Source of the DNA: Treponemataceae bacterium
Lineage (GTDB): Bacteria > Spirochaetota > Spirochaetia > Treponematales > Rectinemataceae
Direction: 5' to 3'
Length of the DNA: 64,000 bases
NCBI GenBank assembly: GCA_963667725.2
Contig: CAXXHO010000005.1
Coordinates: 512,001 to 576,000 of the forward strand
Part shown: positions 1-64,000 of the stretch, piece by piece
How the letters are laid out: each line of letters begins with the position of its first letter
How positions within the stretch are numbered: the stretch's first letter is position 1
Made by a program: the position numbers and the translations under genes
Notes under the pieces: model-generated
What the model was told of the DNA's origin: nothing
The model's database searches: none
The model's input: the letters and a program-made list of their open reading frames with translations, nothing else

Positions 1-244
1 TCCTGCTCGGATATAATGTCTTTAAAAAGAAATTACCATTTGATTCTGCTACACAGGGAATACAAAAAGCATAATCTTCTATCTCTACCACTAATATTAT
101 TTGATTCCTATACTTCTCTTTATTTGGATGCTCTAATACATCAAGCAAATGCCCTTCTTCAATCGCAACGACTATTCTTTCAAAAGACACCCCTCTTTCT
201 TGTTTTAAGAGAACATTCTTTTCTTCATTCCAATAGAAACTCAT
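1..244 (-). CDS. BrnT/DUF4258-like toxin, 3' end truncated by the window edge
   Basis: Manual translation MSFYWNEEKNVLLKQERGVSFERIVVAIEEGHLLDVLEHPNKEKYRNQIILVVEIEDYAFCIPCVAESNGNFFLKTLYPSR; not in the ORF track because it has no stop in the window. Confidence 0.8.
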   Translation of the reverse strand, partial: MSFYWNEEKNVLLKQERGVSFERIVVAIEEGHLLDVLEHPNKEKYRNQIILVVEIEDYAFCIPCVAESNGNFFLKTLYPSR

Positions 245-250
245 ATTATA

Positions 251-279
251 AACATATTCCTATGTATGCCTTTTGTCAA
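251..279 (-). promoter_or_regulatory. sigma70-type promoter of the toxin cassette, likely giving a leaderless mRNA
   Basis: TTGACA-17-TATGTT, with ATG 6 nt after the -10. Confidence 0.6.
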
Positions 280-451
280 CATTCCAAGCAAAGTCAACTA
301 TAAAATTCACTATTTCCTTTTATTATATATTCTTGCGCGCGCGAGCGCGTCCGCCTAACATTGGCTTAACCCTTAACGCCTGCTCCTGAGCGAAGCGAAG
401 GATTGGCGTGGTTTTTGCGTGATCTTCTCGCAAAAACCATGACAAAAGGCG

Positions 452-1210
452 TTATAGGGTTGAAGCATTTGTTAGGTTCCTCACTTTTTCCAAGTATTCC
501 CAATACTCCAATATCTTAATATCATTTGCTTTTTCTTTAAGCTTTAATAGCATAAATAATTCTGGCCTATGCTCAGCGCCAGCTAAAACAGCAACAGTCC
601 TCTCGTTTTTGCTTTTATTTAAAATGTTCTGAACCATTGCAGCAGTTCTTTCATTCCAAAATACTGCATCTGCTATACAGAAACTATAATATTTCTTTAA
701 TATTTCATTATTTGGAATTACTTCCATAATAACTCTATTCCATTTTTCTTCTTTTTCTATAATAATTTCATCTAATTCTATACTATTTATTCTTTTACAT
801 TTATTTCTTCTAATAAAATGATCCCTCTTTTTCATTGCTGCATAAGCATCGCTAATGATTTTTGTTTCATTTTCAGATAAAGCTTTTTTCTTTAATAGCT
901 TATTAATATCCGTAAACAAATCTTTATAATTCTTAAACAATTTGATATTTTTAATCTGTTCTTGTCGGTTATATATATCATATGGTTTGATCTTAATAGT
1001 TTTCAATTGTTCATATTTATTAAGTGCATAATCCTCTTGTGATTCATTATTTCTCGCTTTTTTTAACTCACCAGACTCTGTATAAAATTCATCTGACAAC
1101 TCTTCTAATATGCAAGATGGCTCTATATCAACTAATATCTGATATAGAGTATCACCAGTATATTTCTTTGTATTTTTGTGTAATGTGCCAATAATTATTA
1201 TATTTGTCAT
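452..1210 (-). CDS. Hypothetical cassette protein (possible TraB/ChaN/EreA-like fold)
   Basis: 252 aa; IIIGTLH...ILEE...AVLAGAEH pattern; stop codon lies inside the attC. Confidence 0.6.
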   Translation of the reverse strand: MTNIIIIGTLHKNTKKYTGDTLYQILVDIEPSCILEELSDEFYTESGELKKARNNESQEDYALNKYEQLKTIKIKPYDIYNRQEQIKNIKLFKNYKDLFTDINKLLKKKALSENETKIISDAYAAMKKRDHFIRRNKCKRINSIELDEIIIEKEEKWNRVIMEVIPNNEILKKYYSFCIADAVFWNERTAAMVQNILNKSKNERTVAVLAGAEHRPELFMLLKLKEKANDIKILEYWEYLEKVRNLTNASTL

Positions 1211-1340
1211 ATATTCTTAGTGAACCTAACATTGGCTTAACCTTTAAAGCCTGGCCTGAGCGAAGCGAAGGATTGGCGTGGTTTTTGCGTCATCTTCTCG
1301 CAAAAACCATGACAAAAGGCTTTATAAGGTTGAAGCTTTT

Positions 1341-1503
1341 GTTAGAATTTTCACCCCAAAGAGCACTTTTTTCTTCTCTTCTCTTTAGCTTTATTATCTT
1401 CTTCTCTTCGTCGTTTTTTATATGCACGTATCATGCGAGAATAAGGGAAAGACGCACCGCTTCTCTTCCCTTTTCGAGCAGTATAACATTCAATAATTCT
1501 AAC
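1341..1503 (-). repeat. Gene-less cassette family A, copy 1 (TGtTATACT variant)
   Basis: 163-bp unit with self-complementary ends gttagaatt/aattctaac; hairpin at 1443-1472. Confidence 0.9.
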
Positions 1504-1636
1504 ATTCGTTTAACCTTTAAACCCGGCCGAGCGTAGCGAGGCATTGGCGCGATTCTTGCCTCACTCTAAAAAGCCCTTTTACTCTACGTTGTTTCGCAAG
1601 AATCGTGACAATAGGGTTTATAAGGTTGAAACGGTT

Positions 1637-1801
1637 GTTAGAATTTTCACCCCAATTGGCACTTCTTCTCTTTTCTTCTTTTTTCCATAAGATTTTTCTT
1701 ATCTTCGTTCCTTTTCTAACGACATAATGAATGCGAGAATAAGGGAAAGACGCACCGCTTCTCTTCCCTTTTCGAGCAGTATAACATTAAATAATTCTAA
1801 C
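1637..1801 (-). repeat. Gene-less cassette family A, copy 2 (diverged tail, TATACT variant, variant attC)
   Basis: Same hairpin and ends as copy 1; tail rewritten but still purine-rich on the minus strand. Confidence 0.88.
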
Positions 1802-1921
1802 ATTGGCTTAACCTTTAAAGCCTGTTCCTGAGCGAAGCGAAGGATTGGCGTGGTTTTTGCATGATCTTCTGGCAAAAACCATGCCAAAAGGCTTTATAAG
1901 GTTGAAGCAATTGTTAGAAGC

Positions 1922-2500
1922 TTATTGTTTTACTTTTCTACTTATTGTTTTATTATGATCTATTTCTAATAATCGTAACATACTATCCATATATTCTGGA
2001 TAAATATCGTTTTTATCATGAATTGGATCTCCCAAGCACATTGGAGAAGCAATCATCTCAAGGGGTTCTAATATCTTAATAGTATTAAAGTCACCCAATT
2101 TCCATACTTGTTTAAGAAATCTTTTATAATATCTGTCATTATCTGCAATAGATGCTATGTTTTGATAAAATATTGATACTCTTCTTCTATGGAAATGTAA
2201 TGAATCATCTATAACATTATTCTCATTTTTATATTTCTCAATATATTTCTGTATCATTAATACTTCACTTATGCTTTCAATATTCCCCGAATCTTTATCA
2301 CATTCTCTTTTTAAATCCCACAATTTTTTTAAGGATATTCCCATTTCTTTTGAGCCATACTGTTTATAAAGTTCATTAATAGTTTGATTTCTGTATAGTC
2401 TTTTTGATAATATCCATGCAAAAACAGAAATTAGCAATGCCATCAATGCTACAAAAACAACTCCAAATTCAGCAATTATTGATAGAGTACTTTTATCCAC
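1922..2500 (-). CDS. Hypothetical membrane-anchored cassette protein
   Basis: 192 aa, N-terminal TM helix, AGGAGG RBS. Confidence 0.75.
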   Translation of the reverse strand: MDKSTLSIIAEFGVVFVALMALLISVFAWILSKRLYRNQTINELYKQYGSKEMGISLKKLWDLKRECDKDSGNIESISEVLMIQKYIEKYKNENNVIDDSLHFHRRRVSIFYQNIASIADNDRYYKRFLKQVWKLGDFNTIKILEPLEMIASPMCLGDPIHDKNDIYPEYMDSMLRLLEIDHNKTISRKVKQ

Positions 2501-2694
2501 ATTATCCTCCTTTTAGTACCATTAATGCGCATTTAATATTATCATATTTAAATTTTATAATGCTTCTAACATTGGCTTAACCCTTAACGCCTGCTCCTGA
2601 GCGTAGCGAAGGATTGGCGTGGTTTGTGCATTGTTGTTCTGCACAAACCATGACAAAAGGCGTTATAGGGTTGAAGCATTTGTTAGACGAATCC

Positions 2695-3240
2695 TTATTT
2701 ACTACCCTTTTCACTTATTTTATATTTAAGCAATTCATTCAATACATAAGTTTCTCTTTCAATCCATTTCGTTTTCTTTTCAGAAGACTTCATCGTTTTT
2801 CTATTAACTTCTAATGCTTCTTTAATAGTTGTCCACTTTGGAATAAACATCAATTCTTTCTCATAATCATCAAGATTTTGACTATGTAAAGAATCTTCAA
2901 TTACAATTTCGTAGTAGGCTGATATCATTTTAAAATAATCAAATGTTTCTTCTTTAGATTTATTGTACTCAATTACTGTTCCAATTTTACATTTAATATC
3001 TACAATAGTTCCTCCAATTTCTTCATCTATTTCTCTAAATAATGCAATTTCTTGCGTTTCGTTATCTTCTACACCACCACCAGGAAATTTATATTCGTCA
3101 TTTGTTTTTGAATAAACCAAAAGTATCTGATTATTCTTAATAATTACTGCTCTTACAGCATTTCTACAAAATGATAATCCATTTAGATCTATATCTTTTT
3201 TATAAAATATCTCTTTGTTAAAAAGCATCGATCCTTCCAT
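2695..3240 (-). CDS. NUDIX hydrolase
   Basis: Nudix box GGGVEDNETQEIALFREIDEEIG. Confidence 0.9.
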   Translation of the reverse strand: MEGSMLFNKEIFYKKDIDLNGLSFCRNAVRAVIIKNNQILLVYSKTNDEYKFPGGGVEDNETQEIALFREIDEEIGGTIVDIKCKIGTVIEYNKSKEETFDYFKMISAYYEIVIEDSLHSQNLDDYEKELMFIPKWTTIKEALEVNRKTMKSSEKKTKWIERETYVLNELLKYKISEKGSK

Positions 3241-3447
3241 GATAAAATGTTACATACACAATTACACATATCAAGTTAACATTTTTACTAATTGCTTTAA
3301 TATGTATCTTTTTGCGCCGAAGGCGTCCGTCTAACATTGGCTTGACCCTTAACGCCCGCTCCTGAGCGAAGCGAAGGATTGGCGTGGTTTGTGCATTGTT
3401 GTTCTGCACAAACCATGACAAAGGGCGTTATAGGGTCGAAGCAGGTG

Positions 3448-3999
3448 TTAGAAGCTTTTTTTCTTATCTTCCTTATAGAAATCTTCTCGTACTATATCCA
3501 TAAAGATATCATTATGTCGTTCATTATTATAATAATGTGATCTTCTTCTCTCTCCCATTTTTTTAAACCCTACTTTCTCATAACTCTTTCTTGCTCGTAC
3601 ATTATAATCAAAAACTCTAAGCATTATGTTCTCTAATCCCAATATCCTGAATGAATAATCTATAAGTAATCGCAATGCTTCAGTTCCATAGCCTTTTCCC
3701 CAATACTCTTGATTGCCTATGAAGATTCCTACTTCTGATGTCTTATGTACATGGTTAACATTAATAAGTCCTACATTTCCGATTAGAGTATCGTTTTCGA
3801 TATCAATAACCCCATATACATGTTCTTTTGATAATCTTTGGAGAACTTCTTTTTCTGATTCCAATGTTATTACATTTGGCCCAGCAAGAAGATATTTGAA
3901 TACTTCTTCTGAATTGAGCCATTCTGCATACTGAGCAGCATCATCCATATTGATTGGTGCTAAATAACACTTTATACCAATCATTTTTCGAAAATACAT
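3448..3999 (-). CDS. GNAT acetyltransferase (RimJ/RimL/SpeG-like)
   Basis: YWGKGYGTEAL and NVRARKSYEKVGF motifs. Confidence 0.9.
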   Translation of the reverse strand: MYFRKMIGIKCYLAPINMDDAAQYAEWLNSEEVFKYLLAGPNVITLESEKEVLQRLSKEHVYGVIDIENDTLIGNVGLINVNHVHKTSEVGIFIGNQEYWGKGYGTEALRLLIDYSFRILGLENIMLRVFDYNVRARKSYEKVGFKKMGERRRSHYYNNERHNDIFMDIVREDFYKEDKKKSF

Positions 4000-4152
4000 T
4001 ACTTTCTCCTATTTCCTGGCGCCGGAGGCGTCCTTCTAACATTGGCTTAACCCTTAACGCCTGTTCCTGAGCGTAGCGAAGGATTGGCGTGGTTTTTGCG
4101 TGATCCTCTCGCAAAAACCATGACAAAAGGCATTATAGGGTTGAAGCATTTG

Positions 4153-4608
4153 TTAGGTATTTCCTCTTTCTTTACTATTGTATTCTACTTCGAATCCATT
4201 TTTTATTGTATATTTTACTTTTCCATCTTCCATGTTTTCTATCTTTATCATTTTTCTATTATATATTTCTTCATAATTTATTTTGATTCCTTTTTCATAA
4301 ACAAAGACTTTATTCCATATCTTTGAAGTATTCATAATCTCAATATAAAGATTGATTATTGTATTTATTATATATCCTACGATTAATAAGTAATTCTGAT
4401 CTTGGTTACATATCACAATCATCGTAATATTTGATAAAGTATAATTTGTAACTCCAAAAACATATTTATATGGAGTGTGAATACCTATCAAATACCCAAT
4501 ACCTATTTCTTTTCCTAGTCGTTTTGTAGTTCTATATTTATTCCAGGCTAAAGATAGCAAAGATAATACTGAGAGAATAATTGTCTTTACTATCATGCTT
4601 TTATTCAT
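4153..4608 (-). CDS. Hypothetical membrane protein (duplicated at 10396-10851)
   Basis: 151-aa hydrophobic ORF filling the cassette. Confidence 0.6.
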   Translation of the reverse strand: MNKSMIVKTIILSVLSLLSLAWNKYRTTKRLGKEIGIGYLIGIHTPYKYVFGVTNYTLSNITMIVICNQDQNYLLIVGYIINTIINLYIEIMNTSKIWNKVFVYEKGIKINYEEIYNRKMIKIENMEDGKVKYTIKNGFEVEYNSKERGNT

Positions 4609-4848
4609 CGAAAAGCCTCATTTTGATATATTTTTAAATATGCCATAATTAAAATTTATTTGATCTACAGAAGAACATATAATCTTTTTTCTTTGGGGCG
4701 AGCGAAGCGAGTCCACCTAACATTGGCTTAACCTTTAAATCCGTGCCCGAAGGGCTTGGCGTGGTTCTTGCGTAAAGGAGCGAAGCCACGAAGTGGCGAA
4801 GCGACTCGCAAGAACCATGACAAAGGATTTATAAGGTTGAAGCATGTG

Positions 4849-5184
4849 TTAGGATCGCTTTTTTTTACCACCTTCTTCTAGTAATCCAGTCTTTATATAC
4901 TTCTTCATCAATTCGTAAATATCTTTTTTATCACCGTCTTTTCTTATTCCAACAGCAATTATGATTACAATTATTTCTTTATCAAGAACTTTATAAATAA
5001 TCCTATATCGTTGTCCTACCGCACGAACTGACCGAAATTCTTTTAATGGACCTTTTAATGGCTTCCCTAATAATAATGGCTCTTCTTTTAATGATTCTAT
5101 CTTATTTATTACTTGATTCTGTGTCCTACTATCCAGCTTTTTGATATTATCAGCTGCAATTATAGTAAGCTTTATCTTATACAT
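4849..5184 (-). CDS. RelE/ParE family toxin
   Basis: GKPLKGPLKEFRSVRAVGQRYRIIY; overlaps the antitoxin gene. Confidence 0.9.
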   Translation of the reverse strand: MYKIKLTIIAADNIKKLDSRTQNQVINKIESLKEEPLLLGKPLKGPLKEFRSVRAVGQRYRIIYKVLDKEIIVIIIAVGIRKDGDKKDIYELMKKYIKTGLLEEGGKKKRS

Positions 5185-5443
5185 TTAAGCTCTTCTTAAA
5201 ATCTTCAAAATCAATAAGACTATCATTTTCGAACTGCTTTATCCCAATCTTTAGATCATCATATAAAGCCTCATCCGAAATGATATCTAAAGTCTCAGCA
5301 ATACTTTCGTATGTATCCCAACGAAGTAACGCAAAGACTTCTTTTCCATGATTGGTAACAGAGATTGTATCATTGAAAGAAAGATCATCCTCAAGAGAAG
5401 TGATCCTCTTCCTTGTTTCGGAGATTGATAACTGTTTAACCAT
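5177..5443 (-). CDS. Phd/YefM family antitoxin
   Basis: LSISETRKRI...VTNHGKEVFALL pattern; acidic C-terminus. Confidence 0.88.
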   Translation of the reverse strand: MVKQLSISETRKRITSLEDDLSFNDTISVTNHGKEVFALLRWDTYESIAETLDIISDEALYDDLKIGIKQFENDSLIDFEDFKKSLNV

Positions 5444-5459
5444 AATTACCTCTGAATAA

Positions 5460-5501
5460 ATGATACATTATATTGTACAATATGTCAATAATAATTGTAC
5501 A
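5460..5501 (-). promoter_or_regulatory. TA promoter with TGTACA operator palindromes
   Basis: TTGACA (5488-5483)-17-TATCAT (5465-5460); two TGTACA motifs. Confidence 0.8.
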
Positions 5502-5697
5502 TATTATTAATTACTGCTATTGTAATATGTTATATCGTTTCGATAAAGCTAGTCGTCCTAACATTTGTTTAACCTTTAAACCCGTCCCGAGCTACTGCGA
5601 GGGATTGGCGCGATTCTTGCAACACTCTAGTAAGCAGTAACATTCTAATTTGATATGCAAGAAGCGTGACAATAGGGTTTATAAGGTTGAAACGTTT

Positions 5698-5859
5698 GTT
5701 AGAATTTTCACCCCAAAGTGCACTTCTTTCTTCTCTTCTCTTTAACTTTTAATTTTCTTCTCTTCGTCGTTTTTTATAGGCACGTAACATGCGAGAATAA
5801 GGGAAAGACGCATCGCTTCTCTTCCCTTTTCGAGCAGCTGAACAACTAATAATTCTAAC
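5698..5859 (-). repeat. Gene-less cassette family A, copy 3 (TCAGCT variant, variant attC)
   Basis: Near-identical to copy 7. Confidence 0.9.
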
Positions 5860-5975
5860 ATTGGCTTAACCTTTAAATCCGTGCCCGTAGGGCTTGGCGT
5901 GGTTCTTGCGTTATCTTCTCGCAAGAACCATGCCAAAGGATTTATAAGGTTGAAGCAGTTGTTGGACGATTTCTC

Positions 5976-6371
5976 TTATTTCCAATCTTCTATTTTTAAA
6001 TTCTTGATTCTAGAAAACTCACCAGTATTATTTGTTACTAATACTAAGTCTTTAGCTATCGCTTGCGCAGCTATAAGCATATCATACGGTCCAATTAATA
6101 TTCCATTTTGCTTCAAATATGATCGTATCTTACCAAATTCTTCAGCATCATTATCATCAAAATTCAATACTGAAAAAGGAGCTATAAACTCTGTCAACGA
6201 TATTCTATTCTTTTCTATGTTTTGACTATTGTATACACCATATTGAAGTTCCGCTACTGTTATGCTTGATACATATACTTTCTTCTTAATTACTTCTTGC
6301 AGCCTTTGTAACACATGAGGAGGCTTCCCGTTCTTGATGAAGATGCAGGTATTAGTATCTAAGAGATACAT
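5976..6371 (-). CDS. vapC: VapC PIN-domain toxin
   Basis: YLLDTNTCI...IGPYDMLIAAQA...LVTNNTGEF. Confidence 0.95.
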   Translation of the reverse strand: MYLLDTNTCIFIKNGKPPHVLQRLQEVIKKKVYVSSITVAELQYGVYNSQNIEKNRISLTEFIAPFSVLNFDDNDAEEFGKIRSYLKQNGILIGPYDMLIAAQAIAKDLVLVTNNTGEFSRIKNLKIEDWK

Positions 6372-6601
6372 TATAGACCTTCTCTTTCTTGCATAGGAGG
6401 CTGTTCTCTTCCTTCACTCATAAAATCATCAGTAAACCCATTCAACCCATGTAAAAATGTTTCCCATTCTTTTCCTTTAGGAAATAGAATTACTGAAGAA
6501 CCTACCTTTTGAATGAGCACATCGGTACCAGGGAAATTATATTCTTTGGGTAAACGTACCGCTTGGCTACGTCCATTTTTAAACAATTTAGCTATTTGCA
6601 T
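6371..6601 (-). CDS. vapB: VapB (AbrB-type) antitoxin
   Basis: MQIAKLFKNGRSQAVRLPKEY; GGAGG RBS supports a start at 6601. Confidence 0.93.
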   Translation of the reverse strand: MQIAKLFKNGRSQAVRLPKEYNFPGTDVLIQKVGSSVILFPKGKEWETFLHGLNGFTDDFMSEGREQPPMQEREGL

Positions 6602-6621
6602 ATCATGCCTCCACACATTGA

Positions 6622-6650
6622 AGTATATATCATGATATATATTATGTCAA
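6622..6650 (-). promoter_or_regulatory. vapBC promoter with palindromic operator
   Basis: TTGACA-17-TATACT overlapping the palindrome atatatcatgatatat. Confidence 0.85.
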
Positions 6651-6845
6651 GTTTATGCTATTTTACTTTATAATAACACTTTACAATGTCATATATACTG
6701 CGCGCCGAGGGCGTCCGTCCAACATTGGCTTAACCCTTAACGCCTGTTCCTGAGCGAAGCGAAGGATTGGCGTGGTTTTTGCGTCATCTTCTAGCAAAAA
6801 CCATGACAAAAGGCGTTATAGGGTTGAAGCTTTTGTTGGACGTCT

Positions 6846-7259
6846 CTACTTATTATCTTTACTTATCTTTTCTTCCAATGTCCTATAGATCTCTTCATTC
6901 TTCTCTCTACCCAATCCTAATACTATCTTTTCATTCTTTCCAATGATAAGGATATATGGTTTCTCCTTCTTGATTTCAAATAATCTTACTTTGCCTAATT
7001 CCTTATAAGAAAATATTCCAATATTCATGAATCCTAGGTTAATACCATTTGTCTTCATTCCCCAAAATGGTATCTCATCAAGTTTTCTTACTTCTTCTAT
7101 ATCTTCATATGATATTTCAACTCCATACAGGCCATTTACTTTAAGTGAACTCTCTAATACTTCTACCGATATAGTCTTAATAAAAAAGACTGAGACAGCT
7201 ATGATTATTATTGTAATGAGGATTGCCAGTAATGTTGTTTGTTTATTCGATGTTTTCAT
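6846..7259 (-). CDS. Membrane-anchored bacterial PH-domain-like protein
   Basis: N-terminal TM, ISYEDIEEV...KTNG...GIF pattern; paralog at 16803-17938. Confidence 0.7.
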   Translation of the reverse strand: MKTSNKQTTLLAILITIIIIAVSVFFIKTISVEVLESSLKVNGLYGVEISYEDIEEVRKLDEIPFWGMKTNGINLGFMNIGIFSYKELGKVRLFEIKKEKPYILIIGKNEKIVLGLGREKNEEIYRTLEEKISKDNK

Positions 7260-7491
7260 AGTATTGGTCCGTTATTACTATTGTAGTAGATGGCACTAAA
7301 TTTTAAATCAGTGAACAATAGCTTTATAAAGTAAATCATATTTTTAGCGCGCGTAAGCGCGTCCGTCCAACATTGGCTTAACCCTTAACGCCTGTTCCTG
7401 AGCGTAGCGAAGGATTGGCGTGGTTTGTGCATTGTTGTTCTGCACAAACCATGACAAAAGGCGTTATAGGGTTGAAGCATTTGTTAGGTTT

Positions 7492-7734
7492 CTATTTTTC
7501 TTCTTTTCCAATACCTGATCCAATCATTTTGTCATACTTTTTATTCTCTTCTTCAATCATCTTCAAATGTATCTCATCTTTTCGTATCTCTAGCTCCAAT
7601 ATTTCTTTTTGATACTTTTTCTTTTCTACATCTGCTTTTATCTTTTTGATATATGAAATAAAACCAAACGTTAATGCTGGTGCTACAAAGAAAAACATAA
7701 TCATTCCAAAGTATGGTATAGGTATAAATTCCAT
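7492..7734 (-). CDS. Small hypothetical membrane protein
   Basis: TM helix plus coiled-coil tail; second gene of a two-gene cassette. Confidence 0.65.
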   Translation of the reverse strand: MEFIPIPYFGMIMFFFVAPALTFGFISYIKKIKADVEKKKYQKEILELEIRKDEIHLKMIEEENKKYDKMIGSGIGKEEK

Positions 7735-8061
7735 TTACTTTTTCCTACTACTACTTTTCGACTTAGGTATATTTACTAGTGGTTCTACAAGCTTAATTAC
7801 TTCTGTGCATAGTTCTTTATTATCAATATCCAATATGTAATGTTCTTTTGCTCCTGTATAAGGAATTCCCTTTTCTGATTCTTTCATCAACTCAACGAGA
7901 CATGCATGTTGTTTTATATATACACTATTATTACAGACTAATAGTATTGGCTTATCATCTACATATACCATATATTCACCAAACATTTTTCTATAACGAA
8001 TTCGACCAGTCTCACTAATCTGCTCACATACATACTGTATGAATTCAAGATCTGTTGCCAT
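7735..8061 (-). CDS. TfoX/Sxy N-terminal domain protein
   Basis: YRKMFGEYMVYVDDK...PYTGAKEH. Confidence 0.85.
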   Translation of the reverse strand: MATDLEFIQYVCEQISETGRIRYRKMFGEYMVYVDDKPILLVCNNSVYIKQHACLVELMKESEKGIPYTGAKEHYILDIDNKELCTEVIKLVEPLVNIPKSKSSSRKK

Positions 8062-8304
8062 AGACTCTCCAAATCAGCATCACTTATTTCTTTTATTATT
8101 ATAGCGTGAAGCATCAAGTTAACATTAACAATAAATAGTTTCGCATGTATCTTTTTGCGCCGAAGGCGTCAACCTAACATTGGCTTAACCCTTAACGCCT
8201 GTTCCTGAGCGTAGCGAAGGATTGGCGTGGTTTTTGCGTCATCTTCTCGCAAAAACCATGACAAAGGGCGTTATAGGGTTGAAGCATTTGTTAGGTTTTT
8301 TATA

Positions 8305-9015
8305 TTATATTATGTACTCTATACAATTAGATTCTGATACTTTTAAAGGAAATTTCAATTGCTCATTCCAAATATATGCATTTACTTTAAGATAGTATTT
8401 TCTTTGAGAATCTAATGGTTCATATACTTTTTTATTTATTTCATTGCCTTCCATCATATTGTGATTAATTTTATTCACTTCTTCTATTAAATTTAACGTG
8501 GATAAATCAAACATATTTGATTGTATATTATTTACAACACAATAGGATTTTTTAGAAAACAAATTTTCATTGATTACTTCCATATCGCTTGAAATTTCTA
8601 TTTGATATTTTACACCCTTAAATATTTCATAATTCCATTGAATAGTATTTTTATTTCGCTCTAGTTTAAAACGTTCAGATAAATATATGGAATGTGATTG
8701 TACATTACTCCCTTTTTTTATAGCTATATTATTACTAAATAAATCTGCATTTTTTAATTTACCAATGTTTTCACCCAATTCAAGAAACACCAGATCACTT
8801 TCTTTTGATATATACCCTTTATAATAGTATTCGCCATTCTTATTAAGCTTTACGGAATGGACCCTTCCTTCTTTTAGATATGGTCCAGCAATATCTACAC
8901 TTAACTTTGATGTATCTACTCCAATAGTATCAATAATCTTCCCGGTTAACGTAAAATTATTTTTTGAACAACTAGTAATTACTAAGCATATAAGTAATAG
9001 AATCCAATTTCTCAT
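8305..9015 (-). CDS. Hypothetical lipoprotein
   Basis: GGAG RBS, then MRNWILLLICLVITSC lipobox-type signal. Confidence 0.65.
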   Translation of the reverse strand: MRNWILLLICLVITSCSKNNFTLTGKIIDTIGVDTSKLSVDIAGPYLKEGRVHSVKLNKNGEYYYKGYISKESDLVFLELGENIGKLKNADLFSNNIAIKKGSNVQSHSIYLSERFKLERNKNTIQWNYEIFKGVKYQIEISSDMEVINENLFSKKSYCVVNNIQSNMFDLSTLNLIEEVNKINHNMMEGNEINKKVYEPLDSQRKYYLKVNAYIWNEQLKFPLKVSESNCIEYII

Positions 9016-9237
9016 GTGCTCTCCAAAGCAAAACAAAAATATTTTCAATGTTTTTCTATAAACCTAACATTGGCTTAACCCTTAACGCCTGTTCCTGAGC
9101 GTAGCGAAGGATTGGCGTGGTTTGTGCATTGTTGTTCTGCACAAACCATGACAAAGGGCGTTATAGGGTTGAAGCGTTTGTTAGACGAAACCTTATCTTA
9201 ATATAGTACAACTATATAATTTATTCTAATAGAACTT

Positions 9238-9903
9238 TTATACATTTTCTTTTTTAGATTTTCCATAAAGAAATGGTTCAGCAACCTTTTGATTAAATAC
9301 TGTTATTAATGGACCCATAAAAAATGCCGTTATTATTGTTCCAATTCCAGGAATCTTTCCCAATATAGTCCCCAATGTTACACAGATAAGATCACTAATT
9401 ACCCTGATCCATTTAAAAGGAATACTATGATTCTTTATGTTTAATCTTTTCTTTGCTAATATGAGCGAAATAGCATCGTAAACAGAAACCCCAAGATCCG
9501 CAGTATAATACAAGGCAGAGCCAAAACACATTATGACCAATGCTCCTAAAAGCATTAAAAACCTCTGTAATAATGAAACCGAAGGAAGCACTGAGACAAG
9601 GAATCTATATGAGCAATCAACAATGTAGCCTGTCAAAAACATATTTATAAATGTTGCTATACCAATAAAGTGTTTATCCCATATAAATATGCCTACAAGC
9701 ATTATTAAGCTTAGTATTAAATAGTATGTGCCATATCCCAGATATTTCGAAAATAAGATATGTGAACCTTGAGCAAAGCACTGAAATGGATCAACTCCAA
9801 AAGCTGATATATTAAATAACCCAACACTAAATGAACAAACAATAACGCCGGTTATGGTCATTAATATACGCTTAATAATATTTTTATTAGTAGCAAAACT
9901 CAT
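9238..9903 (-). CDS. YczE/YyaS/YitT family membrane protein
   Basis: Repeated GVDPF / ADLGVSVYD...GIGTII motifs. Confidence 0.85.
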   Translation of the reverse strand: MSFATNKNIIKRILMTITGVIVCSFSVGLFNISAFGVDPFQCFAQGSHILFSKYLGYGTYYLILSLIMLVGIFIWDKHFIGIATFINMFLTGYIVDCSYRFLVSVLPSVSLLQRFLMLLGALVIMCFGSALYYTADLGVSVYDAISLILAKKRLNIKNHSIPFKWIRVISDLICVTLGTILGKIPGIGTIITAFFMGPLITVFNQKVAEPFLYGKSKKENV

Positions 9904-10120
9904 TTAATCACCATAGGTGTTTTAAATTTGTGCCTGAAGAATCCGTCTAACATATTTGATAACCTCTTAAAGATGTATCTTTTTGCGCGCGTAAGCGCGT
10001 CCGTCTAACATTGGCTTAACCCTTAACGCCTGTTCCCGAGCGAAGCGAGGGATTGGCGTGGTTTTTGCGTTATCTTCTCGCAAAAATCATGACAAAAGGC
10101 GTTATAGGGTTGAAGCTTTT

Positions 10121-10283
10121 GTTAGAATTTTCACCCCAAAGAGCACTTCTTTCTTCTCTTCTCTTTAACTTATCTATTTTCTTCTTTTCGTCGTTTTTTA
10201 TATGCACGTAACATGCGAGAATAAGGGAAAGACGCACCGCTTCTCTTCCCTTTTCGAGCAGCTGAACAATAAATAATTCTAAC
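10121..10283 (-). repeat. Gene-less cassette family A, copy 4 (TCAGCT variant)
   Basis: Near-identical to copy 10. Confidence 0.9.
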
Positions 10284-10395
10284 ATTGGCTTAACCCTTAA
10301 CGCCTGTTCCTGAGCGTAGCGAAGGATTGGCGTGGTTTTTGCGTGATCCTCTCGCAAAAACCATGACAAAAGGCATTATAGGGTTGAAGCATTTG

Positions 10396-10851
10396 TTAGG
10401 TATTTCCTCTTTCTTTACTATTGTATTCTACTTCGAATCCATTTTTTATTGTATATTTTACTTTTCCATCTTCCATGTTTTCTATCTTTATCATTTTTCT
10501 ATTATATATTTCTTCATAATTTATTTTGATTCCTTTTTCATAAACAAAGACTTTATTCCATATCTTTGAAGTATTCATAATCTCAATATAAAGATTGATT
10601 ATTGTATTTATTATATATCCTACCATTAATAAGTAATTCTGATCTTGGTTACATATCACAATCATCGTAATATTTGATAAAGTATAATTTGTAACTCCAA
10701 AAACATATTTATATGGAGTGTGAATACCTATCAAATACCCAATACCTATTTCTTTTCCTAGTCGTTTTGTAGTTCTATATTTATTCCAGGCTAAAGATAG
10801 CAAAGATAATACTGAGAGAATAATTGTCTTTACTATCATGCTTTTATTCAT
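10396..10851 (-). CDS. Hypothetical membrane protein, duplicate of 4153-4608
   Basis: One amino-acid difference (I to M). Confidence 0.6.
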   Translation of the reverse strand: MNKSMIVKTIILSVLSLLSLAWNKYRTTKRLGKEIGIGYLIGIHTPYKYVFGVTNYTLSNITMIVICNQDQNYLLMVGYIINTIINLYIEIMNTSKIWNKVFVYEKGIKINYEEIYNRKMIKIENMEDGKVKYTIKNGFEVEYNSKERGNT

Positions 10852-11090
10852 CGAAAAGCCTCATTTTGATATATTTTTAAATATGCCATAATTAAAATTT
10901 ATTTGATCTACAGAAGAACATATAATCTTTTTTCTTTGGGGCGAGCGAAGCGAGTCCACCTAACATTGGCTTAACCCTTAACGCCTGCTCCTGAGCGAAG
11001 CGAGGGATTGGCATGGTTTTTGCATTGTTGTTCTGCAAAAACCATGCCAAAAGGCGTTATAGGGTTGAAGCAGTTGTTAGGCTTATTTTT

Positions 11091-11789
11091 TTACATCCAA
11101 CCATTTAAATATTTCAATGGTGTAATTGCTGCTAATTTTCCACCAGTTACATCAGAAAGTGTTCCATGGACAATACCATACAAAATTGTTTTTTCTTTTG
11201 TCATTTCAATAGCAGCAGATTTTATATATCCTAAATCAAATAATGGTCCACCACTATATCCACCAATACTTGGTAATTCCAATATTATGAAATCGCAGTT
11301 AACTTGATTATCAAATCTAGGCAAAGTAATTTGGGGTGAAGATACAAACGTTCTAAAAGAAAGTGGAGAAAACTTTGGACCAACAGCGCCAAGTCCTAAT
11401 GGAAAACCTATACTTGTGAGTTCAATATCTTTTGAAATTGGTGTACAACTCAATTCAATATGGTCGTATGGGAAACAACGGTTTTGCATGTAATCTTGAT
11501 TTGTTGTAGTTAATGATATTTTTGCATACGCTAAATCTGCAATTGGATGTTTAACAAATGCTGCTCCACCAAGAAGGATTGAAAGATCTACTCTTATTGG
11601 ATTTTGAGAATTATCAGATAATACTGCATAGGTATTTACATTTATATTAGTAACAACATGTGAAGCTGTTAATAAATAACAATCGCTTCCTTTTGAAATG
11701 AATACTCCAGTCCCGATTTTTTCATTTTTCCCATCGGGTATCCTAATATTGCATACTACCGAATTTAAATTATCACGTTCGAATACCAT
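11091..11789 (-). CDS. Trypsin-like serine protease, no signal peptide
   Basis: Catalytic triad motifs LTASHV, ADLA, GYSGGP. Confidence 0.88.
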   Translation of the reverse strand: MVFERDNLNSVVCNIRIPDGKNEKIGTGVFISKGSDCYLLTASHVVTNINVNTYAVLSDNSQNPIRVDLSILLGGAAFVKHPIADLAYAKISLTTTNQDYMQNRCFPYDHIELSCTPISKDIELTSIGFPLGLGAVGPKFSPLSFRTFVSSPQITLPRFDNQVNCDFIILELPSIGGYSGGPLFDLGYIKSAAIEMTKEKTILYGIVHGTLSDVTGGKLAAITPLKYLNGWM

Positions 11790-11957
11790 ATATTCTCCTT
11801 TTATTCTTTTTTGCGCGAAGCGTCAGCCTAACATTGGCTTGACCCTTAACGCCTGCTCCTGAGCGAAGCGAAGGATTGGCGTGGTTTGTGCATTGTTGTT
11901 CTGCACAAACCATGACAAAGGGCGTTATAGGGTCGAAGCAGGTGTTAGACGTTTCCT

Positions 11958-12401
11958 CTACTTTCCTACAATCCCTAGGTTCTTTATTCCATTCTTCTCA
12001 AACTCCCCCCTATACTTTCCTTCCGCTTTCTCTTGTCTTTCTACTACTTCCTCTTCCGACATCTTTCGATATTCTTTCTCTCCTATCTCTTTTATCAAAT
12101 CTCTTTGTCCTAATCTATATAGAATCTCTTCCCAAAAAGATTCTTCTATAAACTCTTCAAACTCTTCTCTTAATGCTTCTTCTGCTTTCTCGGTCAATAT
12201 GTACTCATTTCTTTCTTGGTCGAACTCTATTCCTCTGTAAGCTTTATTTACTTTAGCAGCAAGAAGTACTTTTTGAATAAGGTCATTAATCTTCTTTTCT
12301 GTATCATCTTCCTCGTGATCCAGTACAAAAGAACCTGAATATACGAGCTTGAGTAATAGACTTATTTCTTCTTTAGTTACGGTAATGTTAATCTCACTCA
12401 T
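11958..12401 (-). CDS. Hypothetical acidic protein
   Basis: 147-aa ORF with RBS, filling the cassette. Confidence 0.7.
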   Translation of the reverse strand: MSEINITVTKEEISLLLKLVYSGSFVLDHEEDDTEKKINDLIQKVLLAAKVNKAYRGIEFDQERNEYILTEKAEEALREEFEEFIEESFWEEILYRLGQRDLIKEIGEKEYRKMSEEEVVERQEKAEGKYRGEFEKNGIKNLGIVGK

Positions 12402-12592
12402 TTAGTATCTCCAATATCTTACTATTATCTGAGCGCGCGTTAGCGCGTCCGCCTAACATTGGCTTAACCCTTAACGCCTGTTCCTGAGCGAAGCGAAGGA
12501 TTGGCGTGGTTTTTGCGTGATCTTCTCGCAAAAACCATGACAAAAGGCGTTATAGGGTTGAAGCGGGTGTTGGATGCTTCTTCCTCTCTTCT

Positions 12593-13051
12593 TTACTCTT
12601 CTCTATTATTTTCGCCATATCTTCTAATAATGTCATTTTTTATACTATTGTATTGATCTACTGATTCTTTATGATTTCGTAAGTAATCCCTAAATAGAAT
12701 ATGCTTTCGATACTCTATATTATCTGAAGTACAGACATATAAATGATGTTGTATAGTATCTAAAGCTCCTAATTTATTTATTCCGTCTCTTTTAAATGCT
12801 TCTCTCCCTGGTATACCCTGGTCTCCACAATAGACGTATCCAATATTCTCTAGTTCAGTTTTAATCTATGATAAATCATTCTTATTATTTATCTCTATAT
12901 CTATATCAACAATTGGTTTAGCAAACATTCCTTTTATTGATGTACTACCGACATGCTCAATTCTGACATATGACTTTAAGTTCTTTTCTAATACGTCTTT
13001 TATTATTTCAAATTGTTTTGGCCATTGAACATTATATTCTTCAATGAGCAT
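12593..13051 (-). pseudogene. GrpB/UPF0157 family protein with in-frame TAG
   Basis: IEHVGSTS...AKPIVDID, TAG at 12866-12868, then the same frame continues GDQGIPGREAFKR...HHLYVC...FRDYLRNH. Confidence 0.85.
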
Positions 13052-13247
13052 CTATCACCTTCTCTATGATTTTGGCGCCGAAGGCGTCCATCCAACATTG
13101 GCTTAAGCTGGGAGCTTCGACCGCGAAGCGGTTGGCGCGCTTTTTGCGTAAAGGAGCGTAGCGACTCGCAAAAAGCGTGACAAAGAAGCGACTCAGCTTG
13201 AAGCTTTTGTTAGGTGTTTATATTTTATTCTTTTATCTCAACACTGC

Positions 13248-13823
13248 CTATAAAGTCGAAAAATCAAGATTATTGCTCTTTAAAAAATCATCCCATTCTC
13301 TCATACAATCTACTGCTAATTCCAAAGCATTATATTTTTTTTCTCCAATAGTAATGATAATTGAATAAGTTGAAATTGCTTTATTTTTTCTAATTGATCT
13401 TGTGCTAGAAAATATCTCTATAGTATCTCCATCTTCTACATTTCTTTCAGCTGTTATAAAAGCTTTAGCATCATGCTTGTAAGGCACATCAAGACGTATC
13501 GCAAGATTTATCTTTGCTAATTCTAAATTTTCATCAGCTTTTTTGCTTAATCCTGCATGCTTTAAAGAGTTACAAATAATTTTAGCAATTCTTAATCCTG
13601 CACAACTATCAACATATTTTTCTACCTTTTTTGGATCACCAATCCTTTTATCCTTTTTTAGCCAATCTTTTAAATGATAACAATTGATAAAAAAATTACG
13701 GGCTGCCTCTTTCGGTCTTTGATATCCAAGGATTGCAGTATCACCTACATCATTTGCCAGGCTCATTAGCTCGTTATATGAATATTTTGTCGCAATGTAT
13801 TGATCCTCAGGATGATATTCCAT
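13248..13823 (-). CDS. Hypothetical protein
   Basis: 191 aa; FFINCYHLKDW and ICNSLKH motifs. Confidence 0.7.
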   Translation of the reverse strand: MEYHPEDQYIATKYSYNELMSLANDVGDTAILGYQRPKEAARNFFINCYHLKDWLKKDKRIGDPKKVEKYVDSCAGLRIAKIICNSLKHAGLSKKADENLELAKINLAIRLDVPYKHDAKAFITAERNVEDGDTIEIFSSTRSIRKNKAISTYSIIITIGEKKYNALELAVDCMREWDDFLKSNNLDFSTL

Positions 13824-14069
13824 AGTTTTGCTCTCTATTATGTTACTATTAAGTAAAATACATTAATTTCTAATAGATTTATACTTTGCGCCGCTTCAGC
13901 GGCGTCCACCTAACATTGGCTTAACCTTTAACGCTCGTTCCCGAGCGTAGCGAGGGATTGGCGCGCTTCTTGCGTAAAGGAGCGAAGCGACTCGCAAGAA
14001 GCGTGACAAAGAGCGTTATAAGGTTGAAGCGGTTGTTGGACGGCTATTAATATTTATTAGTTTCCGCTT

Positions 14070-14615
14070 TTATGATTCTCTATTAGAATCCCATTCCTTT
14101 TTTAAAATCGCAAATTGCATTGTATTTTCATACTTTGGTGTACCATCCTCATTATTTATAAACGATATAAATTCCTTAAAACACTCCTCATTTCTCATTC
14201 CTAGTCTCTTACATAGTTTTTGTGATCTTATGTTATCATCTTCAACATACGCATATATCCGTCTTGCTTTTTTGACTTCAAATAGGTAGATAAATAAAGC
14301 TTCTGCACTTTCAAAAGCATAGCCTTTACCTTGATAATCTACATTAATATTCCATCCAATATCATAAGTATCAGGTTCTTCTTTCTCAAAGAACAAATCA
14401 CCAATTACTTCATCAGTATCTCTTAAACAAATGGCAATTGAATTTTTCAGTTTACATCTTTTTTTAACTTCGATTCTTGCTTCTTCAAAGGTATTTACCT
14501 TTTCTGATACAAAGCAATTTACTCTTGGTTTTGATAGATATGCGAATAGGCTTGAAGCATCTTTTTCTAAAAAACTTCGTAGAATTAACCTATCTGTTTC
14601 TATTGGATTCATCAA
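14070..14615 (-). CDS. GNAT acetyltransferase (RimJ/RimL-like)
   Basis: IETDRLILR, YQGKGYAFE, NIRSQKLCKRLGM. Confidence 0.9.
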   Translation of the reverse strand: MMNPIETDRLILRSFLEKDASSLFAYLSKPRVNCFVSEKVNTFEEARIEVKKRCKLKNSIAICLRDTDEVIGDLFFEKEEPDTYDIGWNINVDYQGKGYAFESAEALFIYLFEVKKARRIYAYVEDDNIRSQKLCKRLGMRNEECFKEFISFINNEDGTPKYENTMQFAILKKEWDSNRES

Positions 14616-14810
14616 TCAAAGCTCCCTAGACATTGTAATAGCATTATACTGAGCTAAATTCTACCCTATATTTCCATATGTCCGCCCAACATTTGCTTAA
14701 CCTGTATTTTCGCGCCCGAAGGGCTTGGCGCATTTTGTGCGTCAGGAGCGTAGCGACAGCACAAAATGTGACAAAGAAAATATCAGGTTGAAGCAGTTGT
14801 TAGGCCTCTT

Positions 14811-15680
14811 TTATTTGTATGTAATTATCACTGATTGAGCCGTGGCCAATAGTTTTTCTTCTTCCTTGGATATTTCTATACCTTTAACACTTCTACTTAT
14901 TGGTTCAGTAATTGGTTTTGGCCTTTTTAAAATTGCGGTTGTTAACCCATATCTAATATCCATTGAATACTCATCAGTGCTCATGTGTAATTTTCCTTCA
15001 ATGTTCACGCCATAAGCTCCACCAACTCCGGAACCATCAAATTTTTTATACTTTTTTCGTATAATCTGTTTTTGAATAAACCCAATAATTACATATAAAT
15101 AACATATTTCAGTATCGTCGAATAACTCTTTATTATTATCTTTCCATGATGCTAATCCTTTACCCCATGATTCATTATTAACATCAATTAAACCAGCTGT
15201 TTGATCAATAACGTTAATACTAAAAACACTTTCTGAATCAAGTTCGACTTTTAGATAGTTAAAAAGACCAATGCTAGCAGAAAGACTATTATTTATTACT
15301 ATTGCTTGCCGCAATATCGGGCTTTTTAATTTTGATTCTTCATCAACAACTACACCAGGAATTGGTAAAGGAGAAAAATCAATATTATTAGTATTAATTG
15401 ATGTTGGTATTTTCCCATCAATTTTTCTTATTTCGACTACTCTACCCAATAAAGAATACGGATTGCCAATAAATGATTCAAATTTTAGATATGGAATATT
15501 CTCCTCAATATTTAAAAGCTCTTGAATCTTTCCAGGATCAACCATTTTCTCTTTTTGTGCAATTTCTGTGTTTACCACTGCATTAATTGTGTTGACATCA
15601 TGCTTCTTGCTCATAATACCCTCCATAGAAAAAATATTTCTTCTACTAGACTTATGATGATCAAAAATGCTAGTAGCCAA
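14811..15680 (-). CDS. Hypothetical beta-rich protein (true start may be internal, MSKKH)
   Basis: Long ORF filling the cassette; see finding on gasdermin-like pattern. Confidence 0.7.
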   Translation of the reverse strand: MATSIFDHHKSSRRNIFSMEGIMSKKHDVNTINAVVNTEIAQKEKMVDPGKIQELLNIEENIPYLKFESFIGNPYSLLGRVVEIRKIDGKIPTSINTNNIDFSPLPIPGVVVDEESKLKSPILRQAIVINNSLSASIGLFNYLKVELDSESVFSINVIDQTAGLIDVNNESWGKGLASWKDNNKELFDDTEICYLYVIIGFIQKQIIRKKYKKFDGSGVGGAYGVNIEGKLHMSTDEYSMDIRYGLTTAILKRPKPITEPISRSVKGIEISKEEEKLLATAQSVIITYK

Positions 15681-15889
15681 AAAGCTTGTTTTTCCACTCT
15701 CGAAAGTCTTAGAACAAAATGTTTTTCCCTCCGCCGGAGGCGTGGGCCTAACATTGGCTTAACCTTTAAAGCCTGGCCCGAGCGGCGTTGCGTAGCAACG
15801 ATGCGAGGGATTGGCGTGGTTTTTGCGTAAAGGAGCGTAAGCGACTCACAAAAACCATGACAAAAGGCTTTATAAGGTTGAAGCGTTTG

Positions 15890-16315
15890 TTAGAGCTTTT
15901 CTTTATATAGATTTAAGAATTCTATAGGCGAATATACTTTTATTGATGAATTCTTATAATCACTTAAATTTCTTGTAACTATACAATCACATTGGTTTCT
16001 GCTTGCAGAATATTGCTGAAGAGCGTCTTCAAAATCTGGAATTTTTGATTTTAATCCATTTACTATATCAGAATGATCTATTGATATGATTGTTATGTAT
16101 TGGATTAGTTTTGTTATAAATAGACGAGCGTTTTCGTCTCCCCCTGATTTTCTTAAAATGTAATAAAGATTAGCTACACCATTGGAAGACATATACCCAA
16201 TTGCTATGTTATTTTCAAGTATCGCTAATACAATTCTACTCGCTTCAAGAAAAGGTTCTCTCGCTAACGCAACATCTAAGATTACATCTGTATCTATGAA
16301 AACTCGTTTAATCAT
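15890..16315 (-). CDS. PIN-domain toxin
   Basis: VFIDTDVILD...DFEDALQ...IVTRNLSDY. Confidence 0.92.
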   Translation of the reverse strand: MIKRVFIDTDVILDVALAREPFLEASRIVLAILENNIAIGYMSSNGVANLYYILRKSGGDENARLFITKLIQYITIISIDHSDIVNGLKSKIPDFEDALQQYSASRNQCDCIVTRNLSDYKNSSIKVYSPIEFLNLYKEKL

Positions 16316-16566
16316 AAAAATCGCTCCGTTCTAGTTTCGTTGAGCAAATCTTTATAATCTTTTCCTGTGTCTTTAAACATACCAATAAGACTGTCGGTTA
16401 TTGGAGCATAAAGAATGTTCGTAAATTCTTTAGGAGTATTACTAGAGGATATATTATTCAAATACTCTTCAACTATTCGAGAAACACTTTTGTTTTTCTC
16501 TTGAGCAAAGTTCTTTGCCTTTTTTATAATCGCCTTATCAATTGTTAATGTCAATTTTGTTGCCAT
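16312..16566 (-). CDS. Antitoxin (DUF6364-like, ribbon-helix-helix)
   Basis: TKLTLTIDKAIIKKAK...SVSRIVEEYL; ATGA overlap with the PIN gene. Confidence 0.85.
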   Translation of the reverse strand: MATKLTLTIDKAIIKKAKNFAQEKNKSVSRIVEEYLNNISSSNTPKEFTNILYAPITDSLIGMFKDTGKDYKDLLNETRTERFL

Positions 16567-16584
16567 ATTTCACCTCACACGTAT

Positions 16585-16613
16585 AGTATCGTTATTATAT
16601 ACGTATTTGTCAA
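16585..16613 (-). promoter_or_regulatory. TA cassette promoter
   Basis: TTGACA-17-GATACT. Confidence 0.7.
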
Positions 16614-16911
16614 TAGCAAATGCGAACAAATTATATTTCTATTACCTGTAATGTATTATCTTATTTTGAATAGCTCTAACATTGGCTTAACCCTTAACGC
16701 CTGTTCCTGAGCGAAGCGAAGGATTGGCGTGGTTTTTGCGTCATCTTCTAGCAAAAACCATGACAAAAGGCGTTATAGGGTTGAAGCTTTTGTTGGACGT
16801 CTCTACTTATTATCTTTACTTATCTTTTCTTCCAATGTCCTATAGATCTCTTCATTCTTCTCTTTACCTAATCCTAATACTATCTTTTCATTTTTTCCAA
16901 TGATTAATATA

Positions 16912-17625
16912 GGGGCTGCAGTAGATAAAGTCCTATGATAGACTCTAAAAGTGGCAATAAGTCATTGCAGGTTAAAGAAAAGTACTCAGACTCGATTATT
17001 GGAATATTTTGTGCTCGAGGTGACCGCTAGATCTGCGGCAAATTTACTTGGGATTCAACCAAATTCTGCTATCTTGTTTTACCGGAAAGTAAGGCAGGTA
17101 ATAGCCATTTATCTCGCCCGGGAAGCAGCAGAAATATTCAATGGTGACATCGAAATAGACGAAAGCTATTTCGGTGGTGTACGTAAAGGGAAACGTGGTC
17201 GGGGCGCTACAGGGAAAGTTGTCGTCTTTGGCATGCTAAAGCGTCATGGCAAGGTTTATACAGTAGTAGTCGAGAATACCAAGGCTGCGACCTTAATGCC
17301 TGTCATAGCCAATAAAATCAAGCCTGACAGTGTTGTCTACACGGATACTTATCGCAGTTATGATGCGTTGGACGTAACTGAATTTCATCACCATCGTATT
17401 AATCATTCAGAACTTTTCGCTGACAAGAAAAATCATATCAATGGAATTGAGAACTTCTGGAATCAAGCGAAGAGAGTACTGAGAAAATATAACGGGATTG
17501 ACAAGAAAAACTTTCCTTTGTTTCTTAAAGAGTGTGAGTTCCGATTCAACTATGGGACACCTGTGAATCAGTTGAAGATTCTACGAAAATGGTGTGGAAT
17601 CTAGAAGTTTATCTACGTCAGCCCC
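16912..17625 (+). mobile_element. IS1595-family (IS1016-like) insertion sequence, 714 bp
   Basis: IRs GGGGCTGcaGTAGATAAA / TTTATCTACgtCAGCCCC; 8-bp target duplication TTAATATA (16904-16911, 17626-17633). Confidence 0.93.
16951..17604 (+). CDS. IS1595-family DDE transposase
   Basis: EIDESYFGG, VYTD, HINGIENFW, LKECEFRFN. Confidence 0.95.
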   Translation: MAISHCRLKKSTQTRLLEYFVLEVTARSAANLLGIQPNSAILFYRKVRQVIAIYLAREAAEIFNGDIEIDESYFGGVRKGKRGRGATGKVVVFGMLKRHGKVYTVVVENTKAATLMPVIANKIKPDSVVYTDTYRSYDALDVTEFHHHRINHSELFADKKNHINGIENFWNQAKRVLRKYNGIDKKNFPLFLKECEFRFNYGTPVNQLKILRKWCGI

Positions 17626-18163
17626 TTAATATATATGGCTTTTCTTTCTTTATCTCAAATAATCGTACTTTACCCAATTCCTTATAAGAAAAAATTCCAA
17701 TATTCATGAACCCTAGGTTAATACCATTTGTCTTCATTCCCCAAAATGGTATCGAATCAAGTTCTCTTACTTCTTCTATATCTTCATATGATATTTCAAC
17801 TCCATACAAGCCATTTACTTTAAGTGAACTCTCTAATACTTCTACCGATATAGTCTTAATAAAAAAGACTGATACACCTATGATTACTATTGTAATGAGG
17901 ATAGCAAGTAATGTTGTCTGTTTATTCGATGTTTTCATAGAATTTGCCTATAAGAAATATCGCAAATTGCATACTCATATGAATCATATGAACTATAACT
18001 TTTCACTGTGAATCATCTCTTTTGCGCGCGCGTAAGCGCGTCCGTCCAACATTTTCGCTTAACCTTTAAATCCGTCCTGAGCGTAGCGAAGGATTGGCGC
18101 GCATTTTGCATTGTTGTTCTTGCAAAATGCGTGACAACAGGATTTATAAGGTTGAAGCGAGTG

Positions 18164-18859
18164 TTAGGCAGTTCTAATTAATTCTCGTAATACATTTACT
18201 TCATTACCTTTATACACTTTCCCATGACTCAATAACCCATACTCAATTTCATATGATAAAAGCTTTTCTGCATCTTTATATACTTGTTTTGAATCTACAT
18301 TAAACTTTTCTGGTTTTCCTATTGATAATCCTTCCTTTTTGCTTTCCCTTATTACATCTCCAAAGAACATATACTTTTTATCCTTCTCATATAGAGCAAT
18401 GCTTCCAGGCGTATGCCCTGGTACATTAATTACTTGCAGGTTATCAACTACACTATCACTCTCAAGTTGAATATCTACTCTAGGAACAACACAATTAAGA
18501 TATTTCATTGTTTTTTGTTCTTCAATCATCATTCCTTTGTAGGGTCCATCAATTATTGCTTTTTGGAGAATATAAGGAACATCATTTTTATGAGCAATGA
18601 CTTTAGCATTTGAGTTATCAAGTAATTCTTTTACTCCACCTATATGATCACAATGACAATGAGTCAGTATTATTGACTTAAGATTCTGCAATTTATAGTT
18701 ATTTTTATTTAGCTCTTGAATAAGGTATTTGGTCTTCATAAATATGCCCGAATCTATTAAGGTATATTCCTTATTTGAACCAATACAGAATATATTTGCA
18801 GTTCCGATGTTTTCGATAACAGACAAATCATCAGTAATACGAACCATCAAATACTCCAA
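18164..18859 (-). CDS. MBL-fold metallo-hydrolase
   Basis: THCHCDHIGG, PGHTPGS, GD, SHG. Confidence 0.92.
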   Translation of the reverse strand: MEYLMVRITDDLSVIENIGTANIFCIGSNKEYTLIDSGIFMKTKYLIQELNKNNYKLQNLKSIILTHCHCDHIGGVKELLDNSNAKVIAHKNDVPYILQKAIIDGPYKGMMIEEQKTMKYLNCVVPRVDIQLESDSVVDNLQVINVPGHTPGSIALYEKDKKYMFFGDVIRESKKEGLSIGKPEKFNVDSKQVYKDAEKLLSYEIEYGLLSHGKVYKGNEVNVLRELIRTA

Positions 18860-19082
18860 TCAGGTATAGTTTCAATTCTCAAGTTAACCTGCCTAACATT
18901 GGCTTAACCTTTAAATCCGTGCCTGAGCTACTGCGAAGGCTTGGCGTGGTTTGTGCTCTTCTGTCTTGCACAAACCATGACAAAGGATTTATAAGGTTGA
19001 AGCATGTGTTAGATGAATATTTTTCGATTAATTAATCTACCTTATTAGTATTATTCATAATATTCAAATTATAATATACATT

Positions 19083-19409
19083 CTACATTAATCTTTCTAT
19101 TATATTGTCAATCTTTTTAATATCGTATATTGCTGATGCTTCTCTTTCGGTTTTCAATTTTTCTTTTAACTTGTACAATTCAGGTTTTAATGAATATATG
19201 TAAAATTCATCAATTAGGAATAAAGCATCGTATCGTCTATTCTCATCCCATAACCATTTTATAATTACATTATCAACATTTCTTCTATCAAATTCAGACA
19301 TCTTTCTATATACTTCCACTATCTTATATATTGCACTTTGTGAATCTTTCCTTTGTAATGCTTCTTCATTAATAATACTACAAATTTCTTCGAAATCTTT
19401 GTTTATCAT
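19083..19409 (-). CDS. Hypothetical protein
   Basis: 108-aa ORF with GGAG RBS. Confidence 0.6.
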   Translation of the reverse strand: MINKDFEEICSIINEEALQRKDSQSAIYKIVEVYRKMSEFDRRNVDNVIIKWLWDENRRYDALFLIDEFYIYSLKPELYKLKEKLKTEREASAIYDIKKIDNIIERLM

Positions 19410-19688
19410 TTAAAGCTCCATACTATATACATTCAAATTATTATATCAATCATGTATTCATTTAATTATTCATATAAACAATTTTAGCACTAAGCATGTT
19501 TTTCATATTTTATTATCGCTTCTCTAGCCATTTATAGCTACACTTTTTGCGCCGAAGGCGTCCATCTAACATTGGCTTAACCTTTAAATCCGCGCCTGAG
19601 CTACTGCGAAGGCTTGGCGTGGTTTGTGCATGGGGTTTCTGCACAAACCATGACAAAGGATTTATAAGGTTGAAGCAGGTGTTAGGCG

Positions 19689-20255
19689 CTATTTTCTTAA
19701 TTTAAATTCAAAGCCAAATTTTACTTCTAATGCTAAAATTTCCTTTTTAACCTCTTTTGCTTTTTCTTTTATATCCAAATCAATTGGTATTTTATCAATT
19801 TTACTAATTAATATTTCTAATTCATTTAATGGCATATCATTAGCAACAAGGCAGTATAATCCTTTCGATTTTCCATCATTATACTTTTCTAATAATATCT
19901 TTAAATACTTTTGTCTTTTACCTAAATCGGTTTCATATTTTTTAATATCATTTTTTGCTTCTATAAAATTCTGTTTTACACTTCTATATGATATAAATGA
20001 ATCACATTTGCTTTCTTCTTGATATTTTTTACATGGGTATTCACTGCATTGAAAACAATATTCCACATTATCATGTTTTCTATTGCATGTTTCTACTGCA
20101 CAAGTTGGATGCTGAGTTGAAAAGTTTTCTCCGCCACAGCCTGGACATTTCGAACTTCCATCAGTATTAAATCTTGGGCACAAACTGCAATTTAATCCAC
20201 AAAGAGAAAACAAAGGATTTTTTCGTATAAAAGGTATCATCTCTACTCCAGACAA
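19689..20255 (-). CDS. Cys-rich DUF3795-like protein (duplicated at 30293-30859)
   Basis: CGLNCSLCP...CPGC...CFQCSEYPC. Confidence 0.8.
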   Translation of the reverse strand: MSGVEMIPFIRKNPLFSLCGLNCSLCPRFNTDGSSKCPGCGGENFSTQHPTCAVETCNRKHDNVEYCFQCSEYPCKKYQEESKCDSFISYRSVKQNFIEAKNDIKKYETDLGKRQKYLKILLEKYNDGKSKGLYCLVANDMPLNELEILISKIDKIPIDLDIKEKAKEVKKEILALEVKFGFEFKLRK

Positions 20256-20487
20256 AGCATAATGCCTATTCAGTCTTTATTTATCTTTGCGCGCGAAGCG
20301 CGTCCGCCTAACATTGGCTTAACCTTTAAAGCCTGGCCTGAGCGAAGCGAAGGATTGGCGTGGTTTTTGCGTGATCTTCTCGCAAAAACCATGACAAAAG
20401 GCTTTATAAGGTTGAAGCATTTGTTAGACGTATTTCTTTTCTATAATAGTCTTTATTCTCTTTCTTTAACAATTCTTCTTCTTTATC

Positions 20488-20522
20488 TTGACTTTTACTT
20501 GATTATGTACATACTTTGTACA
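20488..20522 (+). promoter_or_regulatory. Probable brnTA promoter with two TGTACA operators
   Basis: TTGACT-16-CATACT overlapping tgtaca-tactt-tgtaca, directly before ATG with no RBS. Confidence 0.55.
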
Positions 20523-20523
20523 C

Positions 20524-20820
20524 ATGAAGGATATTTCCTTTGTCTGGGATCCAAGAAAAAATCTCATTAATCAGACAAAACATGATATTGATTTTGATGA
20601 AGCAAAAACTGTCTTCTTTGATGAATTTGCTCGTGTAATCTTTGATCCTTTACATTCTACTGAAGAAGATCGTTTTATCATCTTAGGTCTTAGTTCCAAA
20701 TTACGACTTTTAGTCGTTTGCCATTGTTATCGTGAATCGGATTCTATTATCCGATTGATTTCAGCCAGAAAAGCTAATAAGAAGGAGGAAGTCTCCTATG
20801 AAAAACACCGAAATGCTTGA
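20524..20820 (+). CDS. BrnT family toxin, antisense to the array
   Basis: FVWDPRKN...KHDIDFDEAKTVF...IRLISARKA. Confidence 0.92.
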   Translation: MKDISFVWDPRKNLINQTKHDIDFDEAKTVFFDEFARVIFDPLHSTEEDRFIILGLSSKLRLLVVCHCYRESDSIIRLISARKANKKEEVSYEKHRNA

Positions 20821-21022
20821 TAACTATGATTTTGATAAGTCTATCAAAAATCCCTATATTAATCGCTTGAAGAAATCTATTACTATCAGGCTTGATACTG
20901 ATACAATAAATTACTTCAAGACACTTTCGAAAGACTCGGGGATTCCTTATCAAACGCTGATAAACTATTTTCTTTCTCAATGTGCTAAAGATAAGAAAAA
21001 GCCTGAGGTTGTTTGGGGATAG
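20798..21022 (+). CDS. BrnA/CopG-like antitoxin
   Basis: KKSITIRLD...YFK...GIPYQTLIN. Confidence 0.9.
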   Translation: MKNTEMLDNYDFDKSIKNPYINRLKKSITIRLDTDTINYFKTLSKDSGIPYQTLINYFLSQCAKDKKKPEVVWG

Positions 21023-21197
21023 TAATGTTCTCTTATTTGGGCGCCGAAGGCGTCCGTCTAACATTCGTTTAACCTTTAAACCCGTCCCGAGCTACTGCGA
21101 GGGATTGGCGCGATTCTTGCCACACTCTAATTCGCACTAACATTCTACGGTGATATGCAAGAAGCGTGACAATAGGGTTTATAAGGTTGAAACGGTT

Positions 21198-21360
21198 GTT
21201 AGAATTTTCACCCCAAAGAGCACTTCTTTCTTCTCTTCTCTTTAACATCTCTATTTTCTTCTCTTCGTCGTTTTTTATATGCCTGTAAAATGCGAGAATA
21301 AGGGAAAGACGCACCGCTTCTCTTCCCTTTTCGAGCAGTATAACATTTAATAATTCTAAC
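21198..21360 (-). repeat. Gene-less cassette family A, copy 5 (TATACT variant, variant attC)
   Basis: Same unit as other copies. Confidence 0.9.
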
Positions 21361-21451
21361 ATTGGCTTAACCTGCGAGCCGTCGTGCGCTACTGCGCTAC
21401 CAGGGCATTATCAATTTAACATTGCATCTATTTATGCTTTTCAAACGCGAG

Positions 21452-21892
21452 TCAGGTTGAAGCTTTTGTTAGGTTATTTCTTTTCTCCAAATATATTAGA
21501 TTTGGATTTCCACAGAATAAACACATATCTCTATGCATACACAAATATTTGCCACATCTATCACATTGCCATTTAGCTTTTTCGTTCTTGATAAACTCTC
21601 TAATTCCCAATGTCTTTATATCCTCAAAGTTCTTATATATGTTCACATTATATCTATTAAAATATCTCTTTTCTAAATCCTTTATTCTTCTACATGGATA
21701 TTTCTTACATTTACTACATAATAGCTCTTTATTACCCTTTTTCTCTTCACAGTTCCTTATTCTACATTCTATGCAATGGTATGCCTTATGATCATCTGAT
21801 CCATTACATCCATTACAATGATTCTTATCCCTTTGATACGCTAAACAGAGACTACAATTTATTCCACAAGGCGCAAAATCTTTAGTTTTCAT
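21452..21892 (-). CDS. Cys-rich DUF3795-like protein
   Basis: APCGINCSLC...CNGC...CSKCKKYPC...CDRCG...CLFCG. Confidence 0.8.
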   Translation of the reverse strand: MKTKDFAPCGINCSLCLAYQRDKNHCNGCNGSDDHKAYHCIECRIRNCEEKKGNKELLCSKCKKYPCRRIKDLEKRYFNRYNVNIYKNFEDIKTLGIREFIKNEKAKWQCDRCGKYLCMHRDMCLFCGNPNLIYLEKRNNLTKAST

Positions 21893-22086
21893 TATGCTAA
21901 AAGAAGCGATTTAGCCAGTTCATAATCCTTTTCGCTAACGAGTATTGTTGCAGCTATACTATATGATGCTGGTCTTTGGCCTCCGCTATCATCTGACTGA
22001 ATGATGTAGGGAATATTTTCTTTATCCAGGATGGTAGCGAAGAATTCCGCTTCAAACCTATTTTGGAATTGCTTAAGTTTGACCAT
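21892..22086 (-). CDS. DUF2007-like small protein
   Basis: GAGGAG RBS; EAEFFATILDKENIP...ILVSEKDYELAKSLL. Confidence 0.75.
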   Translation of the reverse strand: MVKLKQFQNRFEAEFFATILDKENIPYIIQSDDSGGQRPASYSIAATILVSEKDYELAKSLLLA

Positions 22087-22290
22087 ACTATCTCCTCTCT
22101 TATTGGCTCGAAGCGTCAATCTAACATTCTCAATTATTAGTTTAGCATGTATCTTTGCGCGCCGAAGGCGTCAACCTAACATTGGCTTAACCTTTAAAGC
22201 CTGGCCTGAGCGAAGCGAAGGATTGGCGTGGTTTTTGCGTAATCTTCAAGCAAAAACCATGACAAAAGGCTTTATAAGGTTGAAGCTATT

Positions 22291-22453
22291 GTTAGAATTT
22301 TCACCCCAAAGCGCACTTTTTTATTCTCTTCTCTTTAGCTTTATTATCTTCTTCTCTTCGTCGTTTTTTATAGGCACGTAACATGCGAGAATAAGGGAAA
22401 GACGCACCGCTTCTCTTCCCTTTTCGAGCAGCTGAACAATAAATAATTCTAAC
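22291..22453 (-). repeat. Gene-less cassette family A, copy 6 (TCAGCT variant)
   Basis: Same unit as other copies. Confidence 0.9.
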
Positions 22454-22564
22454 ATTGGCTTAACCCTTAACGCCTGCTCCTGAGCGAAGCGAAGGATTGG
22501 CGTGGTTTTTGCATTGTTGTTCTGCAAAAACCATGACAAAAGGCGTTATAGGGTTGAAGCATTT

Positions 22565-23055
22565 GTTATATGCTTTTCTTTTATCAATAATCTTCTATGC
22601 TTTCGTTTTCTTAATTACTATTCAATTTTTTATTATAGTTTTCTATAATCTTATTTCTATTTATTCTCTTATTATCATATATTATTCATTTTTACTATAA
22701 TTTTCTTGAAGTAAACTTAAAATATTGAAGCGCTATACTTTTAGATCATGAAGAATACGAAAGCATCCTTCAATCGAAAGCCAGCTTTCATATTCGGCTG
22801 CTTTCGTATTCTTCAATATTCTTGTAAGTATTCTTATAATATTTTTGATTTTTTTAGTCTTCTATTATTTCTTTTAAATATTTATCGCAATAATAGAAAA
22901 TATGACACACTATCACAATGGAATCATAAAAAGGATTTCGAGGACCAAGGCACAAGATAAAATATAGTATTATCAAAGAGATCACTAAAAATCTTTTACC
23001 GATGCACTCAATCTTTGGTCTTTCTTGCGCGCCGCGTCAGCGGCGTCCATATAAC
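22565..23055 (-). other. Gene-less cassette family B, copy 1 (490 bp, structured)
   Basis: No convincing ORF; 17-bp perfect inverted repeat at 22749-22765 / 22799-22815; duplicate at 37393-37883. Confidence 0.75.
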
Positions 23056-23190
23056 ATTTGTTTAACCTTTAAACCCGTCCCGAGCTACTGCGAGGGATTG
23101 GCGCGATTCTTGCAACACTCTAGTAAGCAGTAACATTCTACAGCGATATGCAAGAAGCGTGACAATAGGGTTTATAAGGTTGAAACGTTT

Positions 23191-23352
23191 GTTAGAATTT
23201 TCACCCCAAAGAGCACTTCTTTCTTCTCTTCTCTTTAACTTTTAATTTTCTTCTCTTCGTCGTTTTTTATAGGCACGTAACATGCGAGAATAAGGGAAAG
23301 ACGCATCGCTTCTCTTCCCTTTTCGAGCAGCTGAACAACTAATAATTCTAAC
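23191..23352 (-). repeat. Gene-less cassette family A, copy 7 (TCAGCT variant, variant attC)
   Basis: Near-identical to copy 3. Confidence 0.9.
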
Positions 23353-23463
23353 ATTGGCTTAACCTTTAAAGCCTGGCCTGAGCGTAGCGAAGGATTGGCA
23401 CGCTTTTTGCATTGTTGTTCTGCAAAAAGCGTGCCAAAAGGCTTTATAAGGTTGAAGCATGTG

Positions 23464-24756
23464 TTAGGAAGTTACTATTTCATCAATTATTTCTTTTTCA
23501 CTATCTATTTTATCATAATCGCATTTAAATACTTCTTTATAAGCATCTTTAAATTCTTTTGTATCTCGAAATAATTCAAATAGTGGCCATTCATGATAAA
23601 ATATCTGTGGAAGTTCGTCTGTATTACCTATTTTTATCATTATTTTACTACTCAATACCCAATCTTTTTGAAGAACAGCTTTAGCAAGCAAAAACTTATC
23701 AGAACAATCAGACCAATCAAGCTTTTCTATCTGCTTCTTAACTTCTTCATCTTTATTTAATAAATAATATGTGATTATATTATTAATTGAAACAATCATG
23801 TCTTCAATTCTATTAAGCTTACTATAGATTTTTAAATACTTAATGAGATTCCTAACAATACTATAGTTTTTATATTCTAGGTTATCATATATATAAGTTA
23901 TCAATAGATTTTTACCAATTTCAATATTTTCAGGATGTAATTTTTTTATAATAAATGATGTAATTTTACCTGCTATTTCAATAAGTACAAATACACTATC
24001 GTAAAAATAGTCTGGATCGGTATACAATTCATCACCAATATTTGGACACTGTTTAAATGTAAATCCCTCTTGAATACAAGTATTTATATATTGACTAGTT
24101 ACAATACCATTAGTATGTACATATAAATTTCTTCTTTCTGTCAACTCAACAAATTTTGATATTAGCTCTTTATCATCTTTTATTGAACCGTTAATTTTTT
24201 TCGATATCCATTCTAATTGCTTAATATGGCTACCACGCATTACTGCATCAATTTCTTCATTTATTATTGCACTTTGATATTCTTCTATTGTTTTATATTT
24301 GATGAGCTCAGTATATGATATCTGCTTACATGAATCATTTAGCAAATTAGGTTTTAATGTTAGCATAAATTTAATTGTATCTGAAATATACTTATCAAAT
24401 TGACTTACAAGAGTAACAATTACACTCTTGTTAATTATACTGAACGCTCTATCATACTTGTCTTCATTATCTTGTAATATTTTGAACTTTTTTAAATAGA
24501 CTAAAGGTAACGCAAATTGCATACCATTATCATTCTCTTTAATATTGGTACATTTTTCTTTAATAAACTTCATCATATCTTTATGTGATTTTTGATGTTT
24601 TTCATTTATTGTCATTATCGTTATAGGTAATACATCTCTTAAAGTAATTGCATTATCTAAATATGTAGATAATATTTTGCTATACCCATTAATTGGACTG
24701 TCTGATTCTTGATTAGATTTCTCTTCTGGAACTTCTACACATTCTGAATTATCCAA
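23464..24756 (-). CDS. Hypothetical protein with HEPN-like RxxxxH motif
   Basis: 430 aa, helical; ELTERRNLYVHTNG; AGGAGG RBS with TTG start. Confidence 0.7.
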   Translation of the reverse strand: MDNSECVEVPEEKSNQESDSPINGYSKILSTYLDNAITLRDVLPITIMTINEKHQKSHKDMMKFIKEKCTNIKENDNGMQFALPLVYLKKFKILQDNEDKYDRAFSIINKSVIVTLVSQFDKYISDTIKFMLTLKPNLLNDSCKQISYTELIKYKTIEEYQSAIINEEIDAVMRGSHIKQLEWISKKINGSIKDDKELISKFVELTERRNLYVHTNGIVTSQYINTCIQEGFTFKQCPNIGDELYTDPDYFYDSVFVLIEIAGKITSFIIKKLHPENIEIGKNLLITYIYDNLEYKNYSIVRNLIKYLKIYSKLNRIEDMIVSINNIITYYLLNKDEEVKKQIEKLDWSDCSDKFLLAKAVLQKDWVLSSKIMIKIGNTDELPQIFYHEWPLFELFRDTKEFKDAYKEVFKCDYDKIDSEKEIIDEIVTS

Positions 24757-24928
24757 TTTTTCCTCCTAATCTTCCTAACATTGGCTTAACCTTTAACGCT
24801 CGCTCCCGAGCGAAGCGAGGGATTGGCGCGCATCTTGCGTAAAGGAGCGACGCCACGATAGTGGCGAAGCGACGCGCAAGATGCGTGACAAAGAGCGTTA
24901 TAAGGTTGAAGCATGTGTTGGACAGTTC

Positions 24929-25513
24929 TTATTTAAATAATTCTTCAATTTTTATCCTATTCTCATATTCTTCAATATATTTCTCTATATTTTCTTCATT
25001 TATTGAATCATATATTTCAATAACGCTATTTTTACTTATATAGTATGGTTCATCTAAAAGCCCAAATGTTCTTTTCTCAAACATCCTTCCTTCGATAACA
25101 AGATAATGTTCATTTTCATTGACAGAATAAAATAGCATTTTAAAAATAATATTTTCTTTTATATATTCGTCATTATTTTTTTTCTTATATAATATCTTTG
25201 TATCAAAAATAGATTCTGGAATTTCTTTATATATCTCAACTTGATTTGTAACTGCTATTTCTTCCCAATTAAGATATTTTTCTAATACTGCCTTTAAATG
25301 CTTTATATCTTCTACTGTAAATTCTAAAAGCCCGTTATCATCGCCTAATAGAAAAGTCCCATCTTCATTATTAAATAAAAGTTCAATGTTTTGCATGATG
25401 AAGTTATTCTCAGTTTTTCTTTCTCCAGCAATTTCTAGTATTAATGAGTTATTTGCATAGATTGGTTGTACTGTCGATATTAAGAAATATAGCATTATTA
25501 TTGCTATAGTCAT
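24929..25513 (-). CDS. Hypothetical exported protein
   Basis: Signal-like N-terminus; GGAGG RBS. Confidence 0.65.
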   Translation of the reverse strand: MTIAIIMLYFLISTVQPIYANNSLILEIAGERKTENNFIMQNIELLFNNEDGTFLLGDDNGLLEFTVEDIKHLKAVLEKYLNWEEIAVTNQVEIYKEIPESIFDTKILYKKKNNDEYIKENIIFKMLFYSVNENEHYLVIEGRMFEKRTFGLLDEPYYISKNSVIEIYDSINEENIEKYIEEYENRIKIEELFK

Positions 25514-25674
25514 TAATCCTCCAATTACAATGTATTATTTAACAATCCCTTAATCTGTCCAACATTGGCTTAACCTTTAAAGCCTGGCCCGAGCTACTGC
25601 GAGGGATTGGCGTGGTTTTTGCGTAATCTTCAAGCAAAAACCATGACAAAAGGCTTTATAAGGTTGAAGCTTTT

Positions 25675-25837
25675 GTTAGAATTTTCACCCCAAAGCGCAC
25701 TTCTTTCTTCTCTTCTCTTTACCTTATCTATTTTCTTCTCTTCGTCGTTTTTTATATGCACGTATCATGCGAGAATAAGGGAAAGACGCACCGCTTCTCT
25801 TCCCTTTTCGAGCAGTATAACATTTAATAATTCTAAC
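25675..25837 (-). repeat. Gene-less cassette family A, copy 8 (TATACT variant)
   Basis: In tandem with copy 9. Confidence 0.9.
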
Positions 25838-25948
25838 ATTGGCTTAACCCTTAACGCCTGTTCCCGAGCGAAGCGAGGGATTGGCGTGGTTTTTGCGTCA
25901 TCTTCTCGCAAAAATCATGACAAAAGGCGTTATAGGGTTGAAGCTTTT

Positions 25949-26111
25949 GTTAGAATTTTCATCCCAAAGCGCACTTCTTTCTTCTCTTCTCTTTAACATC
26001 TCTATTTTCTTCTCTTCGTCGTTTTTTATATGCACGTAACATGCGAGAATAAGGGAAAGACGCACCGCTTCTCTTCCCTTTTCGAGCAGCTGAACAACAA
26101 ATAATTCTAAC
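25949..26111 (-). repeat. Gene-less cassette family A, copy 9 (TCAGCT variant)
   Basis: In tandem with copy 8. Confidence 0.9.
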
Positions 26112-26222
26112 ATTGGCTTAACCTTTAAAGCCTGGCCTGAGCGAAGCGAAGGATTGGCGTGGTTTTTGCGTCATCTTCTCGCAAAAACCATGACAAAAGG
26201 CTTTATAAGGTTGAAGCGTTTG

Positions 26223-26720
26223 TTAGATTCTTTTCACATATTCATATGCTACTTTTTCATATCCGTATTTTTGGAAAAACTGATGAGCTTTTATATTATT
26301 GATTGAACTTGCTAAACCGATCTTTGATATATTATTTTCTTTAGCAAATCTTTCTATAAACTTTATCATCTCATTTCCAATACCTTTTCTACGATATTTA
26401 TCAGCAGTAACGATATCAGATATTTCAATATATTTTTCATCTTTATTTATTTTAATTATTGCAATTGTAATCGTTTCATTAATTCCACTAAAAAATGCTT
26501 TAATTACCCTAATATTATTTTCTTCCTTAACTAATGTTTTTATTAAAGATTCAGAAAAATCTTTCTTCCATTCAAATTTATCATTTATTCGGCCTTCTGC
26601 AATATCTAATAAAGTATAATAGTCTTTACATGTTGTGGATTTTATAAAATTAGAACAATTGTATAGCTCATTTAAATTATGGCTATCTATAAACTCCACT
26701 ACAATAGAATTATTTTCCAT
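26223..26720 (-). CDS. GNAT acetyltransferase
   Basis: YRRKGIG and NIKAHQFFQKYGY. Confidence 0.88.
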   Translation of the reverse strand: MENNSIVVEFIDSHNLNELYNCSNFIKSTTCKDYYTLLDIAEGRINDKFEWKKDFSESLIKTLVKEENNIRVIKAFFSGINETITIAIIKINKDEKYIEISDIVTADKYRRKGIGNEMIKFIERFAKENNISKIGLASSINNIKAHQFFQKYGYEKVAYEYVKRI

Positions 26721-27010
26721 ATTTATTACCCTAGTTGTCGAATGTTGAAGTAAAACAAACTATTAGTACATTTTTTTTTACACATTTCTTATAAATGAAT
26801 CTAACATTAGCTTAACCTTTAAATCCTTGCCTGAGCTACTGCGAAGGCTTGGCGTGGTTTGTGCATTGTTGTTCTGCACAAACCATGCCAAAGGATTTAT
26901 AAGGTTGAAGCAGTTGTTAGGTTTTTAATATATGCTAAATATGAATAAATAGATTATTTGTGTAATAAATATATTTTTTTTTAACCTTTATTATAATTTA
27001 TTAGCTATCT

Positions 27011-28300
27011 TTACAAATTTAACATTTTATCTTTTAGATAGGAAGGATTCCAAAATTCTTTTTCAAAGTATCTTTTTACTTCTTCTTGTTTTTCTTGCAT
27101 ATAATTTAAAATATTTTTTGAATTATCTTTTAAGATAGCATAAATTGCCCTATCTATAAGTCCCCTTTTACAATAATCTTGAAATATTTTATCTATTTCT
27201 TCTAGATTTAATCTTTTTCTATATGGCCTATCTTCTGCTAAAGCGGTAAATATATCTGCAATTCCCATTACTCTTGCTCCAGTATTTAGTCTTTCTGCTT
27301 TAATATGAAATGGATATCCCGAACCATCTAGTCGCTCATGATGAAAAGCAGCCCATTCAGAAATTCTTCTTATCCCATCACTTAGAGAATTTATAATACT
27401 ATATGTATAATATGTATGTTGACGCATAATAGCCATTTCTTGATTAGTAAGTGGTCCAGGCTTATTTAGAATTGAATTAGGTACTACAAGCTTACCAATA
27501 TCATGAAAATTACCTGCAACTTTCATGAGCTTTATCTCTGATTCCGCATATCCAGAATACATAGCAATTTGAGAAGCGACAGATGCTACTCCTGTTGAAT
27601 GCGTAGCTGTAAATGGAGATCTAAAATCTATTATGTTCCTAAATAGCACTGAAATATCTATTGCTGACTGCGTATCAATATTTATATTTCGAACAGGGGC
27701 AGTGTTTTGAAGCAATGAATAAAGCTTTATTGATACAATATCCAACCAAAAATCTTCTCTAATAGCTAAATCTGTAAAGACATTCACCAAATATGGGTTT
27801 ATCTCGGTTCCAGACATCTTTTTAATTCTATCAACAATATCTCTATTTTGATATAAAATATATACTTTCCTATCAATTGATCTTTCAACTGTATCTGCTA
27901 ATTTTAGTATTTGCGCATAATACAAATTTGATCTTTGATCATTGCTATTGCCTAATTCCCATGAAATATGATGATATAATACAATTTTAGATAATGGTAT
28001 AAATAGCGGAAGTGTACTTAACAATCGTTCCCCTAATACACAATGCCTATTAACATACTTTTCTTTCCCCATATAGATAGCCACTTTTTCTTCTGAGGAA
28101 AGAGCACCAATATCATGTAACAATGCAGCAATAAATAGATTTTCTTTTTCTTTTTCATCCAGATTTAGTTGTTGTGCTAATTCCATAACAATGAAAGCTG
28201 TTCTTATTTGATGCTGTGATAAATCTGGACTAGCTAAATCCAGTGCATCTGATAAAGCTAATAGAATATTTGCAAGACTCACTTTGGTGTTTAAGTACAT
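27011..28300 (-). CDS. HD-GYP family phosphodiesterase (tandem HD domains)
   Basis: LLHDIG, FHDIGK, HHERLDGSGYP, DRPYR. Confidence 0.92.
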   Translation of the reverse strand: MYLNTKVSLANILLALSDALDLASPDLSQHQIRTAFIVMELAQQLNLDEKEKENLFIAALLHDIGALSSEEKVAIYMGKEKYVNRHCVLGERLLSTLPLFIPLSKIVLYHHISWELGNSNDQRSNLYYAQILKLADTVERSIDRKVYILYQNRDIVDRIKKMSGTEINPYLVNVFTDLAIREDFWLDIVSIKLYSLLQNTAPVRNINIDTQSAIDISVLFRNIIDFRSPFTATHSTGVASVASQIAMYSGYAESEIKLMKVAGNFHDIGKLVVPNSILNKPGPLTNQEMAIMRQHTYYTYSIINSLSDGIRRISEWAAFHHERLDGSGYPFHIKAERLNTGARVMGIADIFTALAEDRPYRKRLNLEEIDKIFQDYCKRGLIDRAIYAILKDNSKNILNYMQEKQEEVKRYFEKEFWNPSYLKDKMLNL

Positions 28301-28537
28301 CTATTACCTCTTTATCAATAATTGTTTAAGGTTTAATAGTAAATCTATGTGTTAACTAACATATAGTGATTTAGCTGTTAGCATAATTGCTAAACCCCAT
28401 TTTTTATAATTTTAATAAACCTAACGTTGGCTTAACCTTTAACGCTCGCTCCCGAGCATAGCGAGGGATTGGCGTGGTTTGTGCATTGTTGTTCTGCACA
28501 AACCATGACAAAGAGCGTTATAAGGTTGAAGCAGCTG

Positions 28538-29176
28538 TTAGGTTTGCGTTTTTCTATTTCTTAACACTATTTCCCATACATTTTTAGGTTTTTTATATCT
28601 ACTTACAATATTCTCTTCCATAGTAATTATTTCCCAATTATCATCAATAATTCTATCAATATCATCTTTTTCAAAGAAACGTTTTTTCTCCCCTAAATAC
28701 CTATAGTAATTTTTCTCAATCTCTTTGCCCTTTCCAGCTCCCCAATTACTATCTTTTATTGAGTTAACCCTAAAAGCAAAGAGTCCATCATTTTCTAATA
28801 CTCTACATATTTCACAAAATATCTCTTTTGTCTTTTCCCAAGAGAAATAATGCAATGATAAGTCTGCTATTACTGCACGAAAACTATTGTCAGTAAATGG
28901 TAATGGATCTCTTATATCATGTAGTACAGTATGTGCTTTAGGTAAATACTTACTTATCTTCTTTAATGAAACTGCAGAATAGTCACAGGATACTATACTA
29001 ATTCCTTTCTCAAGCAGATATTTTGTATTATTTCCTGATCCACATCCTAAATCTAAAACAGGTTTCTCATTTATTTTTAATTGGCCCATATACTTATCAA
29101 GCCACAAGTCATATACAATCTCATTATTCATCGATTCGGAGAATAGGAAATCCCATTTTACTTTAGTTGCATCCAT
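28538..29176 (-). CDS. Class I SAM-dependent methyltransferase
   Basis: VLDLGCGSG. Confidence 0.9.
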   Translation of the reverse strand: MDATKVKWDFLFSESMNNEIVYDLWLDKYMGQLKINEKPVLDLGCGSGNNTKYLLEKGISIVSCDYSAVSLKKISKYLPKAHTVLHDIRDPLPFTDNSFRAVIADLSLHYFSWEKTKEIFCEICRVLENDGLFAFRVNSIKDSNWGAGKGKEIEKNYYRYLGEKKRFFEKDDIDRIIDDNWEIITMEENIVSRYKKPKNVWEIVLRNRKTQT

Positions 29177-29333
29177 AAAACCTCATAATTGATATACTTA
29201 GCTAAACCTAACATTGGCTTAACCTTTAAATCCGTGCCTGAGCGAAGCGAGGGCTTGGCGTGGTTCTTGCGCAATCTTCTCGCAAGAACCATGACAAAGG
29301 ATTTATAAGGTTGAAGCATGTGTTAGAGGTTTC

Positions 29334-30140
29334 TTACTTTTTATCATGCAACATATGTTCTTTAAAAAACTCAATGATGTATGATAAGGATTCTTCAGGT
29401 ATTTCATGTCCAGAATTGTTGATATACGTCTTAACTGGAGCATCTATTATTGAATCATACTCGTTTACATTATTATTAATGATTCTTCCTACTCCACATT
29501 TATTAATATTAAGTACTATATTTGCCATTTCCATTTGCCATGAAAACTTAACAAGTGGATCTTTTCTTCCTGCCACAAGAAATACTGGTTTTGGTTCTAG
29601 TTTGTTTCTATCTTCCTTTGATGGTAGTATTCCAGCTATTGGAGCGACTGCGGCAAGCACATTACCTCTCGCTGCCCATAATACATAGGTAAAAACAGCT
29701 CCATTAGAAAAGCCAATAGAGTATATTCTAGTTTTATCTACTGAGTAATTACTATTAAGATATTGAAATAGTTTATCGAAAAACTCGATATCTCTTCCAT
29801 TTTGATCATCTACAGAACTTTGCCAACCTGGAAATTTGCCTTCCGGGTCAACGAGATTTGTGGGTGTATTTAATCCTTGTGGATAAACAACTATTGCCTC
29901 AGGCCAAAACTTTTCTATATGAAAGCGCAAAGCTGCTGATTTCATTGAACCGCCGTGGCCATGAAAAGCAAACACGATAGGATGCAAAGCATTATTTATG
30001 TTTGATGGAATATAGATTTCTGCATTTCTAATAATTCCATTAACTTCAATAGACACAGATTCTAATCCGAACACAGGAAACAAAAACAATATTTCTAATA
30101 AAAAGAATAGTAAAGCTTTTCGCTGCCATCTCATTTGCAT
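29334..30140 (-). CDS. Exported alpha/beta-hydrolase (LpqC/PHB-depolymerase-like esterase)
   Basis: FHGHGG, VYPQG, GFSNG, D and GH motifs; the ORF-track N-terminus is read through the attC. Confidence 0.85.
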   Translation of the reverse strand: MQMRWQRKALLFFLLEILFLFPVFGLESVSIEVNGIIRNAEIYIPSNINNALHPIVFAFHGHGGSMKSAALRFHIEKFWPEAIVVYPQGLNTPTNLVDPEGKFPGWQSSVDDQNGRDIEFFDKLFQYLNSNYSVDKTRIYSIGFSNGAVFTYVLWAARGNVLAAVAPIAGILPSKEDRNKLEPKPVFLVAGRKDPLVKFSWQMEMANIVLNINKCGVGRIINNNVNEYDSIIDAPVKTYINNSGHEIPEESLSYIIEFFKEHMLHDKK

Positions 30141-30292
30141 GTCCTTTACTATATTTGCAGCTAATACCTCTAACATTGGCTTAACCTTTAAATCCGCGCC
30201 TGAGCTACTGCGAAGGCTTGGCGTGGTTTGTGCATGGGGTTTCTGCACAAACCATGACAAAGGATTTATAAGGTTGAAGCAGGTGTTAGGCG

Positions 30293-30859
30293 CTATTTTC
30301 TTAATTTAAATTCAAAGCCAAATTTTACTTCTAATGCTAAAATTTCCTTTTTAACCTCTTTTGCTTTTTCTTTTATATCCAAATCAATTAGTATTTTATC
30401 AATTTTACTAATTAATATTTCTAATTCATTTAATGGCATATCATTAGCAACAAGGCAGTATAATCCTTTCGATTTTCCATCATTATACTTTTCTAATAAT
30501 ATCTTTAAATACTTTTGTCTTTTACCTAAATCGGTTTCATATTTTTTAATATCATTTTTTGCTTCTATAAAATTCTGTTTTACACTTCTATATGATATAA
30601 ATGAATCACATTTGCTTTCTTCTTGATATTTTTTACATGGGTATTCACTGCATTGAAAACAATATTCCACATTATCATGTTTTCTATTGCATGTTTCTAC
30701 TGCACAAGTTGGATGCTGAGTTGAAAAGTTTTCTCCGCCACAGCCTGGACATTTCGAACTTCCATCAGTATTAAATCTTGGGCACAAACTGCAATTTAAT
30801 CCACAAAGAGAAAACAAAGGATTTTTTCGTATAAAAGGTATCATCTCTACTCCAGACAA
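30293..30859 (-). CDS. DUF3795-like protein, duplicate of 19689-20255
   Basis: One amino-acid difference (P to L). Confidence 0.8.
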   Translation of the reverse strand: MSGVEMIPFIRKNPLFSLCGLNCSLCPRFNTDGSSKCPGCGGENFSTQHPTCAVETCNRKHDNVEYCFQCSEYPCKKYQEESKCDSFISYRSVKQNFIEAKNDIKKYETDLGKRQKYLKILLEKYNDGKSKGLYCLVANDMPLNELEILISKIDKILIDLDIKEKAKEVKKEILALEVKFGFEFKLRK

Positions 30860-31116
30860 AGCATAATGCCTATTCAGTCTTTATTTATCTTTGCGCGCGA
30901 AGCGCGTCCGCCTAACATTGGCTTAACCCTTAACGCCTGCTCCTGAGCGAAGCGAAGGATTGGCGTGGTTTGTGCATTGTTGTTCTGCACAAACCATGAC
31001 AAAAGGCGTTATAGGGTTGAAGCATTTGTTAGAAATCTTCCCCTTATCTCTTTAGGTCTTAATTATTGTCTTTAATAAATCTCTTATTCTTTCTTAATTT
31101 TCTTAGAATCTTCTCT

Positions 31117-31467
31117 TTATTCAAAAATATCTTCTTTATTCTCGTATTTAATATAGTCTTCTCTTCTTGGGCTAAAGACTTCTATAGCTACTGAATCCTC
31201 AAGTATTTCAGCTTTATGATTAGCATTTGACAAAATTGTCCAACTATCACCAGGATGTAATACTTTAGATTTCCCATCAATAAAGAGCCTAATGCTACCT
31301 TTTACAAGATATCCAGTTTGTTCATTTATATGCTTATGTTCGGGAAGTGAAGAACCTTTTTGGAGTAAGAATTCAACAAGTAATGAATTTTCTCCATAGC
31401 TAAGAGTCTTAATGCTTATACCATGGATGATTTCTTTGTATCCATTTCTCGATGCAATGCCGAACAT
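31117..31467 (-). CDS. Cupin-domain protein
   Basis: PEHKHINEQTGY...GDSWTI..NANH...EVFSPRREDY. Confidence 0.88.
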   Translation of the reverse strand: MFGIASRNGYKEIIHGISIKTLSYGENSLLVEFLLQKGSSLPEHKHINEQTGYLVKGSIRLFIDGKSKVLHPGDSWTILSNANHKAEILEDSVAIEVFSPRREDYIKYENKEDIFE

Positions 31468-31658
31468 ATGCTTTTCTCCATCATGTTGATTAATAATTAC
31501 TGCAATGAACTATAAATATTCTTCCTGCGCGGGAGCGTCTTTCTAACATTGGCTTAACCCTTAACGCCTGTTCCCGAGCGAAGCGAGGGATTGGCGTGGT
31601 TTTTGCGTTATCTTCTCGCAAAAATCATGACAAAAGGCGTTATAGGGTTGAAGCTTTT

Positions 31659-31821
31659 GTTAGAATTTTCACCCCAAAGAGCACTTCTTTCTTCTCTTCT
31701 CTTTAACTTATCTATTTTCTTCTTTTCGTCGTTTTTTATATGCACGTAACATGCGAGAATAAGGGAAAGACGCACCGCTTCTCTTCCCTTTTCGAGCAGC
31801 TGAACAACTAATAATTCTAAC
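31659..31821 (-). repeat. Gene-less cassette family A, copy 10 (TCAGCT variant)
   Basis: Near-identical to copy 4. Confidence 0.9.
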
Positions 31822-32206
31822 ATTGGCTTAACCCTTAACGCGTACATTGGCGCGGTTTGTGCTTGCGAGCGAAGCGAGTTGCACAAACCGTGACAATAGC
31901 GTTATAGGGTTGAAGCAGGTGTTGGACGACCCTATTTAGCTGTCTATATACTTCCTAACTACATTCACTTTGCCGATTTTATAATCACTAAATCCTGATT
32001 CAACATACATTTCATAAGGACCATTCCATTTTCCGAATTCTGATTTTGATCTCTTCTTTGGATATGCCTCTATAACCAGATACCCTTTCTCTTTTGAATC
32101 TTCAATAATTCTACTTAAGAGTTGCTTTGCTATACCTTTTCTTCTGTACTCTTTTTGAACTATAAAGCAGACTATTGATAACACTTTCTCTGAAGCATTA
32201 TAGATA

Positions 32207-33847
32207 GGGATTCCTGAAGAACCCGCTTTTCAATCTTTCAAGCCGCTCTCAACAGCCCCATTGGTATAAATTTTAATCGTTCTGCTATTTCAATAATCGT
32301 ATCAATGAGCAACACAAAAAGGGCTTTCGCCTTTCTCCTTGCCAACACCATGAGGTTCATCACCAAGAATACCATCATGATGGAAGTCTCGCTCGTTTCC
32401 TTAAGCTTCGTTCCAATACTATCGAGCGTATAACGTCGTTTCGCTTCTCCAAACTTGCCCTCTACCGCGATCCTCATGCTCTCATCTTCTCGCTCGATTC
32501 TTTTTTGTTCACGTATTCGTTCTTTATTCTTGCCGTTAACCTTGAACGGCCTTCCCAGCTTCGGCCCCGATAATCGTATCCCATACTCTTGGCAGTACTG
32601 CAGATTCTCCCTCGTCCTATAGATCTTATCGGCGCATACCGCTTCTGGATATCTCCCATATCGCCGCTTATAGCTTTCTATTTGCCCTTTCAAATCTTTG
32701 CATTCGTTGTAGGAATCCCATGAGAGCCTATAGACTTCCGCCATTCCATCAACAAGGCTCAACGAGAGCTTCGCTCCAAACTCATACATTCCTCGGGCCT
32801 TTCCTCTCGCGATCGGACGCACCCAAGGCTTACTTATGCTTAAGATCCTTCCTTCTATCGACCAGGTGTCACTGCGGTACAATTCTCTCTGCTGGCGGAC
32901 CAATTCTCCGATTACCCACAGATCCTGCCGCTGCTTTCTCGAGAGCGAAGTTATCCCTACTTTGTCCTTGTATTCATTGATCAACCGCAGGTTCCGCTCG
33001 ACATATTGGATCTGCGTTTTCAACGCTCTCCTTATCGTATTCACTCTCGGCTTTCGGTTCCGTATGAAGGTCAGAAACTCTTTTCTCGCCTTCTTCCTAT
33101 ACGTCCTTGGTTTTTCCCAACCCTCCGGCATTTCTTTCTGGAGCGTATCGATGATACTTTCAGTCTTCCTTCTCGCTTCATCCAGCAAGGTCACATCATG
33201 GGGGAATCTCATATCTTCGGGAGCGCAGGTAGCATCAACGATCAAGGTCCCTTTATTCTCTTGCCCTTTCTCTTCTCCATCCCCTGCGCCGTTGCCTTTA
33301 TCTTCATCATCATGGTGTTCATCGTCGGCTTTGCTCTTCTCGATGATCAATGAATTCACTTCTTTCAGGACGTCAGCAGATAATCGTTTCCTGAAATGCA
33401 CCATCATGCTCGGATCGAAAGGTATCTCATATTTGTATCCTTCGTATCCTAAGAAGAACTGTAGATAAGGACTCTCTCGAATATCCTCCACCAGTTCTTC
33501 ATCTGAAAGATTCTTCTTCTCTTTTATTATGAGAGCGCCTAACGCGACTCTCACCGGTATCGCCGGCCTTCCATTATTAGCGACGAACAGCTTTGAATAT
33601 TTCTCTTCGACATCTTTCCAAGGGATCAGGCTTGCCAAGATTACCCAACGATTATCCGCTTTCAAGCTGCCGCCGAACACCATGTCGAACTGATCAAACT
33701 CAGGCGTATACTTTGGTATTCTGTACATCTTCGCCTTCCAAGTGCACGACTTTTTCACGCTTTTCTTCAATTTCCGTGCACTTTTCCGGTCCATTATATC
33801 ATATATTCCTTTAACTGATTTGACTTTATTTCTTTTTCAGGAGCCCC
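32207..33847 (-). mobile_element. IS5-family insertion sequence, 1641 bp
   Basis: Imperfect IRs GGGATTCCTGAAGAA / GGGGCTCCTGAAAAA; 6-bp target duplication TAGATA (32201-32206, 33848-33853); higher GC than the array. Confidence 0.9.
32238..33794 (-). CDS. IS5-family transposase (true start probably MYRIP)
   Basis: LIVDATC, EFGAK, ADKIY, RIAVEGKFGEAKRRY. Confidence 0.93.
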   Translation of the reverse strand: MDRKSARKLKKSVKKSCTWKAKMYRIPKYTPEFDQFDMVFGGSLKADNRWVILASLIPWKDVEEKYSKLFVANNGRPAIPVRVALGALIIKEKKNLSDEELVEDIRESPYLQFFLGYEGYKYEIPFDPSMMVHFRKRLSADVLKEVNSLIIEKSKADDEHHDDEDKGNGAGDGEEKGQENKGTLIVDATCAPEDMRFPHDVTLLDEARRKTESIIDTLQKEMPEGWEKPRTYRKKARKEFLTFIRNRKPRVNTIRRALKTQIQYVERNLRLINEYKDKVGITSLSRKQRQDLWVIGELVRQQRELYRSDTWSIEGRILSISKPWVRPIARGKARGMYEFGAKLSLSLVDGMAEVYRLSWDSYNECKDLKGQIESYKRRYGRYPEAVCADKIYRTRENLQYCQEYGIRLSGPKLGRPFKVNGKNKERIREQKRIEREDESMRIAVEGKFGEAKRRYTLDSIGTKLKETSETSIMMVFLVMNLMVLARRKAKALFVLLIDTIIEIAERLKFIPMGLLRAA

Positions 33848-34296
33848 TAGATATCATCTAATCTAGGATAGTTCTTCTTTTCATTGGCATTTACCCAACC
33901 TACTACTTTCTCATCTTCATATGCCAAGTATCCTTTCATTCTGCCTGTTTCTATAAGCCATTTTGCATATTCTTTTCTTCTATCTGATTGGTTTACATAT
34001 TCTCTTGGTTTTGGGTAATAAAAAGCAGTACAGTAGCAGCCATTCCAATCTTCATGATCTAAAAATGCCCGATTATCAAAGAAATCAAACCAATCAGACA
34101 TTGTAACTGGGCTTAACTCTTTAATTATCATTGTAAGCTCCTAGGGCGCGCGTTAAGCGCGTCCGTCCAACATTGGCTTAACCTTTAAATCCGTGCCTGA
34201 GCTATTGCGAAGGCTTGGCGTGGTTTGTGCATGGGCTTTCTGCACAAACCATGACAAAGGATTTATAAGGTTGAAGCAGGTGTTGGGCGCATATTT

Positions 34297-34983
34297 CTAC
34301 CATATATAAGGTATTAATCTATATTTTACTCTCTTCGTATATTCTAAATATCCTTCCAAACCTTCTACTAATACTTTTTCTTCATTTTTGATTCTTAGTA
34401 TCAAAGTAAACGGAAACAGGATCCCAGGTATTAAAGCTATGAATGATCCAAGGAGTAATGGTGAAAATATATATATGGGAATGATGGCTAAGTACATGGG
34501 ATGTCTAACAAATGCATATAGTCCAGTATCGATAAGCTTTTGTTTTTCTTGTACTTCTACTACTCTTGATGCATAACTATTCTGTAACATGACACAAATG
34601 TTCATACTATACCCAAGACTAACCATTATCCATGATACTGCTACAAGCCAATTAGGTACTTTTGACCATTTGAATCGATAATCAAGCCCAGGTAATATAT
34701 ATATTAATAGTATGAGAATTCCTGATACTATAACAAATACAATCTGCTTCTTTTGCTTTTCAGATGTTTTCATTCTTTTTTCTAGTAAAGACTTATCTTT
34801 CTTGTAGAGTACTATGAATCCTATGCCCATCAATAAAAGCATGGTACCGATGTAAAGCCACCCATTTAAATATGAGAAGGAACCGGCTGTCAAGAAAAAT
34901 AATAAACCAAGCATTATGCCAACAGTTATATATCTTAAAAGAACTGCAATAATGAGTTTTCTATTTTCTTGGGTATTTGCCAT
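34297..34983 (-). CDS. Isoprenylcysteine carboxylmethyltransferase (PEMT/ICMT) family membrane protein
   Basis: TGLYAFVRHPMY...EEKVL...YRLIPYIW. Confidence 0.9.
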   Translation of the reverse strand: MANTQENRKLIIAVLLRYITVGIMLGLLFFLTAGSFSYLNGWLYIGTMLLLMGIGFIVLYKKDKSLLEKRMKTSEKQKKQIVFVIVSGILILLIYILPGLDYRFKWSKVPNWLVAVSWIMVSLGYSMNICVMLQNSYASRVVEVQEKQKLIDTGLYAFVRHPMYLAIIPIYIFSPLLLGSFIALIPGILFPFTLILRIKNEEKVLVEGLEGYLEYTKRVKYRLIPYIW

Positions 34984-35159
34984 AAAGGAACCTCCTAAGA
35001 TTTTTGTTATTTAGGTATTCTTGCGCGCGTCAGCGCGTCCGCCCAACATTGGCTTAACCCTTAACGCGTACTTTGGCGTGGTTTATGCTTCGCGAACGCA
35101 GTGAGCTGCACAAACCATGACAATAGCGTTATAGGGTTGAAGCAGGTGTTGGAAGTCTT

Positions 35160-35717
35160 TTACTCTACTACCAACTTCATCAACATAACATTATGTTCAT
35201 CAAAGCCATCAAATCTAAATCCTATACTCTCCCAAAACCGTTTATTCCTTTCATTTGAAACATTGAGCTCAAAGTACTTTGCTCCCTGTTCCATTACAGA
35301 CTTTTTAAGAATCATAAAATACTCTTTCCCTAAACCTCTATTTCTATACTCTGGTAGTATACAATATTCTGATATAAAGCATTTTCCATCTTCTGAAAGA
35401 TACGTACCATAATACGCAAACCCAACTACTTCTTCTTTCAGCATAAGAAATGCAAAAAAGAATGTATCGATATCTCTTTTTGAAAGTGCATGGAGTACAT
35501 TTCTATACTCAGAAGAAAAGAACCATTCTTTATCTTCTTGTGATAACACTCTACCAATAGATGAGTTAGGTAAAATATCTTTTACCATGTATTCATCCAT
35601 CATAATCCAAAATTCCTTTAGCTCTTCTTCAGTGTCCAATATTTTGATTGTCATGCTTTTGTAACCAATAGTCACATACTCTCCTATATGAATACAGGAC
35701 AATAAATAACTTAACAA
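35160..35717 (-). CDS. GNAT acetyltransferase (start probably internal)
   Basis: PEYRNRGLGK and FWESIGF. Confidence 0.85.
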   Translation of the reverse strand: MLSYLLSCIHIGEYVTIGYKSMTIKILDTEEELKEFWIMMDEYMVKDILPNSSIGRVLSQEDKEWFFSSEYRNVLHALSKRDIDTFFFAFLMLKEEVVGFAYYGTYLSEDGKCFISEYCILPEYRNRGLGKEYFMILKKSVMEQGAKYFELNVSNERNKRFWESIGFRFDGFDEHNVMLMKLVVE

Positions 35718-35927
35718 ATTAATTCTACCGCTAATTTTGTATAGAAAGACTTTATCTTCCCCTGCGCCGGAGGCGTCCTTCCAACATTAGCTTAACCCTT
35801 AACGCGTACATTGGCGCGGTTTGTGCTTGCGAGCGAAGCGAGTTGCACAAACCGTGACAATAGCGTTATAGGGTTGAAGCAGGTGTTAGCTGCCAGTACT
35901 CTACTTATTAACTTTTACAGTAACGAT

Positions 35928-36485
35928 TTATAAAGTTCTACTCTTAACCCAATCTTCTCTCAAGATTGCATACAAGCATGAATCTTTCCATTCACCGTTC
36001 TTATACTCAGTCTGCCTAAAGTAACCTTCTCTTCTAAACCCTAACTTCTTCAGCAATCCTATTGATGCTTTATTATTGTAATCAACTCCTGCTTGTATTC
36101 TGTTTCGCTTCATTACATCAAACATAAAACCTAGTAATGCATTTACTGCTTCAAATCCATACCCAAGTCTTTGATACTCTGGCCGTATCGCATACCCTAT
36201 AGCACTTCTTTCATTGTTATAATCCCAATAGCTTATAGCTATATCTCCTATAACCTTATCTCCTAAAAGTATAACAAAGACTGAATATCCATTATCTTTA
36301 TTGAACTCGGTAATATTGCTTTTTAAATACTCTTTTAAATCTTCAACAGAATCTTGTTTCTTCGTATACCATACGTAGACTCTTGGATCTGAACGGTACT
36401 CGAATAGTTGTTCTAGATAGTGATCAGAGTATTCACGAATCAGCAATCTATCTGTTTTAATATCTTCAAACTGCATGATTTTCAC
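35928..36485 (-). CDS. GNAT acetyltransferase (RimJ/RimL-like)
   Basis: TDRLLIR, YQRLGYG, NKASIGLLKKLGFRREG. Confidence 0.9.
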   Translation of the reverse strand: MKIMQFEDIKTDRLLIREYSDHYLEQLFEYRSDPRVYVWYTKKQDSVEDLKEYLKSNITEFNKDNGYSVFVILLGDKVIGDIAISYWDYNNERSAIGYAIRPEYQRLGYGFEAVNALLGFMFDVMKRNRIQAGVDYNNKASIGLLKKLGFRREGYFRQTEYKNGEWKDSCLYAILREDWVKSRTL

Positions 36486-36651
36486 TCTATTTAAGTTACA
36501 GATTCAAAATATCCAAGCGCCGAAGGCGTCCAGCTAACATTGGCTTAACCCTTAACGCGTACATTGGCGCGGTTTGTGCTTGCGAGCGAAGCGAGCTGCA
36601 CAAACCGTGACAATAGCGTTATAGGGTTGAAGCAGGTGTTAGATTTCTTCT

Positions 36652-37149
36652 TTAATTAACTACCTTATCTATATATAATCCGCAATCTGGTACAAACTTA
36701 TTTTCCTTTAAAAGTTCTAGTACTTCTTCTCGTGTTGCAATTATTGCTTCTTCAACTTCAGTTTCTTGACATTTTATTGCCATTTTATCTATTTCTTGAT
36801 TAAAGACCCATACATCAACAAAATGCGGACTAAAGCCATTATCACCTTTATATTGGTATACGATCTTTCCTCTTTCTTTATCCAAATCAAGTCCTAATTC
36901 TTCTTTTACTTCTTTCAAAGCAGTTTTTAAGCTATCATCTCCAGATACAGCCGAACCACCCGTACATTCCCATAACCCAGGGTAAGGATATTTATCTTTC
37001 TTTCTTTTTGAAATTATAAATTCATTCTTTGAATTCTTTATCCATACATGTACGATAAGATGATATTCATTCTCTTTGAATGCATCGCCACGAAGGATAA
37101 CTTTACCAGTTTTATTTCTATTTGAATCTAATACATCCCAGTATTCCAT
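36652..37149 (-). CDS. NUDIX hydrolase
   Basis: GGSAVSGDDSLKTALKEVKEELG. Confidence 0.9.
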   Translation of the reverse strand: MEYWDVLDSNRNKTGKVILRGDAFKENEYHLIVHVWIKNSKNEFIISKRKKDKYPYPGLWECTGGSAVSGDDSLKTALKEVKEELGLDLDKERGKIVYQYKGDNGFSPHFVDVWVFNQEIDKMAIKCQETEVEEAIIATREEVLELLKENKFVPDCGLYIDKVVN

Positions 37150-37392
37150 AATTGTCCCTTACATTGAACTAAAGACTCTAAAAACTTTTAGTCTTGTTAT
37201 CATCATCTGAATAGCCAATTTTGCATTGGCAATAAAAAGTTAAGCATATATCTTTATCCGCCCGCGCAGCGTGAATCTAACATTGGCTTAACCCTTAACG
37301 CCTGCTCCTGAGCGAAGCGAAGGATTGGCGTGGTTTTTGCATTGTTGTTCTGCAAAAACCATGACAAAAGGCGTTATAGGGTTGAAGCATTT

Positions 37393-37883
37393 GTTATATG
37401 CTTTTCTTTTATCAATAATCTTCTATGCTTTCGTTTTCTTAATTACTATTCAATTTTTTATTATAGTTTTCTATAATCTTATTTCTATTTATTCTCTTAT
37501 TATCATATATTATTCATTTTTACTATAATTTTCTTGAAGTAAACTTAAAATATTGAAGCGCTATACTTTTAGATCATGAAGAATACGAAAGCATCCTTCA
37601 ATCGAAAGCCAGCTTTCATATTCGGCTGCTTTCGTATTCTTCAATATTCTTGTAAGTATTCTTATAATATTTTTGATTTTTTTAGTCTTCTATTATTTCT
37701 TTTAAATATTTATCGCAATAATAGAAAATATGACACACTATCACAATGGAATCATAAAAAGGATTTCGAGGACCAAGGCACAAGATAAAATATAGTATTA
37801 TCAAAGAGATCACTAAAAATCTTTTACCGATGCACTCAATCTTTGGTCTTTCTTGCGCGCCGCGTCAGCGGCGTCCATATAAC
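37393..37883 (-). other. Gene-less cassette family B, copy 2 (second position in the array)
   Basis: Appears identical to 22565-23055, including its attC. Confidence 0.75.
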
Positions 37884-37975
37884 ATTGGCTTGACCCTTAA
37901 CGCCCGCTCCTGAGCATAGCGAAGGATTGGCGTGGTTTGTGCATTGTTGTTCTGCACAAACCATGACAAAGGGCG

Positions 37976-38659
37976 TTATAGGGTCGAAGCAGGTGTTAGA
38001 CGAATTCCCCTTTTAATAAACTCTTCTATAGTTTTACTGATTGTTTTTAGTATCTCTATATCTTGATCTACTTTTCCTATCTCTAATATGTGATTCGCAC
38101 CCTCTATCTCAAGTACCTTAATATTTTGTCTCTTATAAAGTTCTTCTAATCCCTCTATCTTATAATTACTATCTGCCATACTTCCAATTACTAGCATAGC
38201 ATTATCAATTGTTATGATCTTTTTAAGAATTCTATCCCATTCCGTACCTGGCGTTATTAGGATAAAAGAACTCTTTTTCATTATCTCTTCATCAGTAAAC
38301 AATCTACTGATGATACTCGTACCCATAGATTTGCCAATAAAGATAATATTCCTATAAGCTTTACTTATTTTATCAATATAGTCTTTTACCAAGACATTAT
38401 CTTCTTCAAAATAAGTATCTTGATCTGACTCAAGCATCTTTAGAAAAGAAGTATTTTTTGAATAATCAAAATCGATCCCAACATAATCACACTTGAGCTC
38501 TTTTGCTATACTTTTTGAATAATATAGTATTGGATGATTGATAGTATAGCTAAAGCCTCCAATAATAATTATGAGTGTATCAATACTCTTGTTAAGTTGA
38601 GATTCAATGATAATACTCGTTCCATCTTTTCTTTCAATGCCCATATTATTTACCCACAA
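37976..38659 (-). CDS. Alpha/beta-hydrolase fold protein, first cassette
   Basis: GKSMG nucleophile elbow, D and ANH motifs; stop lies inside the attC. Confidence 0.8.
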   Translation of the reverse strand: MWVNNMGIERKDGTSIIIESQLNKSIDTLIIIIGGFSYTINHPILYYSKSIAKELKCDYVGIDFDYSKNTSFLKMLESDQDTYFEEDNVLVKDYIDKISKAYRNIIFIGKSMGTSIISRLFTDEEIMKKSSFILITPGTEWDRILKKIITIDNAMLVIGSMADSNYKIEGLEELYKRQNIKVLEIEGANHILEIGKVDQDIEILKTISKTIEEFIKRGIRLTPASTL

Positions 38660-38711
38660 TGAATATTTCTTTATGAACTAATTAATGTAAAATTTGCTCC
38701 CCGTAGGGTGC

Positions 38712-38735
38712 GTCTAACATTTATTGGACAGATCG
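38712..38735 (-). other. attI: attI site (core GTTAGAC)
   Basis: Minus strand tgtccaataaatGTTAGAC; complements the first cassette's inverse core at 37995-38001 but is not part of an attC palindrome; about 160 bp downstream of the intI stop. Confidence 0.8.
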
Positions 38736-38876
38736 AAGAAAAGAGAAGATTTCAATTTTTGCTGAACCATGTAAGATGCTGGATAAAATGGGAAAATAGG
38801 GGCAAATAATTTTAGGGAAATAAGATAGGTACATGGTTGAGAGAAAAAGTCAGGAATTTAGACAGTTTAATATAGT

Positions 38877-40109
38877 TTAAAGACCGTCTGCGGGGCTGCG
38901 GACGCCTCCTGGGCCTCGGTTGAGAACGTGCGTGTAGATCATCGTCGTTTTGACGTCGCTGTGGCCGAGAAGTTCCTGTACGGTGCGTATGTCATAGCCG
39001 CTTTCTAAAAGATGTGTGGCGAAGGAATGGCGGAAGGTGTGGCAGCTAGCGCGTTTGGCGATGCCGGCTTTCACTATGGCTTCGTGAACGGCGCTTTGCA
39101 GAATGCTCGGGTCCATGTGATAGCGCCCTTGCTGGCTGGTTGCGGAATTTTTCCAGCGGCGTTCTTGCGGGAAGACCCATTGCCATGCCCAATCGGTTGA
39201 TGCGTTTGGGTATTTTTTTTCGAGGGCGTTGGGGATGGGGACTCGACCCCATCCTTCTGCCAGGTCTTTGTCATGTATTATTTTGACTTGTAATAGATGG
39301 TCGCTCAAGGCTTTTTTCAATGTTTCGGGGAGCATAGTGACGCGATCTTTTGCGCCTTTCCCGTTGCGGATCAGGATTTCATTGCGGGAAAAATCGATGT
39401 CCTGTACACGGAGTTCAAGGCATTCCATGATCCTGATGCCTGTACCGTACATGAGAGATGCCGCGAGCCATTTGTCGCCTTTGAGGCCGAGTAGGACTTC
39501 CCTTACTTCCTGTCTGCTCATCACGACGGGGAGGCGTTTGGGTTTCTTGGCCCTGATCACTTCGCCGACATCTCCGACGGGTATGTTCATTACATTTCGG
39601 AAGAAGAAGAGCAGGGCGGCAAGCGCTTGGTTTTGCGTGGAGGCGCTCACGTTCTCGGTGACAGCCAGGCGGCTGAGGAAGGTGTTGATTTCGGCGCCGC
39701 CGAGGTTTTTGGGAGATTTCCCCTTGTTGGATTCCAGAAAGCGTCGAAGCCATTTTTCGTAGGATTCCTTCGTCCGGTCGCTGTAGTGGCGAGCGGAGAG
39801 GGCCGCAAGATATCGCTGGAGGTAGGGTGCTTGTGTATCGGGCGCTGCTTGGCGGCAAGGTTCGACAAATAGTTCCTTGAGGCCAATTTTTTTTTGTGGG
39901 TCTACTTCGATGGCGCTGAAGAGGCCGGTATCGTAAAGGGCTTTTAGAAGTTGGCGTACATTGCCTTTGTTGTCGGGAAGGCGGAATACTTTTCGAATTT
40001 TGTCCCAACGGCTGTCAGCGATTTTCCGCACGACATCGAAAAGTTTCGGGTCATAGGGCAGGCTGATGGAAAGGTAACCGTTTTCCGATCCAGTGATTGA
40101 AACGATCAT
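38877..40109 (-). CDS. intI: Integron integrase (tyrosine recombinase) with N-terminal extension, ~410 aa
   Basis: SASTQNQALAAL, YGTGIR, GKGAKDR, IntI-specific insertion (LEKKYPNA..WAWQWVFP), HTFRHSFATHLL, LLGH, TTMIYTHV; GGAGG RBS before the ATG at 40109. Confidence 0.97.
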   Translation of the reverse strand: MIVSITGSENGYLSISLPYDPKLFDVVRKIADSRWDKIRKVFRLPDNKGNVRQLLKALYDTGLFSAIEVDPQKKIGLKELFVEPCRQAAPDTQAPYLQRYLAALSARHYSDRTKESYEKWLRRFLESNKGKSPKNLGGAEINTFLSRLAVTENVSASTQNQALAALLFFFRNVMNIPVGDVGEVIRAKKPKRLPVVMSRQEVREVLLGLKGDKWLAASLMYGTGIRIMECLELRVQDIDFSRNEILIRNGKGAKDRVTMLPETLKKALSDHLLQVKIIHDKDLAEGWGRVPIPNALEKKYPNASTDWAWQWVFPQERRWKNSATSQQGRYHMDPSILQSAVHEAIVKAGIAKRASCHTFRHSFATHLLESGYDIRTVQELLGHSDVKTTMIYTHVLNRGPGGVRSPADGL

Positions 40110-40295
40110 GACGATACCTCCCTTGTTCCGAGGAAGTGAAGGGCTGTGATATAGGCTTCGCAGCACCGAGGCGCGCAACGCAAACGGGTTTCGGGAGGAG
40201 GTGCGGGGGATACGCGGCGCTTTCTTCGCCGAAACAGAATAAAAGGCCGGACCGTATCTTTTGTAATCGTTCGAAAAATAAAGTTGCTCATACAC

Positions 40296-40323
40296 ATCAT
40301 ACGCCGATGGAGAGCGAAGTCAA
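40296..40323 (-). promoter_or_regulatory. Candidate intI promoter
   Basis: TTGACT-16-TATGAT. Confidence 0.55.
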
Positions 40324-40327
40324 TTGA

Positions 40328-40355
40328 AAAAAGGCTCCACTGTTGAAGCCTTTTT
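40328..40355. terminator. Probable bidirectional intrinsic terminator upstream of intI
   Basis: aaaaaggct-ccactgttga-agccttttt. Confidence 0.55.
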
Positions 40356-40431
40356 ATCAAATTTTTTCCGGATCGCTGGCTTCGGTTATTTTTTGCCGCG
40401 CCGAGCGGCTTTTTTCATAACGCCATTTCCT

Positions 40432-41925
40432 TCACTTTATCGTGAAGGAAACGAAATCTTCCTTTGGTAGCTTGTCGATAAGGGCCGGGTCGCCGACTGC
40501 CACCCATGTGAAGGATCCGTCGAGAATGTAATCGGAGAAGGCTTTCTCCACGTCGATGGGCTTGATGGCCGCTATCCTGACGACATCGCGCACCCAATCG
40601 GAGGGGTTGCCCGTGTTTATGGCGGAATTTATCATCAGGCTCGCTATAGCGGCGTTGGTGCGCACGGCTTCGAAGTATTCGTTGGCGAACATCAGTTTGT
40701 AGGTTTCCAGGGCATCGGCGATTTTCATGTACTTCGCTTCTTCTCCGGGACGGCCGGGGTCGACCGATACGCAGCGTCCGGAAGCGAAAATGGCGGCGGC
40801 TTCGTCGATGTATGTCTTGATCTTGTCCGTGGCCGATGTTTTATAGATGGATATCGAGCCGTAATTGGCGCTGAATGACCTGATGCCCGCGCCGGGCGAA
40901 TATACGGCGCCGTACTGGTCGCGCACGACGGTGAAGAGAAGGTCGGAGAACAGTTTCATGGCAAGGTTGGCGGCCATGAAGTCGGTCGCCCCGGGGGCAG
41001 GCGCCGCGAAGTCGCCGCGCAGGTAGGCGACGCCTTTCGATTGGTTGTGGCCGGCGGTGTAGAGTCTGCCAGGCGCGCCGCGCCCGAATTCCGGGGGAAG
41101 GGGTATCGCCCCGAGGCCGCGGTCGGGTATTTTCCCGATGGAATTCTCGAGGGCGGCGCGAAGGGCGAACGCATCGAAATCGCCTACCGCGACGACGAAG
41201 ATCCGGTCGGCCGAGACGTTTTCTTCATGCCATTTCTTCATAGCCTGCACGGTGGTCGGTCCGATCGTGGCTTCCGTCCCGTCGGCGTTCACCGCGTATG
41301 GGTGTCCCTCGAAGTATTTTTCGTTCGCCAGCTTGTTCGTCACCGACCAGGGGTTCTGGTCTTTGGATTGTATGGCGAGTTCGATTTCGCTCTTGGCCTG
41401 CTCGAAGTCGAGGGGATCGAATGCGGGGGAAACGATCATGTCGCTCCATATGGGGAGAAGTTTGTCGAAGTATTTGTCGAGGACGTTGAGGCTCAACGTC
41501 GAATACTCGAACAGGCTGGCGGCCGAGATGGAGCTGGAGCTGCTGTCGAGAAGTTCGGTGACGGCTTTGTAGGAGTAATTGGCCGATGCGCGAGCCATGG
41601 TGGCGAAGGCGAGTTTGGACCAGCCGGCTTCTTCGGGCGGGCTGGCGAGAGAGCTGCCGCGCAGAACGAGGCTGATGTTGCGGACTCTGTTGGCCTTGTT
41701 GTACTTGATATAGACGGGAATTCCGTTCGAGAGGGTCAGGGAGGCGAAGGTAGGGAGGTTGTCGCGGACGAAGGCCGGTTCGGTTTGAGGCGCGGCAGGA
41801 ACGGTCTGAGACGCGCCCTGGCCGGCCTGCGCCGAGAGTCCCATTGGTACAGCAAGCGCCGCGAACGCGATGAGCGCGATCGCCGGTACGAATTTCAGTT
41901 TAGCGGGTTTCATCATTTTCCTCAT
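40432..41925 (-). CDS. M16 family peptidase, non-catalytic subunit
   Basis: LSNGIPV, HPY, VRDQYGAVY; no HxxEH motif; ATGA overlap with its partner. Confidence 0.85.
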   Translation of the reverse strand: MRKMMKPAKLKFVPAIALIAFAALAVPMGLSAQAGQGASQTVPAAPQTEPAFVRDNLPTFASLTLSNGIPVYIKYNKANRVRNISLVLRGSSLASPPEEAGWSKLAFATMARASANYSYKAVTELLDSSSSSISAASLFEYSTLSLNVLDKYFDKLLPIWSDMIVSPAFDPLDFEQAKSEIELAIQSKDQNPWSVTNKLANEKYFEGHPYAVNADGTEATIGPTTVQAMKKWHEENVSADRIFVVAVGDFDAFALRAALENSIGKIPDRGLGAIPLPPEFGRGAPGRLYTAGHNQSKGVAYLRGDFAAPAPGATDFMAANLAMKLFSDLLFTVVRDQYGAVYSPGAGIRSFSANYGSISIYKTSATDKIKTYIDEAAAIFASGRCVSVDPGRPGEEAKYMKIADALETYKLMFANEYFEAVRTNAAIASLMINSAINTGNPSDWVRDVVRIAAIKPIDVEKAFSDYILDGSFTWVAVGDPALIDKLPKEDFVSFTIK

Positions 41926-43397
41926 TTCTGCCACCAGAACGCGTTGTCCGCGCCCACATTTAAATAACCGTATTCGCGCATCTTCTCTCCCAGCGTCGCG
42001 TCCGTTTCCAGGGTGCTCGCGCGGATTCGCATGAGGGTGGCCGCTTCCGCTGCCTTTCCCCTGCCTACGATGTAACGCGTCGTAAGGTCGGCTATATCGG
42101 TCCAGTTTACTTTGCCGCAGCTTCCCTCATAGGCGAAGAAATAATCGGCGGTGGCGGTGGACCACCAGAAGGTGAGCGTGTCGGTGACGAAGCTCTGGGC
42201 GCTTTCCATGGCGTAGATATTCTGATCGATGAGTTTTGTCTTCGCTTTCTCGAGTTCGCCGGCGCCGAAATAGCTTTCGGGATCCTCAGCGAGAAGGGCG
42301 AACTCGTCGAGGACGGCGGAACGCAGGGCTTCAGTCCTATCGAGAATGGCTCCTTCGGCGGCGGGATCCTGGATCACCATATAAGCGGTAAAGACGAAGT
42401 TGCCTCCGTCGCGGGCGGTGGGATAGGAAAAATCGATGTATTCGGCATCGTAGAGTCCATCGAATTTCTCCATAATAGCAGTCTTGAAGCGGCCGACGGG
42501 CGACGAGAGGAGAAAGAGGAGCACGTCGGAGGTGTAAGTATCCTTGGTCTGGCGAAGCACGTCGGGGCCTCTCCATCGGTACTGGATCTGGGCAAGGCCC
42601 CTATAGAAGAGCTCTTCGGCCGACACAAGCTTTATGTCCGCGGGGAAAGCGCCATGGGGCGGTTCTCCGATCAGGGGCGCGGGCGCCCCGGCCCAATCGC
42701 CGAAAAGTCCGCCCGCGAGGGCGAAGACTTCTTCGGGCCTGCAGTCGCCTCCTACGATGAGGGTCATGTTGCTCGGTATGTAAAAAGCGTTTTGCATCGT
42801 CTTCAATGTGTCTACGTTGGCCGATTCTATATTGCTTTCCGGTCCGTCGACGTTCTTTCTCCAGGGATAATCGGCGAAGATGCGCGACTCGAGAGCGTTG
42901 TTGGCTATACGGGCGGGGTCGCTGTGATAGCCCCTGATTTCATTGAGCACGACTTGTTTTTCGTTTTCCAGGGTTGCCGGATCGAAGACTGGATAGCGAA
43001 CCGCCTGAGCCCAGAAGTCCATGCCTTCGGAGAGTCTTTCCGAGGGTACGGTGATGTGGTAGTTGATGAATTCGGTGCCGGTGGCGCCGTTCCAAGCCGT
43101 CGTGCCCATGTTATTGAGAGCAGCGTTGAACGATTTCTTCGTGGGGTACTTCCGGTTCCCGGCGAAGAGCATGTGCTCGTAGAGATGGAAGAGTCCAGCG
43201 GTTTCCGGCGTCTGCGCGCTTGCTCCTCCCCTGAACGCCAAGCATATGGTGACGAGGGGGACCGAGCGGTTTTCCACAGCGAACACTTCCAGACCGTTGG
43301 GCAATATCGTGTGGGAAATGCTGTCGCCGCCCTGAGCCTGTGCCGACGCCGAAAGCAGAAGAACGGCGAACAGGATTGTCGCCGCGATGCGTTTCAT
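41922..43397 (-). CDS. M16 (insulinase) family zinc peptidase
   Basis: HLYEHMLF, EKQVVLNE; signal peptide. Confidence 0.92.
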   Translation of the reverse strand: MKRIAATILFAVLLLSASAQAQGGDSISHTILPNGLEVFAVENRSVPLVTICLAFRGGASAQTPETAGLFHLYEHMLFAGNRKYPTKKSFNAALNNMGTTAWNGATGTEFINYHITVPSERLSEGMDFWAQAVRYPVFDPATLENEKQVVLNEIRGYHSDPARIANNALESRIFADYPWRKNVDGPESNIESANVDTLKTMQNAFYIPSNMTLIVGGDCRPEEVFALAGGLFGDWAGAPAPLIGEPPHGAFPADIKLVSAEELFYRGLAQIQYRWRGPDVLRQTKDTYTSDVLLFLLSSPVGRFKTAIMEKFDGLYDAEYIDFSYPTARDGGNFVFTAYMVIQDPAAEGAILDRTEALRSAVLDEFALLAEDPESYFGAGELEKAKTKLIDQNIYAMESAQSFVTDTLTFWWSTATADYFFAYEGSCGKVNWTDIADLTTRYIVGRGKAAEAATLMRIRASTLETDATLGEKMREYGYLNVGADNAFWWQK

Positions 43398-43441
43398 CGG
43401 GCTTCTTGTTCTTCTTAGGCTAATCACGGGATTTCTCCTCT

Positions 43442-44644
43442 TTAGAGCATCAAGCGCAGAATGCCCGTCAGTTCGGCCGCGTCCAGGATGACGGGTACGG
43501 GATAGGGAGTGCCATGCGCTTCCCTGAAAGCGTCGACGACGATGCCTGCAATATCTTCTTCCTTGAGGAACACGGCTTTTTCCGGGATGCCTACGTCAGC
43601 GTTGAGCGCGCGAACCGCTTCGACGAAGGCGAGCGCGCAGGTCTTGGCGTCTTCGCTATTGCCGCGCCTTCGGATACCGGCTGCCTCGGCGAGGTCGGCC
43701 AGGCGTTCGGGGCAGACGCTTCGGTAATAGTCGAGAAAGTACGGAAGCGCTATGGCGTTGGCAAGGCCATGGGGGATGTGGTAGCGCTCGCCGAAGCGAT
43801 GCGCGACCGCGTGAACGTAGCCGACGAATCCCCTCGTGAAAGCGCGGCCAGCCAGATGGGAAGCCCGCAGCATGGCTTCGCGCGCTTCCACCTTGGTTCC
43901 GTCGTCGCAGGCGACGCGGAGATTCGAGAAGATGAGATGGACCGCTTCTATCGCCTGAACGTCGACATCGGAATAATGGAGGGTATTGGTATAGGCTTCG
44001 ACAGCATGCGTGAGCGCGTCGAGCCCCGTGGCCGCCGTCATCCCAGGCGGCAACCCGAGCGTGAGCAGGGGATCGAGTATCGCCGTGTTGGGGGGGAGCC
44101 GCGGATCGAGGACCGTCGTCTTCCTCTTTTTCTTGGTGTCCGTGATGACGGCGGCGGCCGTGGCTTCGCTGCCTGTGCCGGCTGTCGTGGGAACGCATAT
44201 GAAGGGCAGGCCTCCATTACGGAAGGGCATGAGGCCCGAAAATTTCGCGATGCTCTTCTTGTGCGTGGCCCCCATCCTGATGAGTTTGCCCGCGTCGATC
44301 ACCGAGCCTCCTCCGATGGCTATAACCATGTCGCAGGCGTTCGCCTTGAGAACGGCGAGGCCTTTTTCGCAGAGCTCGAAGGAGGGATCGGGAAGTATCT
44401 CATCGAATATGGCGTAGGGAATTCCCGCGCCGGCGAGAATGTCGGTGAGTTTGGCCACGACGCCCGTCTTGACGAGGGTAGCATCGGTGACGATGAGCGG
44501 TTTCCTGGCGTGATGCACGTCGAGTTCGGAGGGAACCAGTTTTATGCTTCCAGGCCCTGTCAGAAGCGTCGGAATTTTCTGCGGCAGGATGGTGAGCACT
44601 CTCGCGGCCACATTGAACCAGATCCATTTTACAGCATGTTTCAT
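43442..44644 (-). CDS. Iron-containing alcohol dehydrogenase
   Basis: GGGSVID, PTTAGTGSE, DALTHAVE, PHGLANAI. Confidence 0.95.
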   Translation of the reverse strand: MKHAVKWIWFNVAARVLTILPQKIPTLLTGPGSIKLVPSELDVHHARKPLIVTDATLVKTGVVAKLTDILAGAGIPYAIFDEILPDPSFELCEKGLAVLKANACDMVIAIGGGSVIDAGKLIRMGATHKKSIAKFSGLMPFRNGGLPFICVPTTAGTGSEATAAAVITDTKKKRKTTVLDPRLPPNTAILDPLLTLGLPPGMTAATGLDALTHAVEAYTNTLHYSDVDVQAIEAVHLIFSNLRVACDDGTKVEAREAMLRASHLAGRAFTRGFVGYVHAVAHRFGERYHIPHGLANAIALPYFLDYYRSVCPERLADLAEAAGIRRRGNSEDAKTCALAFVEAVRALNADVGIPEKAVFLKEEDIAGIVVDAFREAHGTPYPVPVILDAAELTGILRLML

Positions 44645-44697
44645 AATTCCTCCCGACGGCGGTCGGTTCTCCGCCGTCGAGGCGGGCCGACCTCGAC

Positions 44698-45048
44698 TCA
44701 GTTTTTCAGGAAACGGAGGAAGCCGCTCCTGTCGATGTAATTGCTTTCGTGGACGAGCGCCCCGTTCCTGTAGTAACGGATATAGGGGACTTGATCGTTG
44801 CCGAAGGTTTCTTCCTTGAAGCCGAGGAACTCATCGAAAAAGGGTTCCCTGTCGTATTCTATCCAATAAATGTCGCAGCCCGCTTCCTTCGCCACATCTT
44901 CGATGTATCGTTTCATCCAGGCCCATTGGGGACACCAACTCTGAGTGAGTATGATGGCGGCGGCCGGGGAGGAGGCTTTTATCGAGGAATCGAAATCGCC
45001 CGAGGCGATGGCAGCCCGGCATTCTTGCTCCGTCAGTTTCTTTACCAT
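44698..45048 (-). CDS. Thioredoxin-like protein
   Basis: TQSWCPQW and VP motifs; start at MVKKL. Confidence 0.7.
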   Translation of the reverse strand: MVKKLTEQECRAAIASGDFDSSIKASSPAAAIILTQSWCPQWAWMKRYIEDVAKEAGCDIYWIEYDREPFFDEFLGFKEETFGNDQVPYIRYYRNGALVHESNYIDRSGFLRFLKN

Positions 45049-45250
45049 GAATCCATGATATACGCGCGGTTTCAGGCGCGCAAGGGAAGAACCGAGGAGG
45101 CTTTCCCGGAGAAAACTGTCCGCGGCCGAGTCCTCGATAACCCCGGGAAAGGCGCGGCGCCGATTATGCTTGTAAGTTTTTCCGCTTTTGGTACAATAGC
45201 CGGAGCAAAGCTGAGTCGATTTTACCGGCGGGAACACTGGAGATTGCTAT

Positions 45251-46819
45251 ATGTCGACGATTGATATCCGAACGGTAAGCATCATGATGGTGATGACCGA
45301 TCTGCTGAGTGCCTTCCTCCTCACCCTGCTATGGCTTCAGGCGCGATCGAGGTTCAGGGGTCTCGGTTACTGGACGGTCGACTTTGTCCTTCAGGCGGTC
45401 GGGATGTTCCTCATCCTTCTGCGCGGCTCCATTCCGGACAGTCTATCCGTCGTGGCGGCGAATATCTTCATCGCCAGTGGCTCCCTGCTGGGTCTTCTCG
45501 GCTATGGCCGCTTTTTGGGGAAACAGATACGCCTTCGCTTCAATATAATCCTCCTTATTCTATTTTCGGCCATCCATTTCTGGTTCGGCCTGGTAGATCC
45601 CCATATCGGGCCGCGCAATATCAATATAGGAACCTATCTGCTCATTCTGGATGCCGAGGCCTTGTGGCTTTTCTTCAGGCTGACGGAAAAATCGAAGCGA
45701 CGAATCCTTACGGCTCCCATCGTCGTCCATACCCTCTTCGCCCTGCTCGGGTTCGTGCGTTTCATAGCGTACTTCACGGGTCCCGGCAACACGAGGGAAG
45801 ACAGCTTCTTCGCGGTGAACGCCGTTTCTTCCTTTGGGTTCCTCATCTACCAAATCCTCCTCATCGCCCTTACCTACAGTTTCGTCATCATGGTGAGTCA
45901 GCGTCTTCTCGCCGAGGTCTGGGGCGAGCATCAGAAGTTCTCCAAGTCTTTTTATGGCGCTCCCTATGCCATGATCCTCGCCCGGTTGCCTTTGGGGGTC
46001 ATTGTCGAAGTAAATAAGGGATTCGAGCTTCTTACGGGCTATGGTTCCGCCGATGTCATAGGAAAGCAGATTCTCGACCTCGGCATATGGGAAGATTTGG
46101 AGGAGAGGAAAGCGGTTCTTGCTGAGCTGGAAAAGACGGGGAGAACCCTGGAAAGGGAGGTGATCCTCAGGAGGAGGAACGGTTCCCTGGCGGACGTGCT
46201 CCTTTCTTCCGAAACCTTGTCGATCGAGGGCGAGGCGATGGTCCTCGCCGCCATTTCCGATATTTCCGAACGCAAGCGCATGGAAGAAAAGATCCGCGAC
46301 CTTTCGAGAAGGGATTCTCTCACCGGCGTATTCAACAGGCGTTATGCCTTCGAGCTGCTAGAACGCTTGGTGGCTAACGCGAATGACGGGGATGCGGAGG
46401 ACGGTTTTTCCATCGCCCTGCTCGATATGGACTTTTTCAAGGGGATCAATGATCGGTATGGACATTTGGCGGGAGATCTGGCGCTGACGAGCCTGACCGA
46501 GACTATCCTTTCGCATATTGGCGGCCTTAAGGCGGGGGCGGCAGCCGCGAGGTACGGCGGCGAGGAATTCGTCGTCTTCTTCCCTGGTCTGGGGAAAGCC
46601 GAGGCCGCGACGGTGATGTCCGGTATACTGGAAAAGTACCGTTCCACCGCGATGGATCAGGCGGGAACTAAGTTTTGCTGCACTTTCTCCTGCGGCATAG
46701 CGGAAAGCACCGAGCTGGGGTCTGCGGAAGCCTTGACGGTCGAATCCATCGTGGCCCTCGTGGACAGGCGCATGTACGAAGCCAAGCAAGGCGGCCGAAA
46801 CAGGATCAGCGCGGACTGA
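45251..46819 (+). CDS. Membrane PAS-GGDEF diguanylate cyclase
   Basis: About 7 TM helices, PAS domain, RYGGEEF. Confidence 0.92.
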   Translation: MSTIDIRTVSIMMVMTDLLSAFLLTLLWLQARSRFRGLGYWTVDFVLQAVGMFLILLRGSIPDSLSVVAANIFIASGSLLGLLGYGRFLGKQIRLRFNIILLILFSAIHFWFGLVDPHIGPRNINIGTYLLILDAEALWLFFRLTEKSKRRILTAPIVVHTLFALLGFVRFIAYFTGPGNTREDSFFAVNAVSSFGFLIYQILLIALTYSFVIMVSQRLLAEVWGEHQKFSKSFYGAPYAMILARLPLGVIVEVNKGFELLTGYGSADVIGKQILDLGIWEDLEERKAVLAELEKTGRTLEREVILRRRNGSLADVLLSSETLSIEGEAMVLAAISDISERKRMEEKIRDLSRRDSLTGVFNRRYAFELLERLVANANDGDAEDGFSIALLDMDFFKGINDRYGHLAGDLALTSLTETILSHIGGLKAGAAAARYGGEEFVVFFPGLGKAEAATVMSGILEKYRSTAMDQAGTKFCCTFSCGIAESTELGSAEALTVESIVALVDRRMYEAKQGGRNRISAD

Positions 46820-46876
46820 GTCCTGGAACCGCGGTCCGGCGTCCTACCGTTTACGTCTTTTCGCCGCGCGGGCCGC

Positions 46877-48241
46877 CTATACTTTGATGTGAACCCACTT
46901 CCCTTTTCTGTAGCGTATGGCTATGAAAACAAACCTCGCCATCTGGTCCACGGCCAGGGCCAGCCACGCGCCGAACAATCCCATGGAAAATACGTTTATC
47001 AGGACATAGGCGAGACTGGGCCTTATGCAGAGGATGCCGATAGCCATCGAAATGGCCGGGTAGAGGGAATCGCCAGCCCCCCGGAGGGCGCCGGCGTATA
47101 TCTGGAATGAGGCCAGGAATGGCTGGACGAAGCCGGAGAGGATCATGACGCCGGCGCCGAGGGCGACGATCTCTGGATCGCTGGTAAAAAGCTGTACGAG
47201 CTGTTTCCTGAAAAGGAACATGCAGAGGCCCATGAAGGCCGAGGTCAGGGCGCCCATTTTTTGGCAGGCGGCCGACGCCGTTTTGGCCCCATCGAGGTCC
47301 CCGCGACCAAGGGCTTGGCCCGTAAGGCTGGTGGAGGCAATCCCGAATGCCTGTCCGTTGACGAAGGAGAGGTTGAGGATGGCGAGGGCTATCTGATGGG
47401 CGGCGAAGACTTTCGTGCCCAAGGCCGTTATCGTGAGGGTGTAGAGGAGAAGCCCGACGCGGAGCGCGAGCTGTTCAGCCGCCGAGGGAAGGCCGATTTT
47501 AAAAAGACGTTTCAGCATCGGGAAATTGGGGACGCAGTTTTCGCGGGTAAAATGCAGTTCGATGAATTCCGAGGCCGCTTTGCCCGGCTTGCGGAAGGGG
47601 CTGCCCAGGATTGCCCATATGGCCATCCCGCAGCCGACCGTATTCCCTATGACGGTGGCGATGGCGGCGCCCGCCACTTCCAGCCGGGGGAAGCCGAACT
47701 TGCCATAAATCAGCAGGTAGTTGAAGAGAATGTTCACGAGGTTGGCGGTGAGGTTGTACTTCATCGAGATGCGCGTGTCGCCGACGCCTCGCAGGAGCGC
47801 GGAAATGGCGATGGGAAGGACGGTGGGCACGAAGCCGAACATCAGGATCCTGAAATAGCTGGTCGCGAATTCTATGGTATCGGGGCCGGCGCCCATGAAT
47901 CGCACCATAGGGCGGGCGAAGATTACCCCCAGCGCGCCGAGCAATACGGCGATGATGAAGGCGAGCAGAAAAGACTGGGTGGTGACGAGTTCGGCGTCCT
48001 TTTTGTTTTTCTGTCCCTTGAAGCGCGCGACGAGGGCCGTGGTTCCGACATTGAGGGCGATGAAGGTGGCGAGCATCACGAAGCGAGGCTGGCTGGTAAG
48101 GCCGACCGCCGAAATAGCGTAGGCGCCGAGCTTGCCTACCATGATCGTGTCCGCGAAGGAGGTGGCCGAGGTGAGGACGAGTTCCACGACCGCGGGCGCC
48201 GCTATGGTCAGGACGGTTCTATAGAGCGGACTGATTTTCAT
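46877..48241 (-). CDS. MATE family efflux transporter
   Basis: DTIMVGKLG, LRGVGDT, GAAIAT repeats. Confidence 0.93.
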   Translation of the reverse strand: MKISPLYRTVLTIAAPAVVELVLTSATSFADTIMVGKLGAYAISAVGLTSQPRFVMLATFIALNVGTTALVARFKGQKNKKDAELVTTQSFLLAFIIAVLLGALGVIFARPMVRFMGAGPDTIEFATSYFRILMFGFVPTVLPIAISALLRGVGDTRISMKYNLTANLVNILFNYLLIYGKFGFPRLEVAGAAIATVIGNTVGCGMAIWAILGSPFRKPGKAASEFIELHFTRENCVPNFPMLKRLFKIGLPSAAEQLALRVGLLLYTLTITALGTKVFAAHQIALAILNLSFVNGQAFGIASTSLTGQALGRGDLDGAKTASAACQKMGALTSAFMGLCMFLFRKQLVQLFTSDPEIVALGAGVMILSGFVQPFLASFQIYAGALRGAGDSLYPAISMAIGILCIRPSLAYVLINVFSMGLFGAWLALAVDQMARFVFIAIRYRKGKWVHIKV

Positions 48242-48331
48242 GTGCTGTCACTATACCCATTTGCCTGATCTTTGCTCAATCCTGTGAGCCTCCGAGAGAC
48301 TCACTGTGAAATGAGCCTTGGGGAGCGATCC

Positions 48332-50488
48332 TTAAATGTGCTTCCGGACAACCTCCAGCACTTCGGGCAGATCCATGCCTATCTCGGCCAGGTGCTCAGG
48401 CGTGGGCACGCCGTCAGCGGTCCAGCCGCGGCGCTTGTAGACGGCGTCGACGAGGCTTTCGTACCTCGACTCACGGTAGGCGCGCTGGGCGGCGACTTTC
48501 TCCGCGAGGCTCATGGCCGCGGGGTCGACGCCGACTTTTTCGCGCAGCTGCTTGTCGTAGCGTTCGGCGCGGGAGAGGTATTCCTTCTCAGTGACGGGGC
48601 CCATGGCGCGGTAGGGCGGGTAGTCGTCGGCGCGCAGGCCGTGGCCGCAGCGGAGGTTGAAGACGCGCTGGAAGTTGTAGACGCGCTCCGACTGGAGGAT
48701 GAGTTCGGGCCAGGAGAGGGGTTCGCCCGTGATGGCCGTGTAGAGTTCGCGGTAGTTGCCGACGTGCTCGGGCACCTTGTTGGGTTCGTCCCAGCGCGCG
48801 TTGTCGGCGGGTTCGATATCGTTCCAGGGGAGCTTGCAGATGCCTTGGAGGCCGAACCAGGTGCGGAACATGGGGAAGTAATGCAGGGCTTCGGCTTTCT
48901 GCTCGAAGCTGGGGATGCGGTTGTTCACCATGTCCATGAAGATGAGCCAGGCTTCGTCGTGCTGGGGGCCTTTGTTGGTGAGGTAGTAGCCGCCCTGCTG
49001 GGCGAGGGATTCCTTGGAGATGTACTGGCTCTGCTCGAGGCCCTTGCCCTGGAGGGCGATGTCCTTCATGAGCCGGGGGTCGGCGCCGTACTGGCTGGTC
49101 AGGTATTCGGCCATGAAGCGGGAGCCGCGGCCGGCGAGCATGCCGAAGCCTTTGCCCTCGGCCATCTGGTGCATGAGCTCGCAGACGCCGCGCCAGTTGC
49201 CCCATTCGAGGTTGACGCCGCCGGTGCGGGCTTCGTTGAGGATGCCGTATTCCCAGCATTCCATGAGGAAGCTGCTGATGGTGCCGATGCTGATGGTGTC
49301 GATGCCGTAGGTGTCGCAGTAAAAGTTGATTTCGAGGATGCCTTCGGGTTCCCATACGGCGAGGTTGGAGCCGACGCCGGCGGCGGTTTCGTATTCGGGG
49401 CCGTCGACGCAGACTTTCTGGCCGGCGTAGGGGCCGGTCTGGAGCTTGAAGTTGTCCACGGCGTGGGCGCAGGCGAGGGTGCAGCCGTACCAGCAGCCGT
49501 CGGGGAGGCCCTGGGAGAAGAGTTTTTCCCAGACCCAGGAGGCGACTTCGGGGCCGCGGGGATCCTGGCCGTAACGGTGGTTCTGGACGGGCAGGAGGTC
49601 GTAGTCGTTCATCACTTCCATGAGGTGTGCGGTGCCGATCCTGCGCATCTTGCACTGTTTGTCGTCTTCCTTGACGATTTCGCGGTGAAGTTTGAGGCCG
49701 AGGCGCTGGACGGCGGCCGGGTCGGCGGCGCCGTTGGAGTCCTGGGCAAGGGTGGAATAGCGGCAGACGAGGGCTTTGATGCCCTTGTTCCGGAAGACGG
49801 TGCCTATGCCGCCGCGCCCGGCCTGCTTGACGCGGCAGCCGCCGCGGCGCCGGTCGTAGAGGCTGAAGTTGAGGAGGCCGAGGACGGTGTGCTCGGCGCC
49901 GCGGCCCGCCGACACCACGGACACCGAGGCGAGGTCGGCTTCAGCTTCGGAGGCAGCGAATGCGTGGGTGAGCTTGTCGGCCAGGATGTGGGTGTCGGAT
50001 TCGAGGCCTTCGGGGGATTCGAAGATTTCCACCGTGCCCGCGTCGCCGTTGAAAAAGACGATGAGGTCGCGATCGGATTTGCCGGTGAGCTCGAGGGCGT
50101 CGAAGCCCGAAAACTTGAGGAAGGGGCCGAAATAGCCGCCGACGTTGGAGTCGATGGGGACGCCCGTCATGGGCGACAGGCTGACGACGAGGCTCTTGCC
50201 CGATCCGGGGTAGTTGGTGTTACCGCAGACGGGGCCCATGGCGATGACGATTTCGTTCTCGGGATCGTCCCACTTGGTCGAGGGTTTTGTGCCGTCCCAG
50301 AGTAGCTTAAGGCCAAAGCCCTTCCCGCCCACGAATTTCTTCTTCATTTCGGCGCTGACAGGTTTTTCGGCGAAACCCAAGGCACCAACATCGATGGAAA
50401 GGGTGCGCATATTGTAGCCGCGCGACAGGGGTTTTTTCTCGTAGCGCCATTCGGCGATCTTATGGAGAGAATTCATGGTAAGGTTCAT
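48332..50488 (-). CDS. aor: Aldehyde:ferredoxin oxidoreductase (W/Mo-pterin AOR family)
   Basis: DSNVGG, QAGRGGIG, GPEYET, CDTYGIDTIS, YKRRGW..DGVP; start at 50488 overlaps the ferredoxin stop. Confidence 0.9.
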   Translation of the reverse strand: MNLTMNSLHKIAEWRYEKKPLSRGYNMRTLSIDVGALGFAEKPVSAEMKKKFVGGKGFGLKLLWDGTKPSTKWDDPENEIVIAMGPVCGNTNYPGSGKSLVVSLSPMTGVPIDSNVGGYFGPFLKFSGFDALELTGKSDRDLIVFFNGDAGTVEIFESPEGLESDTHILADKLTHAFAASEAEADLASVSVVSAGRGAEHTVLGLLNFSLYDRRRGGCRVKQAGRGGIGTVFRNKGIKALVCRYSTLAQDSNGAADPAAVQRLGLKLHREIVKEDDKQCKMRRIGTAHLMEVMNDYDLLPVQNHRYGQDPRGPEVASWVWEKLFSQGLPDGCWYGCTLACAHAVDNFKLQTGPYAGQKVCVDGPEYETAAGVGSNLAVWEPEGILEINFYCDTYGIDTISIGTISSFLMECWEYGILNEARTGGVNLEWGNWRGVCELMHQMAEGKGFGMLAGRGSRFMAEYLTSQYGADPRLMKDIALQGKGLEQSQYISKESLAQQGGYYLTNKGPQHDEAWLIFMDMVNNRIPSFEQKAEALHYFPMFRTWFGLQGICKLPWNDIEPADNARWDEPNKVPEHVGNYRELYTAITGEPLSWPELILQSERVYNFQRVFNLRCGHGLRADDYPPYRAMGPVTEKEYLSRAERYDKQLREKVGVDPAAMSLAEKVAAQRAYRESRYESLVDAVYKRRGWTADGVPTPEHLAEIGMDLPEVLEVVRKHI

Positions 50489-50889
50489 TCGGCGCCCTCC
50501 TTCGTCATTATTTCGAGAGCTCCCTTGGGGCAGGCTTTGGCGCAGGCGCCGCAGGATATGCATTTGAAGGGCATGGGGTTGCCGGGGAACCAGCGCATCG
50601 CGCCGATGGGGCATACGGCCACGCAGGCCAGGCAGCCGACGCATTTCTTGCTGTCGATAACGATAGCGCCTGCCTTGTTGCGCGAGATGGCCCGCGTCGG
50701 GCATTCGCGGACGCAGGCCATGCATTCCTGGTCGCAGACGACGAGGTGATAGGCCATCGCCGGCATCTCGTTCACTTGGATGCGGGATTTGGCGGGGTTG
50801 TCTTCCTTGAAATAGAGTTTCGAGCAGACCGACGCGCAGGTCATGCAGCCGACGCATTTTTTGTCGTTGGTGGCCAGATATTTGATCAC
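50485..50889 (-). CDS. 4Fe-4S dicluster/polyferredoxin subunit
   Basis: Four CxxCxxC...CP-type motifs. Confidence 0.93.
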
Positions 50890-51061
50890 GGTGGCAGGTC
50901 CTCCTTGCTTTACGGAACAAGCTCGCCATCAGGTCATTTTTGGTAGAGGACGTTATTATAGTATGGTTTTGGCGCGGAGGCAATGAGAAAGAGCAATGTG
51001 GTATATCAGATTCAGATGGAAGACGACGGCTTCGCGCATCCACCGGCGGCGGCGAACAAGC

Positions 51062-51796
51062 TTACAGAATATGTTCCAGAAACCTACGGGTGCGCTCTTC
51101 GCGCGGAGAGGTGAAGAAGGTCTCGGGCGGAGCCTCTTCCACGATCTGCCCCGCGTCCATGAAGATGATGCGGTGGGCGGCCGCCCTGGCGAAGCCCATC
51201 TCGTGCGAGACGACGAGCATGGTCATCCCCTCTTTGGCGAGGTCGGTCATGACGTCCAGCACTTCCTTGATCATTTCGGGATCGAGGGCGCTCGTCGGTT
51301 CGTCGAAGAGCATGACTTTGGGATTCATGGCGAGGGCGCGCGCGATGGCGACGCGCTGCTGCTGGCCGCCCGAGAGCTGTTCGGGCCAGGCTTTTTCCTT
51401 GTCTGAGAGGCCGACCTTGGCGAGAAGCTTGCGCGCCAGGACTGCCGCTTCTTCCTTACCCTGCTTGAGGACGATGATGGGCGACAGCGTGATGTTGTCG
51501 ATGACGCTCAGGTGAGGGAAGAGGTTGAAGCTCTGGAACACCATACCCACTTCCTCGCGGATGTGGCGGATATCGGCTTTTTCGTCCGTGACGCTTTCGC
51601 CGTCTATGGAAATGGAACCGGAGTCGAGGCGCTCGAGGCGGTTGACTGAACGCAGAAGCGTGCTCTTGCCCGAACCCGAGGGGCCGATGATGAGGACAAC
51701 CTCGCCTTTCTTGACGCTGAGGTCGACGCCCCTGAGGGCCTGGACTGTACCGCCGAAAGTTTTGACGGCGTTCTTTATCTCAATGTACGTTTCCAT
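51062..51796 (-). CDS. Polar amino acid ABC transporter ATP-binding protein
   Basis: [27 protein letters not shown]. Confidence 0.95.
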
Positions 51797-52604
51797 TATG
51801 TCTCAGCCTTTCTTCCATGATCGCGACGAGGCGCGAGAAAAAGAGGGTCATCACCAGATAGATGAGCGCGATGACCGTGTAACTCTCGAAATACCTGAAT
51901 GACGTGGACGCGTATTCGCGGCCGCGGCGCAGGAGGTCGGAGACGGCCAGTATCGAGACGAGGGAGGAGTCCTTGAGGAGGGCGATGAACTCGTTTCCGA
52001 TGGGCGGCAAAATCACCCTTATGGTCTGGGGGATAATGACTCTCCGCATGGCGGCCGAGCGGGAAAGTCCGAGGGCGAGCGCGGCTTCCATCTGCCCCTT
52101 CGGTATGGCCTGAATGCCGGCGCGGAAAATTTCCGCCATATACGCCCCGTAGCAGATGGACATGGCCAGAATGGCGGCGGGCGGTCCCTGGAGTTTCAGG
52201 ATGGGGCCGAGGGCGTAATATATATAGAAGAGTTGGACGAGAAGCGGTATTCCGCGGATGATTTCCACGTAGATGGTCGAGATGAGGTTGATGGTTTTAT
52301 TCTGGGAAATACGCCCGAGGCCGGCAAAGAGCCCTATGATGAGGGCAAAGAAGATGGAGATGATCGTGACGGCGAAGGTGGCCATCAGTCCGTCGGGCAC
52401 GAAGGACAGGATTCGGAGGTAGGGATCGGGGCTGACGAAAGGTAAGAGGATGAGGAGCCCCACCGCGCCGAAAAACGAGATATTCCAGGCGGAAATGACA
52501 TGACCCTCATTCCTGAGGGGAATGAGGGTGCCATCGGTTACGTTGATGGTTGTCCGGTCGGAGTCTTTTTGGCTCCGGCCGGAAAACGGAGAACCCTTCG
52601 TCAT
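51780..52604 (-). CDS. Polar amino acid ABC transporter permease
   Basis: [22 protein letters not shown]. Confidence 0.95.
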
Positions 52605-52605
52605 G

Positions 52606-53370
52606 CTATTTGAGCCATTTCGCCGTCAGCTCGTCGAGCTTGCCCGATGACTTGACCTTGGCGAGTCCGTCGTTGAAGAGCTTGAGGGTTTTCTCGTCGC
52701 CTTTCTTGAAGGCGAAGCCGAGCCACTCATCGGTGAAGGGAACGCCTACGATCATGAGCTTGTCTTTGTAGGTGGGATTCTGGAGGGCGAAGTTGGCGGC
52801 GATGGGGGAGTCGGCGACGACGCCATCGATGTTGCCGTTCGCGAGATCCTGGTAGGCGAGTCCGACTTCGTCGTAGGTCTTGAGTTCGACGCCGGCGGCC
52901 TTGCCGATTTCCATGACGCCGGTGGTGCCGATCTGTCCGCCCACTTTCTTGCCCACGAGGTCGGCAAGGGTGGTGACGCCGGTGGTTTCCTTGCGCACGA
53001 CGAGGACCTGGCCCGCGTTGACGTAGGGCTCGGAGAAGTCCATGGTGGCCTTGCGTTCGTCGGTGATGGTAACGGAGGAGGCGATGGCCTGATAGTTGCC
53101 CGCGGCGAGTCCGGCGAAGATGCCGTCCCAGGCGGTGTTCTTGATTTCGACTTCGAATCCGCCGGCCTTGGCGACTTCGTTGACGAGGTCGATATCGAAA
53201 CCGACAACGTTTTTATTCTCGTCGACAAATTCCATGGGAGGCCATGTGGCATCGGAGGCGACGACGATTTTCGTGGTTTTCTTGGCACAGGAGGAGAGAC
53301 CTGCCGAGCCTATGGCGACTACGGAGGCGAGAAGGATGAAGGCGATGAGTTTTGACCAGGATTTCTTCAT
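52606..53370 (-). CDS. Amino acid ABC transporter substrate-binding lipoprotein
   Basis: LSSC lipobox, DATWPPME, GFDIDL. Confidence 0.93.
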   Translation of the reverse strand: MKKSWSKLIAFILLASVVAIGSAGLSSCAKKTTKIVVASDATWPPMEFVDENKNVVGFDIDLVNEVAKAGGFEVEIKNTAWDGIFAGLAAGNYQAIASSVTITDERKATMDFSEPYVNAGQVLVVRKETTGVTTLADLVGKKVGGQIGTTGVMEIGKAAGVELKTYDEVGLAYQDLANGNIDGVVADSPIAANFALQNPTYKDKLMIVGVPFTDEWLGFAFKKGDEKTLKLFNDGLAKVKSSGKLDELTAKWLK

Positions 53371-53600
53371 TACGGCGCTCCTTGGTATCGTTCCGCTTGA
53401 TTCTGCACATGCGGAAGATTTCCTGGGAGAATACGGTAAATGGCATATAGTGTCAATAATCCTGCATAAATTCTTGCAATAAAATGCATAGACTAAGTAT
53501 ATTTATACATATATTCGTTCTGATCGCCGCTACCCTTCCCTCTTCTTATCATTAGGTTGTCCCGCTTGCGGCGTCCAAGCCGCGCTGATACCATCGAATC

Positions 53601-53804
53601 ATGAAAGTCACGATCAATCTTGAAGACCACGAATTCCCCGAAAAGGAACTCAGCGTCTCCGAGATCATGAAACGGATGAAGTACACCTTCCCCCATATCA
53701 TAACCAGGTTGAACGGGCATCTGGTGGATCGGGAAAACCGCGAAGCCACCTTGGCGTCGAACGGCGATGATCTGGAAATCTACCATCTCATAAGCGGAGG
53801 CTGA
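53601..53804 (+). CDS. ThiS/MoaD family sulfur carrier
   Basis: 67 aa ending in GG. Confidence 0.88.
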   Translation: MKVTINLEDHEFPEKELSVSEIMKRMKYTFPHIITRLNGHLVDRENREATLASNGDDLEIYHLISGG

Positions 53805-53910
53805 ACGGAAGCGCTTGATGAATCCATTCGCCGAGTTACGCGATCCCGATGGGAAAATTTAAAAGCCGTGCTATAATCGTAAAGAAATCTATATAAAAGG
53901 ATGCTTAGCG

Positions 53911-55686
53911 ATGAAAAAAGCCCTGCTTCTGTTGTTCGCGATTTGCCTTCTGGCCGGCTCGGTTTCGGCCGCCGACGGCGCGAAAAATCTTCAGAAAATC
54001 TACGCGGTGGACTCGGATGTCTACAAAGCCCTCACCTATCTGTATCTGGATCAAGGGTATTCACTCCCATCCACGACAGGTCCCTGGAGCGCCGACGAAC
54101 TCCTGAAAATGCTCGACAAGATCAATCCCGCCGCGCTTAAAAGCGGAGCGGTGACCACCTATGACTTCGTCCTGGGCGAACTGGACCAGAAGCGGAAGGC
54201 GGTCAAGTTCGGGCTGACAACATCGGCGGAGGCCTATTATCATACCAATACAGACTTCAACGACGAGAGTGATTGGATCAGGGGCTTTGACGAACGCAAT
54301 CCCGTCCTTGATATTGTCCTCGAGACCTGGCCATCGGAGCACTTCTACGGGTACAGCTCCCTTTCCGTGGGAAACAGCCGCTACAACAGCTGGAGCACGA
54401 CCGAAGGCGCGGTTTCGACTCTTTGGGGCGCGAGCGCCTTGACCACGAACATACCATTGGTCGCTCCCGCTGTCCTGACCGATCTCGACTTCAATATTCC
54501 CTACAGGGCTTTCGGCTCGATCGGCGGAGATGGATGGAGCGTTCAGGTCGGCCGCGACAAGATGTCCTGGGGTCCGGGAGAAACAGGCAACTTCGTGATG
54601 AGCGACAATTTGCTGTATCAAAACATGGGGAAGCTGACGACCTACGGCAAGAATTTCAAGTATACCTTCGCCACTTCCTTCTTCCCCTACCCTGAAGAAT
54701 ACTATCCAGTCATAGATGACACGACCGGGGCTTTCATCAACAACGGAAGCCAGGCCACCCTGGCTTCGGGACTCAACATGTTCATCGGCCATCGTCTCGA
54801 AGGAAGGCTCTTCAATAACAAGGTTGGCCTTGTCGTCACGGAAGCGATTATGTACCAGTCGGCCGACAATACGCTCGACCTGCGCGTCCTGAGCCCCACG
54901 GCCATATTTCACAACTACTACATCAGGAACAACGCGAACTCCATCATCTCCTTCGAGCTCGACTACACTCCCTTCCGCTTTGTGAACCTTTACGGCCAGG
55001 CGGTTGTCGATGAGTTCGCCCTTCCCGGCGAACCCGTGCCCGGCGTGGACAACGATGCCCTCCCCAACGGCTACGGCTTCATGGCAGGAGCCAAAGGCTC
55101 CTATCCGCTCGGCAAGGGCATGCTCTTCGGTTCGGCGGAGTGGGCGAAGACCGACCCCTACCTCTACCTTCGCGACATCGGTACCTGGGCCCATTCCCAA
55201 GACCAGGGTAAATACGGCATCAACTGGGTCGTCGCCCTCCGCGAGTTTTCCCAAGGCACGACGAGCTATACCGAGGATTTCCTCGGCTACCAGTACGGCG
55301 GCGACGCTATCGTCTACAACGCCAACATGGGCTACAAACAGTTCGGGAAATGGTCGTTCGAGGGGAACGTTTTCTTCATGATCCACGGCACCCACGACAA
55401 GTGGACCACATGGAGCGAAGTGGGCGCGGGCACGGGAGATGTACCGAACGTTGAGACGCCGACCACTACCCACTACACCGCCAACAACGGCGACCTGAAC
55501 GCTAACCTGCGCGACAGCACCAGCCAAACCTTGGTGGTAGGCGTGCGCGGCGGATATACGATAGTAAAGGGTCTCGATGCCTATGCCCAGGCTGATTACA
55601 TCTACATCAAGAACCCGGGCAATCTCAGCAGCGCCGCGCCTATCAGCGACATCCAGCTGACAGTGGGCTGCTCCTACTCGTTCTGA
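53911..55686 (+). CDS. Exported outer-membrane protein, Wzi-like
   Basis: Signal peptide, GRDKMSWGPG, HRLE, LYGQAVVDE, terminal YSF. Confidence 0.65.
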   Translation: MKKALLLLFAICLLAGSVSAADGAKNLQKIYAVDSDVYKALTYLYLDQGYSLPSTTGPWSADELLKMLDKINPAALKSGAVTTYDFVLGELDQKRKAVKFGLTTSAEAYYHTNTDFNDESDWIRGFDERNPVLDIVLETWPSEHFYGYSSLSVGNSRYNSWSTTEGAVSTLWGASALTTNIPLVAPAVLTDLDFNIPYRAFGSIGGDGWSVQVGRDKMSWGPGETGNFVMSDNLLYQNMGKLTTYGKNFKYTFATSFFPYPEEYYPVIDDTTGAFINNGSQATLASGLNMFIGHRLEGRLFNNKVGLVVTEAIMYQSADNTLDLRVLSPTAIFHNYYIRNNANSIISFELDYTPFRFVNLYGQAVVDEFALPGEPVPGVDNDALPNGYGFMAGAKGSYPLGKGMLFGSAEWAKTDPYLYLRDIGTWAHSQDQGKYGINWVVALREFSQGTTSYTEDFLGYQYGGDAIVYNANMGYKQFGKWSFEGNVFFMIHGTHDKWTTWSEVGAGTGDVPNVETPTTTHYTANNGDLNANLRDSTSQTLVVGVRGGYTIVKGLDAYAQADYIYIKNPGNLSSAAPISDIQLTVGCSYSF

Positions 55687-55740
55687 AGCAAGGCTTCACG
55701 CCTCCATGAAGGGGCTGCGAGTAAGTTGAACACAGTATAG

Positions 55741-55769
55741 AAAAAGGGCTGTCCTCGGACAGCCCTTTT
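55741..55769. terminator. Bidirectional intrinsic terminator
   Basis: aaaagggctgtcc-tc-ggacagccctttt between convergent genes. Confidence 0.85.
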
Positions 55770-55795
55770 CATTTCTATCGAACCCCAGGCTTCCG

Positions 55796-57217
55796 TCAGG
55801 GAGCGGAGCCCGTGGCGAAGCGGCGCGCAAATCCCAGGGTGAGGGAGAGGATGGCCGCGTCGGCTCCGCGCTTGGAGAATCCGGCGTTCACCGTGCCCAG
55901 GGAGTTGTGTCCGAGGATGATCTCCGCGCCAAGCGAAACGTCATAGCCCATGGTGATGGGAGTCTGCGGACCCAACCAATTCTCTGAATATGGCGACGCG
56001 TAGGTCGTTTCCCCGGACTCCGCGCCCAGAAAAGCCACCCTGACTTCACCGGCAAGCGACAGGCCGGGAAGCGTATAGCTCAGATTGCCTCTGACCAGGA
56101 TCCTGTCCGGCCCCAGCGGGTAGGAAAACCACGAGGGGATCGTGTTCCAGCTCGAATCGGTCTGCATGAAATAGCGCGTGGAATATGCTTGCCCTGGGTT
56201 AGTTCCGTTTCGACGATAGAGGTAGGTGGACGCCCAATACCCGTCCAGCGTCGCCACGAGGCCGCCTTCCAGGGCCTTGCCGTCCAGGGCGAGGCTATAA
56301 TCCTCGTGAAAATAGCGGGGGCGAATTATTACGGCGCTATCCAGAATCCGCCATTGGGCTCCGGCGGAAAATCCGAAGGCGCTGGGATTGGAGCCCGAGC
56401 CCTCGGCGCCGAGCTGGAAATCATCCATGAGAATTTCCGCGTATATCCTCAAGGGCGAAACAGGTCTCCATTCGCCGTCCAGATGGAACATGACGTTCGA
56501 ACCATCGGCGAAGAGATGGTGATAGATGAGGAAAGGGGCGAGATCCTGAAGATCGAGATCGACGCCGGTGACGAGATTGTATTCGGCAAAGCCGAAGGAG
56601 AGGGTAGGGAAATCGATGCCGAGCCGATGAAAGAAGAGGCTTTTAGCGTCATCGGCGGCTCCGGACGTGCGGGCCACGCTGATCGCGAGAAAGTCGTAGC
56701 CCAGGGAGCCTTTGCCGAACGGAGCCGACAGTCCCGCCAGAATATGATCGTAGCGGGGATTGCCGCCCGACACGGAAAGCGAACCGACGCCGCGCCCGAT
56801 ATTGATGGCGCGCCGGCCGAGCGAAAGCCGCCACCAGTCGCCGGAACCCTCGACGAAGCCGACGTTGGGATAGTTGTTGGAAAACATAAAAGTCGAGGCA
56901 TCTCGCGATAAGGGCAGATTCGTCAGCTCCCCGCCGCGAAGCATCTCGCCCATATCCTGCTGCAGTTCAACAACCATAGCCGCGCCGAACGGCCCCGCGG
57001 AGAGGGAGAATCCTCCCGAAAGAAAGGCAGGCCTGGCCATATAGGCGCTGAGATCGTCGATGGTGGGAACGTAGCTGTCGGATTCGGCGGGCCGCCCCGA
57101 AAAGTACAGAATGGGCGCTATATCGGCCCAGAATCCGGTTCCGAACGCTGTATTCTGGGCCGCCAGAGGCGCGGCGGCCGCGATGACAATCAGGACAAAT
57201 AGCGTAAATCGCTTCAA
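55796..57217 (-). CDS. Exported outer-membrane protein, Wzi-like paralog
   Basis: Signal peptide, LGRR, FHRL, IYAEILMDD, YPLGPD. Confidence 0.6.
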   Translation of the reverse strand: MKRFTLFVLIVIAAAAPLAAQNTAFGTGFWADIAPILYFSGRPAESDSYVPTIDDLSAYMARPAFLSGGFSLSAGPFGAAMVVELQQDMGEMLRGGELTNLPLSRDASTFMFSNNYPNVGFVEGSGDWWRLSLGRRAINIGRGVGSLSVSGGNPRYDHILAGLSAPFGKGSLGYDFLAISVARTSGAADDAKSLFFHRLGIDFPTLSFGFAEYNLVTGVDLDLQDLAPFLIYHHLFADGSNVMFHLDGEWRPVSPLRIYAEILMDDFQLGAEGSGSNPSAFGFSAGAQWRILDSAVIIRPRYFHEDYSLALDGKALEGGLVATLDGYWASTYLYRRNGTNPGQAYSTRYFMQTDSSWNTIPSWFSYPLGPDRILVRGNLSYTLPGLSLAGEVRVAFLGAESGETTYASPYSENWLGPQTPITMGYDVSLGAEIILGHNSLGTVNAGFSKRGADAAILSLTLGFARRFATGSAP

Positions 57218-57230
57218 TTAAATTTTCCGA

Positions 57231-57743
57231 TCATCGTTTCGCCATGGAGTCGTGGAAATCTATGTCCTTGGCGTCCCAAGGGTAGACAATCCAGACATCG
57301 CCGAGTTCCTCCCCTACGATATAGTGGGAAACCTGCTCGGGGATGGTTCCGCGTTTGGGCTTGTTTTTGTTGTGCAGCACCGACACGGCGATTTCGGCCG
57401 GATGATGGCTCAAGAGTTCCTTGATGCAATACTCAAGGGTGGTGCGCGAATCATCCACCTCGTCGATGAGAAGAATCTTCTTGCCCCTGAGCTTGCGTTC
57501 GGCTTCTTCGATCCACTGGACTTTACGCGGGAACTCCGTGGGTTTATCGTTGGCGTCGTAGTAGGCGATGCCGACGGCCAGGATGGGTGCGCCCAAAAAG
57601 GTTCTGATGATCCTGGCGGGGATGAAGCCGCCGGTTCCGATGGCTACGATGACGTCGGGGGAAAAGCCGGCCGCGGTGATCCGTTCGGCCATGCTTTTCG
57701 CCGTTCTATGGATTTCCTGATAACTGAAGTAACGCTTTTCCAT
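57231..57743 (-). CDS. Type I phosphoribosyltransferase (xanthine/hypoxanthine PRT-like)
   Basis: ILLIDEVDDSRTTL, WIVYPW. Confidence 0.9.
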   Translation of the reverse strand: MEKRYFSYQEIHRTAKSMAERITAAGFSPDVIVAIGTGGFIPARIIRTFLGAPILAVGIAYYDANDKPTEFPRKVQWIEEAERKLRGKKILLIDEVDDSRTTLEYCIKELLSHHPAEIAVSVLHNKNKPKRGTIPEQVSHYIVGEELGDVWIVYPWDAKDIDFHDSMAKR

Positions 57744-57857
57744 GGAAAGATTGTAAGGCAAGTCGTCATCTTGGGCAATGGTGGGGCTCGCCCTTTCCTT
57801 TTCGGATTTCCCGGCTTTTTGGAGAGATCTGCTTTAGAATGTAAATCGAGGACGACG

Positions 57858-59612
57858 ATGATCAGATACATACTTTCAATCGTTATGGCTTTCGGGTTCG
57901 CGCTCTTCGCCTTCGCCCTTCCGGGACAGGGAATCCAGGGACAGATAAACAGGCCCGTTTCGCAGGAGATGATTCCGCTCTCATCGTCCATCTACATGGA
58001 CATGGACGCTCTCTATCTGGCGACCGGGAATGGAACCCCTTCCAACGCCCGCCCCTGGAGCAAGACGGAAGCCAACCTGATTCTTTCCCGTCTGGACAGG
58101 GCCAGCCTAAATCGTACAGGACTCGTCTTGTACGATTCCATCGCGGCCGCGATCGCGCCTGGCCTGAAATTCGCTTTCAGGGACGGCTTCGGGTTCGGCG
58201 CCTCGCTGACGGCCAGTTTCGAGGCTTACTCGCACAGCAACGCCGACTACGACCTGGAGTCGGACTGGATCTACGGCTTCGAGCGGCGCGCGCCCATGGC
58301 GAAGCTGTCGCTGGACTTTTCGGTCAAGGATTTCTTCTATGCCTACTGCGACATGCAGTACGGACGCAACCGCTTCAACATAGCGGACGACCTGTTCGTG
58401 GCCACCACGCGCTACGGCGCCGGAATCGGCGCCATCATCGACCCCACGGACACGAACGCGATCCTGGGCGCCCACTCGTCCATCTTCAGCCAACCTTTCC
58501 TCACCAACATCCTCGAACACAGCATCGATTTTGACTTCCAGTGGCCCAAAAGGGCGGTGTCGGCCATCGGCGGGGCGAACTGGAACATCTCCCTCTCCCG
58601 CGACAAGCTGAGCTGGGGAAACGGCCACTCAGGCAATTTCGTCGTGGACGACCACGTCGACTATCAGGAATTCGCCAGGCTCGTCGCCTTCACCGATGCC
58701 TTCAAATACGATTTCCTCAACATTTTCCTCGACACGAACACTTCTCCCGGCGAAAATCCCGACAGCGAATTCAAGCTGCTCATGGCGCATCGGCTGGAAT
58801 TCAGGATCCTCAAGGGGCTGACCTTCGCGATCTCCGAAAACGTGATGTACCAGAACACGGTCTTCGATTTGAGATATCTCAATCCGGCCTTCATCTACCA
58901 CAACTTGAACAACAGCGGCATCTTCAACGCGATCGCGCACGCTGAGCTCGATTACAGCTTCGCGAAAGGCTTCAACCTCTACGCGCAGTTCGTGATGGAT
59001 CAGGCCATGGCCCCGAACGAGGGAACGGCCCAGGCCGACGCCAAGGGCTATATGGGCGGCATCGAATACGCTTCCTTGGCCGGACCCGGCATCTTCACCT
59101 CGTCCCTGGAGTTCGTGTCGACCGACCCCCTGCTCTATCGCCGCGAAAAGGTGGACTTCCTTATGTTCCGAAAATACTTCACCAACGGCAACCCCGGCGG
59201 CCCAGGCTATGTCCTCAGCCTCGACTATATCGGCTACCAGTATGGCGGAGACGCCCAGGTGCTGCAGTGGGATGCCGCCTACCGCCTTCCCGACAAAGGG
59301 ACCATAGGTCTGCGGCTGTTCGGGATGCGCCACGGCGAGATGAATTTTTTCAAGTCGCACAACTCCGGCGGCAACAATGCCGGCTATGCCGACTACGCGG
59401 GAATCACTCCCTCGGGCGATCTGATCGCCGAAACTATCGCCGCGAGTCTCATGGGGGAATTCCGGGCGCCCACGCCGCTGTCATGGGTCGAAGCCAAGCT
59501 ATGGGCCGAACTGGACTGGATCCACCGGAGAACCTGGACGAAATCGACCGACAGCCGCACGGCCTGGAGTTCCGATCTGCAGCTGAGCGCCGGCTGCTCA
59601 CTGACGCTCTAG
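57858..59612 (+). CDS. Exported outer-membrane protein, Wzi-like paralog
   Basis: Start MIRYILS; SRDKLSWGNG, AHRLE, LYAQFVMD, GYQYGGDA shared with 53911-55686. Confidence 0.65.
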   Translation: MIRYILSIVMAFGFALFAFALPGQGIQGQINRPVSQEMIPLSSSIYMDMDALYLATGNGTPSNARPWSKTEANLILSRLDRASLNRTGLVLYDSIAAAIAPGLKFAFRDGFGFGASLTASFEAYSHSNADYDLESDWIYGFERRAPMAKLSLDFSVKDFFYAYCDMQYGRNRFNIADDLFVATTRYGAGIGAIIDPTDTNAILGAHSSIFSQPFLTNILEHSIDFDFQWPKRAVSAIGGANWNISLSRDKLSWGNGHSGNFVVDDHVDYQEFARLVAFTDAFKYDFLNIFLDTNTSPGENPDSEFKLLMAHRLEFRILKGLTFAISENVMYQNTVFDLRYLNPAFIYHNLNNSGIFNAIAHAELDYSFAKGFNLYAQFVMDQAMAPNEGTAQADAKGYMGGIEYASLAGPGIFTSSLEFVSTDPLLYRREKVDFLMFRKYFTNGNPGGPGYVLSLDYIGYQYGGDAQVLQWDAAYRLPDKGTIGLRLFGMRHGEMNFFKSHNSGGNNAGYADYAGITPSGDLIAETIAASLMGEFRAPTPLSWVEAKLWAELDWIHRRTWTKSTDSRTAWSSDLQLSAGCSLTL

Positions 59613-59631
59613 GCGGCCGCGCTGACGCCGC

Positions 59632-61290
59632 TCAGTACCTCCACAGCACCCCGCCGGAATAGAGGAAGAACTGCTGGGAATTCCCTGAAACGTTCCTGTA
59701 GTTCCTATGATTCCAGTACTGAATGCTGGCGTTCAACTCGAAGCCCTTGGGAAGCGGCATCATCCCTTTTAAGGTGACGCAGTGGCTCAGCTGGTCGGGA
59801 AGAGCCTGGATGGCCGCGAGCGTCGTGGACCGCGTGATGTCCGTCCTCGTGTCGTAGTCGTAATAGATCGGGTTCCCGTTCGCGTCCATCATGCCCAGGT
59901 AGATGGGACCCTTGACCAGGTACTCATAACCCAGCTCGACATTCGCGCCCGTGGGCAGGCTCGCGTTCACGAACACGCCCAGATGCTTGGCGTCGGGTCC
60001 ATAGGCGAAGCCGAGAGGCCAGTCCGTCGCCCAGCTCGGTCCCTGGATATGGCGATCGTACATGGTGAGATAGGGCTGCCACCGGCAGTAGGCCCACTCG
60101 TTGGCGAAGGTATATTCGCCGCCCGCGGTCAGTATGAGACCGTCGGCCGGCTTGAACGAATAGCGCCCTCCGGCCTGCCAGGCATATTGGGCCGGCTTGC
60201 CGCCGCTCCCCGCCTCGTCTCCCACGAGGAAGTCATCCACGGTGAACTCGCCGAAGAGCTGCAGCCCGTCGAGAGGCACGACGGAGGCGCTCAGGGACAT
60301 CATGACGTTGGTGAAGCCGGCCGAGTAGGCATTGTGGAAGAAGGAAGTAGGGAGGATATCGAGAAGGCCGGGGACCTTGCCGCCGATCATGGCCATCTCG
60401 GCCACGCCGAAACGGAATCTGTCCCAGAACCTCGCCTCCACCTGGTGATAGGCGTACATCTTCACCGCTTCCATCTCGGGGACGAGGTCGTGGTCGTTGA
60501 TGGGATCCCAAGGATTGACGCTGTTGTTCCCCGCGTCATAGGTGTCCCGAGGTCTGTACTGGATATCGGCTTCGGCCTTGTTGAGGAAGGTCGAGGAGGT
60601 GCCGATTATGGAGGTGAAGCGGAAATTTTCGCCGCCGACGGCGCCCTGCACATGGTCGTAATACTCGGCCTTCGTGTTGAGAAAGGTGTTGCTGAAGTGC
60701 CCGTCGCCCAGGCCCGACTTGAAGCGCCCCGCCGCGATCCAGGCATTCTTGCCGCCCGCCGAAACCCAGCCTTCCTGCGGAAATTTCCAGAACATCAGGT
60801 ACCTGAGCATCGCGTCCAGGTTCCAGGGAGCGATGAGGGAGAGATCGTTTACTCCCACATAATTCTGCCGCATCGAAAGATCGATCTTCACCTTGCCCGC
60901 GAAGGAATCGCCGATCGACATGTCCGCTCCAAGCTCGAGGAAGAGGGGCAGGCCGTCAAGGAAATACAGGAGGGTGGGATCGGCGCTGGGGGAGAGGCCA
61001 TAGGTCTGGATGCCGGTGACGCCGGTCACGGACGTCGGGTCGGCTGAGAAGATGAGGCGGCTCCTGAATTCCGGGGTTTTCGCCTGGCGGCCGTCGTAGC
61101 CGATGATTTCCGCCGCCTCGTTGCCCGAGAAAACGAAACCGTTGGTGACGGGAACCATTCCTTCCATTATATACTCGGCGAGCGCTCGGGCCATGTCGGG
61201 ATCATCGCGAAACGCCAGCTGGGCGCCCTGGGCGCCGAGCCTACAGACCAAACCCAGGAACAGGAAAACGCCATAGACCCAACGCTTCAT
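59632..61290 (-). CDS. Exported outer-membrane protein, Wzi-like paralog
   Basis: Signal peptide, AGRFKSGLGDG, HQVE, LFGEFTVDD, PLGFAYGPD, terminal WRY. Confidence 0.6.
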   Translation of the reverse strand: MKRWVYGVFLFLGLVCRLGAQGAQLAFRDDPDMARALAEYIMEGMVPVTNGFVFSGNEAAEIIGYDGRQAKTPEFRSRLIFSADPTSVTGVTGIQTYGLSPSADPTLLYFLDGLPLFLELGADMSIGDSFAGKVKIDLSMRQNYVGVNDLSLIAPWNLDAMLRYLMFWKFPQEGWVSAGGKNAWIAAGRFKSGLGDGHFSNTFLNTKAEYYDHVQGAVGGENFRFTSIIGTSSTFLNKAEADIQYRPRDTYDAGNNSVNPWDPINDHDLVPEMEAVKMYAYHQVEARFWDRFRFGVAEMAMIGGKVPGLLDILPTSFFHNAYSAGFTNVMMSLSASVVPLDGLQLFGEFTVDDFLVGDEAGSGGKPAQYAWQAGGRYSFKPADGLILTAGGEYTFANEWAYCRWQPYLTMYDRHIQGPSWATDWPLGFAYGPDAKHLGVFVNASLPTGANVELGYEYLVKGPIYLGMMDANGNPIYYDYDTRTDITRSTTLAAIQALPDQLSHCVTLKGMMPLPKGFELNASIQYWNHRNYRNVSGNSQQFFLYSGGVLWRY

Positions 61291-61485
61291 GATATCCTCC
61301 CTCCGACTCGGCGGTTCCGCGTTTCCGCGGTTCCGCTTTTTCCGCGGCTCCGCGGAAAAAGCTTTAGCTAAGTGTCGGCCTTTCTTCAGGTTCCGTCAAA
61401 CAGAATAGATTCCAGCCAGGTTTCTCGACGCCAGGAAACGATAATTCCCTTGCGCAGAATGGACGAAACCGCTAGAGTATCGCCC

Positions 61486-61749
61486 ATGAGTATCTTCGAG
61501 ATCATCATGCTCGTATGCTTCGGCGCGGCGTGGCCATTTTCGATTTACCGCTCCTACACCTCCGGAAAAACCGGCGGGAAAAGCGTGTTTTTCCTGATCA
61601 TCATCCTCGCGGGCTACGTGGCGGGCATCGCCAACAAGATCTTCTATCGCTTCGACAATGTCGTCTACCTCTATGCTCTCAACTTCGCGATGGTGGCCAT
61701 AGATACCGCCCTTTGGTTCCGCAACAAGAAAAGAGAAAAGAATTCCTGA
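61486..61749 (+). CDS. Small PQ-loop/SemiSWEET-like membrane protein
   Basis: 3 TM helices; FGAAWPFSIYRSY..GKTGGKS. Confidence 0.7.
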   Translation: MSIFEIIMLVCFGAAWPFSIYRSYTSGKTGGKSVFFLIIILAGYVAGIANKIFYRFDNVVYLYALNFAMVAIDTALWFRNKKREKNS

Positions 61750-61797
61750 ACGGCGCGTTTAGCGCCCGCTTTAGCGCCCGTTTTAGCGGGCATCCTC

Positions 61798-61830
61798 TTG
61801 ACAGCTTTATTGATAATGATTATCAATATC
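61798..61830 (+). promoter_or_regulatory. Fur box overlapping the fur-feo promoter
   Basis: GATAATGATTATCAATATC (61812-61830), 17/19 match to the classical Fur consensus; TTGACA at 61798. Confidence 0.85.
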
Positions 61831-61844
61831 AATAAGGAATAACA

Positions 61845-62342
61845 ATGAACGAAGAACGGATTCTTTTCGAAGACTATCTGCGGACCAGGAATCTCAAAAT
61901 GACATCGCCCAGGGAGACTGTCCTCAAGGCTTTCCTGGAAAACGAGGGACACTTGAGCGCCGACGATATTCTGGCCGCCGCGCGCGCTCTGGATCCGGGC
62001 ATCGGGCAGGCGACGGTCTTCAGGACGGTCAAACTGCTGGCCGATGCGGGTCTCGCGAGGGATGCCTGCCAGGACGATGGCCCCCGACGCTATGAACACG
62101 CCTATCACCATTCCCATCACGACCATCTCCTCTGCATGCGATGCGGGAAGATCATAGAGTTCTGCGACCCGGCCATAGAAAAGGCACAGGAAAAAATATT
62201 CCGCGCCTATGGATTCAAGGCGGTGGGCCACACGATGGAGCTCAAGGGGCTCTGCGCCGACTGTTCTAGAGAGGCCGGCGATTTTTCCGGACGACAACCT
62301 GCTCGTTCCGCCAACAAGGAGTCCTTAAATGCGGCTTTCTGA
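61845..62342 (+). CDS. fur: Fur family transcriptional regulator
   Basis: HLSA, ATVFRT, HHDHLLCMRCG, CADC. Confidence 0.93.
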   Translation: MNEERILFEDYLRTRNLKMTSPRETVLKAFLENEGHLSADDILAAARALDPGIGQATVFRTVKLLADAGLARDACQDDGPRRYEHAYHHSHHDHLLCMRCGKIIEFCDPAIEKAQEKIFRAYGFKAVGHTMELKGLCADCSREAGDFSGRQPARSANKESLNAAF

Positions 62343-62850
62343 TTTAATCCCGGGAACGCCTTTCGTGGTATCAAGGGTGCTCGTGGGCGGAGAGATAGGC
62401 AAGAGGCTGGCCGATATGGGGTTCACGGATGGAGCCGCAGGAATTCTCGTGCGGGGAGCCTTCTTGCGCGGACCGATTCAGGTGCAGATCAGGGGCTACG
62501 ATCTCCTCATCAGGCGGGGGGAGGCGAAGCTCATAGAGGTGGCGGCGATGGAAGGCGCCGTCGGTGGCACCGGCGCGGACGTGGACAGCGGGGGTTCGGA
62601 GGAGGCCGCCGGCGCCGCCGGGGCAGGTCAGGAAAACGAAGCGGCAGGCAGGCCATACAGAGCGCGCCGAGGCCGCGGCGGCTTGTTTCGGAGCCTGTTC
62701 GCCGAACCGGATTGCTGCGGCGGCGCCAGCCAAGGCAGGCGCGCCAGCCAAAGCTGTAGCGCCGATCAAGGAAAGCGCGCCAATCAGGGCAGCGGCGCCC
62801 GTCAACGCGGCGGCACCCGCCATGATCCAAACGACAGGAAGTCAGCATGA
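62329..62850 (+). CDS. feoA: FeoA family protein with C-terminal extension
   Basis: RLADMGF...GPIQV.IRGY.L.IRRGEA. Confidence 0.85.
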   Translation: MRLSDLIPGTPFVVSRVLVGGEIGKRLADMGFTDGAAGILVRGAFLRGPIQVQIRGYDLLIRRGEAKLIEVAAMEGAVGGTGADVDSGGSEEAAGAAGAGQENEAAGRPYRARRGRGGLFRSLFAEPDCCGGASQGRRASQSCSADQGKRANQGSGARQRGGTRHDPNDRKSA

Positions 62851-64000
62851 TGAAAACGATACGCGTCGCCCTGGCCGGCAATCCCAACGCGGGCAAGACA
62901 AGCCTTTTCAACGCCATAACGGGCGCCCACCACAAGGTGGGCAACTACCCCGGCGTGACAGTCGAAAAGCGCGAAGGCCTCCACGAGTATAAAAACATAC
63001 AATTCCGGTTCATCGATCTTCCCGGAATCTACAGCCTCACCGCCTACTCCCTCGACGAGGTGGTGACCCGCGATTTCCTCCTGGAGGAAAAACCCGACAT
63101 CGTCATAGACGTCCTCGACTCCACGAACCTCGAGCGGAACCTCTACTTATGCCTCCAGTTCCAGGAACTCGGCATCCCCGTCGTGGGCGCCCTCAATATG
63201 ACCGACGAGGCCGAAACCAAGGGCCTTCGCATCGACGCGAAGATTCTCTCGGACACCCTGGGCATTCCTCTCGTCAAGACTGTCGGGACGAGCGGCATCG
63301 GCATCGAGAGACTCCTCGACGCCGTGCTCGCCACCCTGGAAAAGGCCGAATTGACCCCCGGGAAGGGACAGGACAAGGCCCCGAGCTATGGCGACGAAAT
63401 CGAGTCGCGGCTCGGCCCCCTCCAGGAAGCGATAGCCTCCGACAAGACCTTCGTGGCGCGGTATCCCGCCCGCTGGATAGCCATCAAGCTTCTCGAGAAC
63501 GATGCCAATGCCCTCAAAAAACTGGAACAGCATGAGCGGGGCACCGAGGTCGGGGAGAAAGCCGCCGCCGACAGGGCCTGGCTTTCGAAACATTACGGCA
63601 AGGATTCGGAAATCGTCGTCACCGAACAGCGCTATGGCTATATCAGGGGCGCCCTCAGGGAAGCCGTAAAAAAAGTGCCGGTGAACCATGTCCAGGTGAC
63701 TGAAATCATCGATAAATTCCTGATGAGTCCCATCGTGGGCCTCCCCATCTTCTTCCTCATAATCTGGGGCATTTTCAAACTCACCTTCGCCCTGGGCGAA
63801 TTGCCCGCCCAGATCCTAGAGCACTTCTTCGGCCTCCTGACTTCGGCCAGCCAGGCCCTCATCCCGCCCGGGCTCCTGCAGTCCCTCATCGTTGACGGCA
63901 TCATAGGAGGCGTGGGCGGCGTTTTCTCCTTCGTCCCCCTCATAGTCATCCTCTTTCTCTGCATCTCCATACTCGAGGATACAGGCTACATGTCGCGCGC
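62847..64000 (+). CDS. feoB: Ferrous iron transporter FeoB, truncated by the window edge
   Basis: Manual translation MMKTIRVALAGNPNAGKTSLFNAITG..HKVGNYPGVTVEK...DLPGIYSL; LEDTGYMSR at the edge. Confidence 0.95.
   Translation, partial: MMKTIRVALAGNPNAGKTSLFNAITGAHHKVGNYPGVTVEKREGLHEYKNIQFRFIDLPGIYSLTAYSLDEVVTRDFLLEEKPDIVIDVLDSTNLERNLYLCLQFQELGIPVVGALNMTDEAETKGLRIDAKILSDTLGIPLVKTVGTSGIGIERLLDAVLATLEKAELTPGKGQDKAPSYGDEIESRLGPLQEAIASDKTFVARYPARWIAIKLLENDANALKKLEQHERGTEVGEKAAADRAWLSKHYGKDSEIVVTEQRYGYIRGALREAVKKVPVNHVQVTEIIDKFLMSPIVGLPIFFLIIWGIFKLTFALGELPAQILEHFFGLLTSASQALIPPGLLQSLIVDGIIGGVGGVFSFVPLIVILFLCISILEDTGYMSR

Follow-up and report, generated by a model that had tools for sequence, protein, structure and literature searches.

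The role of amplified gene-less integron cassettes, whether selfish or regulatory for the array that carries them, has been in question since 2006, when it was raised by Boucher et al. (PMC1382264). Later work has shown promoter activity and, in the portions of those reports available to us, did not address the role of the conserved sequence. The window analysed here, a 64,000-nucleotide stretch of the genome of a Treponemataceae bacterium (contig CAXXHO010000005.1, positions 512,001 to 576,000), raises the question for a spirochaete. A single gene-less family of 162–165 bp makes up 10 of the 51 cassettes of the window and has 13 copies genome-wide. The family is small, the limits of its one conserved element are sharp, and variants exist naturally on either side of that element, so that roles in termination, promotion and recombination could be separated.

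A gene-less cassette family in a reverse integron

The array belongs to a reverse integron, in which the integrase gene (38877..40295, minus strand) is co-directional with the cassettes. The attI core (38716..38730, minus strand) is a 15-mer that also lies beside the two other integron-type integrases of the genome, and an attC profile search found 51 attC sites in the window. As in other integron cassettes, the copies each carry their own attC with R'' and R' cores, and the array in which they lie includes attI and intI. A look-alike of attI on the bottom strand was discarded, as 1 to 121 of 300 shuffles reach its scores and other cassettes score equally high.

The ten cassette starts given by a first-pass annotation all proved exact, as did its statements that each copy has an attC of its own and that two pairs are tandem (1341/1637 and 25675/25949). 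The bodies, all on the minus strand, are located at 1341..1503 (copy 1; attC 1225-1346), 1637..1801 (copy 2, with a divergent tail; 139-nt attC 1498-1642), 5698..5859 (copy 3, flanked by two toxin-antitoxin cassettes; long attC 5557-5703), 10121..10283 (copy 4, the reference copy; attC 10004-10126), 21198..21360 (copy 5, adjoining a reverse-oriented BrnT/BrnA cassette; long attC 21057-21203), 22291..22453 (copy 6; attC 22175-22296), 23191..23352 (copy 7; long attC 23052-23196), 25675..25837 (copy 8; attC 25558-25680), 25949..26111 (copy 9; attC 25832-25954) and 31659..31821 (copy 10, the eighth cassette counted from attI; attC 31542-31664). With attC included, the cassette measures approximately 280 bp, and family cassettes are the shortest in the genome. 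Mean column identity is 93% among the ten window copies, and the 26 distinct copies are 94% alike. Self-complementary cores are present as the annotation described, but they do not distinguish the family, as 170 of 234 parsed cassettes have 8–10 bp of end complementarity. Joints of assembly contigs (four runs from one sample; 21000-27000) fall at attC repeats and therefore carry no information on the arrangement.

The first 50 of 167 cassettes hold 10 of 12 copies (p = 1e-4), and a family cassette is the first cassette at two unrelated sites with no nearby integrase. The neighbours of the copies are many and varied, and no neighbour preference was found; nor was regular spacing, since 69% of random placements are equally even. 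This distribution resembles that of mobile cassettes. Elsewhere in the genome, other arrays have amplified gene-less families of their own, with long hairpins, and such families sit first at attI in two of the three integrase-bearing integrons. Four gametes are seen in 52 of 153 site pairs, a sign of gene conversion, which could inflate the apparent conservation of the cassette.

Homologues were detected in close kin only. A DNA search of 69 family genomes yielded one full-length match (G050), and a covariance model gave the same result. Searches of plasmids and phages returned no match, and chance accounted for 71 of 72 GTDB pattern matches, 9 of 30 metagenome loci and all four viral matches, the last lying in a coding region with no relation to the cassette. 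The Rfam search that the annotation had suggested gave 0 matches at the gathering score in 1-40500, with a best E of 0.5 for copy 4.

The conserved hairpin and its strand

In copy 4, cassette positions 25-69 (10215..10259 on the plus strand of the window, the bottom strand of the cassette) form a 45-nt hairpin with 17 pairs, a tandem GA/AG and two bulges; in copies 1 and 2 the hairpin lies at 1435-1479 and 1733-1777. Among the 11 own-genome copies, 3 of 47 columns vary in the hairpin block versus 39 of 81 in the rest, and the expectation that the hairpin would be more conserved than the remainder was thus borne out. Its near-invariant core, a 30-nt string exact in 8 of 10 copies and different at one loop base in the other two, had been recognized previously; the true extent of the element is longer, at positions 25-69. 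The small stem ascribed to most copies is intact in 8 of 10. Copy 2, whose tail had been described as rewritten with its composition kept, shows 0 differences from consensus at positions 23-69 and 34 elsewhere. Conservation of the hairpin block and the lack of a coding signal support the initial description: a mobile cassette that has no gene, does not act through a protein and contains a structured element under selection.

On the bottom strand, 17 of 17 pairs are held in all 26 distinct copies. The four stem changes are singletons and one-sided, producing G.U on the bottom strand and A.C on the top; the neutral chance that all four keep pairing is 0.003, and that of the strand choice alone is 0.046. 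Paired sites carry 4 changes versus about 34 expected, and 3 of 11 unpaired hairpin bases vary versus about 11 changes expected. Because these unpaired bases are conserved beyond the need of a pause hairpin, a specific binder is suggested. As RNA, the hairpin folds at -18.0 kcal/mol on the bottom strand versus -15.9 on the top (z -3.5 versus -2.2), and the fold of the whole cassette is unstable on the top strand (z -0.65) and borderline on the bottom (z -1.96). The DNA folding energies of the hairpin are alike on the two strands (-9.7 and -9.8), so a role in single-stranded DNA fits equally well. No compensatory change was found in DNA at any of the 17 pairs, among copies that are 94% alike, and a database translation (P0004), read back from protein, parsimoniously implies the compensatory pair G44A and C50T via the G.U state of L020. 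The hairpin leans to the bottom (antisense) strand, which it suits better than the top. A top-strand RNA of approximately 130 nt starting at the hairpin, as originally proposed, is not supported, since both substitutions and RNA energy lean the other way.

Possible roles of the hairpin and the tract

On the bottom strand the hairpin follows an unstructured, C/U-rich tract of 60-70 nt. In copy 4 this tract spans cassette positions 83-140 (10144..10201, plus strand) and is purine-rich on the top strand. C exceeds G by 14 and there are 14 YC dimers in 70 nt. Of 5594 other windows on the bottom strand, 123 reach both values; C>G holds on this strand for the array as a whole. The folding energy of the tract lies between 0 and -3.6 kcal/mol in all 26 copies. 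Its sequence drifts, with 31 of 58 columns variable, and in copy 2 it is rewritten with its composition preserved, as expected of a composition-defined rut site (PMC9160355). The tract is C>G, YC-rich and unstructured, as in a Rho-dependent terminator, and the genome has a Rho gene. Intrinsic terminators, with a GC-rich stem and a U tract, numbered 0 on both strands of 21000-23500, which includes three copies.

Our preferred reading, which we hold tentatively and rate as short of probable, is that this minimal, highly mobile cassette acts as a one-way valve, with a putative Rho-type stop for antisense transcripts and free passage for sense transcription. Antisense RNA would arrive from cassettes downstream or start at the TGnTAGAAT site of the cassette itself; it would then meet the rut-like tract, pause at the hairpin and be released by Rho. 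Promoter-like consensus matches of the form TTTATA-16-TGnTAGAAT, formed by the attC arm and R'' box of the same cassette and directed antisense into the body, occur at 21178..21205 (plus strand), 22271-22298 and 23171-23198. Sense transcription would cross the cassette at a small cost to downstream genes, because the tract is nearly C-free on the sense strand and the frame is often open. High copy number would be the work of the integrase, which would duplicate a cassette this short, and not of spacing chosen by the host. Against the valve, tandem copies and random spacing make insulation at the level of the host redundant. In Vibrio gene-less cassettes, reporter output was unchanged by Rho inhibition (Blanco et al., bioRxiv 10.1101/2023.11.21.568050).

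Antitermination through boxA, also raised by the first-pass annotation, failed. At positions 139-146 the agreement with the E. coli boxA consensus is limited to its first 8 letters and GGGG comes next, the boxA-like motif of the host ITS differs, and 11 of 26 copies have a change at position 142; NusB is present in the genome. A resemblance to the leader of the host 23S, with 12 of 13 letters shared, was set aside, as 367 of 3000 random segments do equally well.

It is rather unlikely that the family is a selfish mini-cassette, whose hairpin and tract, on the single-stranded bottom strand, would recruit integrase or a host single-strand factor and raise excision and reinsertion, selection acting on the cassette and not on the host. 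The bottom strand is the one that is recombined (PMC5371416), and the random spacing, two tandem pairs and absent neighbour preference are consistent with selfishness, as are strong conservation despite redundant copies and the long-hairpin families of the other arrays. The body also shows next to no pairing with its own attC (median 0.01 cross pairs; R-box pairing 0.99 versus 0.93 in 77 others), and selfishness is one of the two options left by Boucher et al. (PMC1382264). However, the gain over ordinary cassettes in attC interference is small (0.01 versus 0.04), and the energetic strand preference is seen with RNA parameters only. Loot 2017 reported a consistent effect of length at 1500 bp or more only and in one orientation only, and the GC skew here is too weak to give the orientation relative to replication. 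A broader statement, that integrons have a parasite or punctuation element of their own, that such cassettes are either mobile one-way valves or MITE-like boosters of their own single-strand recombination and that each array lineage amplifies its own family, is somewhat unlikely in our estimate. A full-text literature search, which missed most subscription papers, found neither mechanism described for a cassette.

A sense promoter is unlikely. Under this explanation, the junction would create an extended -10 (the ...ATG of the upstream attC followed by TTAGAAT) that restarts transcription of downstream cassettes, and the hairpin would serve as an operator or stabilise the 5' end. No sequence allowed by the core comes closer to a -10 than TAGAAT, which is nearly private to the family (13 of 234 junctions), and another Treponematales family has a look-alike hairpin 3' of a TTTACA-17-TAGAAT site. 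Sense promoter activity was reported for 25 of 30 Vibrio gene-less cassettes, four species summed (Blanco et al.), and likewise for Treponema ORF-less cassettes (Tansirichaiya et al. 2019, PMC6557892). However, the stretch after the junction -10 is the most variable part of the cassette (9 of 10 columns), and the -10-like region that had been taken as a fixed feature is not one: only 4 of the 10 window copies, and 8 of the 26 distinct ones, have its second box TGTTATACT. A consensus scan placed no sense promoter-like site inside copies 5-7, and the total for the region was 9 versus 7.5 +/- 3.0 in shuffles. Moreover, downstream neighbours are toxin-antitoxin or gene-less cassettes in 5 of 10 copies, the upstream leader at one site (C3) already has a promoter-like TTGACT-16-TATCAT, and the stem changes break the top-strand fold. 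The motif TTG(T/G)CA-19-TAnnnT in the long attC types was rejected, as it has too long a spacer and also occurs on coding cassettes. The hairpin of G214/G113, considered as a homologue, is probably convergent, because it belongs to a non-integron promoter repeat whose arms vary among five copies.

It is quite improbable that the bottom strand encodes a trans-acting antisense sRNA of approximately 130-140 nt, running from the promoter-like site to the hairpin, with its C/U tract pairing with purine-rich mRNA. The order of promoter-like site, single-stranded tract and terminal hairpin is that of an sRNA, the TGGGGT flank beside R'' is conserved (positions 146-154; 1 change versus 8.3 expected), and sRNA-Xcc1 offers an integron-borne, antisense-oriented precedent. 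In contrast, the tract is predicted to bind the initial 150 nt of other cassettes no more strongly than shuffled versions of it do (-18.0 versus -18.4 kcal/mol), the tract sequence drifts, and neither an intrinsic terminator nor an Rfam match was obtained. Hfq, which like TRAP has an A/G-rich binding motif, was not found in the 97% complete genome, and TRAP was not found either.

A peptide or leader ORF is very improbable. In this reading, ribosomes would start at the junction ATG, run through body and attC and so tie translation to the cassette that follows. Polar effects are governed by translation of upstream cassettes (PMC11511950), and 19 of 26 distinct copies have a junction frame without a stop in the body, but 6 of 10 window copies have a break in it, and 194 of 3000 shuffles also yield an open frame. 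Of the junction ATGs, 55 of 188 share the frame of a main gene, no more than chance predicts. The 21 protein matches are all at least 80% identical, 55-137 aa long and without a Pfam domain, and no purifying selection on codons was found in the substitution counts (22/54/5 synonymous, nonsynonymous and stop changes versus 19.8/56.0/5.3 expected). The earlier view that the frame stops at varying places thus held in part, the body being open in 4 of 10 window copies, and its corollary of no constraint on protein stood.

Models of the expression and turnover of large arrays would have to change if the cassette proved to be an antisense terminator that is mobile, or to promote itself.

Comparison with known cassettes and terminators

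Paralogous non-coding cassettes are a class already known from Vibrio and Treponema. Boucher et al. (PMC1382264) described them in Vibrio chromosomal integrons, in up to 45 copies. The present family shares with them the lack of a gene or coding signal, conservation over the whole length, high paralogy, a narrow taxonomic range and suspected gene conversion; their ORF cut-off does not literally apply to some copies because a neutral open frame exceeds 150 bp there. The family differs in belonging to a spirochaete reverse integron and in its size of approximately 280 bp with attC, and the bottom-strand hairpin and pyrimidine tract defined here are absent from the available part of the Vibrio description.

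Blanco et al. characterized gene-less promoter and silencer cassettes in Vibrionaceae, one of which (F1) silences the upstream gene. Theirs are likewise gene-less and scattered in a large array, and have sense and antisense activity; they measure 491-666 bp and were assayed, whereas the present family is known from sequence and its conserved part is a hairpin and not promoter boxes. The ORF-less Treponema cassettes of the oral metagenome (Tansirichaiya et al. 2019) share the spirochaete reverse integron, and one of them, TMB4, occupies the first position and is active on both strands. The likeness drawn here is one of description, and in the present case a single family is amplified 13-fold in one genome. 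In Xanthomonas, sRNA-Xcc1 is a non-coding RNA on an integron cassette, directed against Pc (bioRxiv 10.1101/2025.06.18.660453); it is accompanied by symE and occurs across 13 species, in contrast to a family without an Rfam match. Finally, the tract resembles a Rho-dependent terminator (PMC9160355) in being C-rich, G-poor and unstructured with YC repeats, in a host that has Rho; unlike known terminators of this type, the putative one here would be antisense-facing and carried on a mobile cassette.

Copies and setting in the integron array

The array carries 168 attC sites over ~150 kb; the first 38 kb of the window are its attI-proximal end, and the window holds 51 attC sites. Cassettes read on the minus strand, and the integron integrase gene (38877-40295; Phage_integrase and SAM domains) is oriented as they are, the reverse layout that passages of PMC6557892 describe for Treponema denticola. 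The genome encodes three integrases of integron type, with the same attI motif beside each. Two insertion-sequence-type genes lie within cassettes, at 32238-33794 (DDE transposase) and 16951-17604, the latter a 217-aa plus-strand ORF that recurs on contig C3 (C3:1618064). Across all arrays, GACG immediately follows the 8-bp core at the 5' end of 132/222 cassettes, usually before a small GC-rich hairpin, and AAGA stands just before R'' in 46; together these are possibly a signature of cassette genesis. Long attC subtypes (5557-5703, 21057-21203 and 23052-23196, for example) carry TTG(T/G)CA-19-TA(G/A)A(A/G)T in the loop; such sites belong to 11 of 26 gene-less cassettes and to eight coding ones.

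Ten window copies of the gene-less 163-bp family are 162-165 bp long and 93% alike, and the starts reported by the first-pass annotation (1341, 1637, 5698, 10121, 21198, 22291, 23191, 25675, 25949 and 31659) were all exact. The genome contains 13 copies, one at C3:1653902 and 12 in this array on contig C5, where 10 of the 12 fall within the first 50 of 167 cassettes (p=1e-4) at random spacing. Its cassettes are the shortest among 258 parsed, and the family has been amplified near attI. The self-complementary cores emphasized earlier are present but not special, as 8-10 bp end complementarity occurs in 170/234 parsed cassettes. Downstream of the ten window copies stand five plain coding, two toxin-antitoxin and three gene-less cassettes, with no neighbour preference visible among them.

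A copy stands first behind an attI-like leader, with no integrase nearby, on C3 and again at the corresponding site of loci L020 and L024. Another is first at an unrelated site in the related genome G050, where this lone copy is followed by a cassette with a reverse-transcriptase-like gene that occupies two frames, one overlapping the other (L136:9696-10863; RVT_1). The C3 array (C3:1636345-1654600; 14 attC sites, no integrase) lies inside a phage-like region and includes two versions, 70% alike, of a leader of 560 bp. This leader has a promoter-like site and ends like an attI, and in the version upstream of the 163-bp copy its hairpin has 11 letters in common with the cassette hairpin arm. 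Other gene-less families take first place at attI in the two remaining integrons of the genome, on C1 (attI 34234) and C7 (attI 38149). In genome G010 (locus L148) the first 450 bases behind attI resemble, by eye, the C7 family, and in G008 a coding cassette comes first.

A DNA search of 69 family genomes, with which a covariance model agreed, found one full-length copy outside the source genome, in G050 of the same genus; the copy at locus L118 is identical to it. True copies occurred at 21 of 30 metagenome loci, almost all flanked by attC sites. This taxonomic range is a lower bound, because many relatives' assemblies are fragmented and arrays may be absent from them.

The conserved hairpin and its strand

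We aligned 26 distinct full-length copies, excluding nine exact full-length duplicates and five truncated copies. Variable columns number 8/47 at positions 23-69 vs 48/81 at positions 70-150 (3/47 vs 39/81 in 11 own-genome copies), bearing out the proposal that the hairpin is more conserved than the tail, although the columns are not independent and p-values for this contrast are overstated. The metagenome search pattern fixed positions 1-9 and 25-35, inflating conservation there; the result stands without that bias, and 6/34 columns vary at positions 36-69 alone. The copies are mosaics (four gametes at 52/153 informative pairs) and exchange their attC sites: where two bodies are at least 90% alike, attC sites at least 90% alike were kept in 13/45 pairs, compared with 19/30 in other families. 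Gene conversion may therefore contribute to the conservation.

The conserved block is a single 45-nt hairpin under selection. On the bottom strand (window plus), all 17 pairs are kept in 26/26 copies through four one-sided changes, each giving G.U there and A.C on the top strand. No two-sided change occurs in the DNA of the 26 copies; in P0004, a database translation of a family member, parsimony yields G44A with C50T, which, as inferred from translation, would complete a compensatory pair. Under neutral rates the bottom pairing would be kept with a probability of 0.003; for the choice of strand by itself the value is 0.046. As RNA, the bottom strand folds more stably than the top by 2 kcal/mol and places tandem GA/AG where the top strand shows a pyrimidine loop; the DNA folds of the two strands are equal. 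Tandem GA pairs are stabilising. The first-pass annotation drew the hairpin RNA on the top strand, and the stem changes and RNA fold energy make the bottom more likely. We infer that the element faces antisense, as a lean and not as proof; the anatomy of the family is now better defined, and its likely strand differs. Another Treponematales family has a 200-bp module of divergent promoters in repeated copies (L137-L141; genomes G214 and G113), in which a hairpin directly follows TTTACA-17-TAGAAT. In G214 the arms of this hairpin are identical to the arms that the hairpin of the 163-bp family has on the bottom strand.

The tract and candidate roles

Purines make up 88% of the consensus tail on the top strand (0.84 to 0.88 in individual copies). 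This value is reached by 0/20,078 windows of other cassettes in 10-nt steps; when the step is one base, the highest value among 231 other cassettes equals it. Read on the bottom strand, this composition-conserved tract is C-rich, G-poor, YC-rich and unfolded in 26/26 copies, and by sequence composition it fits the rut sites of Rho-dependent terminators as parts of PMC9160355 describe them. Rho and NusB are encoded in the host genome; Hfq and TRAP were looked for there and not found. We tentatively rank first the reading that the cassette is an antisense Rho terminator, because it explains both the tract-then-hairpin order and a tract defined by composition. Antisense transcription would be stopped Rho-dependently at the cassette, and sense transcription would pass freely.

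A Rho terminator accounts less well for the conservation of loop and bulge bases, and for tandem copies being redundant. Both points favour a selfish role of the hairpin and tract as single-stranded DNA, because the integron integrase recombines the bottom strand (PMC5371416, in the sections available); we consider such a role rather improbable. A sense promoter cassette has a strong prior from the literature and is unlikely here, as the conserved part of the family lies elsewhere. On the bottom strand, TTTATA-16-TGnTAGAAT arises from the R'' box and the copy's own attC arm in 3/3 copies scanned; the total count of promoter-like sites in the scanned region is at shuffle level, and the same hexamer occurs at 13/234 top-strand junctions. 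Only the TGGGGT flank is family-specific, because the conserved TATT and GAAA occur in other cassettes (14/222 and 10/222). Promoter predictions of such a kind did not follow measured activity, according to portions of Blanco et al. (bioRxiv 10.1101/2023.11.21.568050).

The remaining probability is shared by an sRNA, a peptide and unlisted mechanisms. There is no coding signal: the junction creates an ATG whose frame is open across the body in 19/26 copies, changes in that frame are neutral and 194/3000 shuffles are also open, in agreement with the earlier view that protein is not constrained. Protein database matches are gene calls on the family itself, of inconsistent lengths.

Other repeats and known cassette kinds

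Outside the window in the same array, a second gene-less family (C5:470305-487774; ~230 bp, six copies, one tandem pair) sits in an older stretch than the 163-bp family. Its internal 19-20 bp stem has ends copying its own core (GTTAGAA..TTCTAAC) and competes in folding with the R box of the attC (pair probability 0.12 vs 0.93). A gene-less cassette of ~495 bp is present as two identical copies (22565-23054 and 37393-37882); its long central hairpin begins with GAAGAATAC, a stem start shared with a 562-bp family on C1. About 23 dispersed long palindromes of CAGGA repeats (C4:69287-100954, C5:676713-756902 and C6:4914-31666) separate tandem genes that we take to encode ATP-binding and GxxExxY proteins; a literature search found no paper linking GxxExxY with palindromes. 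The genome has 19 occurrences of the 13-mer AAGAGAAGAGAAG: 10 belong to 163-bp cassettes, and the other nine lie on C4, C5 and C6, at these palindromes or close to them. A run of several hundred G near C3 1,216,300-1,216,700 is probably an assembly artefact.

Full-text literature searches, with most subscription papers outside their coverage, returned no paper on boxA with integrons or on Rho termination and antisense transcription in cassette arrays. Highly paralogous non-coding cassettes are known from Vibrio, where the portions of PMC1382264 consulted leave a selfish or regulatory role undecided. Promoter and silencer activity has been demonstrated for Vibrio cassettes (Blanco et al., bioRxiv 10.1101/2023.11.21.568050, in part), and promoter activity for Treponema cassettes (PMC6557892, likewise). 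The 163-bp cassettes are a real feature and, with a role that is putative, form a new family in this known class of gene-less cassettes.
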